Part shown: in pieces, positions 1 to 50,566 of the stretch | Position numbering within the stretch: the stretch's first letter is position 1 | Layout of the letters: every line of letters starts with the position of its first letter | IMG/VR virus record: IMGVR_UViG_3300011118_000009 | Location: 1-50,566 of that record | DNA: 50,566 bases | Source: a virus | Lineage: Duplodnaviria > Caudoviricetes | Reading direction: 5' to 3' (one strand) | Notes under the pieces: generated by a model | Database searches by the model: none | What the model saw: the letters and a program-made list of their open reading frames with translations, nothing else | What the model was told of the DNA's origin: nothing | Program-made: the position numbers and the translations under genes

Positions 1-7
1 CACTCAA

Positions 8-934
8 ATGACTTACGCCAACGGCTTTAGATTCCGCAGTACCGATATGGTTTCTGGAAATCATTGCATTGATGGAGACTCAGACGGTAAATCAAACGGT
101 GAGGGCAGAGCTTGGTATGTTGACAGTGATAACGGGGTCGATACCAACTCCGGTCGTTCTTGGGGCCAAGCGAAATTAACTATCGCGGCGGCAGTTGCCC
201 TTTGTGCGGATTATGATACTATCTATCTTCGAGGTGTTACAGGTTTTGCAGAGAGTGTAGTTACCACTCCGGCAATTACTAACGTAAAAATAATTGGAGT
301 AGACAGTACAAAGAGACGACCTGAATGGAAATCGGCGGCACAAGGATCTTATGCTTTACAGATAAGGAGTTTGGATTGGGAAGTGCATAATATTCGATTT
401 TCGGGAAATCTCACCAATACAGTCTGCCTCGTCAAAGTTACATACGACCTCTCTACCTATTATGGTGCTGGTGTTCTAATTAAGGATTGTTACTTCCACG
501 GTGGTGGGGATTCAGTTGGTGGAATAGAGTTCAATGGTGGTGGATTCCAGAACGATGTCATTGGTTGCCACTTCACAGATTTTGGTGGAGTCGGTGCTGC
601 CGGGATTTGGACTACCAACCATCTTAATTATTTCCTTCATGCCAAGATTGTTGGCAACTGGTTCTCAGAAAATGTTAACTGTCTCAGAATTAATGCTCAG
701 ACGTGTCTCGTTAAAGACAATGTTTTTCAGACCGAAGGTGCTGAGAGAGATGCAACTGTTGTCTGTGATTTAGTCAACAGTGGTGGTAGCGGTTGTAAAG
801 GTAATTGTTGTGTTGGCAACTACTTCGGTGATGTTACTGCAAATATTACCTCAACCTATGGTTACTATGGCGGTACGGGGGATTTATGGGTTAATGAGAC
901 GGCAGATGCCAAAGATTATGGCGTTCCAACCTAA
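8..934 (+). CDS. Right-handed beta-helix (pectin-lyase-like) virion protein
   Basis: N-cap motif WYVDSDNGVDTNSGRSWGQAKLTIAAAV..DTIYLRG followed by Asn/Gly/Cys-rich beta-helix rungs. Confidence 0.75.
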   Translation: MTYANGFRFRSTDMVSGNHCIDGDSDGKSNGEGRAWYVDSDNGVDTNSGRSWGQAKLTIAAAVALCADYDTIYLRGVTGFAESVVTTPAITNVKIIGVDSTKRRPEWKSAAQGSYALQIRSLDWEVHNIRFSGNLTNTVCLVKVTYDLSTYYGAGVLIKDCYFHGGGDSVGGIEFNGGGFQNDVIGCHFTDFGGVGAAGIWTTNHLNYFLHAKIVGNWFSENVNCLRINAQTCLVKDNVFQTEGAERDATVVCDLVNSGGSGCKGNCCVGNYFGDVTANITSTYGYYGGTGDLWVNETADAKDYGVPT

Positions 935-949
935 GATGAATTTTAATGC

Positions 950-982
950 GTGCCCCCTTGAGGATATGGGGGGCACCTTTTT
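950..982 (+). terminator. Rho-independent terminator
   Basis: GTGCCCCC...GGGGGCAC stem followed by CTTTTT just after the stop codon. Confidence 0.75.
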
Positions 983-993
983 CTCTTTGAAAT

Positions 994-1380
994 ATGATAG
1001 AGCTTCGTCAAAATACCGAGCAAATAATTAGAGTCGGCGTGCTTTTAACTAAGCAACCAAAGTTGTCTGACCCGCTTGACCCCATTTACGGGGCTTTACT
1101 TGAGTGGTATTATTGGCGATACATTATAAAAGCCAACGGATTTGTTCAAGATATACTAACACGAACTTGGATAGATATTCCAAATTGTACTGGTTGTTAT
1201 TTCTTGACTCTGACAGCCGGGGATACAAGTGAATTAGGCTCAATGGTATTATACATTTATGATGCAGGCTCTTTAGGAAGGCCGATTTTTATGGAATTTG
1301 AAGTGGTATCCCAATATTTTTGGGATGCGAAGTATAATAATGATTGTTTGGTTATTGAGTCTCAGGCTCAAAAGGGGTAA
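994..1380 (+). CDS. Hypothetical virion-associated protein
   Basis: 128 aa beta-rich ORF tightly coupled to the next gene. Confidence 0.6.
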   Translation: MIELRQNTEQIIRVGVLLTKQPKLSDPLDPIYGALLEWYYWRYIIKANGFVQDILTRTWIDIPNCTGCYFLTLTAGDTSELGSMVLYIYDAGSLGRPIFMEFEVVSQYFWDAKYNNDCLVIESQAQKG

Positions 1381-1382
1381 TT

Positions 1383-1976
1383 ATGTCACAAGGAATTTAT
1401 AAAACAGGGGAAGCAATTGATGTAACATACCAAGCTACTAAGGCTACATCAGGACTTATTGATGTTACAATGGAAATTTACGATGAAACCAGAGCTTTAG
1501 ATGGTGTAAATTTTCCAGATATTACTATGACTGAAATTGGTTCAACTGGTCGGTATTACGGCTCATTTACTCCCGATGCCGAGGGTGTTTGGAGTGTGAT
1601 GCTTGACAGTGCTACTAAGAGTGGTAAAGTCGTCAAGACCTTTTTAGTTGTAGCACATAATATTGATAGTATCGGTGACGCCATTGCTGCCCTCAATAAT
1701 CTTTCTACCACCGATGTCAATGCAGAAGTTGACACAGCACTGGCAGATTATGATGGGCCTACAAAAGCTGAATTAGATTCGGGGTTAGCTGCTCTTAATG
1801 ATATTTCCACTGCGGAGGTAAATACTCAGGTAGATACTGCTCTTGCTGATTATGATGGTCCAACTATGGCCGAATTAGCCGCATCAGAATTAGCTATTCG
1901 CGGTGCAGATAGTGATACGTTAGAAACATTATCGGATCAACTTGACGATATTGGAGGCTCCCCGATGTTGGGATAG
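1383..1976 (+). CDS. Virion protein, Ig-like N-terminus plus acidic helical tandem repeat
   Basis: EIGSTGRYYGSFTPDAEGVW beta-sandwich signature; duplicated AALNxxSTxxVNxxVDTALADYDGPTxAEL. Confidence 0.65.
   Translation: MSQGIYKTGEAIDVTYQATKATSGLIDVTMEIYDETRALDGVNFPDITMTEIGSTGRYYGSFTPDAEGVWSVMLDSATKSGKVVKTFLVVAHNIDSIGDAIAALNNLSTTDVNAEVDTALADYDGPTKAELDSGLAALNDISTAEVNTQVDTALADYDGPTMAELAASELAIRGADSDTLETLSDQLDDIGGSPMLG
1686..1878 (+). repeat. Intragenic tandem duplication, 102-bp (34 aa) period
   Basis: Two copies of the AALN...VDTALADYDGPT.AEL unit with synonymous divergence. Confidence 0.85.
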
Positions 1977-1988
1977 AAGTTTATATGT

Positions 1989-2264
1989 ATGGCTATATCT
2001 ATCACAATTCGACATCACGAAAAAGTATTCCAATTATTTTATGCCTCCGCGGGTTTCTTGGAGGGGGTAGAAGTAACAGGATATATAATCTATCCCGACA
2101 TGACAAAATCTGATGTATTACAACTTGATGAATTAGGCGACGGAATATATTCTGGATTTTTTCCGTTTATAAAAAAATCAAATAAATTGATAGAAAGATA
2201 TGGAATAGTAATGAAAGAAAACGGAGCAACAAAACTTTTCAAAATTATTAATTTAACAACTTAA
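1989..2264 (+). CDS. Hypothetical protein (Ig-like)
   Basis: 91 aa; LDELGDGIYSG resembles MTEIGSTGRYYG of the upstream gene. Confidence 0.55.
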   Translation: MAISITIRHHEKVFQLFYASAGFLEGVEVTGYIIYPDMTKSDVLQLDELGDGIYSGFFPFIKKSNKLIERYGIVMKENGATKLFKIINLTT

Positions 2265-2275
2265 AGGACCTTAAA

Positions 2276-3379
2276 ATGCCACAGGAAACAAGACCTGGAA
2301 AAAGTGAAGCCAATTGGCCAATTGTTCATAAGAACGGCACTACGGCTAAATCTACTACTCTATTAAATGGTTCCGGGGGCCGAAGTAGTCATTGGATAAC
2401 CGGCTACCAACTCGACGGAGCTCTTGCCACCGCAGACGGATTTCACCTCTTGCGGAGGGCTTGCGTTCATATTAATGGAGCCGATACATGGACTGTAACG
2501 GATGATAATATATTTGATTGGGCGTCTGATACTGATGGAACTGATGGACACTTTGCCTTGGAGATGTGGGTTTATGTTCCCTCCGCAGGTGGGGCTGTAG
2601 CTGGTCTTTTGAAGCGAGGAACAGCCACTAATGGGTGGGTTTTATCTGTTGGAACAACTGGATTAGTAACCTTTACAGTAGATGACAATACAATTGCTTC
2701 GGCTCTAACAATAACAAGTACCAATTCTATTCACGATGGATGGCATCTGATAACAGTAAGGTGTATAAGAAATTCTGCGACCGGCTTAAATCTGGCGATA
2801 GACGGAGTGGCCGATGCAGATGCGAAACCTACCACCGCTCTCGATGCTGCTGTAGCTGGTGGGGATGATATTACAATTACAGGGGAAACCGGCGATGATT
2901 TGTGGGTGGGTCCAATCGGCATGTATGAAGGTTCCTCCGCAGAGTTATCTGCTGCGACTGTATTGGCTAATTACAATAAGGGAATCGGTCGTAAATATGA
3001 CGGAAGTGAAACGGGATTGATTGCTGCATGGAATAACGATGAGGGGGTTGGAACTGCTTGTTATGATATTCTGAATAATGATTCCGCGAAAGCCGCCCTT
3101 AGTGTAGAGTTGTGGTCTCCTACCAAACAGTCTGGAGCAACTGCCGCCGTTGAGAAGTGTGGACCTCCATTCCCAAAAAAGAGTGAGGGTAATTCCGAAG
3201 ACCCGTTGCCGACTGTTGGCTTTTTCAGTACGGGAGTTGCTGCCGCTGCGGGGGTAATGCAGCCTGTTTGTGTGACTTTCCCACAAGCAATTCAGATCGG
3301 TCGTGATAATCCGGTACGAATTTTAGAAACCGATGGTGGATTTGGTTTGATTTTGTTTGGACATACAACAAACGCATAA
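2276..3379 (+). CDS. LamG/ConA-like jelly-roll virion protein
   Basis: FALEMWVY...DGWHLITV...LAIDGV and GLIAAWNNDEGVG motifs. Confidence 0.75.
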   Translation: MPQETRPGKSEANWPIVHKNGTTAKSTTLLNGSGGRSSHWITGYQLDGALATADGFHLLRRACVHINGADTWTVTDDNIFDWASDTDGTDGHFALEMWVYVPSAGGAVAGLLKRGTATNGWVLSVGTTGLVTFTVDDNTIASALTITSTNSIHDGWHLITVRCIRNSATGLNLAIDGVADADAKPTTALDAAVAGGDDITITGETGDDLWVGPIGMYEGSSAELSAATVLANYNKGIGRKYDGSETGLIAAWNNDEGVGTACYDILNNDSAKAALSVELWSPTKQSGATAAVEKCGPPFPKKSEGNSEDPLPTVGFFSTGVAAAAGVMQPVCVTFPQAIQIGRDNPVRILETDGGFGLILFGHTTNA

Positions 3380-3391
3380 AAGAGTAATATA

Positions 3392-3613
3392 ATGGGTGTT
3401 AGAAGTTGGCAGTATGGACGGGAAATTGATAAAGAAGGGAAGTCCCTTTCAGCTACTCATAAACGAGCCGTCCATAAATCTTCGATGGCTACAAAGCCGA
3501 ATAAATTTAATCGGCCCTCCACAGGGGATAGGCTAATCTTGGCTCTGTTGAAGGCCCTTAAAAGTAAAAAGAAGGTGAAACATGGCAAAGTCAGTAAAAC
3601 CAACTCTCGTTGA
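3392..3613 (+). CDS. Small basic hypothetical protein
   Basis: 73 aa Lys-rich ORF in operon context. Confidence 0.45.
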   Translation: MGVRSWQYGREIDKEGKSLSATHKRAVHKSSMATKPNKFNRPSTGDRLILALLKALKSKKKVKHGKVSKTNSR

Positions 3614-3779
3614 GAAACTTCTTATTCAAAAGAGACTCCGGGCCAAGTACCCCCAGATGTTCAAAAAAGGGTGGGGGAAAAAGAAACCGTTAACGACAAA
3701 GAGACATTCGGATATAGCGAGCCAGCTACGTAAGGCTGGTATCGACCAGGCAACTATTAATCGTATGAAAGGAAAATAG
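3582..3779 (+). CDS. Small basic hypothetical protein
   Basis: 65 aa; AAGGTG ribosome-binding site. Confidence 0.55.
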   Translation: MAKSVKPTLVEKLLIQKRLRAKYPQMFKKGWGKKKPLTTKRHSDIASQLRKAGIDQATINRMKGK

Positions 3780-3781
3780 AA

Positions 3782-3976
3782 ATGAACCCAGTAGAACAAG
3801 CACACAAAAATTTGCAACATTTGTTACGCAATGGGCGTATGACCCTCAATGGAGCCGCTTTGACTGGCACTGAAATGATACAAATACTTCAAGATGAACA
3901 GCTATTGTATGAGCAAGCAAAGGAACTTGAAGCGACTAAATTCGTAGTTAAGCCCCCCGCAGAAAAGAAAGGATAA
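3782..3976 (+). CDS. Hypothetical protein
   Basis: 64 aa; AAAGGA RBS, coupled to neighbours. Confidence 0.55.
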   Translation: MNPVEQAHKNLQHLLRNGRMTLNGAALTGTEMIQILQDEQLLYEQAKELEATKFVVKPPAEKKG

Positions 3977-3979
3977 TCC

Positions 3980-4366
3980 ATGTTAAATATGGTCAGTCAT
4001 TATTCACTGGATGAACACACGATTGTCCCCACTGACCTTGCTCGATGGTGTAATCGAATGGTGGAAGGCGACCCCTTGCGAGAGGGGAAGTTTTTCACTA
4101 TTCGTTATAACAAGCTTGGGGTTTTCGTACTCGCGGAGTGGCTTGCAGAACCCCGCAGTAGATTTGTCGATGTAATGAATCTCGGTAACTCCATTGGTAT
4201 AACCAGAGAGCAGGGAAACGAACTCAAACGTAGGATTCTCGCCCCCCTCACTGCGGAGGAAACGATTCTTCAAACCACCCAAGCCGACAGTGACTATCAT
4301 CATGGGTTACAGGATGAGAACGAGGAAGAGACTGAACGGTGGGAGAGAGTAGCGAGGGGAGAATGA
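3980..4366 (+). CDS. Hypothetical protein
   Basis: 128 aa; AAAGGA RBS. Confidence 0.65.
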   Translation: MLNMVSHYSLDEHTIVPTDLARWCNRMVEGDPLREGKFFTIRYNKLGVFVLAEWLAEPRSRFVDVMNLGNSIGITREQGNELKRRILAPLTAEETILQTTQADSDYHHGLQDENEEETERWERVARGE

Positions 4367-4614
4367 AACGAAAAAAGAAGAAATTTGGGGATCAGATTTA
4401 TTTAGAATGGTTTGATGCTTGCGAGCGAACCGGTTGGAAACCTCTTTTTGATGCAATGACAATAGATGACGAAGTCTTTTGTAAAACTACTGCATTTTAT
4501 CTTGGGGAAAATAAAGACTTTGTAATTGTTGCTCATACCATTGGAAAAACAGATAAGAATGATATTACCGGAATTTTTCAAATACCAAAAAAATGGATTA
4601 CTAAATGGAAATAG
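4363..4614 (+). CDS. Small phage protein (Y.EW.DA...GW...IPK pattern)
   Basis: ATGA overlap with the upstream stop; pattern familiar from small phage proteins. Confidence 0.6.
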   Translation: MKRKKKKFGDQIYLEWFDACERTGWKPLFDAMTIDDEVFCKTTAFYLGENKDFVIVAHTIGKTDKNDITGIFQIPKKWITKWK

Positions 4615-4617
4615 CTA

Positions 4618-4773
4618 ATGACGAATGCAGACCGAGATAAATTAGCAATAGAGACTGCAAACGACGTGAAGTGGATAAAAGCGTGGACAGTTGAACATAA
4701 TCAAAAACACGCAAGATATGTGTATTATTTTATCACAACTTTTATTGCCATCGGATTAAGTTGGTTTCGATAA
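4618..4773 (+). CDS. Small membrane protein, holin/XhlA-like candidate (not in ORF track)
   Basis: MTNADRDKLAIETANDVKWIKAWTVEHNQKHARYVYYFITTFIAIGLSWFR: short helix plus C-terminal TM segment; fills the intergenic gap. Confidence 0.5.
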   Translation: MTNADRDKLAIETANDVKWIKAWTVEHNQKHARYVYYFITTFIAIGLSWFR

Positions 4774-4791
4774 AATAGTAGGAAGGAAAAT

Positions 4792-5697
4792 ATGGCATAT
4801 ACTGAATCATTTCTAACTCGGGCAATTGCGGATGTTCGGGAAGATACGGACGAACCTATTATCAAGGCTAAATATCCAGATGCGAGGATTATATTGCACC
4901 TGGAGACAGCCTATATCCTGGCACTCAATGAGATGAATAGAAATTCTAAAACCCCCGCAGTGGCAAGGGTTACAAAAACAATTGCATCCGGTATAACTGC
5001 TTATGCCTTACCTCATACCGTTGGATCGGTTTATGGTATTTATAAGGCCGGGGACTCTGGGGGCAAAGTGTTTTATGATTCTCGAAGTCGGAATAATCAA
5101 TTGGGTCGAGGGATGTGGCTGGAAGGAAATACTCTCCATGTCCAAACTGCCGACTTATATGGGGCAGGAACTGAACTGACAATTGAATATATTCCATCTG
5201 GTATCGCTCGACTTCATAATGGGGAGTGTACATTAAATGCTGCTGGAACCGTTGTGACATTTGGGGCCACACCGAATGCCGGTACTATGGATACTCATAT
5301 CGAAGCTTATACAGGGGGTATTTTTCGACATCTGGAAACCGATGGAACTACAGTCACCGGGAATATTATGCAGGAGCGGATAATTACCGCTTATAATGCA
5401 GCTACCCGAGCAACTACTTTGGATGTTGCTCTTGATCCCATTCCCATAACTAATGACGGCAAGATATATTATGAGATTGCCCCGGCGATAAGCAAGGGGA
5501 TGGATACGGTGGTTGCTTTGTATGCTGCCTATCGAATTGCAATAAAAGAAGGAAACCGAAAACGAGCGGGGGGAATTTTAGAAGCGTACCGGAATGAAAT
5601 GCGAAATGTAAAGTTGACCGCATATTATTCCAACATGCCGGATGCTCCCTTAATGGACTCCGACAGTCACGATAACCGAAGATATCGCAGGTTCTAA
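4792..5697 (+). CDS. Putative head-tail adaptor / tail tubular protein A-like, with insertion
   Basis: Helical N- and C-termini, IASGITAYALP and LTIEY strands, position ahead of fibre and nozzle genes. Confidence 0.55.
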   Translation: MAYTESFLTRAIADVREDTDEPIIKAKYPDARIILHLETAYILALNEMNRNSKTPAVARVTKTIASGITAYALPHTVGSVYGIYKAGDSGGKVFYDSRSRNNQLGRGMWLEGNTLHVQTADLYGAGTELTIEYIPSGIARLHNGECTLNAAGTVVTFGATPNAGTMDTHIEAYTGGIFRHLETDGTTVTGNIMQERIITAYNAATRATTLDVALDPIPITNDGKIYYEIAPAISKGMDTVVALYAAYRIAIKEGNRKRAGGILEAYRNEMRNVKLTAYYSNMPDAPLMDSDSHDNRRYRRF

Positions 5698-5699
5698 AT

Positions 5700-7655
5700 A
5701 TGGCGGAAGTCTTTGTCAACTCCGGTGACAGCGAATCACTTGCAAGTGCTCCTGCCCCTGCATTACAGGGAAGTTTTATTCCCGGAATAGATATCCCCGA
5801 TGCCCAGGATGGCTTCGGACTTGTTACCCCCCTTGGAGGAGGCCCTACCGCAAGACGATATGGAGAATACGGCGTCTCTGCGGAGGTGTCGGCTCAAAAT
5901 ACACAACTAAATGGATTAGCTCTGGGGGGACTCGGTGGGGGCTTAACTTATGATTTAGGGGGATTTGCAGAACAAGGCCCCAGAGGATTTCCAGGACCAC
6001 AGGGACTGCCGGGGATTACTACGGTAATTGGACTCCCTGCTTATAACTCAAATTTTCTGACCGATCTTCCATATAACTTGGATTCAATTAATGATCTCGG
6101 AACAGCCGCCAACAAGCTGCTCTATACAAGTGCCTATACGGGGTATTTAACATTTACTTGGTTTAATAGTGGGCACACTATCGGGGCGGGGAGTAAAAAC
6201 TGGGATGGAGTTGCATCTGATTCTGATGGGTCTAATTTAATTATCGGAGAAACTTACATCTATATATCAGACGATAGTGGGACCACTTGGACGGAAAGAA
6301 GACCGGCTGGGGCCGCATCAAAAATTTGGAAGGCAATAGCATCAGATGACGATGGTTCCCATTTAATTGCTGGAGCAACCCCGGGCAGATTATATACATC
6401 CTCCGACGGAGGAGTTAACTGGACGGAGAGACAACCTGCGGGAGCCACTGATGTATATTGGCAGTCGGGAGCCTCAGATGGCGATGGGTCTAACTTGATA
6501 GTATGTGAGGCGGGGGCGGGGTTGGGTGGCGGTAGAATTTGGACATCTTCCGATGGGGGGATTAATTGGGTAGAGAGACGGCCTATAGATGATAATGATT
6601 ATGTTTGGAGAAAAGTAGTTTCGGATAACGATGGTTCTGTTTTAGTAGCTACCTTAAATGGTTCCGGGGATGTATATATTTCAGTCAATTCTGGGGGTAC
6701 TTGGACTGCGAGACAACCGGGCGGAAGTTCTGCAAGTTGGCATGGTTTAGCTTCTGATTCGGATGGCTCGAACCTAATAGTGGCGGGATACAATGGGAGA
6801 CTATATACCTCCTCCGATTATGGAGTTAATTGGACGGAGCAGCAACCGGCAGGGGATGCTAATAAACAATGGGCGACTGTGGCATCGGATGCTGATGGGT
6901 CTCATTTAGTAGCAGGGGGTTATAATACAAAATTATGGGTATCTGGGGACTCAGGTGCAACTTGGGTACAACAACGTCCAACTGTTTGGACAGGAATTTA
7001 TACCTGGTGGGCCGTTGATTTAGATAATGACGGGTCTAATTTAATTATAGCACAGAACAACGGACTCTTATACACGGGGATTCTTGCTACCACTTATCAA
7101 CTGGCTACGTGGGCTGAATCTGCAATTACCTCCGCAGGGAGGGCGTTACTCGATGATGCCACCGCTGCTGCCCAGGCCACTACACTCGGGTTGGGAACTA
7201 CTGATAGCCCCACACACGTAGGGTTGACCTTATCAGGCATTACTGCGGAGGGTTCAGATGTCGATAAGTTTTTGGTAGATTCTACGGGGGTTATAAAATA
7301 TAGGACAGGGGCTCAAGTATTGTCTGATATAGGGGCTCAGGTACAGAGTGACGCTCTCGATTCTATAGCAGCACTTGGAGCAATCGCTGATAATGAGTTT
7401 ATTGTTGGCACTGGTGCGGGGACTTATGCTTATGAGGACGCTGCTACTGCTGCAACATCTATGGGATTGGGGGAGTTGACAGCGTGGCTGGACGATGTTA
7501 CACTTGAAAATGGGGGAGCTATTACCACCACTCAAGTAGCTACATTTGCTCAATTAGTTTTAACACCCAGGGCTGCGGCGTTGTCTGCGGTAGAGGGTGC
7601 GATGTTTTATGACAATGATGACAATAATGTTTATGTTTGTACGGAAGGGGCTTAA
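5700..7655 (+). CDS. Tail fibre / receptor-binding protein with collagen-like segment and BNR/Asp-box beta-propeller
   Basis: GPRGFPGPQGLPG; about seven repeats of W..VASDxDGS.L plus SSDGGVNWTE; fibre-shaft motif GRALLDDATAAAQATTLGL. Confidence 0.8.
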   Translation: MAEVFVNSGDSESLASAPAPALQGSFIPGIDIPDAQDGFGLVTPLGGGPTARRYGEYGVSAEVSAQNTQLNGLALGGLGGGLTYDLGGFAEQGPRGFPGPQGLPGITTVIGLPAYNSNFLTDLPYNLDSINDLGTAANKLLYTSAYTGYLTFTWFNSGHTIGAGSKNWDGVASDSDGSNLIIGETYIYISDDSGTTWTERRPAGAASKIWKAIASDDDGSHLIAGATPGRLYTSSDGGVNWTERQPAGATDVYWQSGASDGDGSNLIVCEAGAGLGGGRIWTSSDGGINWVERRPIDDNDYVWRKVVSDNDGSVLVATLNGSGDVYISVNSGGTWTARQPGGSSASWHGLASDSDGSNLIVAGYNGRLYTSSDYGVNWTEQQPAGDANKQWATVASDADGSHLVAGGYNTKLWVSGDSGATWVQQRPTVWTGIYTWWAVDLDNDGSNLIIAQNNGLLYTGILATTYQLATWAESAITSAGRALLDDATAAAQATTLGLGTTDSPTHVGLTLSGITAEGSDVDKFLVDSTGVIKYRTGAQVLSDIGAQVQSDALDSIAALGAIADNEFIVGTGAGTYAYEDAATAATSMGLGELTAWLDDVTLENGGAITTTQVATFAQLVLTPRAAALSAVEGAMFYDNDDNNVYVCTEGA

Positions 7656-7657
7656 AA

Positions 7658-8218
7658 ATGGCTGAAACTTGGAAGACAGTAGCTTATGTAGAAGATGTTG
7701 TATCAAATACTTTATTTGATGCTCAATCAGTCTTGGCTGCTACGGTAGATAATACACCTGCTGTCCTTGTAGTTGCCGAGCAAGAACTCGTGGGCCGTAT
7801 TACCGGGGGCAATGTTGATGGCATAGCTATTGGCATAGCCCAGAACAACATAGTACAAATGGACTCGGCGGAGGCAGCAACAGGAGAATATGCAAAATTT
7901 ACTGCGACGGGTCTTGAGAGCAAGACGGTTGGCGAGGTTCTATCCGACATAGGTGTGACTTCTGGGGCGGATGTAACCGGGGATAACGCACCCCAGGCAC
8001 ATGCCGCCAGTCACAAAGATGGAGGAAGCGATGAAATCCTACTCAACGAATTTGGAGAACCTACCGCAGCAGTTGATTTCAATGGACAGGAATTGCAAAA
8101 CACTATCATACATACTGTGGCGGATGACGCAGCTAAAACTGCTTTGACGGCTGCGGTTGGTATGGTTTGTTTTCAGACCGATGAACTGGCAATAAGGGTT
8201 TGTACAGTAGGTGAATAA
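7658..8218 (+). CDS. Tail fibre segment protein
   Basis: ATG 7658; HAASHKDGGSD fibre motif; termini shared with neighbouring genes. Confidence 0.65.
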   Translation: MAETWKTVAYVEDVVSNTLFDAQSVLAATVDNTPAVLVVAEQELVGRITGGNVDGIAIGIAQNNIVQMDSAEAATGEYAKFTATGLESKTVGEVLSDIGVTSGADVTGDNAPQAHAASHKDGGSDEILLNEFGEPTAAVDFNGQELQNTIIHTVADDAAKTALTAAVGMVCFQTDELAIRVCTVGE

Positions 8219-8550
8219 TGGTGGAGAAAAAACCCAAAAAGACAGTGTCTAAAAAGACTATGCCTAAAAAAACTGCTACACTTGATGAAGTTCGTCTGAG
8301 GAACAGGGAAATTCAGAGGCAACAAATGGCGAAGTTAGCTCAAATCTATGAAGACTCCCTTGAGCCAAAAATCGTTATCTTGTATCGTCGCCTGGAGGAA
8401 ATGATTGCACGATCTAAAATGCCACTAATCCACATTTCTCTAATTCTGGATATGCTCAAACAAAGTTGTATAGAACAAGCTACGGATAAGTATGTCACTA
8501 ACGGCTATAAGAAATTAGACGGTATAGGTCTGGAGAAAAAAGATGGCTGA
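8218..8550 (+). CDS. Helical basic protein, possible fibre assembly chaperone
   Basis: 110 aa, translationally coupled between two fibre genes. Confidence 0.5.
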   Translation: MVEKKPKKTVSKKTMPKKTATLDEVRLRNREIQRQQMAKLAQIYEDSLEPKIVILYRRLEEMIARSKMPLIHISLILDMLKQSCIEQATDKYVTNGYKKLDGIGLEKKDG

Positions 8551-9676
8551 AATATGGAAAACAGTTGCTTATGCGGAAGATATAACCAGTATAGTTCACG
8601 GAGGTACTGGAGAAAGTTCTGCTCAAGCTGCTATAGATGCTTTAACGGATGTAGCTGGCGGAACTAATGAACATGTGCTTACAAAGGACACAGGTTCTGG
8701 CAATGCTATATGGAAAGCGGCTGGGAGTGGAATAGACGCTTTCACGGTTAAAGTAGACGCTGCTGCTACGGCTGGTTATCTCGGTGCTGCTTCTAATGAT
8801 GGGGTGTTACGAGTAGATGGCAGTAACATCACTTACACTGATGGTGGTGATTTTGTTACACTAACAACCGCTCAAGGGATTCAAATAACAAGCACTCCAA
8901 CATTTGCAGGTTTGACTGTAGCTGCCGGAGGGATAGGAATCCTGACTGCGGAATATGTAGATGAAGGTGGTGATGTAGAAGCTTGCCGCTTGCGATTGTT
9001 GAACGATAATACAGTAGTAACGCAATTTTCTTCTGTAACAACTGATGATTCTTATATAAACAACGGAGGCGGTTTGGCTATAGGGAGGGGTTCAGCATAT
9101 TCTAAACTCACTGTTGAAGGTACTATAACATTAAAAGAACAAGCTGATGCTGGTGAGGATACTGGTGGTTATGGACAAATATGGGTACATGATGACGATC
9201 CTAACACTCTTTGGTTTACCGATGATGACGGTACTGACGTTCAATTAGGTGTAAGCGGTTTTGAAAGTTGTAGTTTAACATTATTTCCGTATATGAGAAC
9301 CGCTGAAATTCAAGGTACGTGGGTTATTATTCAAAATTCCACCTTCCTTCACGATATATCTTGTAGTAACAGTTCCCATAATGACGGTGATGAGATTAAT
9401 TTTGAAGCCTATATACCCGCTGGAACCTATACTGTTCATTTAACTGGGCAACGAAATACTAATCGTGGCCTTATTGATATATATGTGGGTGTTAATGAGG
9501 TTACTTCCTTCGACCAGTATGGTGTATCAAATACTGATCATTGGTGGACGAATACAGGGGTAACAATCGCCACTTCTGGGGTTCAAACTATTCGGATGGT
9601 CATAGACGGAAAAAATGGGGCGAGTAGCGATTATTGGATGAATATTGGCAGCTTATCTTTTTTTCGGACAGCATAA
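8543..9676 (+). CDS. Distal tail fibre protein with C-terminal carbohydrate-binding (CBM6/35-like) sandwich
   Basis: IVHGGTGESSAQAAIDAL fibre motif; C-terminal PAGTYTVHL...GVQTIRM...GKN pattern. Confidence 0.7.
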   Translation: MAEIWKTVAYAEDITSIVHGGTGESSAQAAIDALTDVAGGTNEHVLTKDTGSGNAIWKAAGSGIDAFTVKVDAAATAGYLGAASNDGVLRVDGSNITYTDGGDFVTLTTAQGIQITSTPTFAGLTVAAGGIGILTAEYVDEGGDVEACRLRLLNDNTVVTQFSSVTTDDSYINNGGGLAIGRGSAYSKLTVEGTITLKEQADAGEDTGGYGQIWVHDDDPNTLWFTDDDGTDVQLGVSGFESCSLTLFPYMRTAEIQGTWVIIQNSTFLHDISCSNSSHNDGDEINFEAYIPAGTYTVHLTGQRNTNRGLIDIYVGVNEVTSFDQYGVSNTDHWWTNTGVTIATSGVQTIRMVIDGKNGASSDYWMNIGSLSFFRTA

Positions 9677-9724
9677 TGAAAAAGTTTAATTATTGACAAC
9701 AGTATAATTTATAGGAGAATTAAA

Positions 9725-10723
9725 ATGAAAAAACTTGGGTTGACAACAATAATAATTGTACTCTTGTTTGTTGGATTTTTCCGTTGGAGTCAATATCAAT
9801 CTGCGGAGATAGAAAATATAAATCAAAAGAACGCTAAGATTGCTATTGAGTCTTATGAACGCAATGTTGATATACTCTCAGAGATCAAAGAGCTTAAAGA
9901 GTACAATCGTAGGCTTAATATTTTAATAAATATAAGGGATGATGAAATTGAAAATTATGAAACAGATATTAGCGGTTGGATAGATAAATCTGTTGAATTA
10001 CAAAAAGAATTGAATGCAGCACAGCCAAAAACTCCGCTTCTCGTTGATCTAATCCCGGGCATTAAAGCTGGGGTAGTTCACCTCCAGTGTCCAAACTGGC
10101 AAGGTAGTGCTTTTGTGGTTGGACCACGCATTTTAGTAACAGCGGGACACTGCGTTGAGAACGTTATTGATTTTAAGCTTACTACTGATGACGGACACTT
10201 ACTTCATGCGACCAGAGCCATATCCAGTAAGAAGCATGATATTGCATTTATTTACATTGATGACCTTACATGCCAGAATAACGTTGTAGAACACGGTTGC
10301 CAAAAGAATGCACATGAGGTTGTGCTGAAACCCCTCAAACTCGGCAGTATTGCAGAGTGCCAACTCGGGCAGAGGATAATTACAATAGGGTCTGGATTTG
10401 GAAAGGTCAACTTTAATTCGGTTACGCTTGGTATTATATCTGGGCTTGGTCGTGACTATGATAAGTTGGGTAAGGACTATCACTGGAGTGTTGCTTTCCA
10501 GACTGATAGCCCGGGATTCCCCGGAAATTCAGGATGCCCAGTCTTCACGACAGACGGAATAGTACGAGGAATATTAGTCGGTGGTTTTGATTCCAGTCTT
10601 ATTATCTGTATGCCATGTGATTTATTCATTGACGACATCGAAGAAATAAACCGGATGTTTGTTCGGGGAAAATACTACAGTGAAAAAGAAACAGATGTCG
10701 CGGAAGAAACTTGGGAATATTGA
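9725..10723 (+). CDS. Trypsin-like (S1) serine protease with N-terminal membrane anchor and coiled coil
   Basis: Catalytic triad motifs TAGHC, HDIA, PGNSGCP; hydrophobic N-terminus; AGGAG RBS. Confidence 0.9.
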   Translation: MKKLGLTTIIIVLLFVGFFRWSQYQSAEIENINQKNAKIAIESYERNVDILSEIKELKEYNRRLNILINIRDDEIENYETDISGWIDKSVELQKELNAAQPKTPLLVDLIPGIKAGVVHLQCPNWQGSAFVVGPRILVTAGHCVENVIDFKLTTDDGHLLHATRAISSKKHDIAFIYIDDLTCQNNVVEHGCQKNAHEVVLKPLKLGSIAECQLGQRIITIGSGFGKVNFNSVTLGIISGLGRDYDKLGKDYHWSVAFQTDSPGFPGNSGCPVFTTDGIVRGILVGGFDSSLIICMPCDLFIDDIEEINRMFVRGKYYSEKETDVAEETWEY

Positions 10724-10744
10724 TATATTGGACAAGGTGAAATT

Positions 10745-13393
10745 ATGCCGGAAGATAGGATTTATTTGCCATATAGATTTCAGACTCCGAGAATGGATCA
10801 ATCGGTTCCCTCGAATCAAGTAAAGCCGGGTTCGTTTGGAAGACTTTCCGGTGTCGATGGTAGGTTCAATGGAGGACTTCATAAGTTCTATGGAATGAAA
10901 GAAGTTCTGGATTTAGATGATGAAGCTGTTATTGATATGGGAGCCATTGATACCCACAGTGGCCCGAGTTTCTTTAAGTATGTTACATTTCAAAAAAGAA
11001 ATACATCTACAGTCTATAGAGGTTTCGTTATCCGATGGGACAATACAGGGAGTACAACCGACCAGCAAGTCGATTTAATATATACTTTGGACAATGGAAG
11101 CAATTGGTTGAAGCTTGCTATCTGGGCAAGTGGGGCTGGGAATGGAATTACATCCAGTCTCGAAATAGATTGTGTAGTTGATCGTGGTTACTTAATTGTA
11201 TCAGTTGATACCAAGGCTTCCAAAACAATCTATTGGAATGGGACTGCTTTAGTAGCCATAGATTCGGGTCCAGGTGCTTTTGATTCTGAGTTAGGGGCCA
11301 TGACTTTCGATACCTCCGCAGTGGATACGGATTATCAACTTCATGGATCGGGGACTTATCAAGTTGCCTATCGATTTTATTCATCTACTCGTGGGATTTA
11401 TAGTGCTTTGAGTGATCCAATGACAATTCACCTGGATCATCTCAAGACAACAAAAGCAACGGGAACTGTTAGTCTCTCCACTGCGGGGGATGACGCTGGT
11501 TTAATGATAGAGGGCGATATTATTACAATCAATGGTCGAACTTATGAATATATTAGTTCGGGGTCAGATGTAACTGTCGCTGCCGCTGCGGGGGCTACCG
11601 TTGCTCAACATGCTACGGCTTTGGCGGATGCCATCAATGGAGATAGTTCGGCAGTCGTAACAGCTTCGGCACAGGCTTCCAGTGTTCTCTTGGAATCCAT
11701 AGTTAGGGGAACTGCTGGTAATGCTTATACTTTAACTAAAACAGAGGTGGCCCCATATCAAACAGATATATCCGTGTCTGGGGCTACACTATCCGGGGGT
11801 GGTGTTATAACCACAGAATCCGAAACCCAAGTAAAAGCAACAATAGATTTTCCTGCTAATGACGCTGTTATATCTGGACAAGTTTATGCAAATATTACTG
11901 CACTATTTGATACGGTTGATGTGTTTCGCACGATAGACCTCGGAGAATCTTTCACGGGGCAAGGTGCAATATTTTACTTGGAACAAACAATCGCCAAGAC
12001 TGGTAATTGGGCTACATCTGGAACTTGGGATTCTCTACAAGTCAATATTGGAACCCTTGTCGATGACGCTCTTCCATTCCAGACCATGTATGATCCTGAA
12101 AAAGATATTATTGCTGCACCTCCGCAGAGTGGAACTATTGGGCGGTATGCTGGAATTACATTTATGGCCCAGGCTTCGGATACCGATGGGGGATACGATA
12201 CGCTCTGGAGTAGTGTCGAACATACTTCCCCGGAATATTTTAGTACCTATAATCGGCGAGTGGGGGACCCCGAAGACGGTAGGCCACTTCGGTTTATTCC
12301 TGCGGGAGATTCTTTGTTTCAACTTGGGTATAATTCCATTACTCATATATATAAATCGGGAAAATTAAAACCGATTCAGTTTACCCGGCTACATCGAAAG
12401 CGTGGCCCCGTGGGGAAAGAGGTTGCCCACTCCTCTGGGAATAGTGTCTTTATGATTTCCGGCCTCGGGCTAATTGTCTTGAATGCCACAGACGGGGGAA
12501 TGGGAAGTGTCTCTACCGCCGACCGAGTAATCTTTGACGATTGGAAATCCAATATCTCCGATGTTAAAAGCTGTTATGATGCTATAATGAATGCATCCTT
12601 CTTCCTTGAGCCCACTGCGGAGGAGGTGCTTATTCTTTGGCATTCTACTCAAGTTTGTTCCATGTTGGATGGGGCAAACTTTGTGGGGGCTACATCGGGA
12701 CCCGACATAGCAACTGGCAAAAATGATCGGGCGTTCTTTATTACGGCAACGGGACTCATAGTTAGCCCGGATAACTTGGAGGCAGGTAGTGGAACGATGT
12801 GGGATATAAGCAGTTCTTATACTATCAATGGCACTGCAACTGCTACATCCAGTACAACCCTGACAGACGAAGATGCTACACTGAACGCTGATATGGTTGG
12901 AACTAAATTGTATATGGCGAGCGGCGACAACGCCGGAGATTCCCGAGAAATATCGGGAATAGATAATGATACAAAAGTGGTTACATTCACTTCCGCGTTT
13001 GACAATGATATAACTACCGGCGATAGATACGCTGTCAGCCCTATACCTTTTTCCGCCAGGGCATGGCCATTGCAGGTTCCAGAACTATCTAAATTCAATC
13101 GGTGGATTACCACAGGCGTGGCCTTGAAAGTACGGAAACTGTCAGGATTTGACGGTAATGTGAATGACCATTGGCGAGTGGGGGCATATCGTAACAGTGG
13201 AACAACCATTGAAAGCACAACCGCGTATCCCAGTGTTGATTCAAATCCATCCGAATCTGCGGAGGCTTTGAACATAGCGGGGATTGATTTGGAGCCTTAT
13301 ATAGAGCAGATTGCCTCAGGGGTTAAGTTTGAATTGACAGATGCCGAATTCCCAGTATGCTTAACCGATTCAAGAAAAGTAAATAGCTCTTGA
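10745..13393 (+). CDS. Large tail protein (nozzle / tail tubular protein B-like)
   Basis: 882 aa beta-rich protein lying between fibre and ejection genes. Confidence 0.6.
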   Translation: MPEDRIYLPYRFQTPRMDQSVPSNQVKPGSFGRLSGVDGRFNGGLHKFYGMKEVLDLDDEAVIDMGAIDTHSGPSFFKYVTFQKRNTSTVYRGFVIRWDNTGSTTDQQVDLIYTLDNGSNWLKLAIWASGAGNGITSSLEIDCVVDRGYLIVSVDTKASKTIYWNGTALVAIDSGPGAFDSELGAMTFDTSAVDTDYQLHGSGTYQVAYRFYSSTRGIYSALSDPMTIHLDHLKTTKATGTVSLSTAGDDAGLMIEGDIITINGRTYEYISSGSDVTVAAAAGATVAQHATALADAINGDSSAVVTASAQASSVLLESIVRGTAGNAYTLTKTEVAPYQTDISVSGATLSGGGVITTESETQVKATIDFPANDAVISGQVYANITALFDTVDVFRTIDLGESFTGQGAIFYLEQTIAKTGNWATSGTWDSLQVNIGTLVDDALPFQTMYDPEKDIIAAPPQSGTIGRYAGITFMAQASDTDGGYDTLWSSVEHTSPEYFSTYNRRVGDPEDGRPLRFIPAGDSLFQLGYNSITHIYKSGKLKPIQFTRLHRKRGPVGKEVAHSSGNSVFMISGLGLIVLNATDGGMGSVSTADRVIFDDWKSNISDVKSCYDAIMNASFFLEPTAEEVLILWHSTQVCSMLDGANFVGATSGPDIATGKNDRAFFITATGLIVSPDNLEAGSGTMWDISSSYTINGTATATSSTTLTDEDATLNADMVGTKLYMASGDNAGDSREISGIDNDTKVVTFTSAFDNDITTGDRYAVSPIPFSARAWPLQVPELSKFNRWITTGVALKVRKLSGFDGNVNDHWRVGAYRNSGTTIESTTAYPSVDSNPSESAEALNIAGIDLEPYIEQIASGVKFELTDAEFPVCLTDSRKVNSS

Positions 13394-13417
13394 CAAATTT
13401 TGGAAATGTGGTAGAAT
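13390..13417 (+). promoter_or_regulatory. Sigma70-type promoter, 16-bp spacer class
   Basis: TTGACA-16-TAGAAT with extended -10 TG. Confidence 0.7.
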
Positions 13418-13440
13418 AATAGTAGCAAGGGATAGTATAT

Positions 13441-13656
13441 ATGACAGGAAAGGCAATTTTTATGAGAGAACCCAAACTTTTTGGACAAGATAAATATGAA
13501 GTTGAAAACGCTGCTGATACTTTATCTCGGGCTCACGAATTGGAAAGTATAAAACCCGAAATTTATGCGGCGGCACTTAAATTATTGAAGAAGCGACAAA
13601 TAGCTATTAGTGCTGTACTTAGGGCATCTGCTTCTAAAAGGAGTAACAATGGCTGA
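13441..13656 (+). CDS. Hypothetical protein
   Basis: 71 aa directly downstream of the promoter. Confidence 0.6.
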   Translation: MTGKAIFMREPKLFGQDKYEVENAADTLSRAHELESIKPEIYAAALKLLKKRQIAISAVLRASASKRSNNG

Positions 13657-14647
13657 TATAAATACTACAACTCCTACAACCACTACGCCTACAGATTATC
13701 AATCTTATTTAGATAAGCTAAAACAGTCTGCGGCTCAAACACGGAAGGTTGAGAAATCGGATGTTCCTTATGGTATTTCTAAACTTGTTGCGGATGCTCC
13801 CGAGGGAGGAGATAAATTGAAGGGTCAAGCTGTTATATCCCAATATGAACAACAAGTAAAGACAAAAAAGAAACAAGCTGCAAAAGCTGCCACTGGACTT
13901 GAGATGGTGGGAGAATATACTGGAAAGTATATGGAGAATCTCGAAGCCATTCAAGGTCAGGTTAGAGCACAAACTGAGAGTGCCAAAGATTCCTGGGGGG
14001 CGGCGGCTGAGAAAGCGGATGAATATGTACAGGCGGCTCGGGGTAGGGTAGGAGAAGTTCTGGGAAAGATTGATGAAATCAATGCACAAATCGGAAAGGA
14101 TCGGGATTTCTCTAAGGCTCATGCAATGCAAGCGTCTGTCCAGGCTACACTTGGTTCTATGAAATCCGAAGAACGAAACATAATGGAAACCTATGGTACG
14201 GATAGTAAGGAGTATCAACAATTTACGGCAAGTAAAAAAGTGGCCTTGGGGGCAGTACAGAGTAATATACATGCTACGTATGCCCAACTTGCCGAACAAC
14301 AGGGCTTATCATATTTGAATGCAACATCCGATGCCATGACAAAATCAAATATGTATTTGGGATTCCAAGAACAGCAACATGTTGAGATGTTGAAATATAA
14401 AGACAGTGCCAAGAATGCGTACAACCTTCAAGTTGCTCAATTTCAAACCGGAGTAGAACAATTAAAGATGGCGGGGATGGAAAACCTTGCCAACTGGATA
14501 ATCGAAACCCCTACGTTTTCTATGGATATGACCCCGTTAGTAACTCTAATCACTGAATTAGATTTGGGACCTCCGCAAAGGGGGGAGGCTCCTGTTGGTC
14601 TATCTGCTCGTCAGAAGACAATGATGACTCCTGGAATAAGGAAATAA
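13649..14647 (+). CDS. Putative internal virion (ejection) protein
   Basis: ATG 13649 with AAGGAG RBS; helical Ala/Gln/Lys-rich. Confidence 0.6.
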   Translation: MADINTTTPTTTTPTDYQSYLDKLKQSAAQTRKVEKSDVPYGISKLVADAPEGGDKLKGQAVISQYEQQVKTKKKQAAKAATGLEMVGEYTGKYMENLEAIQGQVRAQTESAKDSWGAAAEKADEYVQAARGRVGEVLGKIDEINAQIGKDRDFSKAHAMQASVQATLGSMKSEERNIMETYGTDSKEYQQFTASKKVALGAVQSNIHATYAQLAEQQGLSYLNATSDAMTKSNMYLGFQEQQHVEMLKYKDSAKNAYNLQVAQFQTGVEQLKMAGMENLANWIIETPTFSMDMTPLVTLITELDLGPPQRGEAPVGLSARQKTMMTPGIRK

Positions 14648-14648
14648 T

Positions 14649-15950
14649 ATGGCAAGAGGAAAAGATGCTCCGGCGATAACCGGGGGACAAATTGATCCTT
14701 ATGTTGCGGGTACATTGCAGCGAGGGAAAGAAATGAAACAGAGTAGGCTCTTGGCTGCTATGAAAGAGAAGGGTGCAACAGAACGAGCGGGGATTGCAAG
14801 TTCTACTCAATTGCAAACTGCTGGTATACAGCAGGAGACCTCTCTTAAAATGCAGGCGGCTCAATCTGCGTCAGATGATAGACGTGCGGCAGAAGCGGAG
14901 CGAGGTCGCCGAGAGGATATGAAATTCACTGAGACCATGCAACAGTCTACCCGAACATTTCAAGCAAAACAAGCTGAGTTGTCTAAAGAGCATCAGTTAG
15001 CAATGGTCAAAGGAGATCGGGACTTCGCAGAAAAAATCAGAGCCAAACAAAAATCCCTCCGCAGGTTTGCAATTGAAAAACAGACCGCTGCCCAAGAGCG
15101 TAGTACGAATGCTATCTTGTCTGTTGTGAAGGGAAGTCTCAACCGGGAGTCCGCAAAAGAAAAAGCTCTTACGGTTCTAAGTCAAGAAGCCGATAAGTTT
15201 GATAAAGACAAAACAATTTATGAGCGAACTAAAACCCGAGTTATAGAAAATGTAGGGACAGATAGGCGACTTGATTTACCCATCGTAGGTAAATTTACCT
15301 TGGGGAAAGCTCGTGGATTTGCCATTCTCCCCGGAGTTGCACCTCCCGTAGGGAAAGAACTTATACCGGGGACTCAAGCCGATCCAATGGGGGTTCTTCA
15401 AGATCAGTTTGATAAAAACAAAGCGGGTGTGTCTGTTGAACAATTGGCCCCGGAAAATATACATCTAATAGAGGACGCCCTACAAAACGGAACTCTTTCT
15501 GCGGAGGAAATTAGAAGTACACTCGGGGTACTGGAAGGAATGAAGGATGTCTTGGAACAAAAGCGAAAAGCTAATCCCCTGAGTGCAGGAGAAGATGCTT
15601 ACGATTTTTGGAACGGGTCTTATCAATCTATAATTGATATGCGAGATGCCGTAGAGGGACTTGCGGATAGTCCAAAGAAAGTAACTGATAATGAACAGGA
15701 AACAGTAGGCTCTCGGGTTCAATATGCTCTTGGGGTTATACGAGATAATTCTTTGGGGGGACGAGCTTCCCGACTTCGAGAACTTAGTAGTGGTAATTTT
15801 GAAGCTGTCTTTGAAGACATGACAAAACAACTTCAAATCCCCTCGCTTTGGGATATCAACCCAGAAATGACTGATTATGAACGAGAGATAAGAGAAGATG
15901 AAAATGCAATGTTAATGCGATTATATCCTAATCTTGGAGGTGCTGAATAA
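14649..15950 (+). CDS. Putative internal virion (ejection) protein
   Basis: 433 aa, coiled-coil rich. Confidence 0.6.
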   Translation: MARGKDAPAITGGQIDPYVAGTLQRGKEMKQSRLLAAMKEKGATERAGIASSTQLQTAGIQQETSLKMQAAQSASDDRRAAEAERGRREDMKFTETMQQSTRTFQAKQAELSKEHQLAMVKGDRDFAEKIRAKQKSLRRFAIEKQTAAQERSTNAILSVVKGSLNRESAKEKALTVLSQEADKFDKDKTIYERTKTRVIENVGTDRRLDLPIVGKFTLGKARGFAILPGVAPPVGKELIPGTQADPMGVLQDQFDKNKAGVSVEQLAPENIHLIEDALQNGTLSAEEIRSTLGVLEGMKDVLEQKRKANPLSAGEDAYDFWNGSYQSIIDMRDAVEGLADSPKKVTDNEQETVGSRVQYALGVIRDNSLGGRASRLRELSSGNFEAVFEDMTKQLQIPSLWDINPEMTDYEREIREDENAMLMRLYPNLGGAE

Positions 15951-16399
15951 TGCCTGCTCCTATTGCTTATGGTGCTGGTCTTGCTGTTGGTAAGGCTTTG
16001 CCATTCATTTCAAAACACTTGTTGTCTCTTCTTATCGGCGGAGGAATTATTGGGGGCCAGGCCCTTGGGGAAATTGGTCGAAGCGGGGAACGTAAATTGG
16101 CTCGGGGACAAATGGAGTTGGAAGCTACTCTTGCCAAGAGTTCTGCGGAGGCAGGAAAGAAAGCCACTGCGGAGTCTCGTGCTCGGGCCAAAGAATATAC
16201 GGAACAACTTTTGAAGGCTAAAAGAGAAGAACGCAGAGAATCTCGGGATATAGCTGCAATGGAATCTTTCACACAGAGTCAAGATCGACAAATGGCTTTG
16301 ATTTTACAGGCGATACAAGCGATGTCTGCCAAACCAATGGGAGCAGGAACACAGGCTCCCGGTGGGGGTGGCATGCTTGGGTTGATGAGGGGAGCGTAA
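15950..16399 (+). CDS. Putative ejection protein with Gly-rich hydrophobic N-terminus
   Basis: MPAPIAYGAGLAVG...LLIGGGIIGG followed by coiled coil. Confidence 0.6.
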   Translation: MPAPIAYGAGLAVGKALPFISKHLLSLLIGGGIIGGQALGEIGRSGERKLARGQMELEATLAKSSAEAGKKATAESRARAKEYTEQLLKAKREERRESRDIAAMESFTQSQDRQMALILQAIQAMSAKPMGAGTQAPGGGGMLGLMRGA

Positions 16400-16400
16400 T

Positions 16401-16778
16401 ATGCCGATAGATTGGAATAATTTATACGGGAAAAAAACAAGTGTAACATCCTCTCCAACTCCAACAGGGGGGCATTTGAGTGGAGTAAAGTCCAAGTTAG
16501 GTGGGATGGGATTAAAAGGAATAGGAGCCCAGTTAATTGGATTGTTTATGTTAGATAAGATACTCCAGACAAGACACCAATCGGGGATGCGTGGAATACA
16601 AGCAGAGGGAATGAGTCGGCAAGCTGAAATGGCTACTCCTGAAAATCTACTTACACAGGCGGCTCTTCCACAGGCACAAGAAGAAGAATCTATGGCAAGG
16701 AACGCTTTGTTACTACAGTTATCCGGGGGAGTCATAGGTCCCACCGTAGCTAAAGGAAACCGGATGATTGGAGGGTAA
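16401..16778 (+). CDS. Putative small ejection protein
   Basis: Gly-rich hydrophobic segment followed by a Gln-rich helix. Confidence 0.55.
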   Translation: MPIDWNNLYGKKTSVTSSPTPTGGHLSGVKSKLGGMGLKGIGAQLIGLFMLDKILQTRHQSGMRGIQAEGMSRQAEMATPENLLTQAALPQAQEEESMARNALLLQLSGGVIGPTVAKGNRMIGG

Positions 16779-16781
16779 CGG

Positions 16782-19700
16782 ATGCCTAAATATGATCCTT
16801 CTACAGACGTGCCCTTTGGGATTGCTGGAGCCGATTTTCCAATTTCTGTGTACGACAGGCCTCAGCTTGCATTCGGCAATCTACTTAAAGGCAATGTAGA
16901 TGCAGCCACCCGTGCTATTTTTTCTCCCCAAACTTTAACTCCTTCGGAAATGAAGACAGTTCGGGACACTCTTTTCCGAGGAAAAAAACCAAATCTAATT
17001 CTTAAAACTATTACAGATATCGCCACTAACCCACTTGTAATCATGGGATTAGCCGTGGGGTTATGGAAATTTCCTCTTGGGACCGCTCAACCACTACTTG
17101 AATTACGTCGTGGACTCATTCCTAAATCGGCAGCTATGGGAAAGATGATGTCTGGTTTACATGGAGCCATGATGAACCTCCGCAGTATTCCCGGGATGTT
17201 TGAGTCATTGCTTGGGGTTACTACAGAGACTACTAAGTTTATGGCTAAGTATGGAGATGATGCCAATGCTATTTTCTTAAAGACTGGCCGACTTTCCCGG
17301 GCGGAAGGTGCATTGGTGTCGGCGAGATTAGATGGGCTCCATAAATCTTCTCATTACATGGTTAAGGCTCTTCGGAATGAACCGGAATGGCTTGCTTTTA
17401 TGGGGGGAAAAGATGTCCCTATTGCATCTAATATACAAGGGGTTATGGATTCTCGGTTAGTGGGACTATCAGATCGACTCCGGGGATGGTATAATGCGAC
17501 GCGTAAGACTGTAAGTAAATCCCCGGAAGTTTTGGGTCGAGTTAGAAAGGCAGTAGAGAAAAAAGGGTTGCAGTTTGGAGACGACGTTGAAGATTATTTT
17601 CCTCGTCACGGTCAGTATAATAAATACTATAAGCGATCCATTCGAGGGACAACCGGAATTCAATATCGTACTTGGTTGCACAAGGAAACCGGAGCGATGG
17701 TTGGGAAAGAACAAATAGCTCGAACAGGTGGGTTATTTGCTAATCTGGACGACATACAGATGCTCGAACAATCCGGGGCAATTAAGCCGGGCTTTTCAAA
17801 AATGGTCAAGTCTATTATGACTCGAAGAAGTCAAGCATCCTCCGCAAAGGCAGGTGAAATTTGGGGAGATATTACACGAATAGGTCTGGACGAATCTCAA
17901 GCCCGGGTTGAATTTGTACGTAGAATGAGAGAATATTATACAAAGGGGGGCGGAAAACATCTCGACTTTGTTCGTCGGCTTGGTAATCCAAAGATGGCAG
18001 ACGATACTTTAGATTCAATGGCGGGGGCTTTGCAAGATGCAACATTTAAGGGCGGTGGTAAACTACAGAAAGAACTTTTTGAAATTGGAAGAGTTCTCGC
18101 GGAGCCAGCCCAATATACTTTGAATCCTTGGGACGCGACGGGTAGATATTTGAGTTCTATGGCGTCCTCGTATGCCTGGCATGGGACAGGCCTTGGTGAC
18201 AAAATTATGACCATTGCCAAGAAACCAGGGGTCTATAAAAATGCTCCCTATCTCGAATCATACCTATATGATGATATAATTCCCCATGTGCGGGGGTTGA
18301 AATCATATCAAGAACTCCAACGATCCATTTCTTTCTCTTCGGGGAAAGAGAAAATCTATAACTGGTTACAACAAACTCCAATAGCAGATCAGGTCTTGGG
18401 TAAAAAAGGAAAAGATTGGCTCCTGAAATATTTTGGGGATACATCTAAATCCCTATCTGCGGAGGGGGTCGGATCAAAAATAGCTCATTCTTTTTATCTG
18501 TCTACTCTTGGAACTAATATTTCTCCGGCCTCTAAGAACCTGCTACAAAACTTTCTTACCACGATGAATACTCCAGGAATTGGACCACAAGGTATTTATA
18601 GGGGATTGATGGGGGTTCGAGGGGGCGAAGGTGCATTGGGAAAGATGCAAGAATATCTCCGCATGATTACAACGGGGACAGGAACAAAAGCAGCTTTCCG
18701 CAAGGCATTCCCAGAATATATAGATGATATGGGCGATGCTTCTCAAATCGTAGAGTCAATGCTTGCCGGGGATGTCGCAAAAGAAGGAATAGCGGGGAAA
18801 TTTCTCGGGGTAAAAGGGAAATGGGAACAAATTAAGACGGCTATGCTCATGCCTTTTAGTACCTCGGAAGGGTTTAATAGGATAGTGGGGTATTATGCGG
18901 GGAGAAATTCACACCTGTTCCATAATGCAAGGAAACTTGCGGGGGCGTCCAATGCAGTAAAGAGTCAAATATTCAAAGAGGCGGGGCAAGTAGGTCAATC
19001 TCTTACAATGACCTCGCACTTTACTGGTGGTCCGTTGGGGATACCAAAAGCCCTAATCAATACATGGGCTCCTTGGCGACAGTTTATGCACTTTCCCACG
19101 CGATTTGCTGGTTTCTTACATGGTTCTCTTCGCATGGGGCCAGACCCCTCAAAGTTGGATTGGGGGACGATAGGGAGAACAGTCGCTGGTTCTACCGCCG
19201 CTTATGTTGGAGCGAGAAACTTGGCGGGGGTAGATATTTCATCAGGACTTATGACAGGAGCTTTGCCTGTTCCAACCTATGAAGGGGCTCCATTCTATCC
19301 CTGGCCGCTTGTACCACCGGCCTTGAGCGTAGCTGGTACGGCAGTTAAGTCTTTATTAACGGGGTCAACTGAGGGATTGGAGGGGGCAGCTTCTTTATTG
19401 GTCCCAGGCGGCGTTGCTGCACGTAAGGCATACCGTAGTTTGGCCCCTAAGTATGCCGATTATAAGAATAGAACGCCGGATGGCCGCATCCCACTCTATA
19501 ATGATTCTCATGCCTTGATAGGTACGATGTCGCCTATGCAGCTAACCCTTCGGGCGTTGGGCTTAAAATCATCTGGTTTAGCAGCGGAACAAGGGGCTGC
19601 TAAGTGGCTCTTGGCACAGCGAGAGAAACTCAGGGCCTATCGTCGGGATTATCTACAGGCTCTCACAGAGAACGACAACCGAAAAGCCGAAGACATACAA

Positions 19701-19928
19701 AGAGAATTTAGACGGGCATACCCTGAACTTGGACCGCTCCAGGTTAAGAAGTCCGATATTAGAGCTATTGAGAACCGAAGAGAAATATCCAGACTCCACA
19801 GGATTGAGAAAGGAGTCCCCTCGGCGTATCGACCGCTCTTTAGTCAAGTCCTCGGAGAGGCCAGCCTTGCTCGTGTCACAGAAGATATCGAATCCGGGTC
19901 AACGGGCCTCGAAGCTTATCTACAATAA
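16782..19928 (+). CDS. Large internal virion / DNA-ejection protein
   Basis: 1048 aa helical protein, last gene of the structural block, the usual position of the large podovirus ejection protein. Confidence 0.65.
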   Translation: MPKYDPSTDVPFGIAGADFPISVYDRPQLAFGNLLKGNVDAATRAIFSPQTLTPSEMKTVRDTLFRGKKPNLILKTITDIATNPLVIMGLAVGLWKFPLGTAQPLLELRRGLIPKSAAMGKMMSGLHGAMMNLRSIPGMFESLLGVTTETTKFMAKYGDDANAIFLKTGRLSRAEGALVSARLDGLHKSSHYMVKALRNEPEWLAFMGGKDVPIASNIQGVMDSRLVGLSDRLRGWYNATRKTVSKSPEVLGRVRKAVEKKGLQFGDDVEDYFPRHGQYNKYYKRSIRGTTGIQYRTWLHKETGAMVGKEQIARTGGLFANLDDIQMLEQSGAIKPGFSKMVKSIMTRRSQASSAKAGEIWGDITRIGLDESQARVEFVRRMREYYTKGGGKHLDFVRRLGNPKMADDTLDSMAGALQDATFKGGGKLQKELFEIGRVLAEPAQYTLNPWDATGRYLSSMASSYAWHGTGLGDKIMTIAKKPGVYKNAPYLESYLYDDIIPHVRGLKSYQELQRSISFSSGKEKIYNWLQQTPIADQVLGKKGKDWLLKYFGDTSKSLSAEGVGSKIAHSFYLSTLGTNISPASKNLLQNFLTTMNTPGIGPQGIYRGLMGVRGGEGALGKMQEYLRMITTGTGTKAAFRKAFPEYIDDMGDASQIVESMLAGDVAKEGIAGKFLGVKGKWEQIKTAMLMPFSTSEGFNRIVGYYAGRNSHLFHNARKLAGASNAVKSQIFKEAGQVGQSLTMTSHFTGGPLGIPKALINTWAPWRQFMHFPTRFAGFLHGSLRMGPDPSKLDWGTIGRTVAGSTAAYVGARNLAGVDISSGLMTGALPVPTYEGAPFYPWPLVPPALSVAGTAVKSLLTGSTEGLEGAASLLVPGGVAARKAYRSLAPKYADYKNRTPDGRIPLYNDSHALIGTMSPMQLTLRALGLKSSGLAAEQGAAKWLLAQREKLRAYRRDYLQALTENDNRKAEDIQREFRRAYPELGPLQVKKSDIRAIENRREISRLHRIEKGVPSAYRPLFSQVLGEASLARVTEDIESGSTGLEAYLQ

Positions 19929-19941
19929 TCTTATTTTTTTG

Positions 19942-19970
19942 TTGACTTTCCTCCGCAGAAGTGGTATAAT
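19942..19970 (+). promoter_or_regulatory. Sigma70-type promoter of the replication operon, 9-mer in spacer
   Basis: TTGACT-17-TATAAT, extended -10; CCTCCGCAG at 19950. Confidence 0.85.
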
Positions 19971-20013
19971 ATACACATAATCGAACCCAAAATATATTTG
20001 AAAGGAAAAGAAA

Positions 20014-20373
20014 ATGAAAGAACGAATTGAAATTACAGTTAAAGTAAATGGGGAAGTAGTGCCGCTATCCTCTCTCTCGGATGAGGCCATTAGCAATATC
20101 AAACAGCAAGAAAGACAGCAACTGGAGAAGAACGTTCCGGTATTCAGTAAACTCTCGAATCGTCTCGTTGTAAAATTGACTCCTACCGTAATAAAAACAA
20201 TGCGAGAATTAATAAGGCAACTGGACAGTGAGAACTACTACCCAGAAAAGGGAAGTTATATGTCTTTTGAGCCGAATGGGCTTGTTGGTACATATTATCT
20301 GGGAAAAACGCAAGCAGATGTTTTGTCGTCCTATTCCGGTGGATATCTGGAAGCTATTTTTCCGGGAAAATAA
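20014..20373 (+). CDS. Hypothetical protein
   Basis: 119 aa; TTGAAAGGA RBS. Confidence 0.65.
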   Translation: MKERIEITVKVNGEVVPLSSLSDEAISNIKQQERQQLEKNVPVFSKLSNRLVVKLTPTVIKTMRELIRQLDSENYYPEKGSYMSFEPNGLVGTYYLGKTQADVLSSYSGGYLEAIFPGK

Positions 20374-22982
20374 TGATTGAGTTTGAATCACATCCTGATT
20401 GTACGGAATGCCCACTGCACGAGATGGCAGTGCATCCGGGGATAGCTACTCGTCCGTTGTATGATAATCAAACCATTCAAAAGGATAGGGCTATTCTATT
20501 TGTTGGACAACATCCAGGGGGACTTGAAGACCGGGCTAACAAAGGATGGATTGGATACGGTGGGGGACTTCTTCGTACAATAATAGAGACCACTGGCTTG
20601 CAGAAGTTGTGTGATGTATTTCTATCGAATGCCTGTCGGTGTAAACCTCCGCAGGATGGTAGTATATCTCAAAGTCAAATTAGGATATGCCGAACTTTGT
20701 TGCAAATTGATGTTGAAGACTTACAGGCTCATTACAAAGAAGTTATTTTGGTAGGGCTGGGGGCAAAAGCAGCTTACAGTATTGCCAAGCTTAGTTCACT
20801 CAATAAAGCCCTGAAACAACAGGGAAGCATGGCAACTATGTTTACTATGCAGGGAGGTCCCAATGTCCATCCTCGAATGTTCTTTACTTATCACCCCGCC
20901 ATGCTCCATCCAATGAGACAACCTGCGAAAGTACGAGCAGTTGAATCACACTTTACACTTCTGAGGAGGTATCTCAAAGGAGAATTTATTCCAAATGATA
21001 TGGTAATAAACCCGGAGTTAGGAATACCTGTTCCAATTTGGTTGCCAACTCATGTTGCTTGTGATATTGAGACCTACGGAATTCTGGCGGGGAATGAACA
21101 GACTGTTTTCAATCCCATAAAGTCGAAGTATGTGGACGGATTTGATTTTGATGAACAGGTTGTAACTGTCAACTTTACTTGGCGTAGTTTGTCAAATGAA
21201 TTACGAACCGCTGTTTACGTTGTCAAAGACAGAAGACACATGCGGATTATTAGGGAGTGGTTTAAGCAATTGAGTCGGGGATATCATGTTCTTGTTGGTC
21301 AGAATATCAAATTTGATTTGGAGTTCCTTACTTGCTCAGATAAGGAACTCCGATATTGGATAGACCCCCGCAGGTTACGTGTTGATGATACAATGATTCT
21401 CAGTTTCTTGTTATATGAACAACAACCAGAAAAAGGATTAAAGGAACTGGCAATCTTACATGGAATCTCCGACTATGGAAAAGAAAAAGTGACCGGAAAA
21501 TCTGGGAATGCTAAGTCCCCTTGGGATAAGAACTTACATCACTATAATTGTTTGGATGGTGCAACAACGCTCGTTCTTTATTTTGAACTTCTGCGGAGGA
21601 TTGCCAAGAAGTATGGTGACAAGTCGGAGAAGTTATCGAAAGTTTGTGCTGATGTTCGCAACATGATTATTTGGGACACATTCGATTTGGATTTGAATGG
21701 TAGTTCTTTGGATATAAAAAAAGTAACTAAGTTTCATAATAAGCAAAAAAATTTATGCACTCGCATCTTTGATAGGGCAGAAAAAAAAGGATTAAAACTT
21801 GGGGGGAAAGGATCGGACAAACCATTGCGGGAATTTATGTTGGGGTGTTTAGATGAGGCTGGGTTATTGGATGACCCTCAAGTAGAGTGGACAAAGAAAA
21901 TGGGAGGCGTTTCTATTGGAGTTGAAAATGTAAAGCTTCTAAAGAAAAATTCTTTTGCAACTTCCAAGAAAAACTTAATTGCTCTTTTTCAGGGATATAA
22001 AGAACATAGTAAACTTGTTACTACATATACAAAACCACTTCTTGAAGATTCTCGGAAGGGAATTGTTACACGCTCTGACAATATTGGAATGGTCTATCCG
22101 TCTTGGTATCCAATCCCGAGTTATTTCGAGCGAGGAAAAAAAGAAGCCGAGACCAAGGGGCAAATACAGGGACGGTTTAGTTGTACGAAACCTGCACGAT
22201 TAACTGAACCCCATTCAATTAGGGATTGTTCTATATCACGGTGGAAAGGTGGGACGATTGCAGAATGGGATGTGTCCCAAGACCACCTGCGGATGGCAGC
22301 TATATTATCCGGCGATCCTCTTTTAATGGATGCCTATTTGAATCCAAAGGGAAGTATCCATACACAAACTGCTCTTACCTTATTTCCAGACGCGGATCCA
22401 ACTGATCCCGGGTGGAAAAAATCAGATATGTATAAATTGGGGAAGACCCTTAATTTTTTGGTTATATTCAAAGGGGGACCGGGAGCATTTCAATCGACTG
22501 CGTTAAGCGATGCTGAAGTAGAAGTTCCAATTAAATTCTGTGCGGAAGCAATTAACACATGGTATGAAAAACATCCTGTGTATAAACAATGGCAGGATTC
22601 AATGATTGACTTAGCAGCCGAGCAGGGATACCTTGTTTTACCTACGGGATGGAGTCGGACATTTGCATTAGGTCCGCAGGGAGTAGCAAATTATACCAAC
22701 GAGATTTGTAATTTCCTCCATCAATGTCCGTGTAGTCAAATAACACAATCCGCACAGTATCAGATAATGTGTACACTGCGGAGGTATCATTTGAAAACAG
22801 TCATTCCCTTGCAGATATATGATGCGGTATTTGCCGACATTTATCCCGGGGAAGAAAAAAATGTGGATGAAATCTATGGAGAAGCCATGACCCATCCCCC
22901 ATTGTTGAAAGTATTTGAAGAGTGGACGGGGCGATCAGTTCCATGGCTCTGGGAAAAGAAAACTTATGATACTATTTCCTAA
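20373..22982 (+). CDS. Family A DNA polymerase with N-terminal family-4 UDG-like domain and 3'-5' exonuclease
   Basis: UDG-like: CTECPL, FVGQHPG, SNACRCKPP, TYHPA. Exo I-III: DIET, NIKFD, YNCLD. Pol: GRFS, DVSQDHLR, KTLNF, IYDA. Confidence 0.92.
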   Translation: MIEFESHPDCTECPLHEMAVHPGIATRPLYDNQTIQKDRAILFVGQHPGGLEDRANKGWIGYGGGLLRTIIETTGLQKLCDVFLSNACRCKPPQDGSISQSQIRICRTLLQIDVEDLQAHYKEVILVGLGAKAAYSIAKLSSLNKALKQQGSMATMFTMQGGPNVHPRMFFTYHPAMLHPMRQPAKVRAVESHFTLLRRYLKGEFIPNDMVINPELGIPVPIWLPTHVACDIETYGILAGNEQTVFNPIKSKYVDGFDFDEQVVTVNFTWRSLSNELRTAVYVVKDRRHMRIIREWFKQLSRGYHVLVGQNIKFDLEFLTCSDKELRYWIDPRRLRVDDTMILSFLLYEQQPEKGLKELAILHGISDYGKEKVTGKSGNAKSPWDKNLHHYNCLDGATTLVLYFELLRRIAKKYGDKSEKLSKVCADVRNMIIWDTFDLDLNGSSLDIKKVTKFHNKQKNLCTRIFDRAEKKGLKLGGKGSDKPLREFMLGCLDEAGLLDDPQVEWTKKMGGVSIGVENVKLLKKNSFATSKKNLIALFQGYKEHSKLVTTYTKPLLEDSRKGIVTRSDNIGMVYPSWYPIPSYFERGKKEAETKGQIQGRFSCTKPARLTEPHSIRDCSISRWKGGTIAEWDVSQDHLRMAAILSGDPLLMDAYLNPKGSIHTQTALTLFPDADPTDPGWKKSDMYKLGKTLNFLVIFKGGPGAFQSTALSDAEVEVPIKFCAEAINTWYEKHPVYKQWQDSMIDLAAEQGYLVLPTGWSRTFALGPQGVANYTNEICNFLHQCPCSQITQSAQYQIMCTLRRYHLKTVIPLQIYDAVFADIYPGEEKNVDEIYGEAMTHPPLLKVFEEWTGRSVPWLWEKKTYDTIS

Positions 22983-23562
22983 TAAAAAATACCAAATAAT
23001 AGTAGTTGATCCCCCTTGGCCGATAAAGAAAATAACACGCAAGAAACGTCCAAATCAAACAACTATGGATTATCCAACAATGCCAATAACAGATATTGAA
23101 AAGTTACCGATAGCTAAACTTGCTGAAGAAACCTGTTGGTGTTTTCTATGGACGACACAAAAATTCCTTTTTAATAGTAAGTCAATTTTGGAGGGTTGGG
23201 GCTTTTCCCACTTACTTACAATGGTATGGGAAAAAACCTATGGTCGTTCGGCGGGGATGCCCTTATTTGGATTTAGATATAACGCCGAATTTATCCTTGT
23301 TGGGTATAAAACTAAACCTACTCTTTGGCCTAAAAGAAAACTTATACCGGCAGTATTTCAGGCCGAAAATATTAGACATTCTCAAAAACCCGATAGGTTT
23401 TACAGTATGATAGAGGTATTGGGGTCAACTCGTATAGATTTATTTGCAAGAAATAAACGCCAAGGGTGGGATGTTTGGGGAAATGAAGTCGAAGTATCCC
23501 AGCCGAACGTAGAAAGCAAACAGGCTACTATTAACGCCGCATTAAAACGATTGGGGAAATAG
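22966..23562 (+). CDS. MT-A70 family adenine methyltransferase
   Basis: DPPW, FLWTT, HSQKP, DLFAR, GWDVWGNE. Confidence 0.92.
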   Translation: MILFPNKKYQIIVVDPPWPIKKITRKKRPNQTTMDYPTMPITDIEKLPIAKLAEETCWCFLWTTQKFLFNSKSILEGWGFSHLLTMVWEKTYGRSAGMPLFGFRYNAEFILVGYKTKPTLWPKRKLIPAVFQAENIRHSQKPDRFYSMIEVLGSTRIDLFARNKRQGWDVWGNEVEVSQPNVESKQATINAALKRLGK

Positions 23563-23566
23563 AAAT

Positions 23567-23866
23567 ATGTCGATTAAAGTAACCAGGGTTGTAAATATTC
23601 GTACTTCGGAGTTCGATGTTTTCATTGGTCGTCCAAGTCGATGGGGCAACCCCTTCTGGATAGGGCCTTATAGGTCCAGAGATGCTGCAATTAAAGACCA
23701 CATGGATTGGTTAGATGGAAAATTAAAATCCACCGCAGGGCGGGAACCGCCTACAAAAGCAGAAATTAAAAAACATTTAACTGGCAAGAGACTTGGTTGC
23801 TATTGTAAACCCCAAGCTTGTCACGGGGATAATTACGTTGCAATATGTAGGGGGAAACATGGCTAA
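23567..23866 (+). CDS. DUF4326 family protein
   Basis: DVFIGRPSRWGNPF and GKRLGCYCKPQACHGD. Confidence 0.88.
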   Translation: MSIKVTRVVNIRTSEFDVFIGRPSRWGNPFWIGPYRSRDAAIKDHMDWLDGKLKSTAGREPPTKAEIKKHLTGKRLGCYCKPQACHGDNYVAICRGKHG

Positions 23867-24455
23867 AATACGAAAGACGGACATCTATCGTAGGTATAAG
23901 ATACCCACAGAGATAACAATACAGATTGATACTCGCGAGCAGTTTCCTATGTTGTTTCCAGACATGATAAAGATTGCCAATCCGGAACAGTCTTATTTAT
24001 TCCTGCCCATTCAAGTTGTGTCCCAACGAATCGGACTTGATTGCGGAGACTATAGGCTTAAAGAATATCCAACGGATTGTATTATTGAACGTAAAGCTGC
24101 CCAGCTTGAGATATACAAGAACCTAAATGAATCTCATGATCGTATCAGGCAAGCAAAAGCATTCCGTAAATTATCAGGGGCTTGTAAATATCCACTCTTA
24201 TTAATCGAAGCCTCCGCAGGGGAGTTGCTTTCTCCGAGTCCACGTATAAAGAACCCAGAGATTGTCCCACATCGCTTAGCTCTTGCCATTGCTAAATACA
24301 AATTCAATGTGATGTTTATTCCCTGGAAGAGTCGAAGTTCCATGACACGTAGGAAGGTTGGCACACTGTTGATCCATTTAATGTTGGGGTACTCACTTCA
24401 ATCTACTTTTGATGTACCACCAGTCTTGTTAGATAACCCTGCGGAGGAGGGATGA
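23859..24455 (+). CDS. ERCC4/XPF-type nuclease, probable junction resolvase
   Basis: IDTREQ, GDY, IIERK motifs. Confidence 0.85.
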   Translation: MAKIRKTDIYRRYKIPTEITIQIDTREQFPMLFPDMIKIANPEQSYLFLPIQVVSQRIGLDCGDYRLKEYPTDCIIERKAAQLEIYKNLNESHDRIRQAKAFRKLSGACKYPLLLIEASAGELLSPSPRIKNPEIVPHRLALAIAKYKFNVMFIPWKSRSSMTRRKVGTLLIHLMLGYSLQSTFDVPPVLLDNPAEEG

Positions 24456-24530
24456 TTTTTTAATGTGCACTGGGGTTTTGTTTGATAAATAGGAAACTAA
24501 AATATATTTCAAGAAAATAACTTTTTAGGC

Positions 24531-24558
24531 TTGACTATATGTGTAAATTTGGTATAAT
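24531..24558 (+). promoter_or_regulatory. Sigma70-type promoter
   Basis: TTGACT-16-TATAAT with extended -10. Confidence 0.7.
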
Positions 24559-24565
24559 AAAGGTT

Positions 24566-24692
24566 GATAGGGATTGAACGTTAAACCCAAACTAAAACAT
24601 AATATAAAGAACGTATTCGATCCCTTATTTTTAGACCTCCGCAGGATAGGGAGTCGATGATACAGTAGTACATTGGCTCCCTTCCATTTTTT
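24566..24692 (+). ncRNA. Putative structured leader or small RNA (two hairpins)
   Basis: Stems 24569-24582/24610-24625 and 24648-24659/24671-24682 contain G-U pairs; U-rich tail follows. Confidence 0.4.
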
Positions 24693-24710
24693 CTTTGAAA
24701 GGAAAGAAGA

Positions 24711-24911
24711 ATGAGCAAGAACCCCAAAGTGAAAAAATCAAGATACAAATCTCCGCCTGTGATCTTCGTCCCCGACGATACCTACGTAGATGATACAGGT
24801 CACTTAATCGGCACAAACGGTATATTCGTTGTAAGCCCAAAACACTACCTGGACATCCGGGCCGCACTCAAGTCATCACAGGAGGCCAAACATGATAAAT
24901 CCCAATCGTGA
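24711..24911 (+). CDS. Hypothetical protein
   Basis: 66 aa; TTGAAAGGA RBS. Confidence 0.55.
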   Translation: MSKNPKVKKSRYKSPPVIFVPDDTYVDDTGHLIGTNGIFVVSPKHYLDIRAALKSSQEAKHDKSQS

Positions 24912-25188
24912 CGCGAGCGAGGAAGTTCTACAGCAACACAAACAAGAATCCTACGAGCGGTTCCGGGTTCAGTTCGCTATGGCGGTCGAACAGAAGCTGA
25001 TTGACTTTGAAATGACGTGGGGTGATTTAGCTACTTGCATTAAAGGTCAAAAAACAGACGGTATTTTCATAAAAACACGCATTAAAAATGGGAGTTTATC
25101 TGCGGAGGGGATGAACGATATAGCCCATGTCTTTAGCTGTGAACCATATATTATACTCAGACCTCGACTTCCTTGGGTACAAACTTAA
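24892..25188 (+). CDS. XRE-like helix-turn-helix protein
   Basis: MTWGDLA...LSAEGMNDIAHVFSC pattern; AGGAGG RBS. Confidence 0.55.
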   Translation: MINPNRDASEEVLQQHKQESYERFRVQFAMAVEQKLIDFEMTWGDLATCIKGQKTDGIFIKTRIKNGSLSAEGMNDIAHVFSCEPYIILRPRLPWVQT

Positions 25189-25196
25189 TTTTTCCC

Positions 25197-25225
25197 TTGA
25201 CTTTGGTTTACCAATATGATATAAT
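25197..25225 (+). promoter_or_regulatory. Sigma70-type promoter
   Basis: TTGACT-17-TATAAT with extended -10. Confidence 0.75.
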
Positions 25226-25248
25226 ATACACATATTAAAAAGAAGATA

Positions 25249-26265
25249 ATGAACATTAATGAAATCCAACCAAGGCCATTTGAATGTCACCAGTCCAGTA
25301 TTGCAACTGCACATGGTTGTGAACGATGTTTCTTTTTTAAGGAGCGGTGGGGCGTCGTACTGCGAGGTGTCAAGGTAAAAACAGGGGCATCTCTTGGCAA
25401 ACTCTACCATAGATTTCAACACTTGGGTCCGGGACACGAGCAGGAAGTTCGAGCCGAGGTCCAGGGAATGCAAACAGACTTGATGGCCCGAGCGGACAAA
25501 GGCGAGGATTTGGATGGCGAGATGGTTCGGTTTGCAACTCTACTCACGACGCTTTACAACAAAGCCGAAGTGATGGCCCACTTATTCTGGGAACGCTACC
25601 CAACCCCGGATTATTTGAAAACAATCGGAACTGAAATCAAACATTCCATGACAATTCAAAACGGTCCTTTAGATGGAATGGTGTTGACTGGAACCATCGA
25701 CAAATTAACCCAAGACATTCGTAATGGAAATATTTGGGATCGGGACCATAAGAGTACCGGGCGTTCGCTGGATACTATCTTTGCTGGATTTCCTTGGTCA
25801 ACTCAAGCCAGAATCTACCGAATCTTGGCCGAGGATTGGATAGGCCAACACGAACAATCTAAAGTTGTGGGCTTTATTCTGGATGGGATATTAACACCGG
25901 GGATTAAACTCTGCAAGAAAGATGTCAAAAATGCAAAAGATTGGAATTGTTCCGAATCAGAAGCATACCTCCGCAGGGTTAAAGAGTGGTATGCTGCAAC
26001 TGGAACGGCCTCGATTCGATCCGAAGCGATGATGTACAATGAACCACTGTACTCTCGCGAGTTGCTGCATGAGTTGATGTTCATGAAAGAGCTCAGCAGT
26101 CGAGCCAATGATCCTAATGAATATAATCGGGACCCGTCGAGATTTCATTGTTTCCTCTACGATTCTCAGTGCGTTTATTATGACCTGTGTTCGTCGCCGA
26201 AAGTCAAGTGGCCGGAATTATTTGAAAACAAATATAAAATCAAATCTGCGGAGGAATCCAAATGA
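25249..26265 (+). CDS. PD-(D/E)XK exonuclease, Cas4/RecB-like, probable Fe-S cysteines
   Basis: C.R, G...H, GTIDK, DHKST, Q..IY and C-terminal C-x6-C-x5-C. Confidence 0.85.
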   Translation: MNINEIQPRPFECHQSSIATAHGCERCFFFKERWGVVLRGVKVKTGASLGKLYHRFQHLGPGHEQEVRAEVQGMQTDLMARADKGEDLDGEMVRFATLLTTLYNKAEVMAHLFWERYPTPDYLKTIGTEIKHSMTIQNGPLDGMVLTGTIDKLTQDIRNGNIWDRDHKSTGRSLDTIFAGFPWSTQARIYRILAEDWIGQHEQSKVVGFILDGILTPGIKLCKKDVKNAKDWNCSESEAYLRRVKEWYAATGTASIRSEAMMYNEPLYSRELLHELMFMKELSSRANDPNEYNRDPSRFHCFLYDSQCVYYDLCSSPKVKWPELFENKYKIKSAEESK

Positions 26266-26360
26266 AAAAATTGATTTGTAGTATACTTACTCTGCGGAGA
26301 CATTGGTTCAAACATTATCCCGGAGAGAAACGATATGTGCGGTGTCGCCTGTGTGGGTAG
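26262..26360 (+). CDS. Tiny Cys/His zinc-finger-like peptide (not in ORF track)
   Basis: MKKLICSILTLRRHWFKHYPGEKRYVRCRLCG; ATGA overlap and GGAGG RBS. Confidence 0.4.
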   Translation: MKKLICSILTLRRHWFKHYPGEKRYVRCRLCG

Positions 26361-26411
26361 ACGCCGAAAAGTATGTGGAAACAAAGAGAAAAGATTTTGA
26401 GGAGAAAAGTA

Positions 26412-27035
26412 ATGAGTGCGTACAAAACAATAATAATAACTTGGATCATAGCTGCAATAATTATAGCCTTTTTATGTTTATTCTGCGGAGGTTGTCAGGA
26501 TTCCTTTGGGTTGCGGTTTTCGCCGACTCAGGAGCAGAAACAATCTGCGGAGTTGACCAATCAGTTGGCCCGAAAAGTAAATGTGGATGGCACTGATCCC
26601 CTAAGTCCGGCGAGTAGAAAGCTCGTAGACGGCACAGCGACTTCCCTTGCTTATACCGGTAGGCCGCAGGTAGCTCCAAATCTCGATGAGTTTGATACGA
26701 TTAACAATCAGGCACAGGATGATGCGGTAAAACGACCCGATGTTGCAGGGACGATGGATTCTGCTTTGGAGATTGGACTCGGCATTGCGGCTTTGATGGG
26801 TGGGGCTGGGGGGATTAAGTTGGCCCAGGGAATAAAGAAGATTCATGGGAAGGCCAAAGCATTTAATGAGATCGTGTCCCAAAATGATTTGTACAAACGA
26901 ATGGCCTCCGCAGAGGAAGCCGTTAGATTCAAAAAAGCTTTCGCCGGGCAAACGGAAACCACGAGAAAATTCGTAGCAGAAGCTCGTGTCATAGATAAAA
27001 CCAGAATGGTAACTATTCCGAAGGAGAACGTATAA
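26412..27035 (+). CDS. Membrane protein / lipoprotein
   Basis: ATG 26412 with GAGGAG RBS; signal-like N-terminus ending LFCGGC; second Gly-rich hydrophobic helix. Confidence 0.7.
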   Translation: MSAYKTIIITWIIAAIIIAFLCLFCGGCQDSFGLRFSPTQEQKQSAELTNQLARKVNVDGTDPLSPASRKLVDGTATSLAYTGRPQVAPNLDEFDTINNQAQDDAVKRPDVAGTMDSALEIGLGIAALMGGAGGIKLAQGIKKIHGKAKAFNEIVSQNDLYKRMASAEEAVRFKKAFAGQTETTRKFVAEARVIDKTRMVTIPKENV

Positions 27036-27952
27036 TGGCCGAGCAACCAAAAACCACACCTGCGGAGGGAAATGTTACGATGGCTACGGCTCCAAATAAC
27101 GTCCCTGATATTCCAGCGGATTGGAAGAATCTGGCGGTTGCGTCCGGTTATAAGCCGAAGAAAGCGGAGGATTTGAACTTATGGATAGTTGGCCCGAGTG
27201 GAGAGGGAAAGACTACTTTTGAATCCAGTATTCCCAATCAACTCATCTTGGATTACGACAATGGAGCGGCAGGAATCCCTGGAACTCGTTCCAATCGAGT
27301 TTATGTCCAAAATTATGAACATTATATGCAAATTATGGACAAGCTCATTGTGGAGGGATTAGCGGGAAAGGCTCATTGGCATCGTATCTCAACAGATACC
27401 GTTGATGAATGGGTCGGGATGATTAAGAACCAGTTGCAGAAAGAGAAAGGAGTCGAGGACATTACAGAGTTCGGGAGTCAGGGACATGGATGGGGAATGA
27501 TTCGAGAGCGGTGTTGGTCGAAGCTACGAGAGTTGGAGAACGCCGGTTATGTCTGGTCTTGTGTGGGACATTTAACTACGAAGACAGAGACGAACCCATC
27601 GACTCACAAAGAGCGGACTGTTATTCGGGAATCTGTATTTCCATCTTTTGCCAAACAGATTACAACCCGAAGTGATTTCAAGTTGACGATTTATTGTGTC
27701 AATAAGGAGACTGAGAAAACAAAAAAACGGACGCTTCCGAGTGGTCAGGTCATTGAAGTTCCCGATGGAGTAGAACAGAAAGCAACCTATTACGTGGATT
27801 CTCTGACCACTGCGGAGAGAGATGGGAAGAGTAGGGGGGCTCTTACGATGGAGCGTAAATTTACCATTCCTCCTGTTAACGCCTGGGATTTATTTGTCGA
27901 GAAGTATAATACGGCGATAGAGCAAGCTAAAAAACAATACGGGCAATTGTGA
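27035..27952 (+). CDS. AAA_24 / Sak4-like ATPase (single-strand annealing recombinase)
   Basis: GPSGEGKTT Walker A; ILDYD; G.GWG; lies between exonuclease and SSB genes. Confidence 0.82.
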   Translation: MAEQPKTTPAEGNVTMATAPNNVPDIPADWKNLAVASGYKPKKAEDLNLWIVGPSGEGKTTFESSIPNQLILDYDNGAAGIPGTRSNRVYVQNYEHYMQIMDKLIVEGLAGKAHWHRISTDTVDEWVGMIKNQLQKEKGVEDITEFGSQGHGWGMIRERCWSKLRELENAGYVWSCVGHLTTKTETNPSTHKERTVIRESVFPSFAKQITTRSDFKLTIYCVNKETEKTKKRTLPSGQVIEVPDGVEQKATYYVDSLTTAERDGKSRGALTMERKFTIPPVNAWDLFVEKYNTAIEQAKKQYGQL

Positions 27953-28023
27953 AGAAACGTAGTTGGTCTCATCTTTGGGATTAACAAAGAAACAATATCA
28001 ATAATTTTTTGGAGAAAAGACAC

Positions 28024-28593
28024 ATGAGTGACATTAACTTTGAGCAAATGCTCGCACAATTCAATCAGGATTACCGCGAGGCCGAAGTATTTAATGACAG
28101 GATGCCGGACGATGGGAAGTATATCATTTCCCTGATTAAGTTGGATACTGGGACGGCAAAAGAAGGCGGAGCTCCCTGGATGAAGCTACGCGGTCGGATT
28201 GAAGACCCGCAGGATGCAACGTGGGGCGGCTTTGAATTCCCCGTTGGATTCTACTCTGCAAAGGCATTCGGCATTCTCAAGGGAGCGGTTAACGTATTGG
28301 CCGGAAAATCCGTCAATGATTTGGCCGAGGCTTATGAAGTCCTCAAAGCATCTCTTGGCAAGATCATCGAGGGAGAAGTCAAGACAACAACCTCCGCAAA
28401 GAACGGTAAAGACTATACAAATTGCTACATCCTGAAAGTGATCGACGAGGTGGCCTCCGCAGATGCCCAACAAGCCGAAGCTCCTGCCCAAGACCCAGCC
28501 ATAGTGGACCCGGCGACCGACGTTAATGATATTCCATTTACCGGCGACGGCGATGCTTCTGTTGGCGATACGAATCCCACAGAAGTTGGGTAA
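28024..28593 (+). CDS. Single-stranded DNA-binding protein (DUF669-like)
   Basis: PDDGKY...KNGKDYTN pattern; acidic tail containing DIPF. Confidence 0.75.
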   Translation: MSDINFEQMLAQFNQDYREAEVFNDRMPDDGKYIISLIKLDTGTAKEGGAPWMKLRGRIEDPQDATWGGFEFPVGFYSAKAFGILKGAVNVLAGKSVNDLAEAYEVLKASLGKIIEGEVKTTTSAKNGKDYTNCYILKVIDEVASADAQQAEAPAQDPAIVDPATDVNDIPFTGDGDASVGDTNPTEVG

Positions 28594-28605
28594 CCGGAAC
28601 AGCCA

Positions 28606-29133
28606 GTGTCGGGGCGGCGGTGTAAGGTACACCAAATATCATGCAATCAGATGTTCGCTGCCTGCCCCAATACTGGTTTTGTTGAGGAAGAAAAAATAGA
28701 ACCAATTAAGATTCCAATTTCGATATGTCCTCATTCCTCCGCAGGGAAGATTCGTGGGTGGTATGTGTTGGCTAAGCGATTGTTTCGTGGGGACGATCCT
28801 ATTCTGTTTAAGCATCAGTTTTTGGGGTTCAATGGGAACTTGATAGTTTCAGTCCAGCAAGCCGCGATTAGGTCGTTATTTCAAATGGCTACGAAATATC
28901 CGAAGTTGGAAGACAGAGATATTACCTGGCTGGGGAAAGTTTCCCTGTTTCGATTGAAGGGAGGATTTAAGGTATACATTCCTGGGGAGTATTTGGAGGT
29001 TGAAAACCCAACTCGGGTTGAAACCGTTGGTATTTTTAGATGTCATACCGCGTATAATCGAAAATTATTTTATTATCTGGAAATCCCCGCTATTACTGCG
29101 GAGGTACTTTTGGGTAGAAAGGCGTTAAAATGA
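28606..29133 (+). CDS. Hypothetical protein
   Basis: 175 aa ORF; start uncertain. Confidence 0.55.
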   Translation: MSGRRCKVHQISCNQMFAACPNTGFVEEEKIEPIKIPISICPHSSAGKIRGWYVLAKRLFRGDDPILFKHQFLGFNGNLIVSVQQAAIRSLFQMATKYPKLEDRDITWLGKVSLFRLKGGFKVYIPGEYLEVENPTRVETVGIFRCHTAYNRKLFYYLEIPAITAEVLLGRKALK

Positions 29134-29173
29134 AGAAACAAGGTTTAGTGATACATGATGGGAGAGTGATAGA

Positions 29174-29821
29174 ATGACAGCTAAAGTAAGACATTCAGAA
29201 ATGGATTCAAACAATAGTTTATGGGTAGTAGACAATGATCATGCAGATTATTATATTCAACCAGACGGAAGTGAAGGACCCTATTTTGTATATGATACCG
29301 AAGCCGAAGCTCAGGCAGCACTTGATTTGTATTTGGAGAAGCAACCACAACAGTGCCAAGTAACGCCAGGTGTTGTAGAGACAATGCGTGAGTTCAAAGG
29401 TGGTGCTACGCGGGATACGCTTCGGGGCAAACTCAGTTATGTCAAGGCTTTGTCTCCAATAGTTTTACAACGATACGTTCAATATCTCAATGTCCATAGA
29501 TTGCAGCCTGATGGTTCTATGCGTGATTTCGATAACTGGAAAAAAGGCATACCGAAAGACGTTTATTTTGATGGGCTTGGGCGTCACTTTTTAGCTGCGT
29601 GGTTGTTGGCACAGGATTTTCCGGCAGAGGATAATCATGGCCCAGTTACACTCGAAGATTCTTTGGCGGCAGTTATCTTTAATGCAAGTGGTTGGCTCCA
29701 CGAGCTTGTTAAGGAAAGAATAAATTACCAAGCAGCCATAGACCACGAGATGGGAACTGAAACCAAGCCAAGCTACGGTGGTAAGATCGACCGCACTAAA
29801 CTAACTCCAGGAGGTTACTAA
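29174..29821 (+). CDS. DUF5664-like dATP/dGTP diphosphohydrolase domain protein
   Basis: REFKGGATRD...GK, DNWKKGIP, RH, EDSLAAVIFNA. Confidence 0.75.
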   Translation: MTAKVRHSEMDSNNSLWVVDNDHADYYIQPDGSEGPYFVYDTEAEAQAALDLYLEKQPQQCQVTPGVVETMREFKGGATRDTLRGKLSYVKALSPIVLQRYVQYLNVHRLQPDGSMRDFDNWKKGIPKDVYFDGLGRHFLAAWLLAQDFPAEDNHGPVTLEDSLAAVIFNASGWLHELVKERINYQAAIDHEMGTETKPSYGGKIDRTKLTPGGY

Positions 29822-30090
29822 TGTGGCAGGATAACGTAAACGGAATGTTTGAATTTCTTAGTGCGTTCTTTGTCCTCTTGCATTGTGTAAAAATGTATAA
29901 GGATAAGAAGATCAGGGGCGTAAGCCTGTTGGCTGCTATTTATTTTACTGCTTGGAGCTACTGGAATTTGCATTACTATCCGCACCTTGAACAGTGGTGG
30001 AGTTTCGGTGGAGGGGCAACTACTACTATGGCCCACACTATCTGGTTTTCTATGATCGTTTACTATATTTGGAAGGAAAAACATGAATAA
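29821..30090 (+). CDS. 3-TM PQ-loop/SemiSWEET-like membrane protein
   Basis: Three hydrophobic helices; KMYKDKKIRGVS loop. Confidence 0.6.
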   Translation: MWQDNVNGMFEFLSAFFVLLHCVKMYKDKKIRGVSLLAAIYFTAWSYWNLHYYPHLEQWWSFGGGATTTMAHTIWFSMIVYYIWKEKHE

Positions 30091-30658
30091 TAAAATAGTG
30101 ACCTACACGGGAAAGGTTTTCGACCTACTTGATCCGAGACCGGAGACAGTGTGTATTGAAGATATTGCACACGCTCTGGCTCATATCTGTAGGTATACGG
30201 GGCATGTGCGGAAGTTTTATAGCGTGGCCCAACATTGTGTGTTAATTGCCCAGGCTGATCTACCGGGGGGAGCTTTACAGAGATTACTCCACGATGCCGC
30301 GGAGGCCTATATTGGAGATATGGCAAGTCCTTGGAAACAATTACTAAAGGTATTTGAATCACGTAATTGTTCAACATTGGGCAGCGGATTTCCGATATGG
30401 GTCAATGAATATGAACAAAAAATCCAAGACGTGATTGGAATAGCTTTAGATATTGACCTTTCTTTTTCTGCGGAGGTCAAAGAGGCAGATAATAGAATGT
30501 TTTCCACAGAAATACGGGATTTAATGCCACCTTCTAAGGAGTTTAAGTATTGGAAAGATAATCTGAAACCCCTGGATATTACGATAATTCCCCAGGACAC
30601 TGAACTCGCTGAGGCAGCTTTTCTAAACGAATATTGGAGGTTGAAAAAAAATGAGTAG
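30083..30658 (+). CDS. HD-domain 5'-deoxynucleotidase-like phosphohydrolase (YfbR/YfdR type)
   Basis: IEDIAHAL..ICRY.GH, YSVAQH, LLHDAAEAYIGD. Confidence 0.9.
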   Translation: MNNKIVTYTGKVFDLLDPRPETVCIEDIAHALAHICRYTGHVRKFYSVAQHCVLIAQADLPGGALQRLLHDAAEAYIGDMASPWKQLLKVFESRNCSTLGSGFPIWVNEYEQKIQDVIGIALDIDLSFSAEVKEADNRMFSTEIRDLMPPSKEFKYWKDNLKPLDITIIPQDTELAEAAFLNEYWRLKKNE

Positions 30659-31346
30659 AGTTTTAACCGTAGGTGATTTACATATTCCCTGGGAACGTAA
30701 GGGCTACTTTCAATTCTGCTGTGACCTATATGAAGCCTGGGATTGTAATACCGTGGTATTTATTGGAGATGTAGTTGACTCTCACGCGGTATCTTTCCAT
30801 AAGAAACATCCTGATATGCCGGGGGCATTGCAGGAGTATGAACAAGCTAAGAAACAGGTCAAACGCTGGTATAAGCGATTTCCAAATGCTGTAGTGACTA
30901 TAGGAAACCACGACGAGCGGATTATTCGTGTGGCCAGAGACGCCGGTATCCCGGAAGTTTATCTAAAAAGCTATGAGGTGAATTGGGGAACATCCGGTTG
31001 GAAATGGAAACAAGATCATATCATAGACGGCGTGTATTATTATCACGGTACAGGTCAAGGCGGGGAATACCCGGCATCTAACGCTGTGCGTAAAATGCTT
31101 ATGTCGTGTGTTCTCGGACACAACCACACAGCTTCCGGGATAAAATATTTTGTCAATCCTGCCAATAGGTTCTTTGCATGTGATGTGGGATGCGGAATAG
31201 ATGATAAGAGAATGGCCTTCGCCTATGCCATTAATAATAAACGGCGGAGCGTTCTTAGTGCCGCAGTAATTATCGACGGCGTACCTTATGTCGAGCCGAT
31301 GAAGTGTGGCCGCGGCGAAAAATACCATGATTCGGGGTTCAAATAA
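30651..31346 (+). CDS. Calcineurin-like metallophosphoesterase
   Basis: GDLH, GDVVD, GNHD, HG, GHNH. Confidence 0.92.
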   Translation: MSRVLTVGDLHIPWERKGYFQFCCDLYEAWDCNTVVFIGDVVDSHAVSFHKKHPDMPGALQEYEQAKKQVKRWYKRFPNAVVTIGNHDERIIRVARDAGIPEVYLKSYEVNWGTSGWKWKQDHIIDGVYYYHGTGQGGEYPASNAVRKMLMSCVLGHNHTASGIKYFVNPANRFFACDVGCGIDDKRMAFAYAINNKRRSVLSAAVIIDGVPYVEPMKCGRGEKYHDSGFK

Positions 31347-31519
31347 TGAGTGTAAAGGGAACGTGGCCGAGGCCATTTACGACAACACGGGAAGAACGGG
31401 ACCTCCGCAAAGACCTTATGTGTGGCGAGATCACGCGGGCGGAGTACAACAAACAATATGAACGGCTCAAGAACCAGGGGCTCATTCAAAGAAATGGACG
31501 AGTTATGAAAAAGGATTAG
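31346..31519 (+). CDS. Small hypothetical protein (57 aa, not in ORF track)
   Basis: TAATG coupling; MSVKGTWPRPF... Confidence 0.5.
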   Translation: MSVKGTWPRPFTTTREERDLRKDLMCGEITRAEYNKQYERLKNQGLIQRNGRVMKKD

Positions 31520-31526
31520 GAATAAT

Positions 31527-31703
31527 ATGGATACACACTTTCTCAAAGAGAAGATACAAGAGTTGAAAGAGCAGCTGGCAATCATAGAAGAGGAGAATAA
31601 ATCCCTTCGAGATTACATTCACGATCTGGAGGCCAATCAAACCACGAGCAAAATTTCACGCAGTCTAACTGAAATTCCTTCCGAATTTGGTTACGTCCCA
31701 TAA
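31527..31703 (+). CDS. Small coiled-coil protein (58 aa, not in ORF track)
   Basis: MDTHFLKEKIQELKEQLAIIEEENKSLRDYIHDLE heptad pattern. Confidence 0.55.
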   Translation: MDTHFLKEKIQELKEQLAIIEEENKSLRDYIHDLEANQTTSKISRSLTEIPSEFGYVP

Positions 31704-31847
31704 TAGTTAGAACCCGATAGACGCCCGATAACTGCGGAGGTCGGCGGGCTTGGTATTTTCGGACGTAGGGAGGTTGTCATTTGGTTTCTTGTTTTACGGT
31801 GGTTTCCTGTATAGGATATGTTAGGTTTTTGGGAAATTCATTATCCT

Positions 31848-31876
31848 ATTATACCATATTTGCAAGTAAAAAGCAA
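31848..31876 (-). promoter_or_regulatory. Leftward sigma70-type promoter
   Basis: Minus strand TTGCTT-17-TATAAT with extended -10. Confidence 0.6.
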
Positions 31877-31923
31877 GTAAAAACCCGACCGGAAAAAATA
31901 TTCAGATTTTTTTTATTTTTCAC

Positions 31924-31952
31924 TTGACATACCTCCGCAGATAGTGTATAGT
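31924..31952 (+). promoter_or_regulatory. Early-type promoter, 9-mer in spacer
   Basis: TTGACA-17-TATAGT, AT-rich upstream element, CCTCCGCAG at 31932. Confidence 0.8.
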
Positions 31953-32033
31953 TTACGTATGAGTATGGAATGGCGAAATATAATCAAGTTGGCAATATGG
32001 GCATATATTTCTTTACTGTAATTGGAGCTTAAA

Positions 32034-32168
32034 ATGAAGCAAGCAATTCGCGAATGCCCGGTTGATCCGAGTATGCCGGACGAAGAACGAGACGACTTCT
32101 ATGAGTATTTTGACGATGACCTGGACTTTGATCCGTCGGACGATTATGGTGGACTTGATAGTGATTAG
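32034..32168 (+). CDS. Very acidic 44-aa peptide (not in ORF track)
   Basis: GGAG RBS; MKQAIRECPVDPSMPDEERDDFYEYFDDDLDFDPSDDYGGLDSD. Confidence 0.6.
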   Translation: MKQAIRECPVDPSMPDEERDDFYEYFDDDLDFDPSDDYGGLDSD

Positions 32169-32212
32169 CTGTCCGTCCGAGGGTGAACGATAGACACTAC
32201 CTCCTATCCCCC

Positions 32213-32260
32213 ACCTCCGCAGGTTTTTATGGATAATTACACTGCGGAGGTATTTTTTTT
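32213..32260 (+). terminator. Terminator built from an inverted pair of 9-mers
   Basis: ACCTCCGCAG...CTGCGGAGGT followed by ATTTTTTTT. Confidence 0.75.
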
Positions 32261-32273
32261 CTAATAATTAGAA
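32259..32273. promoter_or_regulatory. Palindromic operator-like site TTCTAAT-A-ATTAGAA
   Basis: Perfect 7-1-7 palindrome just upstream of a -35 box; related copies at 36702-36716 and 31698-31712. Confidence 0.55.
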
Positions 32274-32281
32274 TTTTTTAC

Positions 32282-32310
32282 TTGACATGGGGATTGGGAT
32301 AGTGTATACT
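32282..32310 (+). promoter_or_regulatory. Early-type promoter
   Basis: TTGACA-17-TATACT; shares GATAGTGTATA with the 31924 promoter. Confidence 0.8.
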
Positions 32311-32365
32311 TTAGGTAGTTGTTGTGGTGGGTTTTCGGTTTTTTATTTTTTTTGGAGGCGGTAAA

Positions 32366-32962
32366 ATGAGAATCAAAGAAACAAAAGTTTACCCGTTTGG
32401 CGAGCTGTCAGACGATGTGAAACAAGAAGTTGTTGAAGATATGGCTGATATAAATGTCGATTATGACTGGTGGTATGATTATGACGACAAAAAGGAAATA
32501 GTTAAACTAATGGGCATAGATATTGATAATATCTATTTTTCCGGCTTTTCTTCCCAAGGGGATGGGGCTTGTTTTGAAGGGAGTTATGAGTATAGAAAAG
32601 GATGCGTTAAAGCCATAATGGATTATGCCCCAAAAGACACTGAATTGCATAGGATCATCAAGGAATTGCAATCCATTCAGAAAAAGTGCTTTTACTCGGC
32701 AAAAGCAAGTGTTAAGCAGTCCGGCCACTATATGCACAAGTATTGTACCGAGATTTCCGTAGACTTTGAAAATCGGAATACCAGCATTGACTATTACAAT
32801 CAAGAACATGAGGAGAACATCACGGAATTACTTCGTGATTATATGGAATGGATATATAGGAGTCTGGAGAAGGACTACGAATACTTAACCAGTGAGAAAG
32901 CTATAATCGAAACAATCGAAGCAAACGAATACGAATTTACAGCGGACGGTAAACTACAATAA
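32366..32962 (+). CDS. Acidic, aromatic-rich early protein
   Basis: ATG 32366 with GGAGG RBS; VY.F.ELS, IYFSGFSSQGDGACF and IEANEYEF..DG, a pattern familiar from phage/MGE early regions. Confidence 0.75.
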   Translation: MRIKETKVYPFGELSDDVKQEVVEDMADINVDYDWWYDYDDKKEIVKLMGIDIDNIYFSGFSSQGDGACFEGSYEYRKGCVKAIMDYAPKDTELHRIIKELQSIQKKCFYSAKASVKQSGHYMHKYCTEISVDFENRNTSIDYYNQEHEENITELLRDYMEWIYRSLEKDYEYLTSEKAIIETIEANEYEFTADGKLQ

Positions 32963-32979
32963 TCTGTGGAGGTGGTAAA

Positions 32980-33360
32980 ATGAAAAAAATTAAATTTAAT
33001 TGCCGAAATATTGTTGGTGGCTATGATTCACAGCTTAAATTGCAAACTGAATTAAAAGAAACAATTGGCTATTATTTTAGATGGAGTGACTGGCATTTTG
33101 TTATTCACAAGTCCTTTTCTACTTCTGGTTATTACGGTGGGTGGCGAGTTACTGAATTATCCACAGGATGCGGAATTACAGGACTTAGCCTAACACGTAA
33201 AGAAGCACTACAGCAATTTGAAGAAATGAAATTGAAAAGTTTCAAAAAATATGGCAAGTTTGCAACAAATAGTTTTCAAATGGAATTAAAAAGGCGGGTA
33301 AACAATATGTTTGAAGATTATGGTATTGCTAATGATGTTAGTCAATTTTGCGGAGATTAA
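32980..33360 (+). CDS. Hypothetical early protein
   Basis: GGAGGTGGTAAAATG start; F.IHK...WRVTELSTG pattern. Confidence 0.7.
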   Translation: MKKIKFNCRNIVGGYDSQLKLQTELKETIGYYFRWSDWHFVIHKSFSTSGYYGGWRVTELSTGCGITGLSLTRKEALQQFEEMKLKSFKKYGKFATNSFQMELKRRVNNMFEDYGIANDVSQFCGD

Positions 33361-33363
33361 TTA

Positions 33364-33570
33364 ATGTCAAATAACAATGGCAATCTAATCAACAGAAAAA
33401 ATTGCAAGGAGTTTACGCTAAAGTGGGCACAAGCGAACAGGGCAGGATGGCGGCCTACACAAGTGAGTGAGCAATTTATTGACGACCTGAATGCACGGGT
33501 TCGGTTGTTGGTACAAGGTGCTGTGGATAAGCATAGGAGTGTGGGACGGACTGTTAAAGATTTGTTTTGA
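33364..33570 (+). CDS. Small protein, possibly bacterial histone-fold-like
   Basis: LIN...KE...QVSEQFIDDL...V..AV....S.GRTV resembles short histone-fold proteins. Confidence 0.45.
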   Translation: MSNNNGNLINRKNCKEFTLKWAQANRAGWRPTQVSEQFIDDLNARVRLLVQGAVDKHRSVGRTVKDLF

Positions 33571-33603
33571 GGAAATAATAGAAGAAAAAATAATGGTAGG
33601 AGA

Positions 33604-33750
33604 ATGATTAAAATGACAATAGACGATGTAAGAGATATGAGTGTGGATCGATTTTGTTCTATTATTATGACGGCGTTGGACGCTGGACAAATAACAGGAG
33701 GAGAAGCGATAGAATTGATAACCGAGTTTTGGCCCCACTTCTGTGTATAA
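33604..33750 (+). CDS. Small hypothetical protein (48 aa, not in ORF track)
   Basis: AGGAG RBS; fills the gap. Confidence 0.45.
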   Translation: MIKMTIDDVRDMSVDRFCSIIMTALDAGQITGGEAIELITEFWPHFCV

Positions 33751-33786
33751 TCACAGGTAAAAACAAAGTTATGAGCAGGATATGAT

Positions 33787-34611
33787 ATGCGAAGGCGCGT
33801 ACTAACAAACAATATAATATGTGATGACTGTGAAGATGTGATAAGGGATTTCCCGGATAACTGCATTGACCTCATTGTTACCTCACCACCTTATGCTGAC
33901 CGTCGCAAGAAAACCTATGGTGGAATTCACCCTGACAAGTATGTGGACTGGTTCTTGCCCAAGTCAAAGGAGTTCTTGCGAATCCTCAAGCCCTCTGGAA
34001 CGTACATTCTCAACATTAAAGAGAAGGCAGAAAATGGAGAAAGGCACACCTATGTTATCAACCTTATTCTGAGAATGAAGGAACAGGGTTGGCTCTGGAC
34101 AGAGGAGTTTGCCTGGCACAAAAAGAACTGCTACCCTGGAAAATGGCCAAATAGATTTCGTGATGCTTGGGAGCGGTGCTTACAATTCAACAAACAAAAG
34201 AAGTTCAATATGTATCAGGAGGCGGTGATGGTTCCGATGGGAGGCTGGGCTAAGACACGCCTTCGGAATCTTAGTGATACTGACAAACGTCGGGACGAAT
34301 CAAAGGTCGGGAGTGGATTTGGGAAAAATATCTCCAACTGGATTGGAAGAGACAAAGCGTATCCGAGTAATGTCCTTCACTTGGCTACTGAGTGTGCAAA
34401 CAAGAATCATAGTGCTGCTTTTCCTATGGATTTGCCCACGTGGTTTATCAAACTTTTTACAAAGAAAGGCGATGTAGTTTTAGACCCGTTCTTGGGGTCT
34501 GGAACGACGGCCATTGCGTCAAAGCAGCTCGGTCGGAAGTATGTTGGAATTGATAATAATATGGAATACTGCAAAATGGCAGAGGATGCACTGCAAAAGG
34601 TGTCATTGTAG
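33787..34611 (+). CDS. Beta-class N4-C/N6-A DNA methyltransferase
   Basis: DLIVTSPPY, HSAAFP, VLDPFLGSGTT. Confidence 0.95.
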   Translation: MRRRVLTNNIICDDCEDVIRDFPDNCIDLIVTSPPYADRRKKTYGGIHPDKYVDWFLPKSKEFLRILKPSGTYILNIKEKAENGERHTYVINLILRMKEQGWLWTEEFAWHKKNCYPGKWPNRFRDAWERCLQFNKQKKFNMYQEAVMVPMGGWAKTRLRNLSDTDKRRDESKVGSGFGKNISNWIGRDKAYPSNVLHLATECANKNHSAAFPMDLPTWFIKLFTKKGDVVLDPFLGSGTTAIASKQLGRKYVGIDNNMEYCKMAEDALQKVSL

Positions 34612-34622
34612 GATAGTAATGT

Positions 34623-34925
34623 ATGAAAAAGCTGAATATAAAAAACGTGTCACAATACGTTGAGCGGAATATTGGGTCTTTTCATCAAAAACGCATAAAA
34701 AGTCTCGATAACTTGGAGCTCTTAAAAATCCTTAAACGGAAGAATCCTTATCTGTTCAAAGCAAAATATGTGCTAACAGCCGAAGAAATTATCCGTGCAT
34801 TGGTTGACGCCCATATTTCATCAAACGAAGAAACAATTTTTGGGGATTGGCTCGAAGGTGCCTTGCTTTATCAACAAACAAATACAGCCAGTGCTGCCAT
34901 TGTAGAGGCCGAACAATCAGTATAG
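34623..34925 (+). pseudogene. Truncated type II restriction endonuclease (PmeII/EcoO109I-like N-terminus)
   Basis: KRKNPYLFKAK...AHISSNEETIFGDWLE, then unrelated-looking sequence and a stop at 100 aa; directly follows the MTase. Confidence 0.7.
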
Positions 34926-34969
34926 AGCTTACAAGGCCGTCCTGTACCTCCGCAGAGTAGGTATAGGAT

Positions 34970-34995
34970 GGACTTATATAGTTTATAAATGAGAG
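34970..34995 (+). repeat. 26-bp direct repeat, copy 1
   Basis: GGACTTATATAGTTTATAAATGAGAG; 24/26 identical to 35936-35961. Confidence 0.85.
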
Positions 34996-34998
34996 GAT

Positions 34999-35730
34999 AT
35001 GAATATGGGCAAGCGAATTGATTTGACAGGGCAGAGGTTTGGTATGTTGAGGGTGTTAGAGCCTGCTCACAATCATAAGAAACATGGATGGTATTGGAAA
35101 TGCCTTTGTGATTGCGGAAAAACTACAGTTGTAGTTAATTGTGATATACGTAATGGCCACACTAAGACTTGTGGTTGTTCCCACAAAAGAACACAACGGA
35201 TAGATTTGAAAGGAAAAAGATTTGGAAGATGGTTTGTGTTGGATTATGCTTTTAATGATAGCCACCATAAATCATTTTGGAAGTGTCGATGTGATTGTGG
35301 AGTAATCAGAAATATAAACGGTACTCAATTACGGGCTGGCCGATCAAAGTCTTGCGGGTGTGGCCGGATAGATGCAATTCAATTATCACCAACAGTAGCG
35401 GCTTTTAATGCTTTATATTCTCAATATAAATTAGGAGCAAAACAACGTGGATATAGTTTTAGGCTATCTAAAAAGAAATTTCAAAGGCTAACAAAGCAGA
35501 ATTGCTATTATTGTGGTGTAAAGCCAAGTAATATATTTAATCCACATCGTAGGTCAAACGGAGTTTATATTTATAGCGGCATTGACCGTGTAGATAATTC
35601 TAAAGGATATAAGAAAGATAATGTTGTGGCTTGTTGTGCAATGTGCAATCGAATGAAAATGGTTTATTCTCAAGAGGAGTTTCTTGAGCAAGTGAAGAAG
35701 ATTTACGAACACTCAATGGAAGGAAAGTGA
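34999..35730 (+). CDS. HNH-type endonuclease with two N-terminal Cys-rich repeats
   Basis: Two DL.G.RFG...W.C.CDCG...K.CGC units; CYYCG, GIDRVDNSKGY, NVVACCAMCN. Confidence 0.88.
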   Translation: MNMGKRIDLTGQRFGMLRVLEPAHNHKKHGWYWKCLCDCGKTTVVVNCDIRNGHTKTCGCSHKRTQRIDLKGKRFGRWFVLDYAFNDSHHKSFWKCRCDCGVIRNINGTQLRAGRSKSCGCGRIDAIQLSPTVAAFNALYSQYKLGAKQRGYSFRLSKKKFQRLTKQNCYYCGVKPSNIFNPHRRSNGVYIYSGIDRVDNSKGYKKDNVVACCAMCNRMKMVYSQEEFLEQVKKIYEHSMEGK

Positions 35731-35731
35731 A

Positions 35732-35902
35732 ATGAGTTTAATTGCAGCTATAATATTTTTGGTGGTATATTTTCTACCAGCACTTGTAGGCTGTCTTAAT
35801 AAGAAGAAAAATGCAGGTGGTATATTTATGCTTAACCTGTTACTTGGTTGGACAGGAATCGGGTGGATCATTGCCCTTATATGGGCTGTTTGTATGGATT
35901 AA
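35732..35902 (+). CDS. imm: Superinfection immunity protein, T4 Imm-like (not in ORF track)
   Basis: YFLP.......N...I..LNLLLGWTGIGWIIALIWA signature. Confidence 0.88.
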   Translation: MSLIAAIIFLVVYFLPALVGCLNKKKNAGGIFMLNLLLGWTGIGWIIALIWAVCMD

Positions 35903-35935
35903 ACCCTACAACACCCTGCCAGATAGCAAGGGCAA

Positions 35936-35961
35936 GGACTTATGTAGTTTATAAGTGAGAG
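35936..35961 (+). repeat. 26-bp direct repeat, copy 2
   Basis: GGACTTATGTAGTTTATAAGTGAGAG. Confidence 0.85.
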
Positions 35962-35980
35962 ATAATCTGCGGAGGTAGGA

Positions 35981-36235
35981 ATGAAAGGTTCACGAGTAAC
36001 AAGGCTGTCGGCGATGGGATCGCTGGATAGGTTGGATTGCAGGGACTTGATTCAGTTGTATTGTAATGTGGCGAATTTGTTGCCGATAGATGAACGTATG
36101 TTGTTTCACCTGTATTATAAGCACGGGTATTCTACTATTGAAATTGCACAATTGCTGATGAAACATGATGGGACGATTCATAGGCGGTTGATGAAAATAG
36201 GTAGGAAATTGACAGATATGTTGGAGGTAAAGTGA
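35981..36235 (+). CDS. Sigma70 region-4-like HTH protein
   Basis: LPIDERMLFHLYYKHGYSTIEIAQLL....GTIHRRL. Confidence 0.8.
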   Translation: MKGSRVTRLSAMGSLDRLDCRDLIQLYCNVANLLPIDERMLFHLYYKHGYSTIEIAQLLMKHDGTIHRRLMKIGRKLTDMLEVK

Positions 36236-36339
36236 TGGATATTGTGGAGTGTTTTATTGCCGTGGGCTTGTTGTTGGCGATGTGTTTGAAACCAGACAAA
36301 CGTAGGCAGCAATAGTGCTACTATATGAAAGGATTTGAT

Positions 36340-36504
36340 ATGGATTACACAATTACAAAGAATCACGACGGCAGCGTTACAATTAGTACAATTTACGACG
36401 GAGTAAGACGGCATAAACAGTATTTTGGGTATACTGAAAAACAAGCTGAATCGTTATTTCATCAGTCTTTAATAAAGTGCCGTATTGAAAGGGTAATAAA
36501 ATGA
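36340..36504 (+). CDS. Small hypothetical protein (54 aa, not in ORF track)
   Basis: AAAGGA RBS; MDYTITKNHDGSVTIS...YFGYT. Confidence 0.55.
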   Translation: MDYTITKNHDGSVTISTIYDGVRRHKQYFGYTEKQAESLFHQSLIKCRIERVIK

Positions 36505-36647
36505 AGACATACCACTTTACAATTACATTAGGCGGCTCAGGAGAAGATGAAAGTGCTGCGTGGGTTGATGCGTGTGAATCATTCGCACTTGATCCAGGGA
36601 TGCCTGATACTGAACTGGTAGAACTTGTGGAAGACGACGAGGAATGA
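36501..36647 (+). CDS. Small acidic protein (48 aa, not in ORF track)
   Basis: ATGA overlap; ends VELVEDDEE. Confidence 0.5.
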   Translation: MKTYHFTITLGGSGEDESAAWVDACESFALDPGMPDTELVELVEDDEE

Positions 36648-37400
36648 TGTGCTATGTATGGTGTGTCCGGGGTTGGGGGGCATACTATATGTAGTGTGTG
36701 ATTCTAATAGTTAGAAATTCTAAACGGTAGAATTTATGGGGATATGATCTGATTCAAGGAATTTATCAATCCCCACTAAATCAGTAGGAAATCACTTCAC
36801 CCGGCCCGATTGCTGTCCACCACCCAGTAGTCGGGCTTTCCCCTTTATACCTCCGCAGAATTGGATCAATACCGTCATGAATTGACAGTTATAGTCCGAT
36901 AACCATAGTCTGATTCACCAAGTGTCCATTCGCTAAGTCCAATAATCACCACGCCTTAATCGGTATTCCTTCCCCAGTTATCCACCTGCGGAGGTGGCAG
37001 TCCAATAATCCATACTGCGGAGGTGGGAATTGATTGGATGTTATCGGACGTAGCCCAGGAGCGACCCCCCCTCGGCCCCCTGCGGGATTTTGTTATTGTT
37101 AGATCAAAGGTCTCACCCGCATTAATCCGATTCAGGCTTCCAAGCGGCATTTCACGCAGTACCTACCCCAACTCTGCGGAGGAATCCCCAATGCTCGTTA
37201 CCAAAATTCCCTTGGGTAACAATAGGGTGAAAACCTAATCCCCACGGTTTCAATGGGATATCCGATCCCCAAAAAATTTTCAAAAATCCCCGTGGTTTCT
37301 CTTGACTTCATGCCCCGACTGCTCCTCATAACCTCTACAATCCCTACAACTGATTTTGACCCAAATATACATAGTGTAGGCAAGGCGTCTATACAACTAC

Positions 37401-37602
37401 TATAACCCCTACAACCCCTATAACCCAACTATTTGTGTCCCATATGTCCCATACGTCCCATAGCCCTTTCTTCTTCCTAAAGGAAAGAAAAATATATATA
37501 AGGGGGGGAGGAATAAGGAGCTATGGGACGTATGGGACACCCCCTGATTTTGTGGATTATTACGCCAGAAATGGCGATTTTCTTGTCCCATTGGTTTGGG
37601 AC
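37401..37602. other. Putative replication origin with iterons
   Basis: TAYAACCC x3 (9-bp period); GTCCCATA x3 at 37437/37446/37455; TATGGGAC x2 at 37522/37531; 20-bp perfect inverted repeat around a 55-bp spacer; adjacent to the helicase gene. Confidence 0.65.
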
Positions 37603-37633
37603 ACATATGGAAATGTGGCTTTTAAGTCTAAAA

Positions 37634-39013
37634 CTAAAGATTTATAATATCAGCGTGGACAGCCAATTGCACTCCAGCATACGCCCAATATCGCTTTTTT
37701 CCTTTTTGGTATCGAGTTCTCTTCGCTGTTTTGAAGACTCGTTTTAGCTCTCGACTAAAATTACGATCCGACAACGGGTTATATCCCTTCGCCCTACACC
37801 AGTTCCTGTATGTCGTGTATATGGTCTGGGTTGCAACCCCTCCTACGGAGTTTAGCTTAAACACATAATTCTCCGTCAGGAACACACCAGCGGGGTTAGC
37901 AGCGGCCTTAAACTCGCCCCACATCGTATTACTATGCTTAGGCGTAACAAATATCCCCTGTTTGGTTAAGTCCTGGAGCCCGCGGACCGCCCAATTAAAG
38001 ATACCAGGTAACTCGGCCTCCAACTTCCCCTTCAACTTAATATCCATATACTCGGGATTTTCCCTGTCAAAGAACGCCAACTTCAACCGTCGCCACGTCC
38101 CATTCGACTTATCCGTAAATGCAGGGAACGAATTGGCCGAAATCATTAGCTTCGCCGTTGGACTGGCCGTGAAGGGGGGCAGATACTTCCGTTCATACGT
38201 CATAAGGTCTTCCCCGGTCCACTCCTTAATCAACCCCTCCGCCTGCGGAGTAATTTCTTCCTCGGCATCCCCCGCAATATTAACCATCTTCCCATACGAA
38301 ATACTCATTGAAAATCTATCACTAAACCTCCGAATCGGAACCGCACAACAATTAGTCTCCCCCAGCATCTTCTTAATCATGTGAGCATACGTGCCCTTCC
38401 CTGTCCCCGCATCTCCTATACACAGTAAAAAACTCTGATACTCATTCGTTGGCAGTAGCAAATACCCGGCCCACTGCTGCAATAGCCTCTCCGTAGCCTT
38501 ATCGCCCCTGGTAACCTCCGCAAGAAACTGTATCCATCTTGGGCATTCAGCTTGTGGTTTATAGCCATAGGGTAGTTTGACTACGGAAAAGAAGTCCGGT
38601 GTGGCTTTTGTAAAGCTGAGTTCAGAAACTTCATCAAACAAAACAATGCCATTTTCCATCGTAATTGCTCGAATCGGAACCTGTATTGTGTCCTTGTCTG
38701 TCTCCGTAAGCCATGTATTTAATACCCGGGCTTTCATTAAGTATGTGGGAATATTAAGGTTATGTTTTACCAATTTAACTAAATCGGGGGTTGAAAGCAT
38801 TCCGATACTACTAATAAATCCCGATAATTCAGCATCTATATCCGATGCAACGCTATAAACCCCATTATCCCATACGTAAAACTCATCCCGCCAGGAAACC
38901 AATTTCTGCTTCCCCCCAAGATCATCGTTGGTCTTAATCGTTCCAAAACACTGCAAATAACTATCTGCAATCTCTTTCGGCGATTTAGCTTTCTTCTTCT
39001 CTTCCTTACTCAC
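37634..39013 (-). CDS. D5/P4-type SF3 helicase (D5_N + ATPase + winged helix), no primase domain
   Basis: ECPRWIQFL, GDAGTGKGT, KLMISANSFP, DKSNGTWRR, YRNWCRAKG. Confidence 0.92.
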   Translation of the reverse strand: MSKEEKKKAKSPKEIADSYLQCFGTIKTNDDLGGKQKLVSWRDEFYVWDNGVYSVASDIDAELSGFISSIGMLSTPDLVKLVKHNLNIPTYLMKARVLNTWLTETDKDTIQVPIRAITMENGIVLFDEVSELSFTKATPDFFSVVKLPYGYKPQAECPRWIQFLAEVTRGDKATERLLQQWAGYLLLPTNEYQSFLLCIGDAGTGKGTYAHMIKKMLGETNCCAVPIRRFSDRFSMSISYGKMVNIAGDAEEEITPQAEGLIKEWTGEDLMTYERKYLPPFTASPTAKLMISANSFPAFTDKSNGTWRRLKLAFFDRENPEYMDIKLKGKLEAELPGIFNWAVRGLQDLTKQGIFVTPKHSNTMWGEFKAAANPAGVFLTENYVFKLNSVGGVATQTIYTTYRNWCRAKGYNPLSDRNFSRELKRVFKTAKRTRYQKGKKRYWAYAGVQLAVHADIINL

Positions 39014-39191
39014 TATTCTATCCTTTCAATAAAGAGAGGGGGAGCCGAAGAGAACAGGGCAGTAAACTGGCTCCCCCCCTCTATAAACCCATAAAAAGAG
39101 AGGCCGCCAAGGGCATTCCCAAGGCGACCTTACTCTGCGGAGGTCTGAAAATATAATGTCGTTTTGTTTGCCCTGTACCTTCATTACCTCT

Positions 39192-39219
39192 ATTATATCA
39201 CATTTGTCCCTTGTGCCAA
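39192..39219 (-). promoter_or_regulatory. Promoter for the helicase gene
   Basis: Minus strand TTGGCA-16-TATAAT with extended -10. Confidence 0.6.
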
Positions 39220-39255
39220 CCCCTAAAATAAAAAATATTTCTCCGCAGAATTGAC

Positions 39256-39284
39256 TTGATTTTGGATTTCAAATATGCTATAAT
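39256..39284 (+). promoter_or_regulatory. Divergent rightward promoter
   Basis: TTGATT-17-TATAAT with extended -10; TCTCCGCAG variant at 39240. Confidence 0.7.
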
Positions 39285-39339
39285 ATGGTTATAAATAAAA
39301 GAGAAAATAAAGGATTGAATTATTGAAAGGAACAGATCG

Positions 39340-39918
39340 ATGTGTAATGCGGGAACACCCAGAATACCCCAAGAAGAAATTAATGGATTTAGGAAAGTCT
39401 GTAAAAACGAAGGTGATGATAGTAGAAGATGTCGCAGAATAATTGGTCAGCTTCTATATGACATCGGCTGCCTGACAGTCGAGAAGAGAGAGTTAAAGGA
39501 AAAATATGAACAATATACCAAAGGCAAGGCAACATACTATCATGATATTTGGTGTAATGCCAGTCGTCAAAAGCCAGTCGGCGAGGGCGGTTGCTCTTGC
39601 ACTCTTGGTAAGAAGCTAAAACATTTCCAAGCCGAGAACGAACAACTCTGCAATCTAATCGGGGAAGTCCTGGACGAAGCCGCCCAAGTCAAACAGGATT
39701 ATAAGACGGACGCTGACCTCAAAGCCAAGAACGCCAGACTGACAAACATGCTTGAAGATGTAGTCAATGAGCTTGATTTATCTGAAATTGCTATTGAGAA
39801 GCATGGGCCCCTTGGCACGCCACCGGCAGAGCTTGTGAAAGAAGTCCTCGCCGAAAAAGACAGGAAAATAATAATACTAAAACAGGGATTTCACGAGATA
39901 GCCCTGAAAGGAGAATAG
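39340..39918 (+). CDS. Hypothetical coiled-coil protein
   Basis: 192 aa; TTGAAAGGA RBS. Confidence 0.65.
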   Translation: MCNAGTPRIPQEEINGFRKVCKNEGDDSRRCRRIIGQLLYDIGCLTVEKRELKEKYEQYTKGKATYYHDIWCNASRQKPVGEGGCSCTLGKKLKHFQAENEQLCNLIGEVLDEAAQVKQDYKTDADLKAKNARLTNMLEDVVNELDLSEIAIEKHGPLGTPPAELVKEVLAEKDRKIIILKQGFHEIALKGE

Positions 39919-39919
39919 A

Positions 39920-40324
39920 ATGAGTAAAAAAAGAAAAATAATATTATGGGATGCGGAAGGCTGTGAACATCTAACGCACACCGAAATGGACGTCGCAATA
40001 GAAGCTGCCTTGGACGGCATGGACGATATAAACAATTTACCTGAGATTCTAACAGTCCGCGGGTATGCCCGGATGGAACTGCCAAGTGCAAAATCCTTAG
40101 CAATCAATGCGTTGGATAGTATGCTGGAGACTTTGGACGAAGAGCATAGTAACCCGGAAGGTGATGGAACGGCTCGTACAGACGAGATGCAAAAAGCTGC
40201 TGTGGAATTCGCAACCGTCGTCTTGGATGGTTATACAAGTTGGGCTTGTGAAATCGTGAAAACCGAAACAATCAATGTACAAGAATGGATAAAAGAAAAC
40301 CGACCTGATTGGCTTGAACAATAA
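39920..40324 (+). CDS. Acidic hypothetical protein
   Basis: 134 aa; AAAGGAG RBS. Confidence 0.7.
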   Translation: MSKKRKIILWDAEGCEHLTHTEMDVAIEAALDGMDDINNLPEILTVRGYARMELPSAKSLAINALDSMLETLDEEHSNPEGDGTARTDEMQKAAVEFATVVLDGYTSWACEIVKTETINVQEWIKENRPDWLEQ

Positions 40325-40622
40325 AATAACTCTGCGGAGGAAGATGATGGGTACTCGAAAAGTAATTGTAGTCGAGGTATTTAGTCATAATTCTACAAGA
40401 GTAGTAGTGACTGCCAGATATCAATCGACCCATGAATATATATTTATGCTTGTTCCCAATAAACCCGTCGTAACATTTGGGGACCAGCTTAAAGTAGAAG
40501 TTGACTCCAATGGTGAATGTAGTCGTATTACCTTATATCGAAATGAGAAATTAACTTATAATCTCCACCCCGAGAACATTCCCACAGAAGTTCTCCGTCA
40601 ATTAATTGAGGACAGACTTTAA
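40314..40622 (+). CDS. Hypothetical protein
   Basis: 102 aa; start may be the ATG at 40344 after the 9-mer GGAGG. Confidence 0.55.
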   Translation: MNNKITLRRKMMGTRKVIVVEVFSHNSTRVVVTARYQSTHEYIFMLVPNKPVVTFGDQLKVEVDSNGECSRITLYRNEKLTYNLHPENIPTEVLRQLIEDRL

Positions 40623-40645
40623 CCTCCGCAGAGGAAGGAATTAAA

Positions 40646-41503
40646 ATGAAATATTTTTCAATGTTTAGTGGGATTGGAGGATTTGAGCTTGGAATCAAAA
40701 CTGCTTTTGCCAAACGAAACAGCACCTGCGATCAGAGCAACAAATACAAGAAGCAATCAGAATCCTGTATTGGTTTCTCCGAAATTGACAAATATGCCAC
40801 ACAAATCTACAAGTCTCACTTCCCCAACCACAAGGAGTACGGAGATGTTTCAAATATTACATGGTCAGATGTGCCAGATTTTGAATTACTTTGTGGAGGA
40901 TTCCCGTGCCAATCCTTCTCCATCGCGGGAAAAAGAAAGGGCTTCTCGGATACAAGAGGTGCACTCTTTTTTGAAATCGCTCGGGCTGCACAGGAAAAAC
41001 AGCCACGCCTTTTATTTCTTGAAAACGTTAAAGGGTTGCTATCTCACGATAAAGGGAAAGTCTTTGGAACTATCCTCAATACGCTGGATGAACTTGGGTA
41101 TGACCTGCAATGGCAAGTGCTTAACAGTAAAAACTTCGGCGTCCCCCAAAACAGAGAACGGGTGTTCATTATCGGACATCTTAGAGGAACAAGTAGACCC
41201 CAAATATTTCCTATCAATGGATTCGGAATGGGTAAAACGCATCCAGCGGTTTGTCTTACAAAAAGAGGATATGGGTCTCAAAGGAATGGCACTTATGTTG
41301 CAACATACTCCAAAGAAACTAAAATCCGCCGACTCACCCCAACCGAAAGTGAACGACTCCAAGGATTCCCCGATGGATGGACAGAAAAAGGAATTGATAT
41401 AAAAGGCAACTGTGTGGCAATATCGGATACACGGCGTTATTGTTGTTTGGGGAATGCCGTAACCGTCCATGTAATTACAGCTATCGCTGAAAAAATCTCT
41501 TGA
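40646..41503 (+). CDS. dcm: DNA (cytosine-5) methyltransferase
   Basis: FSGIGG, GGFPCQ, ENV, QNRER, RRLTP.E.ERLQGFP, GNAV. Confidence 0.95.
   Translation: MKYFSMFSGIGGFELGIKTAFAKRNSTCDQSNKYKKQSESCIGFSEIDKYATQIYKSHFPNHKEYGDVSNITWSDVPDFELLCGGFPCQSFSIAGKRKGFSDTRGALFFEIARAAQEKQPRLLFLENVKGLLSHDKGKVFGTILNTLDELGYDLQWQVLNSKNFGVPQNRERVFIIGHLRGTSRPQIFPINGFGMGKTHPAVCLTKRGYGSQRNGTYVATYSKETKIRRLTPTESERLQGFPDGWTEKGIDIKGNCVAISDTRRYCCLGNAVTVHVITAIAEKIS
40668..41402 (+). CDS. Alternative-frame ORF nested in the C5 methyltransferase gene
   Basis: 244 open codons in the +1 frame, containing SLSDILEEQVDPKYFLS; true start uncertain. Confidence 0.45.
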   Translation: MGLEDLSLESKLLLPNETAPAIRATNTRSNQNPVLVSPKLTNMPHKSTSLTSPTTRSTEMFQILHGQMCQILNYFVEDSRANPSPSREKERASRIQEVHSFLKSLGLHRKNSHAFYFLKTLKGCYLTIKGKSLELSSIRWMNLGMTCNGKCLTVKTSASPKTENGCSLSDILEEQVDPKYFLSMDSEWVKRIQRFVLQKEDMGLKGMALMLQHTPKKLKSADSPQPKVNDSKDSPMDGQKKELI

Positions 41504-41527
41504 CAAAAAATGGATTTATGGTAGAAT
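41500..41527 (+). promoter_or_regulatory. Sigma70-type promoter, 16-bp spacer class
   Basis: TTGACA-16-TAGAAT. Confidence 0.7.
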
Positions 41528-41549
41528 GATTTTATAGGAAAGGAAGAAG

Positions 41550-41972
41550 TTGGATTTTAATCTACCAAAAACTTTTAATTTTGGCTCGGGCGAGTTGGCT
41601 GAGATCGATCATCTCTGTCAGACCTTTGGAATTTCCAGGAGAACTGCATTTCTTTACCTTAAAGCCCTACGGATAAATCCTATTTATTCCGGGGATGAAT
41701 CTTTTTTTTCTTTGCCAACTTTCAATAGATTGATGTATATCCTAACTAAGCCCGGAAGCCCCGGATTTATTTTCCCCGGCTCCACTGCAAAGAACAACAA
41801 ACATATCCGTGATTCGGGATGTCTCACAGAAGTTACAGATGAAATTATTGACGAAGCCATGAGACCTGAAACCCTCGCAGAAATGGCGGCCTCCGCAGGG
41901 AAAGACCCTTCGCTACTCCGCAAGTTCGCATCATATAGAGGAACCCCAAAGAAAGGAAAAAAGAAAAAATGA
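41550..41972 (+). CDS. Putative HTH DNA-binding protein
   Basis: IDHLCQTFGISRRTAFLYL. Confidence 0.55.
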   Translation: MDFNLPKTFNFGSGELAEIDHLCQTFGISRRTAFLYLKALRINPIYSGDESFFSLPTFNRLMYILTKPGSPGFIFPGSTAKNNKHIRDSGCLTEVTDEIIDEAMRPETLAEMAASAGKDPSLLRKFASYRGTPKKGKKKK

Positions 41973-42151
41973 AATGGATAAACTGTTTTGAAGCAATGCC
42001 TAAGAAACATGAGAAAGCACTTGTATTTGGTGTTTATGCGAATGGAGATGCATTTTATACCTTATCCTGGATTGGTGATGACGGATGGGCTATGGGTTCC
42101 GCCAAAGGATTTACAGTCACTCATTGGATGCGAATAGAGGAACCAAGATGA
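41969..42151 (+). CDS. DUF551-like protein
   Basis: MKWINC.E.MP...VTHWM.I.EP. Confidence 0.75.
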   Translation: MKWINCFEAMPKKHEKALVFGVYANGDAFYTLSWIGDDGWAMGSAKGFTVTHWMRIEEPR

Positions 42152-42765
42152 ACCCACTCAGTAAAGAAATGTCCCCGGATGAAATAACCAATGTCCTTTT
42201 GTCTTTCAATGATCCGTCGTTGATTGCCAATGTGTTCAAGCACATGGGTTGGTCCCCTACCTTGGAGATTACGGAAACTCTTAAGATGGCAAAGCAAGAT
42301 AATAACCTGAATGTTAAGCTCCGGGCCATCAAACATCTTCGGGAACTAATGAAAGAAGCTGGGGAAGCTTCGGGGCTCATAGCGAATATGTCACAATCAC
42401 GTCCTCTTCCCGGGGGAGGTAGTCAAACTTTTCATGCCAAGCGAATTATGGCGGCAATGAACCCAACAAAAAAAATAGAATCCACTCAAATAGGAGAAGC
42501 AGAAAATGTCGAAGAAAAAGCAGAACCCAATCGAACAAGCAATAGGCCCGAGAGCCAAGGAATCGACTCCGCAGAGGGAAACGACAATCCACTCGGGGGA
42601 TGTGCCGACGCCGAAGGAGATGGTGGACCTGGAGACTCTCAACCAGAAGACGGCGGAACGCCTTGCACAACCGAATCCGCCGACACCCCCTGCATCAAAT
42701 CCAGAAAACCAGACTGTGACCAATCACTCTTCCCCGGAATCTCCGAGTCCTCCGCAGGGAATTGA
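42148..42765 (+). CDS. Hypothetical protein, terminase small subunit candidate
   Basis: ATGA-coupled; helical core (KLRAIKHL) with disordered acidic tail; upstream of TerL. Confidence 0.45.
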   Translation: MNPLSKEMSPDEITNVLLSFNDPSLIANVFKHMGWSPTLEITETLKMAKQDNNLNVKLRAIKHLRELMKEAGEASGLIANMSQSRPLPGGGSQTFHAKRIMAAMNPTKKIESTQIGEAENVEEKAEPNRTSNRPESQGIDSAEGNDNPLGGCADAEGDGGPGDSQPEDGGTPCTTESADTPCIKSRKPDCDQSLFPGISESSAGN

Positions 42766-43246
42766 ACCCGATATTTTGAAACCAAGTAAAACACTTTTGG
42801 ATAGTGCAAGAGAATTTAATCCACCTGCGGAGGAAAACAAAGGGGCTGTAATGTATCATACGGATGAAAATGGTAATGATACACGGGTTCCAGTAATTAA
42901 CCCTGCGGAGGAAATAGGATTGTCTATGCTCAAAGAGCACATCATGTCGAATGGGTTCAATGAGGCTGTGGTGTCGATGTACTTGAATCTTATTTGTGCT
43001 TCGCCGAATATGGTCCCGTCTACTACGACTTGGAATATGCCGAAGAGAGAGCGACTTCCGGCGATGGTTTATAAGACTCTTATTGCTCCGGGATTCTTGG
43101 ATACTATTTATCCGGCTCTGAAAATTGTTATGGGGTCGAATATTGGCAATACGGATTGGACGGCTTCGACTTCCATTACGTTTGCATTCTTCGGTGTGAT
43201 CTGGACCTTGCCATATATTCTTGAAATGGAAAAGAATGGAGGATAA
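42506..43246 (+). CDS. Hypothetical protein, Pro-rich N-terminus and hydrophobic C-terminus
   Basis: 246 aa; AGGAG upstream; overlaps the previous ORF by 260 nt. Confidence 0.55.
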   Translation: MSKKKQNPIEQAIGPRAKESTPQRETTIHSGDVPTPKEMVDLETLNQKTAERLAQPNPPTPPASNPENQTVTNHSSPESPSPPQGIEPDILKPSKTLLDSAREFNPPAEENKGAVMYHTDENGNDTRVPVINPAEEIGLSMLKEHIMSNGFNEAVVSMYLNLICASPNMVPSTTTWNMPKRERLPAMVYKTLIAPGFLDTIYPALKIVMGSNIGNTDWTASTSITFAFFGVIWTLPYILEMEKNGG

Positions 43247-43247
43247 A

Positions 43248-43643
43248 ATGAAACTTGCAATCGTAGGCGGAAGAGATTTTGACGGCTATGAAAAATTAGA
43301 AGATGTAATGAACTTCTTTCGTGTAGAAGATTTTCAAGAAGTTGGTGTTATTATTTCTGGGGGGGCGAAAGGAGCCGACTCTCTCGGGGAACGATATGCA
43401 GAAAATTGGCAGATACCAATTAAAAGATTTTTACCCGACTGGAATAAATTTGGGAGGTCGGCGGGATTCAGGAGGAATCAGCAAATTGTGGATGCCTGTG
43501 ATATGGTCTTGGCTTTTTGGGATGGGAAGTCACGGGGGACGAAGGACACGATAGACAAGGCACGGATAGCAAAAAAACCAACTTTTATCATATACTACGA
43601 CAAACCTAAAATTAAAAAACCAATAGAAATGAAAGGGTTGTAA
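43248..43643 (+). CDS. SLOG family (DUF2493/YspA-like) protein
   Basis: IVGGRDF, SGGAKGAD, AG..RN, AFWDGKS.GT. Confidence 0.88.
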   Translation: MKLAIVGGRDFDGYEKLEDVMNFFRVEDFQEVGVIISGGAKGADSLGERYAENWQIPIKRFLPDWNKFGRSAGFRRNQQIVDACDMVLAFWDGKSRGTKDTIDKARIAKKPTFIIYYDKPKIKKPIEMKGL

Positions 43644-43644
43644 G

Positions 43645-43884
43645 ATGAGATTACCAGAAAAGAGTGAGGACCTTCGTGGTAAGGTCTGTGTATGCACAGT
43701 AGGGCGGCCTTTTATCGTAACAGGCACAAAGGAATTTGCTTGGGGAGATGCTTGGGTAGGTCTTGGTCTTGATGGGAAAGGGACAGCATGTAGTTCTGAA
43801 CCATGTGTCATAGCAGAATCCGGGCAAGAGTTCCATGATAAGTTATTGGATAGATTTGGTGGAAAGATGTCATATAACGGATGA
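43645..43884 (+). CDS. Hypothetical protein
   Basis: 79 aa, coupled to TerL. Confidence 0.6.
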   Translation: MRLPEKSEDLRGKVCVCTVGRPFIVTGTKEFAWGDAWVGLGLDGKGTACSSEPCVIAESGQEFHDKLLDRFGGKMSYNG

Positions 43885-45725
43885 TTATTGAGCGACCATA
43901 TCCCCTGTATCCACTATGTCAGGATTATGAATCCTTAACTGCGGAGGGTCAATGTCAGGCGAGGCTTGCGGTGTTATGTGACCAGTCTACGCCGAAGAAG
44001 TTGGTACTGGCTTGGGACTTTTTTCGTAGAATTTATCTTGGGGGTGAGGACGCGGCTTTTTATAAAAATGGATTTGAGGAGAGCCCGGAGTTTCATCACG
44101 ACATGGTACATTCGCTGGGGCAGTATGCTCGTAATGCGTGGGCGGCTCCACGAGGATATGCAAAGTCCACTGTGCTTGTTTCGGAGATTCCATTACTTCT
44201 TGCTTTGACGAGACCGAATTATGATCTTACAACCAGTTTCTCGACTGATAAAATGGTTGAGGATCGGTTTGATATATTGATGCAACAGTTGACCCAGAAT
44301 AAAATGATCTTGCAGGATTTTGGGGAAATGCGACCGAAGCGTGGACGTGCGATTTGGAACCATCATCATTTACATTTGAATAATGGGGCGATTATTCGTG
44401 GGATGAGTGTGATGGGGAAAAAGAGAGGGGGGCGTCCGAGGTTGTTTATTTTGGATGACCCCGAATATGATCCTGATTCTCCGTCTCAAGCCGCCGCTCA
44501 AATACTTATTGAGAAATTTGAAGGTATTTTGTTCAAGCAAGTTATTCCTATGCTTGAGAAAGGGTCCTCGATTTTTTGGATCGGGACGTTGATAAGTAGG
44601 CGTTCTTTTTTGCATCATGCTACACAGGGGGACGACAAGCGGTTTGATAATTGGAACCGAAAAGTTTTGCGGGGGATTGCCACGGAGAGCGACGGCACGG
44701 TTCATTTATTGTGGCCGGAGAAGTGGCCGAAGGATTTTCTGGATGCTCGAAAGAAAGAGATAGGGCCATCTGCTTTTGCAAGTGAATACTGTAATGATCC
44801 CATTAGTGACCAGGAGAAGATATTTGTTGTAGACCCGCGTAAAAATGAATATTCTGTTGATGATGAATTTGATTGGAATAACCCCTTAAATCATACGGGG
44901 CTTATTCACTGGAATGAGCGAATAGATAAGCCAGGACAACACAGGACGTATAAGGAGTTTGAAAAACCATTCAAGGACCATGTTGCCCCTATGTTTAGGA
45001 TTCTCCTGTTTGATTACGCTTCTGGAATGGGGCAATACAATGATTTTTCCTGTATTGTTGTTCTCGGATACGATACCTACAATACAATGTGGATACTGGA
45101 TGTATGGGAAGGCAGGGCTAAGGATGCCACTCTTGAGAGGATGATTTATGAGAAGGGCGTGGCGTGGCGTCCCCGGGTTTTGGGTATAGAGGCAACCAGT
45201 ATTCAAATTGCCTTTGCGGAGGCCGTACAGGAATATATTGATGAAGCCGCTATTCAAACCCCTAATCCCTGGAGAATTAAAGTCTTTCCAATTACATATC
45301 CCGCCCGAGTTTCTAAAGCCCAACGGATAGCGGGACTTGAATGGAGATTTGCCCCGGGTCGGATTAAGTACCCAGCCCATCTTGCCCATGTATGGCCATA
45401 TACCGACTTGTATTCTCAGACCACTGATTTTACCCCCGACCTCGCATTGCTTCCCCATGATGATGTCATTGATACGGTTTCGATGTCTCAGTTTGTGGTT
45501 AAATCTCGTGGGGGGCAGTATCGACCGGAGACCCCGAGATCGAATCTCTTAAAGCGAATCATGGAAAATAAACCGGGAGCACAAGGGCAACCTATTTTGT
45601 CGGGGGTTCCCACGGCACAAATTACGGATGAGATGATTAATGTTATGAGTCAAAACGCACGAAACCGGAAAGTCAATCCCCGAGACCGGAAACTCCGCAG
45701 GGGGAAAAAAAACATAATAGGTTAG
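43881..45725 (+). CDS. terL: Terminase large subunit
   Basis: APRGYAKST Walker A, RGGRP, FILDDPE Walker B, WIGT, nuclease FDYA...DFS and HDDVID. Confidence 0.93.
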   Translation: MIIERPYPLYPLCQDYESLTAEGQCQARLAVLCDQSTPKKLVLAWDFFRRIYLGGEDAAFYKNGFEESPEFHHDMVHSLGQYARNAWAAPRGYAKSTVLVSEIPLLLALTRPNYDLTTSFSTDKMVEDRFDILMQQLTQNKMILQDFGEMRPKRGRAIWNHHHLHLNNGAIIRGMSVMGKKRGGRPRLFILDDPEYDPDSPSQAAAQILIEKFEGILFKQVIPMLEKGSSIFWIGTLISRRSFLHHATQGDDKRFDNWNRKVLRGIATESDGTVHLLWPEKWPKDFLDARKKEIGPSAFASEYCNDPISDQEKIFVVDPRKNEYSVDDEFDWNNPLNHTGLIHWNERIDKPGQHRTYKEFEKPFKDHVAPMFRILLFDYASGMGQYNDFSCIVVLGYDTYNTMWILDVWEGRAKDATLERMIYEKGVAWRPRVLGIEATSIQIAFAEAVQEYIDEAAIQTPNPWRIKVFPITYPARVSKAQRIAGLEWRFAPGRIKYPAHLAHVWPYTDLYSQTTDFTPDLALLPHDDVIDTVSMSQFVVKSRGGQYRPETPRSNLLKRIMENKPGAQGQPILSGVPTAQITDEMINVMSQNARNRKVNPRDRKLRRGKKNIIG

Positions 45726-45730
45726 GAGGA

Positions 45731-45925
45731 ATGATGAAAGCGTTTAAGAAATGTTGGAGTGAAAATTCAGGTCCTCACAGGTTTATAGATTCTAATCACT
45801 GTGAAATAGCAGAGTATTATTGGCGTGCAGCATTAGAACAGGTAAATAGTAAGTTGCGGCTTGCAGACGGGCAGGTTGCTAATGAAGTCAAAGAATGGAT
45901 TAAACAAGAACTGGAGGAGAAATGA
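45731..45925 (+). CDS. Hypothetical protein
   Basis: 64 aa; AGGAGG RBS. Confidence 0.6.
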   Translation: MMKAFKKCWSENSGPHRFIDSNHCEIAEYYWRAALEQVNSKLRLADGQVANEVKEWIKQELEEK

Positions 45926-46044
45926 AACTGTTTGCTGTTATTATGGTTCCCTTTCTCTTGTATGAAGTGTTTCTTTGTATAAAGCGAATACAACAAAAAA
46001 TGAAAGGAAAATAATGAATGTTGACGCTGCGGAGGAATAGGGGG

Positions 46045-46072
46045 TTGACAAAAGCTGGATTTGTGGTAAGAT
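46045..46072 (+). promoter_or_regulatory. Sigma70-type promoter, 16-bp spacer class
   Basis: TTGACA-16-TAAGAT; 9-mer at 46027 just upstream. Confidence 0.6.
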
Positions 46073-46099
46073 AAAGATAATGAAAGGAAAGGTCTTTAT

Positions 46100-46405
46100 A
46101 TGAATCTGACATCCCTGTGGCTTATCGTTTTAATTGGTTTATTGGTACTGTTTCTTTACAGCCTGGTAATAGCGTTCGGCACGGTAAAAAGGATGGCCGA
46201 TCGATTGATGGAGACCAATAAGCAGTTGATGGTAATGATTTCACACCGGGATGGGGGATCGGATGCCGCCCGAGCACTATTAGCTGCTTCAAAACCTCCG
46301 CAGAGGGATTTGCAGGGGATTTCGGGGAAAAAGGCAAAACAGAAGCCTTTGAATTCCAAGGAAGAAAAGAATGCTCAATTTTCTATTGATGTTAAGGTTC
46401 CATAA
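46100..46405 (+). CDS. Single-TM membrane protein
   Basis: Hydrophobic N-terminus; precedes the portal gene. Confidence 0.65.
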   Translation: MNLTSLWLIVLIGLLVLFLYSLVIAFGTVKRMADRLMETNKQLMVMISHRDGGSDAARALLAASKPPQRDLQGISGKKAKQKPLNSKEEKNAQFSIDVKVP

Positions 46406-46407
46406 TT

Positions 46408-48441
46408 ATGTCATATAAGTTTTCCTTGCCGGAAGATACACCGGGGAATAAGAAACAGACGGAAAATATTTTCAGCTATCTTGTCGCTGCGGGAAAATCA
46501 AGACGGAACCCCGTTGCGGTTAATTGGTTAATTAATCATTACTATATGCGGGGACTGCGGAATTTTACAGCCCTTGATTATGGGAAGGGGTCTCTGAATG
46601 TTTCTTATATGGATGAATCGGGGGTCCTGAAATTCAAGTATGAGGAGATTTTATCGAAGTATCAGGCCCAGCTTGGCCGGTTACTTTCGATTAATCTTGC
46701 CCCGGCTGTCTCGCGGAAAGGGGTCAGTCTCGATGGCCTGAGAAAAGCAAGTACGGCACAGGTAGTTTTGGAGTCAGCATTTCCACAGGATAAAGTCGCC
46801 CAACTTGGACTTAACTTATTCCCCCCTCTTTTGCAATATGGAACAGTTGGGTTGGGATTGTGGGTAGAGGGGGAAGATAGTATCGGTATTGATACCATTA
46901 TGCCCTGGGAGTTGATTCCAATTCCAGTGGATATTTCCTCCCCTGCGGAGGTTAGAGGTTTAATTAGGACTCGATTTGTACCTATGGATTGGGTGAAGAA
47001 TTTATCTATAACACCGGGACGGGGCTCAAAAGCATACAAGGGCATAGATGATTTCAAGGTTCCAGTTGGGGATTTGCCCGCCGATGTTACATCTAAATTT
47101 CATGGGTCGGCATCAATGACCTATACAAACAGTGGATTCTTTATTCGGGATTCCAATAGTCAGGTCGAAACACAATGGCCTGGGCGGGGGACCAAGAAAG
47201 ATAAAACTCACATGGATGTAACCCAATTGACGGAGGTGTGGTTGGAAACACCAGATGGGTATTTGGGAGAGTATTTAGTATTTATAGGAACGGATAAGTT
47301 TACCCAGCTTTATCGACAAGATCATAGCCTCAGTAAATATCACATGCCGGTAAGAATTGTACGAGATGTTACGGTGGGTGGATTTTGGGGTCGGTCTTTT
47401 GTAGACCAGTTGATTCCTTTGAATACTGAGACGGAATATGCTTTGAGTAGTGTCTTTCAATCCGTGGCTGATTTTGACCTGTATGGTCTTATGATGTGGC
47501 CCACTACAATGGGAACCCCACCGGAAGCTCAACGGGGTCGGGATGGTATTAAGTATATTCGATATGAACAGGATTACACGGCGAGTAATGATAAGCCATT
47601 TAATATTCAACCTTCTAAGATGCAAAAACCACAGATTGACGCCGTTATGATGGCCGTTAATCTCGCGGATAAAATAGCCAATCAGCCCGGGGAAATGATG
47701 AGGGGGGAGGCTCCGGGGCGAGTTGATTCGGCATCCGGGTTAGGGTTATTGTATGAGACCTCTGGTGTGCCTTTATCTCCTACGGCCAAGAATACGGCCA
47801 CTGCCATAGCTGGAATCTATAGGGCGATGTTGGGAGTTTGTGGAGACCTTTGGCGGTCTGGTAAAGTTATTGATATGACATGCCTTGATGATTCACTGGC
47901 TGGAATTATTCTTGACACTGAAACCGGTCAGATTAGTCTTGGTGAAAATTCGATCCCATCGCCGGATGAGGTCATTGTTAACGTGGCGTCGGAAGTACCG
48001 GTTTCAAAAGAACAACAGAAAATGGAACTCAAAGAGGCCCTCAAAGACGGGGTAATTACTCTCGATGAATATAGTTTTAAGGTTAGGAAACAGGGGCTTG
48101 ATCTCCCCGTTGGAAACGAACAGGCGTGGCAAAATCACCGCCGAGCAATGCTTGAAAATATTATTTTGTTTGGGGACGGAGAAACCCCCGGTAAAGTAAT
48201 TGTCAGTGCCCGTGACATGCACATGATTCACAAACAGGTTCTTGACGAATTTATGGCTCGTCCAGAATTTTATGCAGCCAAGGTTGTTGTTCAAGATAAG
48301 TTTGTTGAACACTATGAGGAACATCTTGTCGGTCTTGGGGCCATGCCTGATGAGATGGAACAACCCGATGAAGCAGCGGAGTTGGAATTAATGGCTCCTC
48401 CGCAGGGTCCCGGTCCAATAGAACCAGGGGCAGAATTTTAA
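46408..48441 (+). CDS. Portal protein
   Basis: 677 aa after TerL; FWGRSFVDQLIPLN and G..P.RVDSASGL patterns of podovirus-type portals. Confidence 0.8.
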   Translation: MSYKFSLPEDTPGNKKQTENIFSYLVAAGKSRRNPVAVNWLINHYYMRGLRNFTALDYGKGSLNVSYMDESGVLKFKYEEILSKYQAQLGRLLSINLAPAVSRKGVSLDGLRKASTAQVVLESAFPQDKVAQLGLNLFPPLLQYGTVGLGLWVEGEDSIGIDTIMPWELIPIPVDISSPAEVRGLIRTRFVPMDWVKNLSITPGRGSKAYKGIDDFKVPVGDLPADVTSKFHGSASMTYTNSGFFIRDSNSQVETQWPGRGTKKDKTHMDVTQLTEVWLETPDGYLGEYLVFIGTDKFTQLYRQDHSLSKYHMPVRIVRDVTVGGFWGRSFVDQLIPLNTETEYALSSVFQSVADFDLYGLMMWPTTMGTPPEAQRGRDGIKYIRYEQDYTASNDKPFNIQPSKMQKPQIDAVMMAVNLADKIANQPGEMMRGEAPGRVDSASGLGLLYETSGVPLSPTAKNTATAIAGIYRAMLGVCGDLWRSGKVIDMTCLDDSLAGIILDTETGQISLGENSIPSPDEVIVNVASEVPVSKEQQKMELKEALKDGVITLDEYSFKVRKQGLDLPVGNEQAWQNHRRAMLENIILFGDGETPGKVIVSARDMHMIHKQVLDEFMARPEFYAAKVVVQDKFVEHYEEHLVGLGAMPDEMEQPDEAAELELMAPPQGPGPIEPGAEF

Positions 48442-48462
48442 TTCAAATTGAAAGGATAGAAA

Positions 48463-49440
48463 ATGGACAAATTATTCAAACTATTTGGTTTTCACACGCC
48501 TTTATGTATGATATTTGACGGAGATGATGGTGCGGGAAATGCTAACGATTCCAACGCAAGTGGGGGATCGGATAATTCCTCCGCAGGTGGCGGTGGGGGT
48601 GATAACAATGGAGCTAATAAGGACGATAATTCATCCTCGAAAAAGGAAGGAACCCATACAATTAAAGTAGATGGGGAAGACCGGCAGGTATCACTGGAGG
48701 AGCTTAAAACACTGGCATCCAAGGCTGGGGGGGCGGATGCTCGCTTCCAGGAAGCCGCCGATATCAAGAAAGCAGCAGAGAATGGGACCAGAATCGGGGC
48801 ATTGATCGAGAGTCTTTCCGGCGACGGAGACCCCAAAGAGTCTGATGTCCGGGAATTGTCATCCCTGATTGGGGTGAATCCTGATGAGTTTCTTCAATTT
48901 CTTAACGAGGATGAAAAAAAACCAGCAAAAGCCGCAGACGGTAAAATATCCACAGAGGCTCTAACAGAGGCATTAGGTGTTTCCCCTGCGGAGGTTAAGG
49001 CTATTTTGGAGCATTCTAATAAGAGGCATGTTGCGGATGCTCAAAAAGAATTACGAGAAATATCGGATATAGCGGTTGACAAAGATGAGATAATTGGTAA
49101 AATGATAGTAGGTGAGAACAAAGATGAGGTTCTTACCGCTGTTAAGGATATGGTAGCTGAGGATGTTCTTAGGAAGATTCAAGATGGAATGCCGTATGGG
49201 GCCGAGATGGTTGCTGCAAGCGTACAGAGGGTGCGGTCGCAATTGACTAAGCTTGGTATCCCGAATAAGCCGGGCCAGCAACCCATAGTTTTGGGCCTGG
49301 GACCAGGACAAGGAATTCCGTTAGATGTCCAAGCCGACGAACCAATTAAGCGAATTTCTTCGACTCAGGATGGTGGTGAGGAGAATATTGTTAAGCGATA
49401 TCTCCAAGCGGCTGTTAAAGTTGCGAGACGTGGGAAATAG
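48463..49440 (+). CDS. Capsid scaffolding protein
   Basis: IKVDGEDRQVSLEEL motif; acidic and helical; between portal and capsid genes. Confidence 0.75.
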   Translation: MDKLFKLFGFHTPLCMIFDGDDGAGNANDSNASGGSDNSSAGGGGGDNNGANKDDNSSSKKEGTHTIKVDGEDRQVSLEELKTLASKAGGADARFQEAADIKKAAENGTRIGALIESLSGDGDPKESDVRELSSLIGVNPDEFLQFLNEDEKKPAKAADGKISTEALTEALGVSPAEVKAILEHSNKRHVADAQKELREISDIAVDKDEIIGKMIVGENKDEVLTAVKDMVAEDVLRKIQDGMPYGAEMVAASVQRVRSQLTKLGIPNKPGQQPIVLGLGPGQGIPLDVQADEPIKRISSTQDGGEENIVKRYLQAAVKVARRGK

Positions 49441-49531
49441 CTTGGATTGGGCAGTCCTTTTTGCTATATACGTATTGGTTTTAGTGCCAATAGAACAAGA
49501 AACGTGTATATAGTTTTTAGGAGATATTCAA

Positions 49532-50566
49532 ATGGCGTCTGCCGTTAGTGTACTTGACAACTTAGTTAGAGAAGAGTTGCCGATGATGATTACGGAGATA
49601 GGGCCTCAGATTGCCCCGGTCTTCGATAAGATCAAATCAACTGCGATGGGGGTTAAGAGTCAGGAAGGTGTTGGAAGAGGTTTTAAGGTTATACATCTGT
49701 ACGAGACAGGTGTTGCGGGTCTGATGGAATCAGGTGATCCCATGGGTCCGGGTATGCACACGGTTTCCGGGAATCAGGTTAATACGTTGCTCCAAGGTAC
49801 GGCGGCTACGAATTTGAGCGTGTTCCCGAATGCCAAAGAGTCGCCACATACCGGTGATTTGAAGCGGGAATTGGTGTTGCATAAGATCGTAGGTAACTTT
49901 AGCATTCCGGCAACATGGAAGACGATGGATATGTTGAATGCAACCCAGATTAAGAAGGTTGCCCGGGATATGAAGGCCGTTGCAAAGCTGAAAGCTATTT
50001 ATGAGGCTTCGAGTTTCTTCAGTCATAGTGTAACAAATAGTTCGACTTACCAGAATCAGGTACTTGGAAGGGTTAAGACCGTTGGACATAATGCGACATG
50101 GACTACCTATTTGGATATTACGATTGACGAAGCCTATGGCCGAATTGCTAATTTCCGTAAGGGTATGCGAATTGATGTCGTAGCCGACAGTGCTGGTGTC
50201 TTGCAGGATGGGTCTACGATGGATACTTCGCAAACTCGTAATGTCGATGCGTCTGAGAGTTATGTTTCTCTGACTATTGTCAATGTTGATTTTCTTGGGA
50301 AGAAGATTACGTTAATGCCTATTGATACCGGTGATGGTTCTACTCCCGCCGCATCGACTGGTTGGTATGGTGGGACTACATTTGCGGGAGCCGCTGATGA
50401 CTGGCTGACAATGGCAAAGACAACTCGTTATCAGTCGGGAAGCCGTCCTCAGTTTAGTTGGGGAATCAATGATTGGGTTAAGGCGTCCGGCCAAATTCTT
50501 GGCGGAGCAGACGCAGCCCAGGCCCTGGACCTTGACCTTTATCAGCAGTTTAAGTCTCAGGTTCAG
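49532..50566 (+). CDS. Major capsid protein, 3'-truncated by the window end (not in ORF track)
   Basis: AGGAG RBS; ATG 49532 (MASAVSVLDNLVREELP...) open for 345 codons to the edge; follows the scaffold gene. Confidence 0.7.
   Translation, partial: MASAVSVLDNLVREELPMMITEIGPQIAPVFDKIKSTAMGVKSQEGVGRGFKVIHLYETGVAGLMESGDPMGPGMHTVSGNQVNTLLQGTAATNLSVFPNAKESPHTGDLKRELVLHKIVGNFSIPATWKTMDMLNATQIKKVARDMKAVAKLKAIYEASSFFSHSVTNSSTYQNQVLGRVKTVGHNATWTTYLDITIDEAYGRIANFRKGMRIDVVADSAGVLQDGSTMDTSQTRNVDASESYVSLTIVNVDFLGKKITLMPIDTGDGSTPAASTGWYGGTTFAGAADDWLTMAKTTRYQSGSRPQFSWGINDWVKASGQILGGADAAQALDLDLYQQFKSQVQ

What the first reader, a model, noticed from the sequence alone, without database searches (positions are those of the whole stretch)
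1810..48994. Genome-wide 9-mer CCTCCGCAG, about one per 0.9 kb: an unexplained DNA-level signal
Seen: at least 57 exact copies (25 on +, 32 on -) against fewer than 0.4 expected for a 9-mer over both strands, plus many one-mismatch variants (e.g. 2450, 9801, 14570, 17839, 26292, 28391, 39240). Inside genes it is read in all six frames (xAE, LRR, CGG, PPQ, xSA, LRR/LRS), so the constraint is on DNA, not protein. The base 3' of CCTCCGCAG is A 24, G 20, T 12, C 1, giving CCTCCGCAGD. No strand polarity is evident. Known: density and behaviour resemble Neisseria DUS, Pasteurellaceae USS and cyanobacterial HIP1, but the sequence matches none of them nor E. coli Chi. Inference: a sequence-specific factor marks the whole phage chromosome. 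Candidates are a priming signal (1.5-2 kb per strand is Okazaki-sized), a Chi-like signal for the Cas4-like nuclease/Sak4 or host AddAB, a self-mark for packaging, ejection or uptake, or a site for a genome-coating protein.
Basis: partly seen in the sequence, partly recalled or inferred. Interest (0 to 1): 0.93.

Follow-up and report, generated by a model that had tools for sequence, protein, structure and literature searches.

The report
Private DNA word grid in phage
An uncultured sediment phage writes the ten-letter DNA signal CCTCCGCAG-D about once per kilobase into both strands of its genome, its relatives keep the same word or their own one-letter variants, and the regular strand-by-strand layout suggests a still unidentified phage machine that starts or cuts DNA strands at these marks.

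Summary
The window holds 57 exact copies of CCTCCGCAG (25+/32-) against 0.2 expected, and 46 coding copies against 1.8 in synonymous-codon shuffles. The word is not private to this contig. All 21 related loci with a polymerase at least 50% identical carry it at 0.5-1.5 per kb. More distant relatives carry their own words (CCTCTGCAG, gCCTCAGCAG, gCCCCTGCAG, GTGGTCCCAG, GCAGAGACAGG, YCGGGAGAG), and these follow the polymerase tree.

Sites turn over between relatives, yet they are about 10 times better conserved than ordinary 9-mers. Accessory genes lack the word. About 70% of synonymous opportunities are filled.

New structure found here:
- The base after the word is a purine and almost never C.
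- Each strand carries an evenly spaced grid.
- Strands alternate.
- Close pairs always face inward.

Best reading (about 0.4): a phage-encoded, strand-specific start signal for priming or nicking, used by a polymerase/recombination module with no recognisable primase. Chi-like, address-label and host-derived readings remain possible.

The scan has noted similar private phage words on other, unrelated DNA before.

The parts
1810..48994 (.). Whole array: 57 exact copies of CCTCCGCAG (25 on +, 32 on -), on average one per 0.89 kb; per strand one per 2.0 kb (+) and 1.6 kb (-).
1810..1818 (-). word copy
2580..2588 (+). word copy
2934..2942 (+). word copy
4251..4259 (-). word copy
5878..5886 (-). 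word copy
7129..7137 (+). word copy
7243..7251 (-). word copy; followed by the longest gap (4.07 kb), over accessory fibre-like genes
11313..11321 (+). word copy
12119..12127 (+). word copy
12615..12623 (-). word copy
13257..13265 (-). word copy
15056..15064 (+). word copy
15499..15507 (-). word copy
16143..16151 (-). word copy
17177..17185 (+). word copy
18457..18465 (-). word copy
19950..19958 (+). word copy in the spacer of a sigma-70-like promoter (TTGACT-tt-word-aagtgg-TATAAT) ahead of the polymerase operon
20646..20654 (+). word copy in PolA; position shared with the closest relative G003
21591..21599 (-). word copy in PolA; position shared with G003
22776..22784 (-). word copy in PolA; position shared with G003
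24211..24219 (+). word copy
24439..24447 (-). word copy
24636..24644 (+). word copy
25100..25108 (-). word copy
25968..25976 (+). word copy
26246..26254 (-). word copy
26483..26491 (-). word copy
26905..26913 (+). word copy
27060..27068 (-). word copy
28454..28462 (+). word copy
28736..28744 (+). word copy
29096..29104 (-). word copy
30468..30476 (-). word copy
31732..31740 (-). word copy, intergenic
31932..31940 (+). word copy in the spacer of a second sigma-70-like promoter (TTGACA-ta-word-atagtg-TATAGT), at the same offset as at 19950
32214..32250 (.). Inward-facing pair (word, 19 nt, reverse complement) followed by a T-run: a terminator-like hairpin built from two copies (32214-32222 on +, 32242-32250 on -).
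34947..34955 (+). word copy, intergenic
35967..35975 (-). word copy, intergenic
36850..36858 (+). word copy, intergenic
36986..36994 (-). word copy, intergenic; direct pair with 37015
37015..37023 (-). word copy, intergenic
37174..37182 (-). word copy
39135..39143 (-). word copy
40332..40340 (-). word copy
40623..40631 (+). word copy, intergenic, just upstream of the C5 methylase start
41890..41898 (+). word copy
42749..42757 (+). word copy
42825..42833 (-). word copy
42903..42911 (-). word copy
43939..43947 (-). word copy
46027..46035 (-). word copy (the only one followed by C)
46295..46303 (+). word copy
46943..46951 (-). word copy
48397..48405 (+). word copy
48578..48586 (+). word copy
48986..48994 (-). 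word copy
20373..22982 (+). Family A DNA polymerase with an N-terminal UDG-superfamily domain. Pfam finds no 5'-3' exonuclease domain. It is a family-wide core gene and so a candidate user of the signal.
23793..24455 (+). ERCC4-type nuclease, a family-wide core gene
24892..25188 (+). 98-aa Cro/C1-type HTH protein in the core module.
25249..26265 (+). Exonuclease, Cas4/RecB-like by its Cys and D..D/ExK layout (read by eye). Family-wide core gene.
27035..27952 (+). AAA_24 (Sak4-like) ATPase, core gene
28009..28593 (+). Single-strand DNA-binding protein, core gene
37634..39013 (-). D5-type SF3 helicase without a primase domain. It is an accessory gene with 0 word copies, and same-word relatives have an AAA_25 helicase instead.

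Best explanation
Shown: CCTCCGCAG followed by a non-C base, usually a purine, is a DNA-level signal. Selection keeps it at about one per kb on both strands of this phage and of a whole clade of relatives. Sister clades keep one-letter variants, and remote clades keep other words. Each strand carries its own roughly regular grid, the strands alternate, and close pairs face inward.

Inferred: The word is a strand-specific start mark for DNA synthesis. The complementary strand, 5'-H-CTGCGGAGG-3', is recognised as template. A new strand then begins at the adjacent 5' template base, so its first base is the purine that follows the word. The start could be made either by a primase-like activity or by a nick that the family A polymerase extends.

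Such a grid on both strands would let forks moving in either direction, or inward-facing start pairs, replicate the genome with the conserved module. That module has a polymerase, SSB, an ERCC4 nuclease, an exonuclease and a Sak4-like ATPase, but no recognisable primase. The word and its reader co-evolve, which gives the dialects.
For: Real, and under selection on the DNA:
- 57 copies against 0.2 expected; 46 coding copies against 1.8 in codon shuffles.
- 46 of 75 synonymously possible places are filled.
- The encoded tripeptides are over-used: PPQ 6 against 1.1, LRR 12 against 3.1.
- Words are conserved 12/14, 14/19, 12/34, 13/34, 5/14 and 2/20 between genome pairs, where ordinary 9-mers are conserved 10.8, 8.2, 3.6, 3.2, 2.4 and 0.9%.

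Belongs to the lineage:
- All 21 loci with PolA at least 50% identical hold 3 or more copies (0.47-1.52 per kb). Of the 23 loci below 50%, 21 hold none and 2 hold one.
- The dialects follow the PolA tree. The CCTCCGCAG clade has 14 rows with support 99; its sister clade has CCTCTGCAG and gCCTCAGCAG.
- The same word occurs in genomes of 39-55% G+C.
- Core genes hold 1.30 per kb and accessory genes 0.36 per kb, P = 3e-4.

Directional start-site anatomy:
- The base at +1 is a purine in 44/57 copies here, 30/30 in G013, 33/36 in a CCTCAGCAG phage, and 11/11 and 13/13 in remote dialects. C is nearly absent at +1 to +3.
- Protein contexts that would force C at +1 are filled 1/15, against 89/125 for the others, P = 1.6e-6.
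- Per-strand spacing is more even than random in 21 of 22 genomes or loci. Strand switches are at or above expectation in 20 of 22. Divergent gaps exceed convergent gaps in 19 of 22.
- Close inverted pairs: 12 convergent, 0 divergent.

Precedent: the NrS-1 primase-polymerase recognises an 8-nt template word and starts at the first base 5' of it (PMC8718748, passages). Proteobacterial DnaG starts on template CTG, the complement of the CAG that ends dialects A-E (PMC2978363, passages).

No primase domain was found in any gene tested in the window or in the large relatives-only genes.
Against: - No reader or primase was identified, and not every ORF was scanned.
- Nine to ten specified bases is far more than known replicative primases need.
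- Helicases differ among same-word phages, so any helicase-coupled primase would have to work with different partners.
- The inward-facing phase of the two grids is not predicted by simple Okazaki priming.
- Words also sit in promoter spacers, co-oriented with transcription (7 clear cases in 4 genomes). That would suit a double-strand DNA binder.
- The 22 geometry tests are not fully independent, because relatives share some sites.
- A 6.9-kb siphovirus-like fragment with no detectable homology to the family also carries the word (6 copies). That could mean a shared host factor.
- Only contigs, not raw reads, were available, so neither nicks nor starts could be seen.
Confidence: 0.4

Rival explanations
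1. Chi-like signal. The word tames a DNA-end-processing helicase or nuclease: the phage's own exonuclease/Sak4 module, or the host's RecBCD/AddAB. Phage DNA broken anywhere would then be spared and channelled into recombination-dependent replication, while word-less DNA is degraded.
For: - It is an asymmetric 9-mer of Chi-like size, read directionally.
- An even per-strand grid would limit degradation from either direction.
- The family-wide core is a recombination module: exonuclease, Sak4-like ATPase, SSB and ERCC4 nuclease, plus a Rad50/SbcC-like ATPase in G012 and G015.
- Accessory DNA lacks the word.
- Chi differs between bacterial lineages, and phages can accumulate it to one per 1.86 kb (PMC12315714, passages).
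Against: - Host-Chi-rich phages have Chi almost only on one strand (20 of 23; 32 of 32), clustered at one end, and typically lack a recombination module. Here the strands are 25/32, there is no clustering, and a recombination module is present.
- The purine at +1 and the exclusion of C have no role in known Chi recognition.
- No phage-encoded Chi reader of this kind turned up in my literature searches.
- The same word occurs across phages of 39-55% G+C, which is awkward for a host enzyme.
Confidence: 0.2
2. Address label on double-stranded DNA. A phage protein binds the word along the whole chromosome to coat, compact, partition, package or eject it, or to shut off promoters late in infection. 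Dialects would then give kin-specific recognition.
For: - The density and the dialects resemble uptake sequences and their dialects (my recall, plus the search listing for PMC7371117).
- The word sits at a fixed offset in the spacer of a conserved promoter class (window 19950 and 31932; three clear cases in G012; one in G015; one in 24265_61). A bound protein there would block RNA polymerase.
- Candidate proteins exist: a large virion-type 'polyvalent-like' protein (16782-19928) is family-wide, and there are several small HTH proteins.
Against: - Mass-action binding predicts neither per-strand regular spacing nor strand alternation, and not the 12:0 inward-facing bias of close pairs.
- It does not predict a purine at +1 either.
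- The one HTH protein tested has a hypervariable recognition region among same-word phages.
- The genome of relative G012 has direct terminal repeats, so packaging starts at fixed ends.
Confidence: 0.15
3. Structural nick sites. A phage nickase leaves single-strand interruptions at the word in packaged DNA, as in T5, phiKMV-like phages, tf and Rembedalsseter, without these nicks serving as replication starts.
For: - Those nick motifs are also family-conserved 9-mers found inside and outside genes: TACT/RTGMC with 14 sites (PMC3517423, passages), and WACTRTGAC with 13 sites, enriched in 61 phages (PMC11780129, passages).
- A fixed word followed by a constrained neighbouring base suits a cut at a fixed offset.
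- Nucleases are present: an ERCC4-type nuclease in all genomes and an HNH/EndoVII-type enzyme in some.
Against: - Known nick motifs lie on one strand only and are about four times rarer.
- Nicks on both strands as little as 14-50 bp apart, at the inward-facing pairs, would tend to break the genome.
- The HNH gene is absent from G013 and G015.
- Nicks could not be examined, because only contigs were available.
Confidence: 0.1
4. Host-derived word. The phages mirror a word of their hosts (an uptake sequence, a host Chi, a host repeat or a host factor's site), and the dialects reflect different hosts.
For: - A 6.9-kb fragment with a lambda-like head-tail module and no detectable homology to the family carries 6 copies, while its 70%-identical sister contig has 2 in 20 kb. 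That would fit two phage types sharing a host.
- Three cyanobacterial genomes hold the word about 10 times more often than its reversed control, partly as hairpin pairs.
Against: - No dense genome was found. The five genomes hold 21-57 copies in 3.4-9.2 Mb. In 151 Planctomycetota genomes the maximum is 339 in 6.6 Mb, equal to that genome's control of 347.
- Accessory genes, including a captured restriction-modification remnant, hold 0.36 per kb against 1.30 in core genes.
- The identical word occurs in phages of 39-55% G+C.
- The words track the phage polymerase tree in single-letter steps.
- In the viral scan, every dense contig except that one fragment type belongs to this family.
Confidence: 0.1
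5. No function: a mutational or repair bias, or an artefact.
For: None found. Considered because biased repair has been proposed for HIP1-type words (my recall).
Against: - The enrichment is 260-fold.
- Words are under purifying selection.
- They show geometric order.
- Three independent studies yield the same sequence.
- The methylases are not conserved among same-word relatives.
Confidence: 0.01

Closest known systems
Template recognition sites of phage and bacterial primases: the NrS-1 primase-polymerase 8-nt site 5'-TTTGGTTA-3', T7 gp4 GTC-type sites, and DnaG on d(CTG)
   Same: An asymmetric word on the template strand, with synthesis beginning at the adjacent 5' template base and a purine-start product. 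It is needed on both strands at Okazaki-like intervals. The complement of dialects A-E begins with CTG.
   Different: Nine to ten specified bases, with near-saturating selection for them genome-wide. No primase was recognisable in the genes tested. The papers I read in passages did not describe a genome-wide grid.
Nick-associated words of phages tf / Rembedalsseter (TACT/RTGMC, WACTRTGAC), phiKMV-like phages and T5
   Same: A 9-mer private to a phage family, conserved across members with little nucleotide similarity, lying inside and outside genes, and of unknown function.
   Different: Those motifs lie on one strand only, number 13-14 per roughly 45 kb, and are concentrated in one part of the genome. 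Here both strands are used equally, there are 57 copies per 50 kb, and each strand has a regular grid. Nicks were not tested here.
DNA uptake sequences (Neisseriaceae DUS, Pasteurellaceae USS) and their dialects
   Same: About one per kb on both strands. The word is written into genes at the cost of codon and residue choice. Sites turn over while density is maintained. Lineage dialects differ by single letters. Inverted pairs occur at terminators (the DUS/USS properties are from my recall and the listing).
   Different: Uptake sequences belong to chromosomes of competent bacteria and are read by the uptake machinery. Here the word belongs to a phage lineage, no dense bacterium was found, and there is strand alternation with an inward-facing pair bias.
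Chi sites, including Chi-rich lambdoid phages (LLS, MD8)
   Same: An asymmetric 8-9-mer that accumulates by selection, up to about one per 1.9 kb in phages, and is linked to recombination-dependent growth.
   Different: Chi-rich phages show strong single-strand bias, end clustering and no recombination module of their own, and the word is the host's Chi. None of these holds here.

Membership tests
Primase recognition site | Asymmetric template word with initiation at the neighbouring 5' template base, normally giving a purine-start product | tested here: met
   The base at +1 after the word is a purine in 44/57 copies (window), 30/30 (G013), 33/36 (a CCTCAGCAG phage), and 11/11 and 13/13 in remote dialects. 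Contexts forcing C at +1 are filled 1/15 against 89/125. This is sequence pattern only, not biochemistry.
Primase recognition site | A cognate primase is encoded, or the host primase is shown to use the site | tested here: not met
   No TOPRIM, AEP or PrimPol domain was found in the 50 window ORF products scanned with Pfam and/or PHROGs, or in the 10 large relatives-only ORFs. The D5-type protein lacks a primase domain. The small ORFs of the window were not all scanned.
Primase recognition site | Sites on both strands at intervals compatible with discontinuous synthesis | tested here: met
   One per 2.0 kb (+) and 1.6 kb (-) in the window. The per-strand CV is below the random expectation in 21 of 22 genomes or loci.
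Primase recognition site | Primers or nascent strands start at the site | not testable with these tools
   Only assembled contigs of public runs were available.
Nick-associated phage words (T5, phiKMV, tf, Rembedalsseter) | Family-conserved short word in a phage lineage | tested here: met
Nick-associated phage words (T5, phiKMV, tf, Rembedalsseter) | All sites on one strand | tested here: not met
   25+/32- in the window, and close to 1:1 in the relatives. For tf and Rembedalsseter, all 14 and all 13 sites lie on one strand.
Nick-associated phage words (T5, phiKMV, tf, Rembedalsseter) | Physical single-strand interruptions in virion DNA at the word | not testable with these tools
   No raw or long reads were available.
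Chi (host RecBCD/AddAB), Chi-rich phages | Strong orientation bias relative to the DNA end entered | tested here: not met
   25/32, with no positional switch; the cumulative strand count stays between -8 and +1. Chi-rich phages show 20/23 and 32/0.
Chi (host RecBCD/AddAB), Chi-rich phages | The phage lacks its own recombination module | tested here: not met
   An exonuclease, an AAA_24/Sak4-like ATPase, an SSB and an ERCC4 nuclease are core genes.
Chi (host RecBCD/AddAB), Chi-rich phages | The word is the host's Chi and is enriched in the host chromosome | tested here: inconclusive
   The host is unknown.
DNA uptake sequences (DUS/USS) | Hyper-abundant word on both strands with lineage dialects | tested here: met
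DNA uptake sequences (DUS/USS) | Resides in the chromosome of a competent bacterium and is read by its uptake machinery | tested here: inconclusive
   The carrier is a virus record. No dense bacterial genome was found in the samples. Accessory genes are poor in the word. The host was not identified.
HIP1-type iterated words linked to methyltransferases | Palindromic word with a conserved cognate methyltransferase | tested here: not met
   The word is not a palindrome. The C5 methylase has no match in any of the five relatives and the N6/N4 methylase only a 59-68-residue local match in three; both carry 0 word copies. Conservation of the MT-A70 methylase in the five close relatives was not tested; among 13 dialect contigs it matched only 9168_14.

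The most novel reading that the evidence does not exclude
The words are a genome-encoded grid of strand start sites for a replication system that needs no conventional primase. A still unknown phage reader opens or primes DNA at inward-facing word pairs on both strands, and the strand-displacing family A polymerase with SSB copies outward from them. This would be a natural counterpart of multiply primed or nick-driven strand-displacement amplification. The resulting branches would be resolved by the conserved ERCC4 nuclease and the exonuclease/Sak4 module. Because word and reader co-evolve in single-letter steps, each sublineage would own a private replication barcode that also excludes co-infecting relatives.
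Probability: 0.2. Interest if true: 0.9.

Novelty: new variant of a known kind. Interest (0 to 1): 0.8.

Why it matters
If these words are read by a phage-encoded machine, they reveal an unrecognised way in which a virus programmes a basic DNA transaction across its whole chromosome, strongly enough to shape codon and even residue choice. The transaction could be strand initiation, end processing or self-recognition.

The dialect series gives a ready-made specificity-swap experiment: CCTCCGCAG, CCTCTGCAG, CCTCAGCAG and CCCCTGCAG in phages with the same core genes. It also gives a route to a new sequence-specific enzyme (primase, nickase or binder) with a 9-10-base site.

Practically, such private words are strong markers for assigning metagenomic fragments to a phage lineage. 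One example here is a contig binned in a bacterial MAG.

The scan's earlier notes report similar words in several unrelated phages, so the phenomenon may be general and undescribed. My five literature searches found no description of it.

Tried and rejected
Readers tested and not supported:
- C5 methylase 40646-41503, N6/N4 methylase 33787-34611 and D5 helicase 37634-39013: neither the C5 methylase nor the D5 helicase has any match in the five relatives; the N6/N4 methylase has only a 59-68-residue local match in three of them. Each carries 0 copies of the word.
- Helicase in general: G012 and G015 have an AAA_25 helicase instead.
- HNH/EndoVII-type gene 34999-35730: found in G012 and G002 only.
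- Protein 41550-41972: not found in G013.
- 98-aa HTH protein 24892-25188: present throughout the clade, but its recognition-helix region is hypervariable with indels among same-word phages.

Searches that gave nothing useful:
- Profile searches of the 338-aa and 220-aa core proteins against solved structures: no significant match. PHROGs later named them an exonuclease and an ERCC4 nuclease.
- Cultured relatives: the best tblastn identity in the phage collection was below 30%, so no host could be inferred.
- tRNA genes: none.
- TerL as a single-protein query found no relatives.
- Literature search with the bare word returned 503 papers, and the 25 listed were primer-type noise.

Spacing of all copies taken together looked random (CV 0.88, P = 0.22). 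The order appeared only when the strands were separated.

The second, siphovirus-like carrier (L178, L170, L074) could not be extended. The viral and metagenome scans returned only the same 6.9-kb contig, a 70% sister and a 36% relative. Whether it shares a reader gene therefore stays open.

Public runs: all 9 holders are kept as contigs, so no molecule ends, strands or nicks could be read. None of the 22 listed natural variants in 20 kb falls in a word, but only about 0.2 would be expected to by chance, so this says nothing.

Coverage of the relatives: of the 80 loci from the polymerase-profile scan, I analysed 44. The rest, at about 21-25% identity, were left out. I did not open any supplementary files of papers; those of PMC12315714 and PMC11780129 may hold per-phage motif tables relevant to the comparison.

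Full report
THE OBSERVATION. The window is a whole IMG/VR virus record of 50,566 bases, classed as linear and about 93% complete. CCTCCGCAG occurs 57 times, 25 on + and 32 on -, between 1810 and 48994. The 100 dinucleotide-preserving shuffles give a mean of 0.21 and at most 1. An order-2 Markov model expects 0.22. Every other strongly enriched 7- to 12-mer overlaps this word, and no longer word adds information.

The flanks are not conserved, so this is not a dispersed repeat element. The base after the word is A24/G20/T12/C1. Mismatches are tolerated mainly at positions 1, 3 and 9, and never at positions 4, 5 and 7.

Contigs assembled from runs of two other studies reproduce the window with 0 differences over long pieces. 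One example is 32832-40000, which spans seven copies. The word is therefore not an assembly or adapter artefact.

DNA, NOT PROTEIN. I used a crude set of 71 ORFs covering 93% of the window. In it, 46 copies are coding and 11 are intergenic, although only 6.8% of the DNA is non-coding. All six frames occur, but unevenly: 22 copies read xCT-GCG-GAG-Gxx and 10 read xCC-TCC-GCA-Gxx.

Shuffling synonymous codons within genes gives a mean of 1.8 and a maximum of 6 coding copies in 300 trials, against 46 observed. Of the 75 places where the proteome could hold the word without changing a residue, 46 do. That includes 22 of 28 [APST]-A-E-[ADEGV] sites and 5 of 6 PPQ sites. The tripeptides the word encodes are themselves over-used: PPQ 6 against 1.1, LRR 12 against 3.1.

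The exclusion of C after the word is real and not a codon by-product. Across six genomes, contexts that would force C at +1 are filled 1 time in 15, and the others 89 times in 125 (P = 1.6e-6).

A LINEAGE WORD WITH DIALECTS. Relatives found through the polymerase all carry the word. G001 has 6 in 6.3 kb, G002 31 in 30.9 kb, G003 21 in 15.4 kb, G004 6 in 13.8 kb and G005 5 in 5.2 kb, with 0 copies of the reversed control everywhere. Further members have 35, 40, 30, 15 and 36 copies in 42.6, 53.3, 52.0, 24.5 and 56.7 kb. One of them is a complete genome with direct terminal repeats. All share core genes with the window at 36-75% protein identity.

Profile scans with the polymerase and a 677-aa head protein gave a graded series of relatives, of which I analysed 44 of the 80 polymerase loci and 25 of the 29 head-protein loci. 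All 21 loci with a polymerase at least 50% identical hold 3 or more copies (0.47-1.52 per kb). Of the 23 below 50%, 21 hold none and 2 hold one.

The more distant phages have their own hyper-abundant words:
- CCTCTGCAG: 14 in 43.7 kb.
- gCCTCAGCAG: 36 in 42.9 kb and 22 in 26.1 kb.
- gCCCCTGCAG: 10 in 21.9 kb.
- GTGGTCCCAG: 8-11 per contig.
- GCAGAGACAGG: 13 in 15.5 kb.
- (C/T)CGGGAGAG: 9-10 per contig.

Inside the CCTCCGCAG clade, the basal member requires a G before the word (27 of 30 copies), and one member has shifted to CTCCGCAGG.

On a quick maximum-likelihood tree of 28 polymerases, the words map onto well-supported clades and change by single letters between sisters (the careful search did not finish).

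SELECTION AND TURNOVER. Aligned orthologous genes show that positions turn over. The window shares 11 of 13 sites with its closest relative, but only 11 of 38, 13 of 36, 5 of 16 and 3 of 25 with more distant ones. Even so, words are about ten times better conserved than ordinary 9-mers at every distance: 12/14 against 10.8%, 14/19 against 8.2%, 12/34 against 3.6%, and 2/20 against 0.9%.

Core genes hold 1.30 words per kb and genes without orthologues hold 0.36 per kb (5 in 14 kb, P = 3e-4). The three largest accessory DNA-metabolism genes (two methylases and the D5 helicase) hold none. DNA thus arrives without the word and acquires it with residence time.

PHAGE OR HOST? No locus other than one short MAG contig was dense.

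Whole-genome counts in five of those genomes were 21-57 copies in 3.4-9.2 Mb. The three cyanobacteria were about 10 times above the reversed control, but still only one per 120-170 kb. In 151 Planctomycetota genomes the maximum was 339 in 6.6 Mb, equal to that genome's control of 347. I chose that phylum because the dense MAG contig was binned there. This is a small sample, and the host remains unknown.

Indirect evidence favours a phage-encoded reader:
- The word-poor accessory genes.
- The same word in phages of 39-55% G+C.
- Strict tracking of the phage tree.

Against this, one 6.9-kb element, seen as three contigs, has a lambda-like head-tail module and no detectable homology to the family, yet it carries 6 copies. 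Its sister contig, with a 70%-identical capsid protein, has 2 in 20 kb.

HIDDEN ORDER. Taken together, the copies look randomly spaced. Taken strand by strand, they do not. I tested 22 genomes or loci, including other dialects, against random placement:
- The mean per-strand spacing CV is below expectation in 21 (Fisher combined P about 1e-19).
- Strand switches are at or above expectation in 20 (P about 1e-10).
- Gaps between copies facing away from each other exceed gaps between copies facing each other in 19 (P about 4e-5).

These tests are not fully independent, because relatives share some sites. In the five largest genomes, the median inward-facing gap is 350-770 bp and the median outward-facing gap is 980-1930 bp. 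All 12 inverted pairs closer than 60 nt face inward and none faces outward. An RNA hairpin would form in either order, so this asymmetry points to a process on DNA. One such pair in the window (32214-32250) is followed by a T-run and looks like a terminator.

The CCTCCGCAG clade also has a promoter class with the word 1-2 nt after the -35 box, co-oriented with transcription. There are two in the window (19950, 31932), three clear ones in G012, one in G015 and one in another relative. Across dialects the strands are balanced, and the base after the word is a purine.

THE GENES AROUND IT. The core that persists even in phages with other words comprises:
- A family A polymerase with an N-terminal UDG-superfamily domain and no 5'-3' exonuclease domain found by Pfam.
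- An ERCC4-type nuclease.
- A small Cro/C1-type HTH protein.
- An exonuclease whose cysteine and acidic motifs look Cas4/RecB-like by eye.
- An AAA_24 (Sak4-like) ATPase.
- An SSB.
- A 1048-aa protein that resembles virion 'polyvalent' proteins (a lead only).

No primase domain was found in any gene scanned. The helicase is swapped among same-word phages: a D5 type here, an AAA_25 type in G012 and G015. The methylases (MT-A70, N6/N4, C5), the truncated EcoO109I-like nuclease and the HNH enzyme are patchy. The recognition-helix region of the HTH protein is hypervariable among phages that share the identical word.

HOW IT MOST LIKELY WORKS. Three things argue for a strand-specific, directional DNA transaction rather than mass-action binding:
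- A fixed asymmetric word followed by a purine.
- A regular grid on each strand.
- A strict pair orientation.

The closest documented geometry is a primase recognition site. The NrS-1 primase-polymerase recognises the 8-nt template word 5'-TTTGGTTA-3' and begins at the first base 5' of it (PMC8718748, passages). Proteobacterial DnaG begins on template CTG with pppAG primers (PMC2978363, passages), and the complement of dialects A-E begins with CTG.

I therefore favour, at about 0.4, a start-site grid for DNA synthesis, by primer synthesis or by a nick that the polymerase extends. It would serve forks in either direction in a phage with no recognisable primase. This is inference; nothing here shows a start or a cut.

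A Chi-like role for the phage's own end-processing module is the main rival (0.2). The host-Chi version fits poorly. According to the passages I read in PMC12315714, Chi-rich phages have Chi on essentially one strand, clustered near one end, and lack a recombination module. All three are the opposite of what is seen here.

Nick-associated words of tf and Rembedalsseter are family-conserved 9-mers like this one, but they lie on one strand only and are about four times rarer (PMC3517423 and PMC11780129, passages). An address label for a double-strand binder would explain the promoter placement, but not the geometry.

NOVELTY. My searches were: the word itself, over-represented motifs and uptake sequences in phage genomes, phage nicks, evenly spaced primase sites and Chi-like phage words. 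They found no description of this word, or of a both-strand, per-strand-regular, dialect-bearing word in a phage family. The searches cover only the held library.

Earlier notes of this scan report similar private words in eight other phage genomes. They gave me the leads to test strand alternation, inward-facing pairs, nick motifs and the NrS-1 precedent. They are unchecked notes and not independent support.

I class the finding as a new variant of a known kind (functional over-represented DNA words), with an unknown reader.

Noticed in passing
L178:1-6854 (also L170, L074): A 6.9-kb element with a lambda-like head-tail module (gpE-type capsid at 5e-86, HK97 gp10-like, tail terminator, chaperone) shows no detectable homology to the family. 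It carries 6 copies of the same word. One copy of the element is binned in a Sedimentisphaerales MAG. Its sister contig L307 (capsid protein 70% identical) has only 2 copies in 20 kb.
   Followed up: partly
G006 (Calothrix anomala genome reached through L054 and L112), many contigs: At least ten hairpin-type pairs, CCTCCGCAG-N16-18-CTGCGGAGG, are scattered over this cyanobacterial genome. The word is about 10 times above its reversed control in three cyanobacteria. This looks like a small repeat family that happens to share the word.
   Followed up: no
L001, L002, L241 (relatives): Another strongly enriched word family, CGATGCCGC/GATGCCGCC or CGACGCCGC, occurs 24-29 times in 5-14 kb. It is probably a tandem or periodic repeat inside a gene and is unrelated to the main word.
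   Followed up: no
L230 (contig 20233_109): CACTACGAC occurs 9 times, all on one strand, with flanks conserved for at least 5 bases on each side. This is a longer direct repeat and not the same phenomenon.
   Followed up: no
window 37634-39013 versus L192:12873-13931 and L198:16224-17324: Non-orthologous helicase replacement within one phage clade: a D5-type SF3 helicase here, and an AAA_25 (RepA/DnaB-like) helicase in G012 and G015. Those two genomes also have a Rad50/SbcC-like AAA_23 ATPase inside the recombination module.
   Followed up: partly
window 33787-34925: An intact N6/N4 DNA methylase is followed by a 100-aa ORF that matches only the first 78 of 198 positions of the EcoO109I restriction-enzyme family. 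The stretch contains 0 copies of the word.
   Followed up: partly
window 22915-23866: An MT-A70-family methylase ORF overlaps the 3' end of the polymerase gene and is followed by a DUF4326 protein. That makes three DNA methylases of different classes in one 50-kb phage.
   Followed up: no
window 29343-30075: Contigs from other samples skip 388 bases (29343-29732) or 309 bases (29763-30073), and one carries a cluster of 16 substitutions at 30006-30075. This is a natural indel and recombination hotspot in the accessory 29174-30090 region.
   Followed up: no
window 24892-25188 and orthologues: The small Cro/C1-type HTH protein of the core module has a conserved N-terminal SYER motif and a conserved C-terminal L-N-x-I-A-x-x-F-S...Y-I-I-F-R-P-R tail. 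Its helix-turn-helix centre is hypervariable and has insertions of up to about 20 residues.
   Followed up: partly
L243 and L219 (contig 32046_37): In the CCTCTGCAG phage the palindrome TCTGCAGA is the top 8-mer (26 counts against 3.2 expected). Its word may therefore be read partly as a palindrome.
   Followed up: no

Follow-up and report, generated by a model that had tools for sequence, protein, structure and literature searches.

One clade of a family of uncultured-phage DNA polymerases has replaced the steric-gate glutamate and its tyrosine partner, i.e., Glu710 and Tyr766 of E. coli DNA polymerase I (Pol I), by histidine and phenylalanine, with the catalytic and proofreading residues left intact. 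Glu710 acts as the steric gate by which ribonucleotides are kept from entering DNA. The polymerase studied here is encoded in the window, i.e., the whole stretch of 50,566 nucleotides that was analysed (IMG/VR virus record IMGVR_UViG_3300011118_000009). Its gate substitutions are strictly conserved across a clade of single origin, and a gate histidine has arisen once more, independently, elsewhere in the family. Our favored reading, to which we assign a rough probability of 55%, is that the sugar pocket was rebuilt in an enzyme that continues to extend primers with dNTPs, and that selectivity and fidelity would have shifted quantitatively with no new reaction.

The gene (20373..22982, + strand) encodes a fusion of 869 amino acids that combines a family-4 UDG-like domain, a 3'-5' exonuclease, and a family A DNA polymerase. 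Pfam matches PF03167 at residues 37-181 (2.5e-11; 44.3 bits against a cut-off of 24.3) and PF00476 at residues 481-841 (3.9e-19; 69.3 bits against a cut-off of 34.3), while phrog_17, annotated as "DNA polymerase", spans residues 35-843 (3.8e-50). For the AF2 model of the protein (mean pLDDT 88.9, pTM 0.87), the best Foldseek structures are the Pol I-type enzymes 8jrb, 9qsc, and Bst (target-normalised TM 0.74-0.80; E 6e-26 to 8jrb). The PF00476 match is the only one in the whole record, which is rated ca. 93% complete, and Pfam and PHROG scans of the record's larger ORFs found no second DNA polymerase; the fusion is most likely the replicative DNA polymerase of this phage. Megablast found no near-identical DNA in the cultured-phage collection, and a tblastn search with the polymerase returned 149 records that all share less than 60% identity, none with at least 80% query coverage, so that we count no cultured relative. 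A prophage and host search across one genome per species gave a sole locus on a 17.7-kb MAG contig, and we therefore draw no inference about the host.

To place the active site, a 31-sequence family alignment was compared with E. coli Pol I using hhalign (Prob 99.6, E 1.2e-23, 494 columns), which runs gap-free through motifs A, B, and C. Motif A (DVSQDHLR, 22269..22292; this and all following motifs on the + strand) holds the catalytic D633 (=D705), D637 (=I709), and the gate residue H638 (=E710). The O helix of motif B (MYKLGKTLNFLVIFKG, 22428..22475) contributes Y687 (=R754), K691 (=K758), F695 (=F762), L696 (=G763), F699 (=Y766), and K700 (=G767), and motif C (QIYDAV, 22812..22829) contributes Y816 (=H881), the catalytic D817 (=D882), and A818 (=E883). 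Outside these motifs, the stretch GQIQGRFSCTKPARLTEP (GRFS...PARLT, 22158..22211) keeps R601 (=R668), SIH (22353..22361) keeps H663 (=H734) next to a clade-wide change of D732 to Ser, and motif 6 (NFLHQCPCS, 22710..22736) keeps Q784 (=Q849) among the clade-specific residues H783 (=M848), P786, and C787 (=A852). The family A hallmarks at D705, D882, K758, R668, and Q849 are thus all present, as are F762 and H734, while the gate pair Glu710 and Tyr766 as well as E883 and R754 are missing. In the AF2 model, a strand at 628-633 stops at D633 and a helix begins at 637, a layout that we take to be the usual one for motif A; motif B forms a helix at 685-698, and D817 sits at a beta-hairpin turn.

The by-eye alignment of the first-pass annotation is reproduced by the profile alignment in every listed substitution of motifs A, B, and C, and none of the canonical residues were restored by the more formal comparison. 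Its further observations that both catalytic aspartates, the motif B lysine, and Exo I-III are intact and that the usual PNLQN is gone (PARLT in its place) also hold. The interval that it gave for the substitutions, 22269-22830, does enclose motifs A, B, and C, but it starts shortly downstream of the GRFS...PARLT stretch.

Compared with Pol I (Klenow) and Bst/Taq, the enzyme thus shares the fold, the best profile match, the catalytic Asp pair, K758, F762, R668, Q849, H734, and the DEDDy exonuclease motifs, and differs by I709D, E710H, R754Y, Y766F, H881Y, E883A, TGR to QGR, and PNLQN to PARLT. The exonuclease motifs extend over 21063..21557 (+ strand) with Exo I as DIE (residues 231-233, 21063-21071), Exo II as NIKFD (311-315, 21303-21317), and Exo III as YNCLD (391-395, 21543-21557); alignment A1 shows no variation at D231, E233, D315, or D395. 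The UDG-like domain (20373..20990, + strand) retains four cysteines (C10, C13, C90, and C106) that are presumably ligands of an Fe-S cluster. At sequence level, its family-4 features comprise these cysteines and the motif B histidine (YHP; His174, nearly invariant in the same alignment) without the motif A glutamate of GE(A/G)PG, since Gln46 replaces the catalytic Glu of active relatives (VGQHPG). This glutamine is found in 82 of 94 members of the clade (5 gapped) versus Glu in 69% of the relatives with a glutamate gate; in the phiLo enzyme, the catalytic UDG residues are E53 and H178 (PMC13697223).

The distribution of these changes was followed across 247 full-length homologues, for which 17 of 264 stored proteins had been dropped, i.e., E. 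coli Pol I and 16 fragments in which motif A, B, or C is missing or the number of filled columns is below 600. The Asp-His pair at positions 709 and 710 occurs in 94 of the 247, always with Tyr754 and Phe766, though this share over-represents the clade because the listing takes the nearest clusters at 90% identity; of the 150 representatives listed at 50% identity, only three carry the pair (P0060, P0145, and P0193). D637, H638, Y687, and F699 are each identical in all 94 members, and the Asp-His state is therefore under purifying selection. As the identity of these members to the query goes as low as ca. 49%, chance or a sequencing error is ruled out as the source of the four residues. F762 is kept in 93 of the 94.

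The clade is monophyletic (FastTree support 100; IQ-TREE SH-aLRT 100) and nested among relatives with the canonical Ile-Glu, Arg, and Tyr. A second origin of His710 is seen in P0095, which has Ser-His together with Phe766 and is surrounded by Ile-Glu sisters (SH-aLRT 99); a single origin of His710 is disfavored at p=0.014 in an AU test for which the group was chosen once the tree was known. Outside both His lineages, all 152 family members carry Glu710, so that this position is not free to drift. Phe766 is present in 55 of these 152 Glu-gate enzymes, and on the tree Tyr754 arose ca. 8 times and Phe766 ca. 28 times.

Much of what had been listed as a sign of special chemistry proved to be common to the UDG-PolA family as a whole: this applies to motif C as xDA (E883 is retained in only 14 of 247 members), the loss of G763, G767, and PNLQN, and H881Y. 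These changes say little about special chemistry because they are family-wide and the N4 polymerase also has HDA. Among the listed substitutions, only I709D/E710H, always accompanied by R754Y and Y766F, sets the clade apart, and the first-pass interpretation is thus supported in part. At least 11 further positions near the active site are co-fixed in the clade; in the stretch GQIQGRFSCTKPARLTEP, the TGR threonine is Gln599 throughout the family, while Q597, R609, and E612 are clade-specific. A metal site formed by H638, D637, H783, and C787 was considered as a candidate; since 8 of the 94 clade members have Ile or Leu in place of H783, this residue is not essential.

Among known systems, the N4-like UDG-PolA enzymes (cluster 17; Czernecki et al. 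2023, PMC10201439) resemble the fusion in size (ca. 860 amino acids; the type spans about 800-900), in starting with a family-4 UDG-like domain whose catalytic motif is degraded, and in having Phe at B3 and xDA as motif C. The functional order of polymerase, exonuclease, Sak4-like ATPase, and SSB is similar in N4 as well. However, the N4 polymerase keeps the Glu gate, R754, Y766, and PNLQN, and the hhalign match to it (Prob 97.8, E 8e-13, 603 columns) is weaker than that to Pol I. The N4-like UDG lacks the hairpin carrying the catalytic His, whereas here H174 is kept and only the motif A Glu is lost. Tblastn with N4 gp39 found no match in the window, and we rejected synteny with N4 since its replication proteins gave only chance-level tblastn matches (E 0.025-1) outside the replication module and none with phmmer; unlike N4, the record also has no ORF of the size of a virion RNA polymerase. 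In SP15-like and SPO1-like UDG-PolA proteins (Missoury et al. 2026, PMC13697223), a single chain likewise carries UDG, exonuclease, and PolA, and canonical-gate relatives keep the catalytic Glu and His of the UDG as these do. The SP15-like and SPO1-like proteins are larger, though (1142-1306 versus 869 amino acids), with large inserts and a C-terminal domain that our protein lacks; it has no inserts relative to Pol I. The SP15-like enzyme has two such inserts, its C-terminal domain is extended, and its UDG is active (E53 and H178), whereas our protein has Gln46. Scans of our record found neither signs of T modification nor PolX or ligase partners. DpoZ enzymes of the phiVC8-like and Wayne-like kind share Phe at motif B position B4 (=Y766), a residue regarded as distinctive for them (PMC10201439), and the literature searched did not report a changed gate for them. 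The same two positions are altered in laboratory-evolved Taq variants (614/615, equivalent to 709/710; PMC4215692), but these have a Gly gate, while the His described here was fixed by natural selection beside an intact proofreading domain.

Downstream of the polymerase lies a replication and recombination module (23793..28593, + strand) of an ERCC4-type nuclease (23793..24455), an exonuclease (25249..26265), an AAA_24/Sak4-like ATPase (27035..27952), and an SSB (28009..28593); each of the 10 complete or near-complete genomes under comparison carries these gene families. One family alone separates the His-gate clade from the others without exception, namely that of an HD-domain 5'-deoxynucleotidase of the YfdR/Dmp type (30083..30658, + strand; phrog_318, 3.8e-55; PDB 2gz4, 5.2e-13), which is present in 5/5 clade genomes and 0/5 others. 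This split is one event of shared ancestry and not independent evidence. In the same comparison, a protein of ca. 410 amino acids with weak AAA matches only is enriched in the non-clade genomes. The phage also encodes three DNA methyltransferases (MT-A70, N6/N4, and C5) that act on A and C, which implies ordinary A and C in its DNA.

Published work makes the substituted pair an unusual one to lose. Glu710 and Tyr766 are hydrogen-bonded to each other and have been called universally conserved in A-family polymerases (PMC3715850), with the gate Glu conserved in all 19 clusters according to the text of PMC10201439 and PMC3715850, and both residues contribute to the discrimination of dNTPs from rNTPs (PMC10201439, PMC3715850). 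In Klenow, E710A and E710Q are poor mutator enzymes while Y766F is close to wild type (PMC3715850), and for the gate Glu of Taq only Asp is reported as tolerated (PMC4215692). Taq positions 614/615 are recurrent targets in evolution towards rNTP or 2'-modified substrates, and every evolved Taq variant cited there includes a steric-gate mutation (PMC4215692). In the literature searched, which included the text of PMC10201439, we found no published account of a natural or engineered His at the gate.

In the model that we favor, the nucleotide-sugar pocket of this clade would have been rebuilt by exchanging the hydrogen-bonded Glu710-Tyr766 pair for His-Phe, by shifting the negative charge by one residue through Ile709 to Asp, and by Arg754 to Tyr, together with co-change in about ten further residues of the TGR, PNLQN, DIH, and motif 6 regions. 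Histidine is bulky, unlike the Gly or Ala of opened gates, and its imidazole ring might form a floor under C2' in the way of Tyr or Phe gates. Such gates serve in B-family polymerases and reverse transcriptases. From the alignment and what is generally known of polymerase structures, we infer both this role of the histidine and the relocation of charge. The latter may plausibly compensate for the lost Glu710, since Bst E658 lies near Q797, R615, and D830 in an electrostatic interaction (PMC10520511), and the recurrence of His710 with Phe766 fits the known hydrogen bond between the two canonical residues. The enzyme would remain DNA-templated, primer-dependent, and dNTP-using, and its sugar selectivity and fidelity would have changed in degree, with no new reaction gained.

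That nothing has changed in function, i.e., that compensated near-neutral drift in a divergent family left specificity and fidelity as in the Ile-Glu relatives, seems very unlikely to us. It is true that the wider family tolerates loss of E883, G763, G767, PNLQN, and the TGR threonine, that Tyr754 and Phe766 arose repeatedly, and that the net charge at 709/710 is unchanged, but glutamate is universal at 710 outside the two His lineages and histidine appeared only twice, each time with Phe766. Neither is unchanged function the default expectation, because the E710A and E710Q forms of Klenow are poor mutator enzymes and the Taq glutamate reportedly tolerates only Asp, and the many co-fixed changes around the active site point to altered function more than to drift. 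The altered substrate specificity proposed by the first-pass annotation is a reasonable suggestion because 709 and 710 are the positions that laboratory evolution changes for sugar specificity, and altered sugar selectivity is plausible for a polymerase with this sequence. A stronger form would have the pocket relaxed or changed to the point of incorporating rNTPs or 2'-substituted nucleotides or of extending RNA efficiently, e.g., when dNTPs are scarce. We regard this as unlikely. In its favor, laboratory evolution for rNTP or 2'-modified incorporation altered these very residues (PMC4215692), E710 and Y766 both have a part in dNTP/rNTP discrimination (PMC10201439, PMC3715850), and the His-Phe combination arose twice and, in the clade, with many co-fixed neighbors. 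However, laboratory variants open the gate with Gly while His takes up no less room than Glu, F762 that positions the sugar against the gate is almost always kept, the proofreading motifs are intact, and a comparison of 5 clade with 5 other genomes revealed no RNase H or ribonucleotide-repair gene characteristic of the clade. In T7 RNA polymerase, moreover, Tyr-to-Phe at the equivalent motif B position favors dNTPs, which counts against use of rNTPs. It is improbable in our view that the Asp-His/Phe pocket admits ribonucleotides or 2'-substituted nucleotides beside dNTPs so that replication can be finished under dNTP starvation imposed by the host or a defense system.

Adaptation to a non-canonical dNTP, i.e., to a phage genome in which a base is replaced or modified, as seen for DpoZ and for SP15/SPO1-type phage polymerases, could account for Phe766, which is common to both DpoZ clusters (PMC10201439), and for the UDG-PolA architecture, which is known from phages with T-modified DNA (PMC13697223); the HD nucleotidase of all clade genomes and the Glu-to-Gln change of the UDG would also fit. 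We nevertheless judge it distinctly unlikely. DpoZ co-occurs with PurZ, but PF00709 was missing from 5/5 clade genomes where a control profile matched in 14/14 genomes, and a Pfam scan of 30 ORFs found no thymidylate-synthase-like, dUTPase, deaminase, or kinase domain. The three A/C methyltransferases and the presence of Phe766 in many Glu-gate relatives speak against it as well, and 325 phage records, those of Stx and Rhizobium phages among them, contain homologues of the HD nucleotidase. Many phages with such homologues are not known to carry modified DNA. The changed residues, too, presumably lie where the pocket meets sugar and phosphate and not at the base edge. The earlier suggestion of modified dNTPs therefore finds no support, given the absence of PurZ, the methyltransferases, and the commonness of the nucleotidase; a Z-genome in particular, suggested by Phe at B4 and an HD hydrolase resembling DatZ, was rejected because PurZ is absent and the HD protein is the common YfdR/Dmp-type nucleotidase. 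Priming, the remaining substrate-related proposal, would have the polymerase start de novo at the dispersed 9-mer CTGCGGAGG and stand in for a missing primase, which we find hardly credible. No primase domain was recognized in the window, where a D5-like SF3 helicase (37634..39013, - strand) aligns with "DNA primase" PHROGs solely in their C-terminal parts, and the 9-mer occurs 57 times versus ca. 0.4 expected. However, canonical-gate relatives (G006-G009), which also lack the D5-like gene, have equally abundant lineage-specific 8-9-mers, so that motif and gate are not linked and the priming proposal is left without support. A primase could moreover hide among the many unannotated ORFs, and we know of no family A polymerase that primes. 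Nor did we find support for tying the His gate to the lack of a primase, with the D5-like helicase in only 2/10 genomes.

A diverse phage clade under purifying selection has replaced a pair of textbook-invariant residues while keeping those for catalysis and proofreading. The natural His-gate sequences, with their Ile-Glu sister enzymes as controls, constitute a natural test of how polymerases choose their sugar, and the second independent origin of His adds to this test of alternative designs for sugar selection. If use of rNTPs or 2'-substituted nucleotides were true, this would be the first natural lineage of A-family DNA polymerases with a re-specified steric gate. Should selectivity have changed, these enzymes could be possible scaffolds for modified-nucleotide polymerases and would bear on how phages cope with defenses that act on nucleotide pools; should it be unchanged, the "universal" Glu-Tyr pair would be only one of several workable solutions.

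The virus is represented by a single linear IMG/VR record of 50,566 bases, rated as ca. 93% complete by CheckV, whose polymerase is encoded by an ORF of 869 aa on the plus strand (20373..22982). Pfam recognizes a UDG domain in residues 37-181 (2.5e-11) and DNA_pol_A in residues 481-841 (3.9e-19; score 69.3 bits, cut-off 34.3), and the PHROG family phrog_17 "DNA polymerase" spans residues 35-843 (3.8e-50). In a search against solved structures, the N-terminal part resembles family-4 UDGs (about 3e-9), the C-terminal part Bst Pol I (1.3e-6). The AlphaFold2 model built with 31 homologues as input is confident (mean pLDDT 88.9, pTM 0.87), and its closest solved folds, i.e., Aquifex 8jrb, apicoplast polymerase 9qsc, Bst, and Klenow, are all of the Pol I type (target-normalised TM 0.74-0.80). 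Secondary structure in the model agrees with the motif assignments: a strand ends at D633 and a helix starts from 637, motif B lies on helix 685-698, and D817 is located in the turn of a hairpin.

Residues were numbered by reference to E. coli K-12 polA using hhalign against the 31-sequence family alignment A1 (Prob 99.6, E 1.2e-23, 494 columns), with no gaps across motifs A, B, and C. The resulting equivalences (window polymerase first, E. coli Pol I second) are D633=D705, D637=I709, and H638=E710 in motif A; Y687=R754, K691=K758, F695=F762, L696=G763, F699=Y766, and K700=G767 in motif B; Y816=H881, D817=D882, and A818=E883 in motif C; and R601=R668, H663=H734, and Q784=Q849 elsewhere. T7 RNA polymerase has a position equivalent to Y766 in motif B, where exchange of Tyr for Phe favours dNTPs. 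The by-eye alignment of the first-pass annotation is identical to the profile alignment at all three motifs, and translation yields the same peptides; the catalytic Asp pair (D633, D817), the motif B Lys (K691), and Exo I (DIE), II (NIKFD), and III (YNCLD) are indeed intact.

A homologue search found 141 proteins (best 120 listed), and an exhaustive search of 50%-identity representatives gave 5,767 hits at a threshold of E<=0.001 and 409 when this was tightened to E<=1e-30 (150 of these listed). Nearly all listed matches are metagenomic UDG-exo-PolA fusions of about 850-900 aa, and none of the listed homologue matches bears the name of a cultured phage. For counting, we aligned 264 proteins to the family HMM and retained 247, each of which spans motifs A to C. 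Many substitutions are family-wide: at the position of E883, 155 of these homologues have Ala, 64 have Ser, and only 14 have Glu, while Leu stands at G763, usually Lys/Arg or similar at G767, Gln for the Thr of the TGR motif (with Q599 invariant in A1), and PxxQTxP in place of PNLQN. By sequence comparison, the phage N4 polymerase also has HDA in motif C, yet keeps SLE, R754, Y766, and PNLQN. These changes are therefore not special to the window phage; the earlier view of an altered substrate specificity remains reasonable for the clade-specific I709D/E710H, but motif C, G763/G767, and PNLQN say little about it. Asp-His at 709/710 is found in 94 of the 247 listed homologues, always with Tyr754 and Phe766 (94/94), a share inflated by sampling since it is carried by just 3 of the 150 representatives listed at 50% identity. 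A single homologue among the 247, P0095, combines Ser-His with Arg754 and Phe766, and all remaining 152 have Glu710. Among these 152, 19 have Tyr754 and 55 have Phe766, so both states are recurrent in the family (about 8 and about 28 changes on the tree, respectively); His710 shows no recurrence of this kind.

In a FastTree phylogeny of the 247 sequences, with the four trait columns blanked beforehand, all 94 sequences with Asp-His fall into a single clade with support 100, which is nested within Ile-Glu/Arg/Tyr relatives. This His-gate clade is confirmed by a quick IQ-TREE tree of 44 sequences (SH-aLRT 100), in which P0095 groups with two Ile-Glu sequences (SH-aLRT 99). Forcing Asp-His and Ser-His into a single clade, a grouping chosen after the tree had been seen, lowers the log-likelihood by 60 units (AU p=0.014). 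Consequently, His710 seems to have two origins, both accompanied by Phe766, which fits the hydrogen bond known to link Glu710 and Tyr766 (PMC3715850).

A comparison between the 94 members of the clade and the 152 sequences with a Glu gate revealed further positions that are fixed in the clade and rare among the latter, many of them within known active-site elements. They comprise, in the TGR/PNLQN stretch, Q597 (E. coli T664), R609 (L676), and E612 (I679); two positions ahead of the motif A Asp, E631 (S703); two positions ahead of H734, S661 (D732); on either side of Q849, H783 (M848), P786 (T851), and C787 (A852); and following motif C, F820 (V885). All 94 members have Q597, R609, E612, D637, H638, Y687, and F699, and 86/94 have H783. 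Three-dimensional contacts among these residues are putative, derived from the alignment and known structures. In the UDG-like domain, His174 and four Cys, presumably Fe-S ligands, are still present. The clade's glycosylase is probably impaired because the motif A Glu, described as catalytic jointly with the motif B His in the phiLo enzyme (PMC13697223), is replaced by Gln in 82/94 members (5 gapped).

UDG-PolA fusions as such are known from N4-like cluster 17, SPO1-like, and SP15-like phages (PMC10201439 and PMC13697223), which share this architecture with the window family but differ from it at TGR and PNLQN. N4 also shares the xDA of motif C, though it is only a distant match (hhalign Prob 97.8), and the inserts of SP15 are missing from the window family. 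Phe at B4 is called a substitution peculiar to DpoZ in PMC10201439, and E710 and Y766 are termed universally conserved in PMC3715850. Our literature search found no report of a natural or engineered His at position 710. At several more distant loci (L033, L035, L048, L061, L063, L064, L067-L069, L074, and L076), the UDG-like and exo-PolA parts are separate ORFs, adjacent at some and several kb apart at others; accordingly, the fusion has either been split or been assembled more than once.

Together with the window, 80 related viral loci gave 81 sources, 76 with readable motif A: 22 Asp-His (21 loci and the window), 2 Ser-His, 1 Ile-Asp, and 51 with a Glu gate (44 IE, 5 LE, 1 ME, 1 VE). Ten genomes (nine whole records fetched; 5 Asp-His, 1 Ser-His, 4 Ile-Glu) were compared in full and have about 17 core families in common, the replication module among them. 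Domain matches next downstream of the polymerase are MT-A70, DUF4326, an ERCC4-type nuclease, an exonuclease, an AAA_24/Sak4-like ATPase, and SSB, followed further on by an HD 5'-deoxynucleotidase, a metallophosphoesterase, N6/N4 and C5 methylases, a SLOG-domain protein, and terminase. The HD nucleotidase is the sole family that separates clade (5/5) from other genomes (0/5), a contrast between phylogenetically non-independent genomes. It belongs to the widespread YfdR/Dmp type of gene, for which 325 phage records contain matches, and also matches PDB 2gz4. A D5-like SF3 helicase (37634..39013, minus strand; DUF5906, Pox_D5, D5_N) matches "DNA primase" PHROGs only in their C-terminal parts and so lacks a primase domain; present in only 2/10 genomes, it is accessory. 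No primase domain or second polymerase was recognized in the window, where many ORFs match nothing. Directly upstream of the polymerase, a 1048-aa protein (16782-19928, plus strand) without Pfam or PHROG match is kept in 10/10 genomes and 22/36 distant loci. Another protein of ~410 aa with only weak AAA-type matches (G005-G009, e.g., L019:18002-19258) occurs in 9/11 near relatives with canonical gate versus 1/15 clade sources (14 loci and the window) and may be the replicative helicase of the former. The N6/N4 methylase (33787-34611, plus strand) directly precedes a 100-aa ORF (34623-34925, plus strand) that aligns with no more than the first 78 of the 198 positions in the profile of the EcoO109I restriction endonuclease (2e-32) and is thus suggestive of a truncated gene.

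The polymerase is the only one found in the genome, is under strong purifying selection, and must replicate DNA; its two-Asp catalytic centre, motif B Lys and Phe, minor-groove sensors, and proofreading site are all intact. We favor, at a probability of roughly 0.55, a dNTP polymerase that depends on a primer and whose selectivity has shifted quantitatively. His638 would fill the space under C2' of the incoming sugar in place of Glu710, Phe699 would follow since the hydroxyl of Tyr is left without a partner, and Asp637 would retain a negative charge near R601 and Q784. For Bst, a review groups the Glu with R615, Q797, and D830 in one electrostatic cluster (PMC10520511).

The main competing explanation, an adaptive change of sugar selectivity, is possible though considerably less probable. 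Evolved polymerases that take rNTPs or 2'-modified nucleotides were recurrently hit at Taq 614/615, but these laboratory variants carry Gly at the gate (PMC4215692) whereas His is a bulky residue, and the window polymerase still has Phe762 and proofreading. Weaker than this, and unlikely, is a modified-base genome, in line with the modified dNTPs proposed in the first-pass annotation: the genome context gives no sign of a replaced base, with PurZ absent from 5/5 clade genomes and the encoded methyltransferases implying ordinary A and C. Compensated drift also ranks below altered sugar selectivity and is slightly more improbable still, while self-priming by the polymerase is very improbable.

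The 9-mer CTGCGGAGG occurs in 32 plus-strand and 25 minus-strand copies in the window where about 0.4 would be expected by our own arithmetic, including within the polymerase gene, e.g., at 20646 (-), 21591 (+), and 22776 (+). Median spacing is about 700 b, 46/57 copies lie inside ORFs, 22/26 sense-strand copies share one reading frame, and G is avoided at the three bases 5' of the motif (1, 0, and 1 of 57). Four copies fall at 36850-37174, within a stretch of about 1.9 kb (35730-37634) with only small ORFs and none of at least 90 aa, which adjoins the only large minus-strand gene and may be a regulatory or origin region; GC skew falls around 36-40 kb, and the window has no tRNA or Rfam match. 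In 5/5 complete clade genomes, CTGCGGAGG is the top 9-mer, and 13/14 clade loci of at least 12 kb have its 8-mer cores as their top 8-mers, while canonical-gate relatives have other lineage-specific hyper-abundant 8-9-mers, including CCTCTGCAG, CCTCAGCAG, GCCCCGCAG, CCCCTGCAA, GGGACCACC, and CAGTGGGG. Such a dispersed motif is a family-wide trait, with a Chi-like role or a role as priming or nick site as candidates, and looks no less remarkable than the polymerase.
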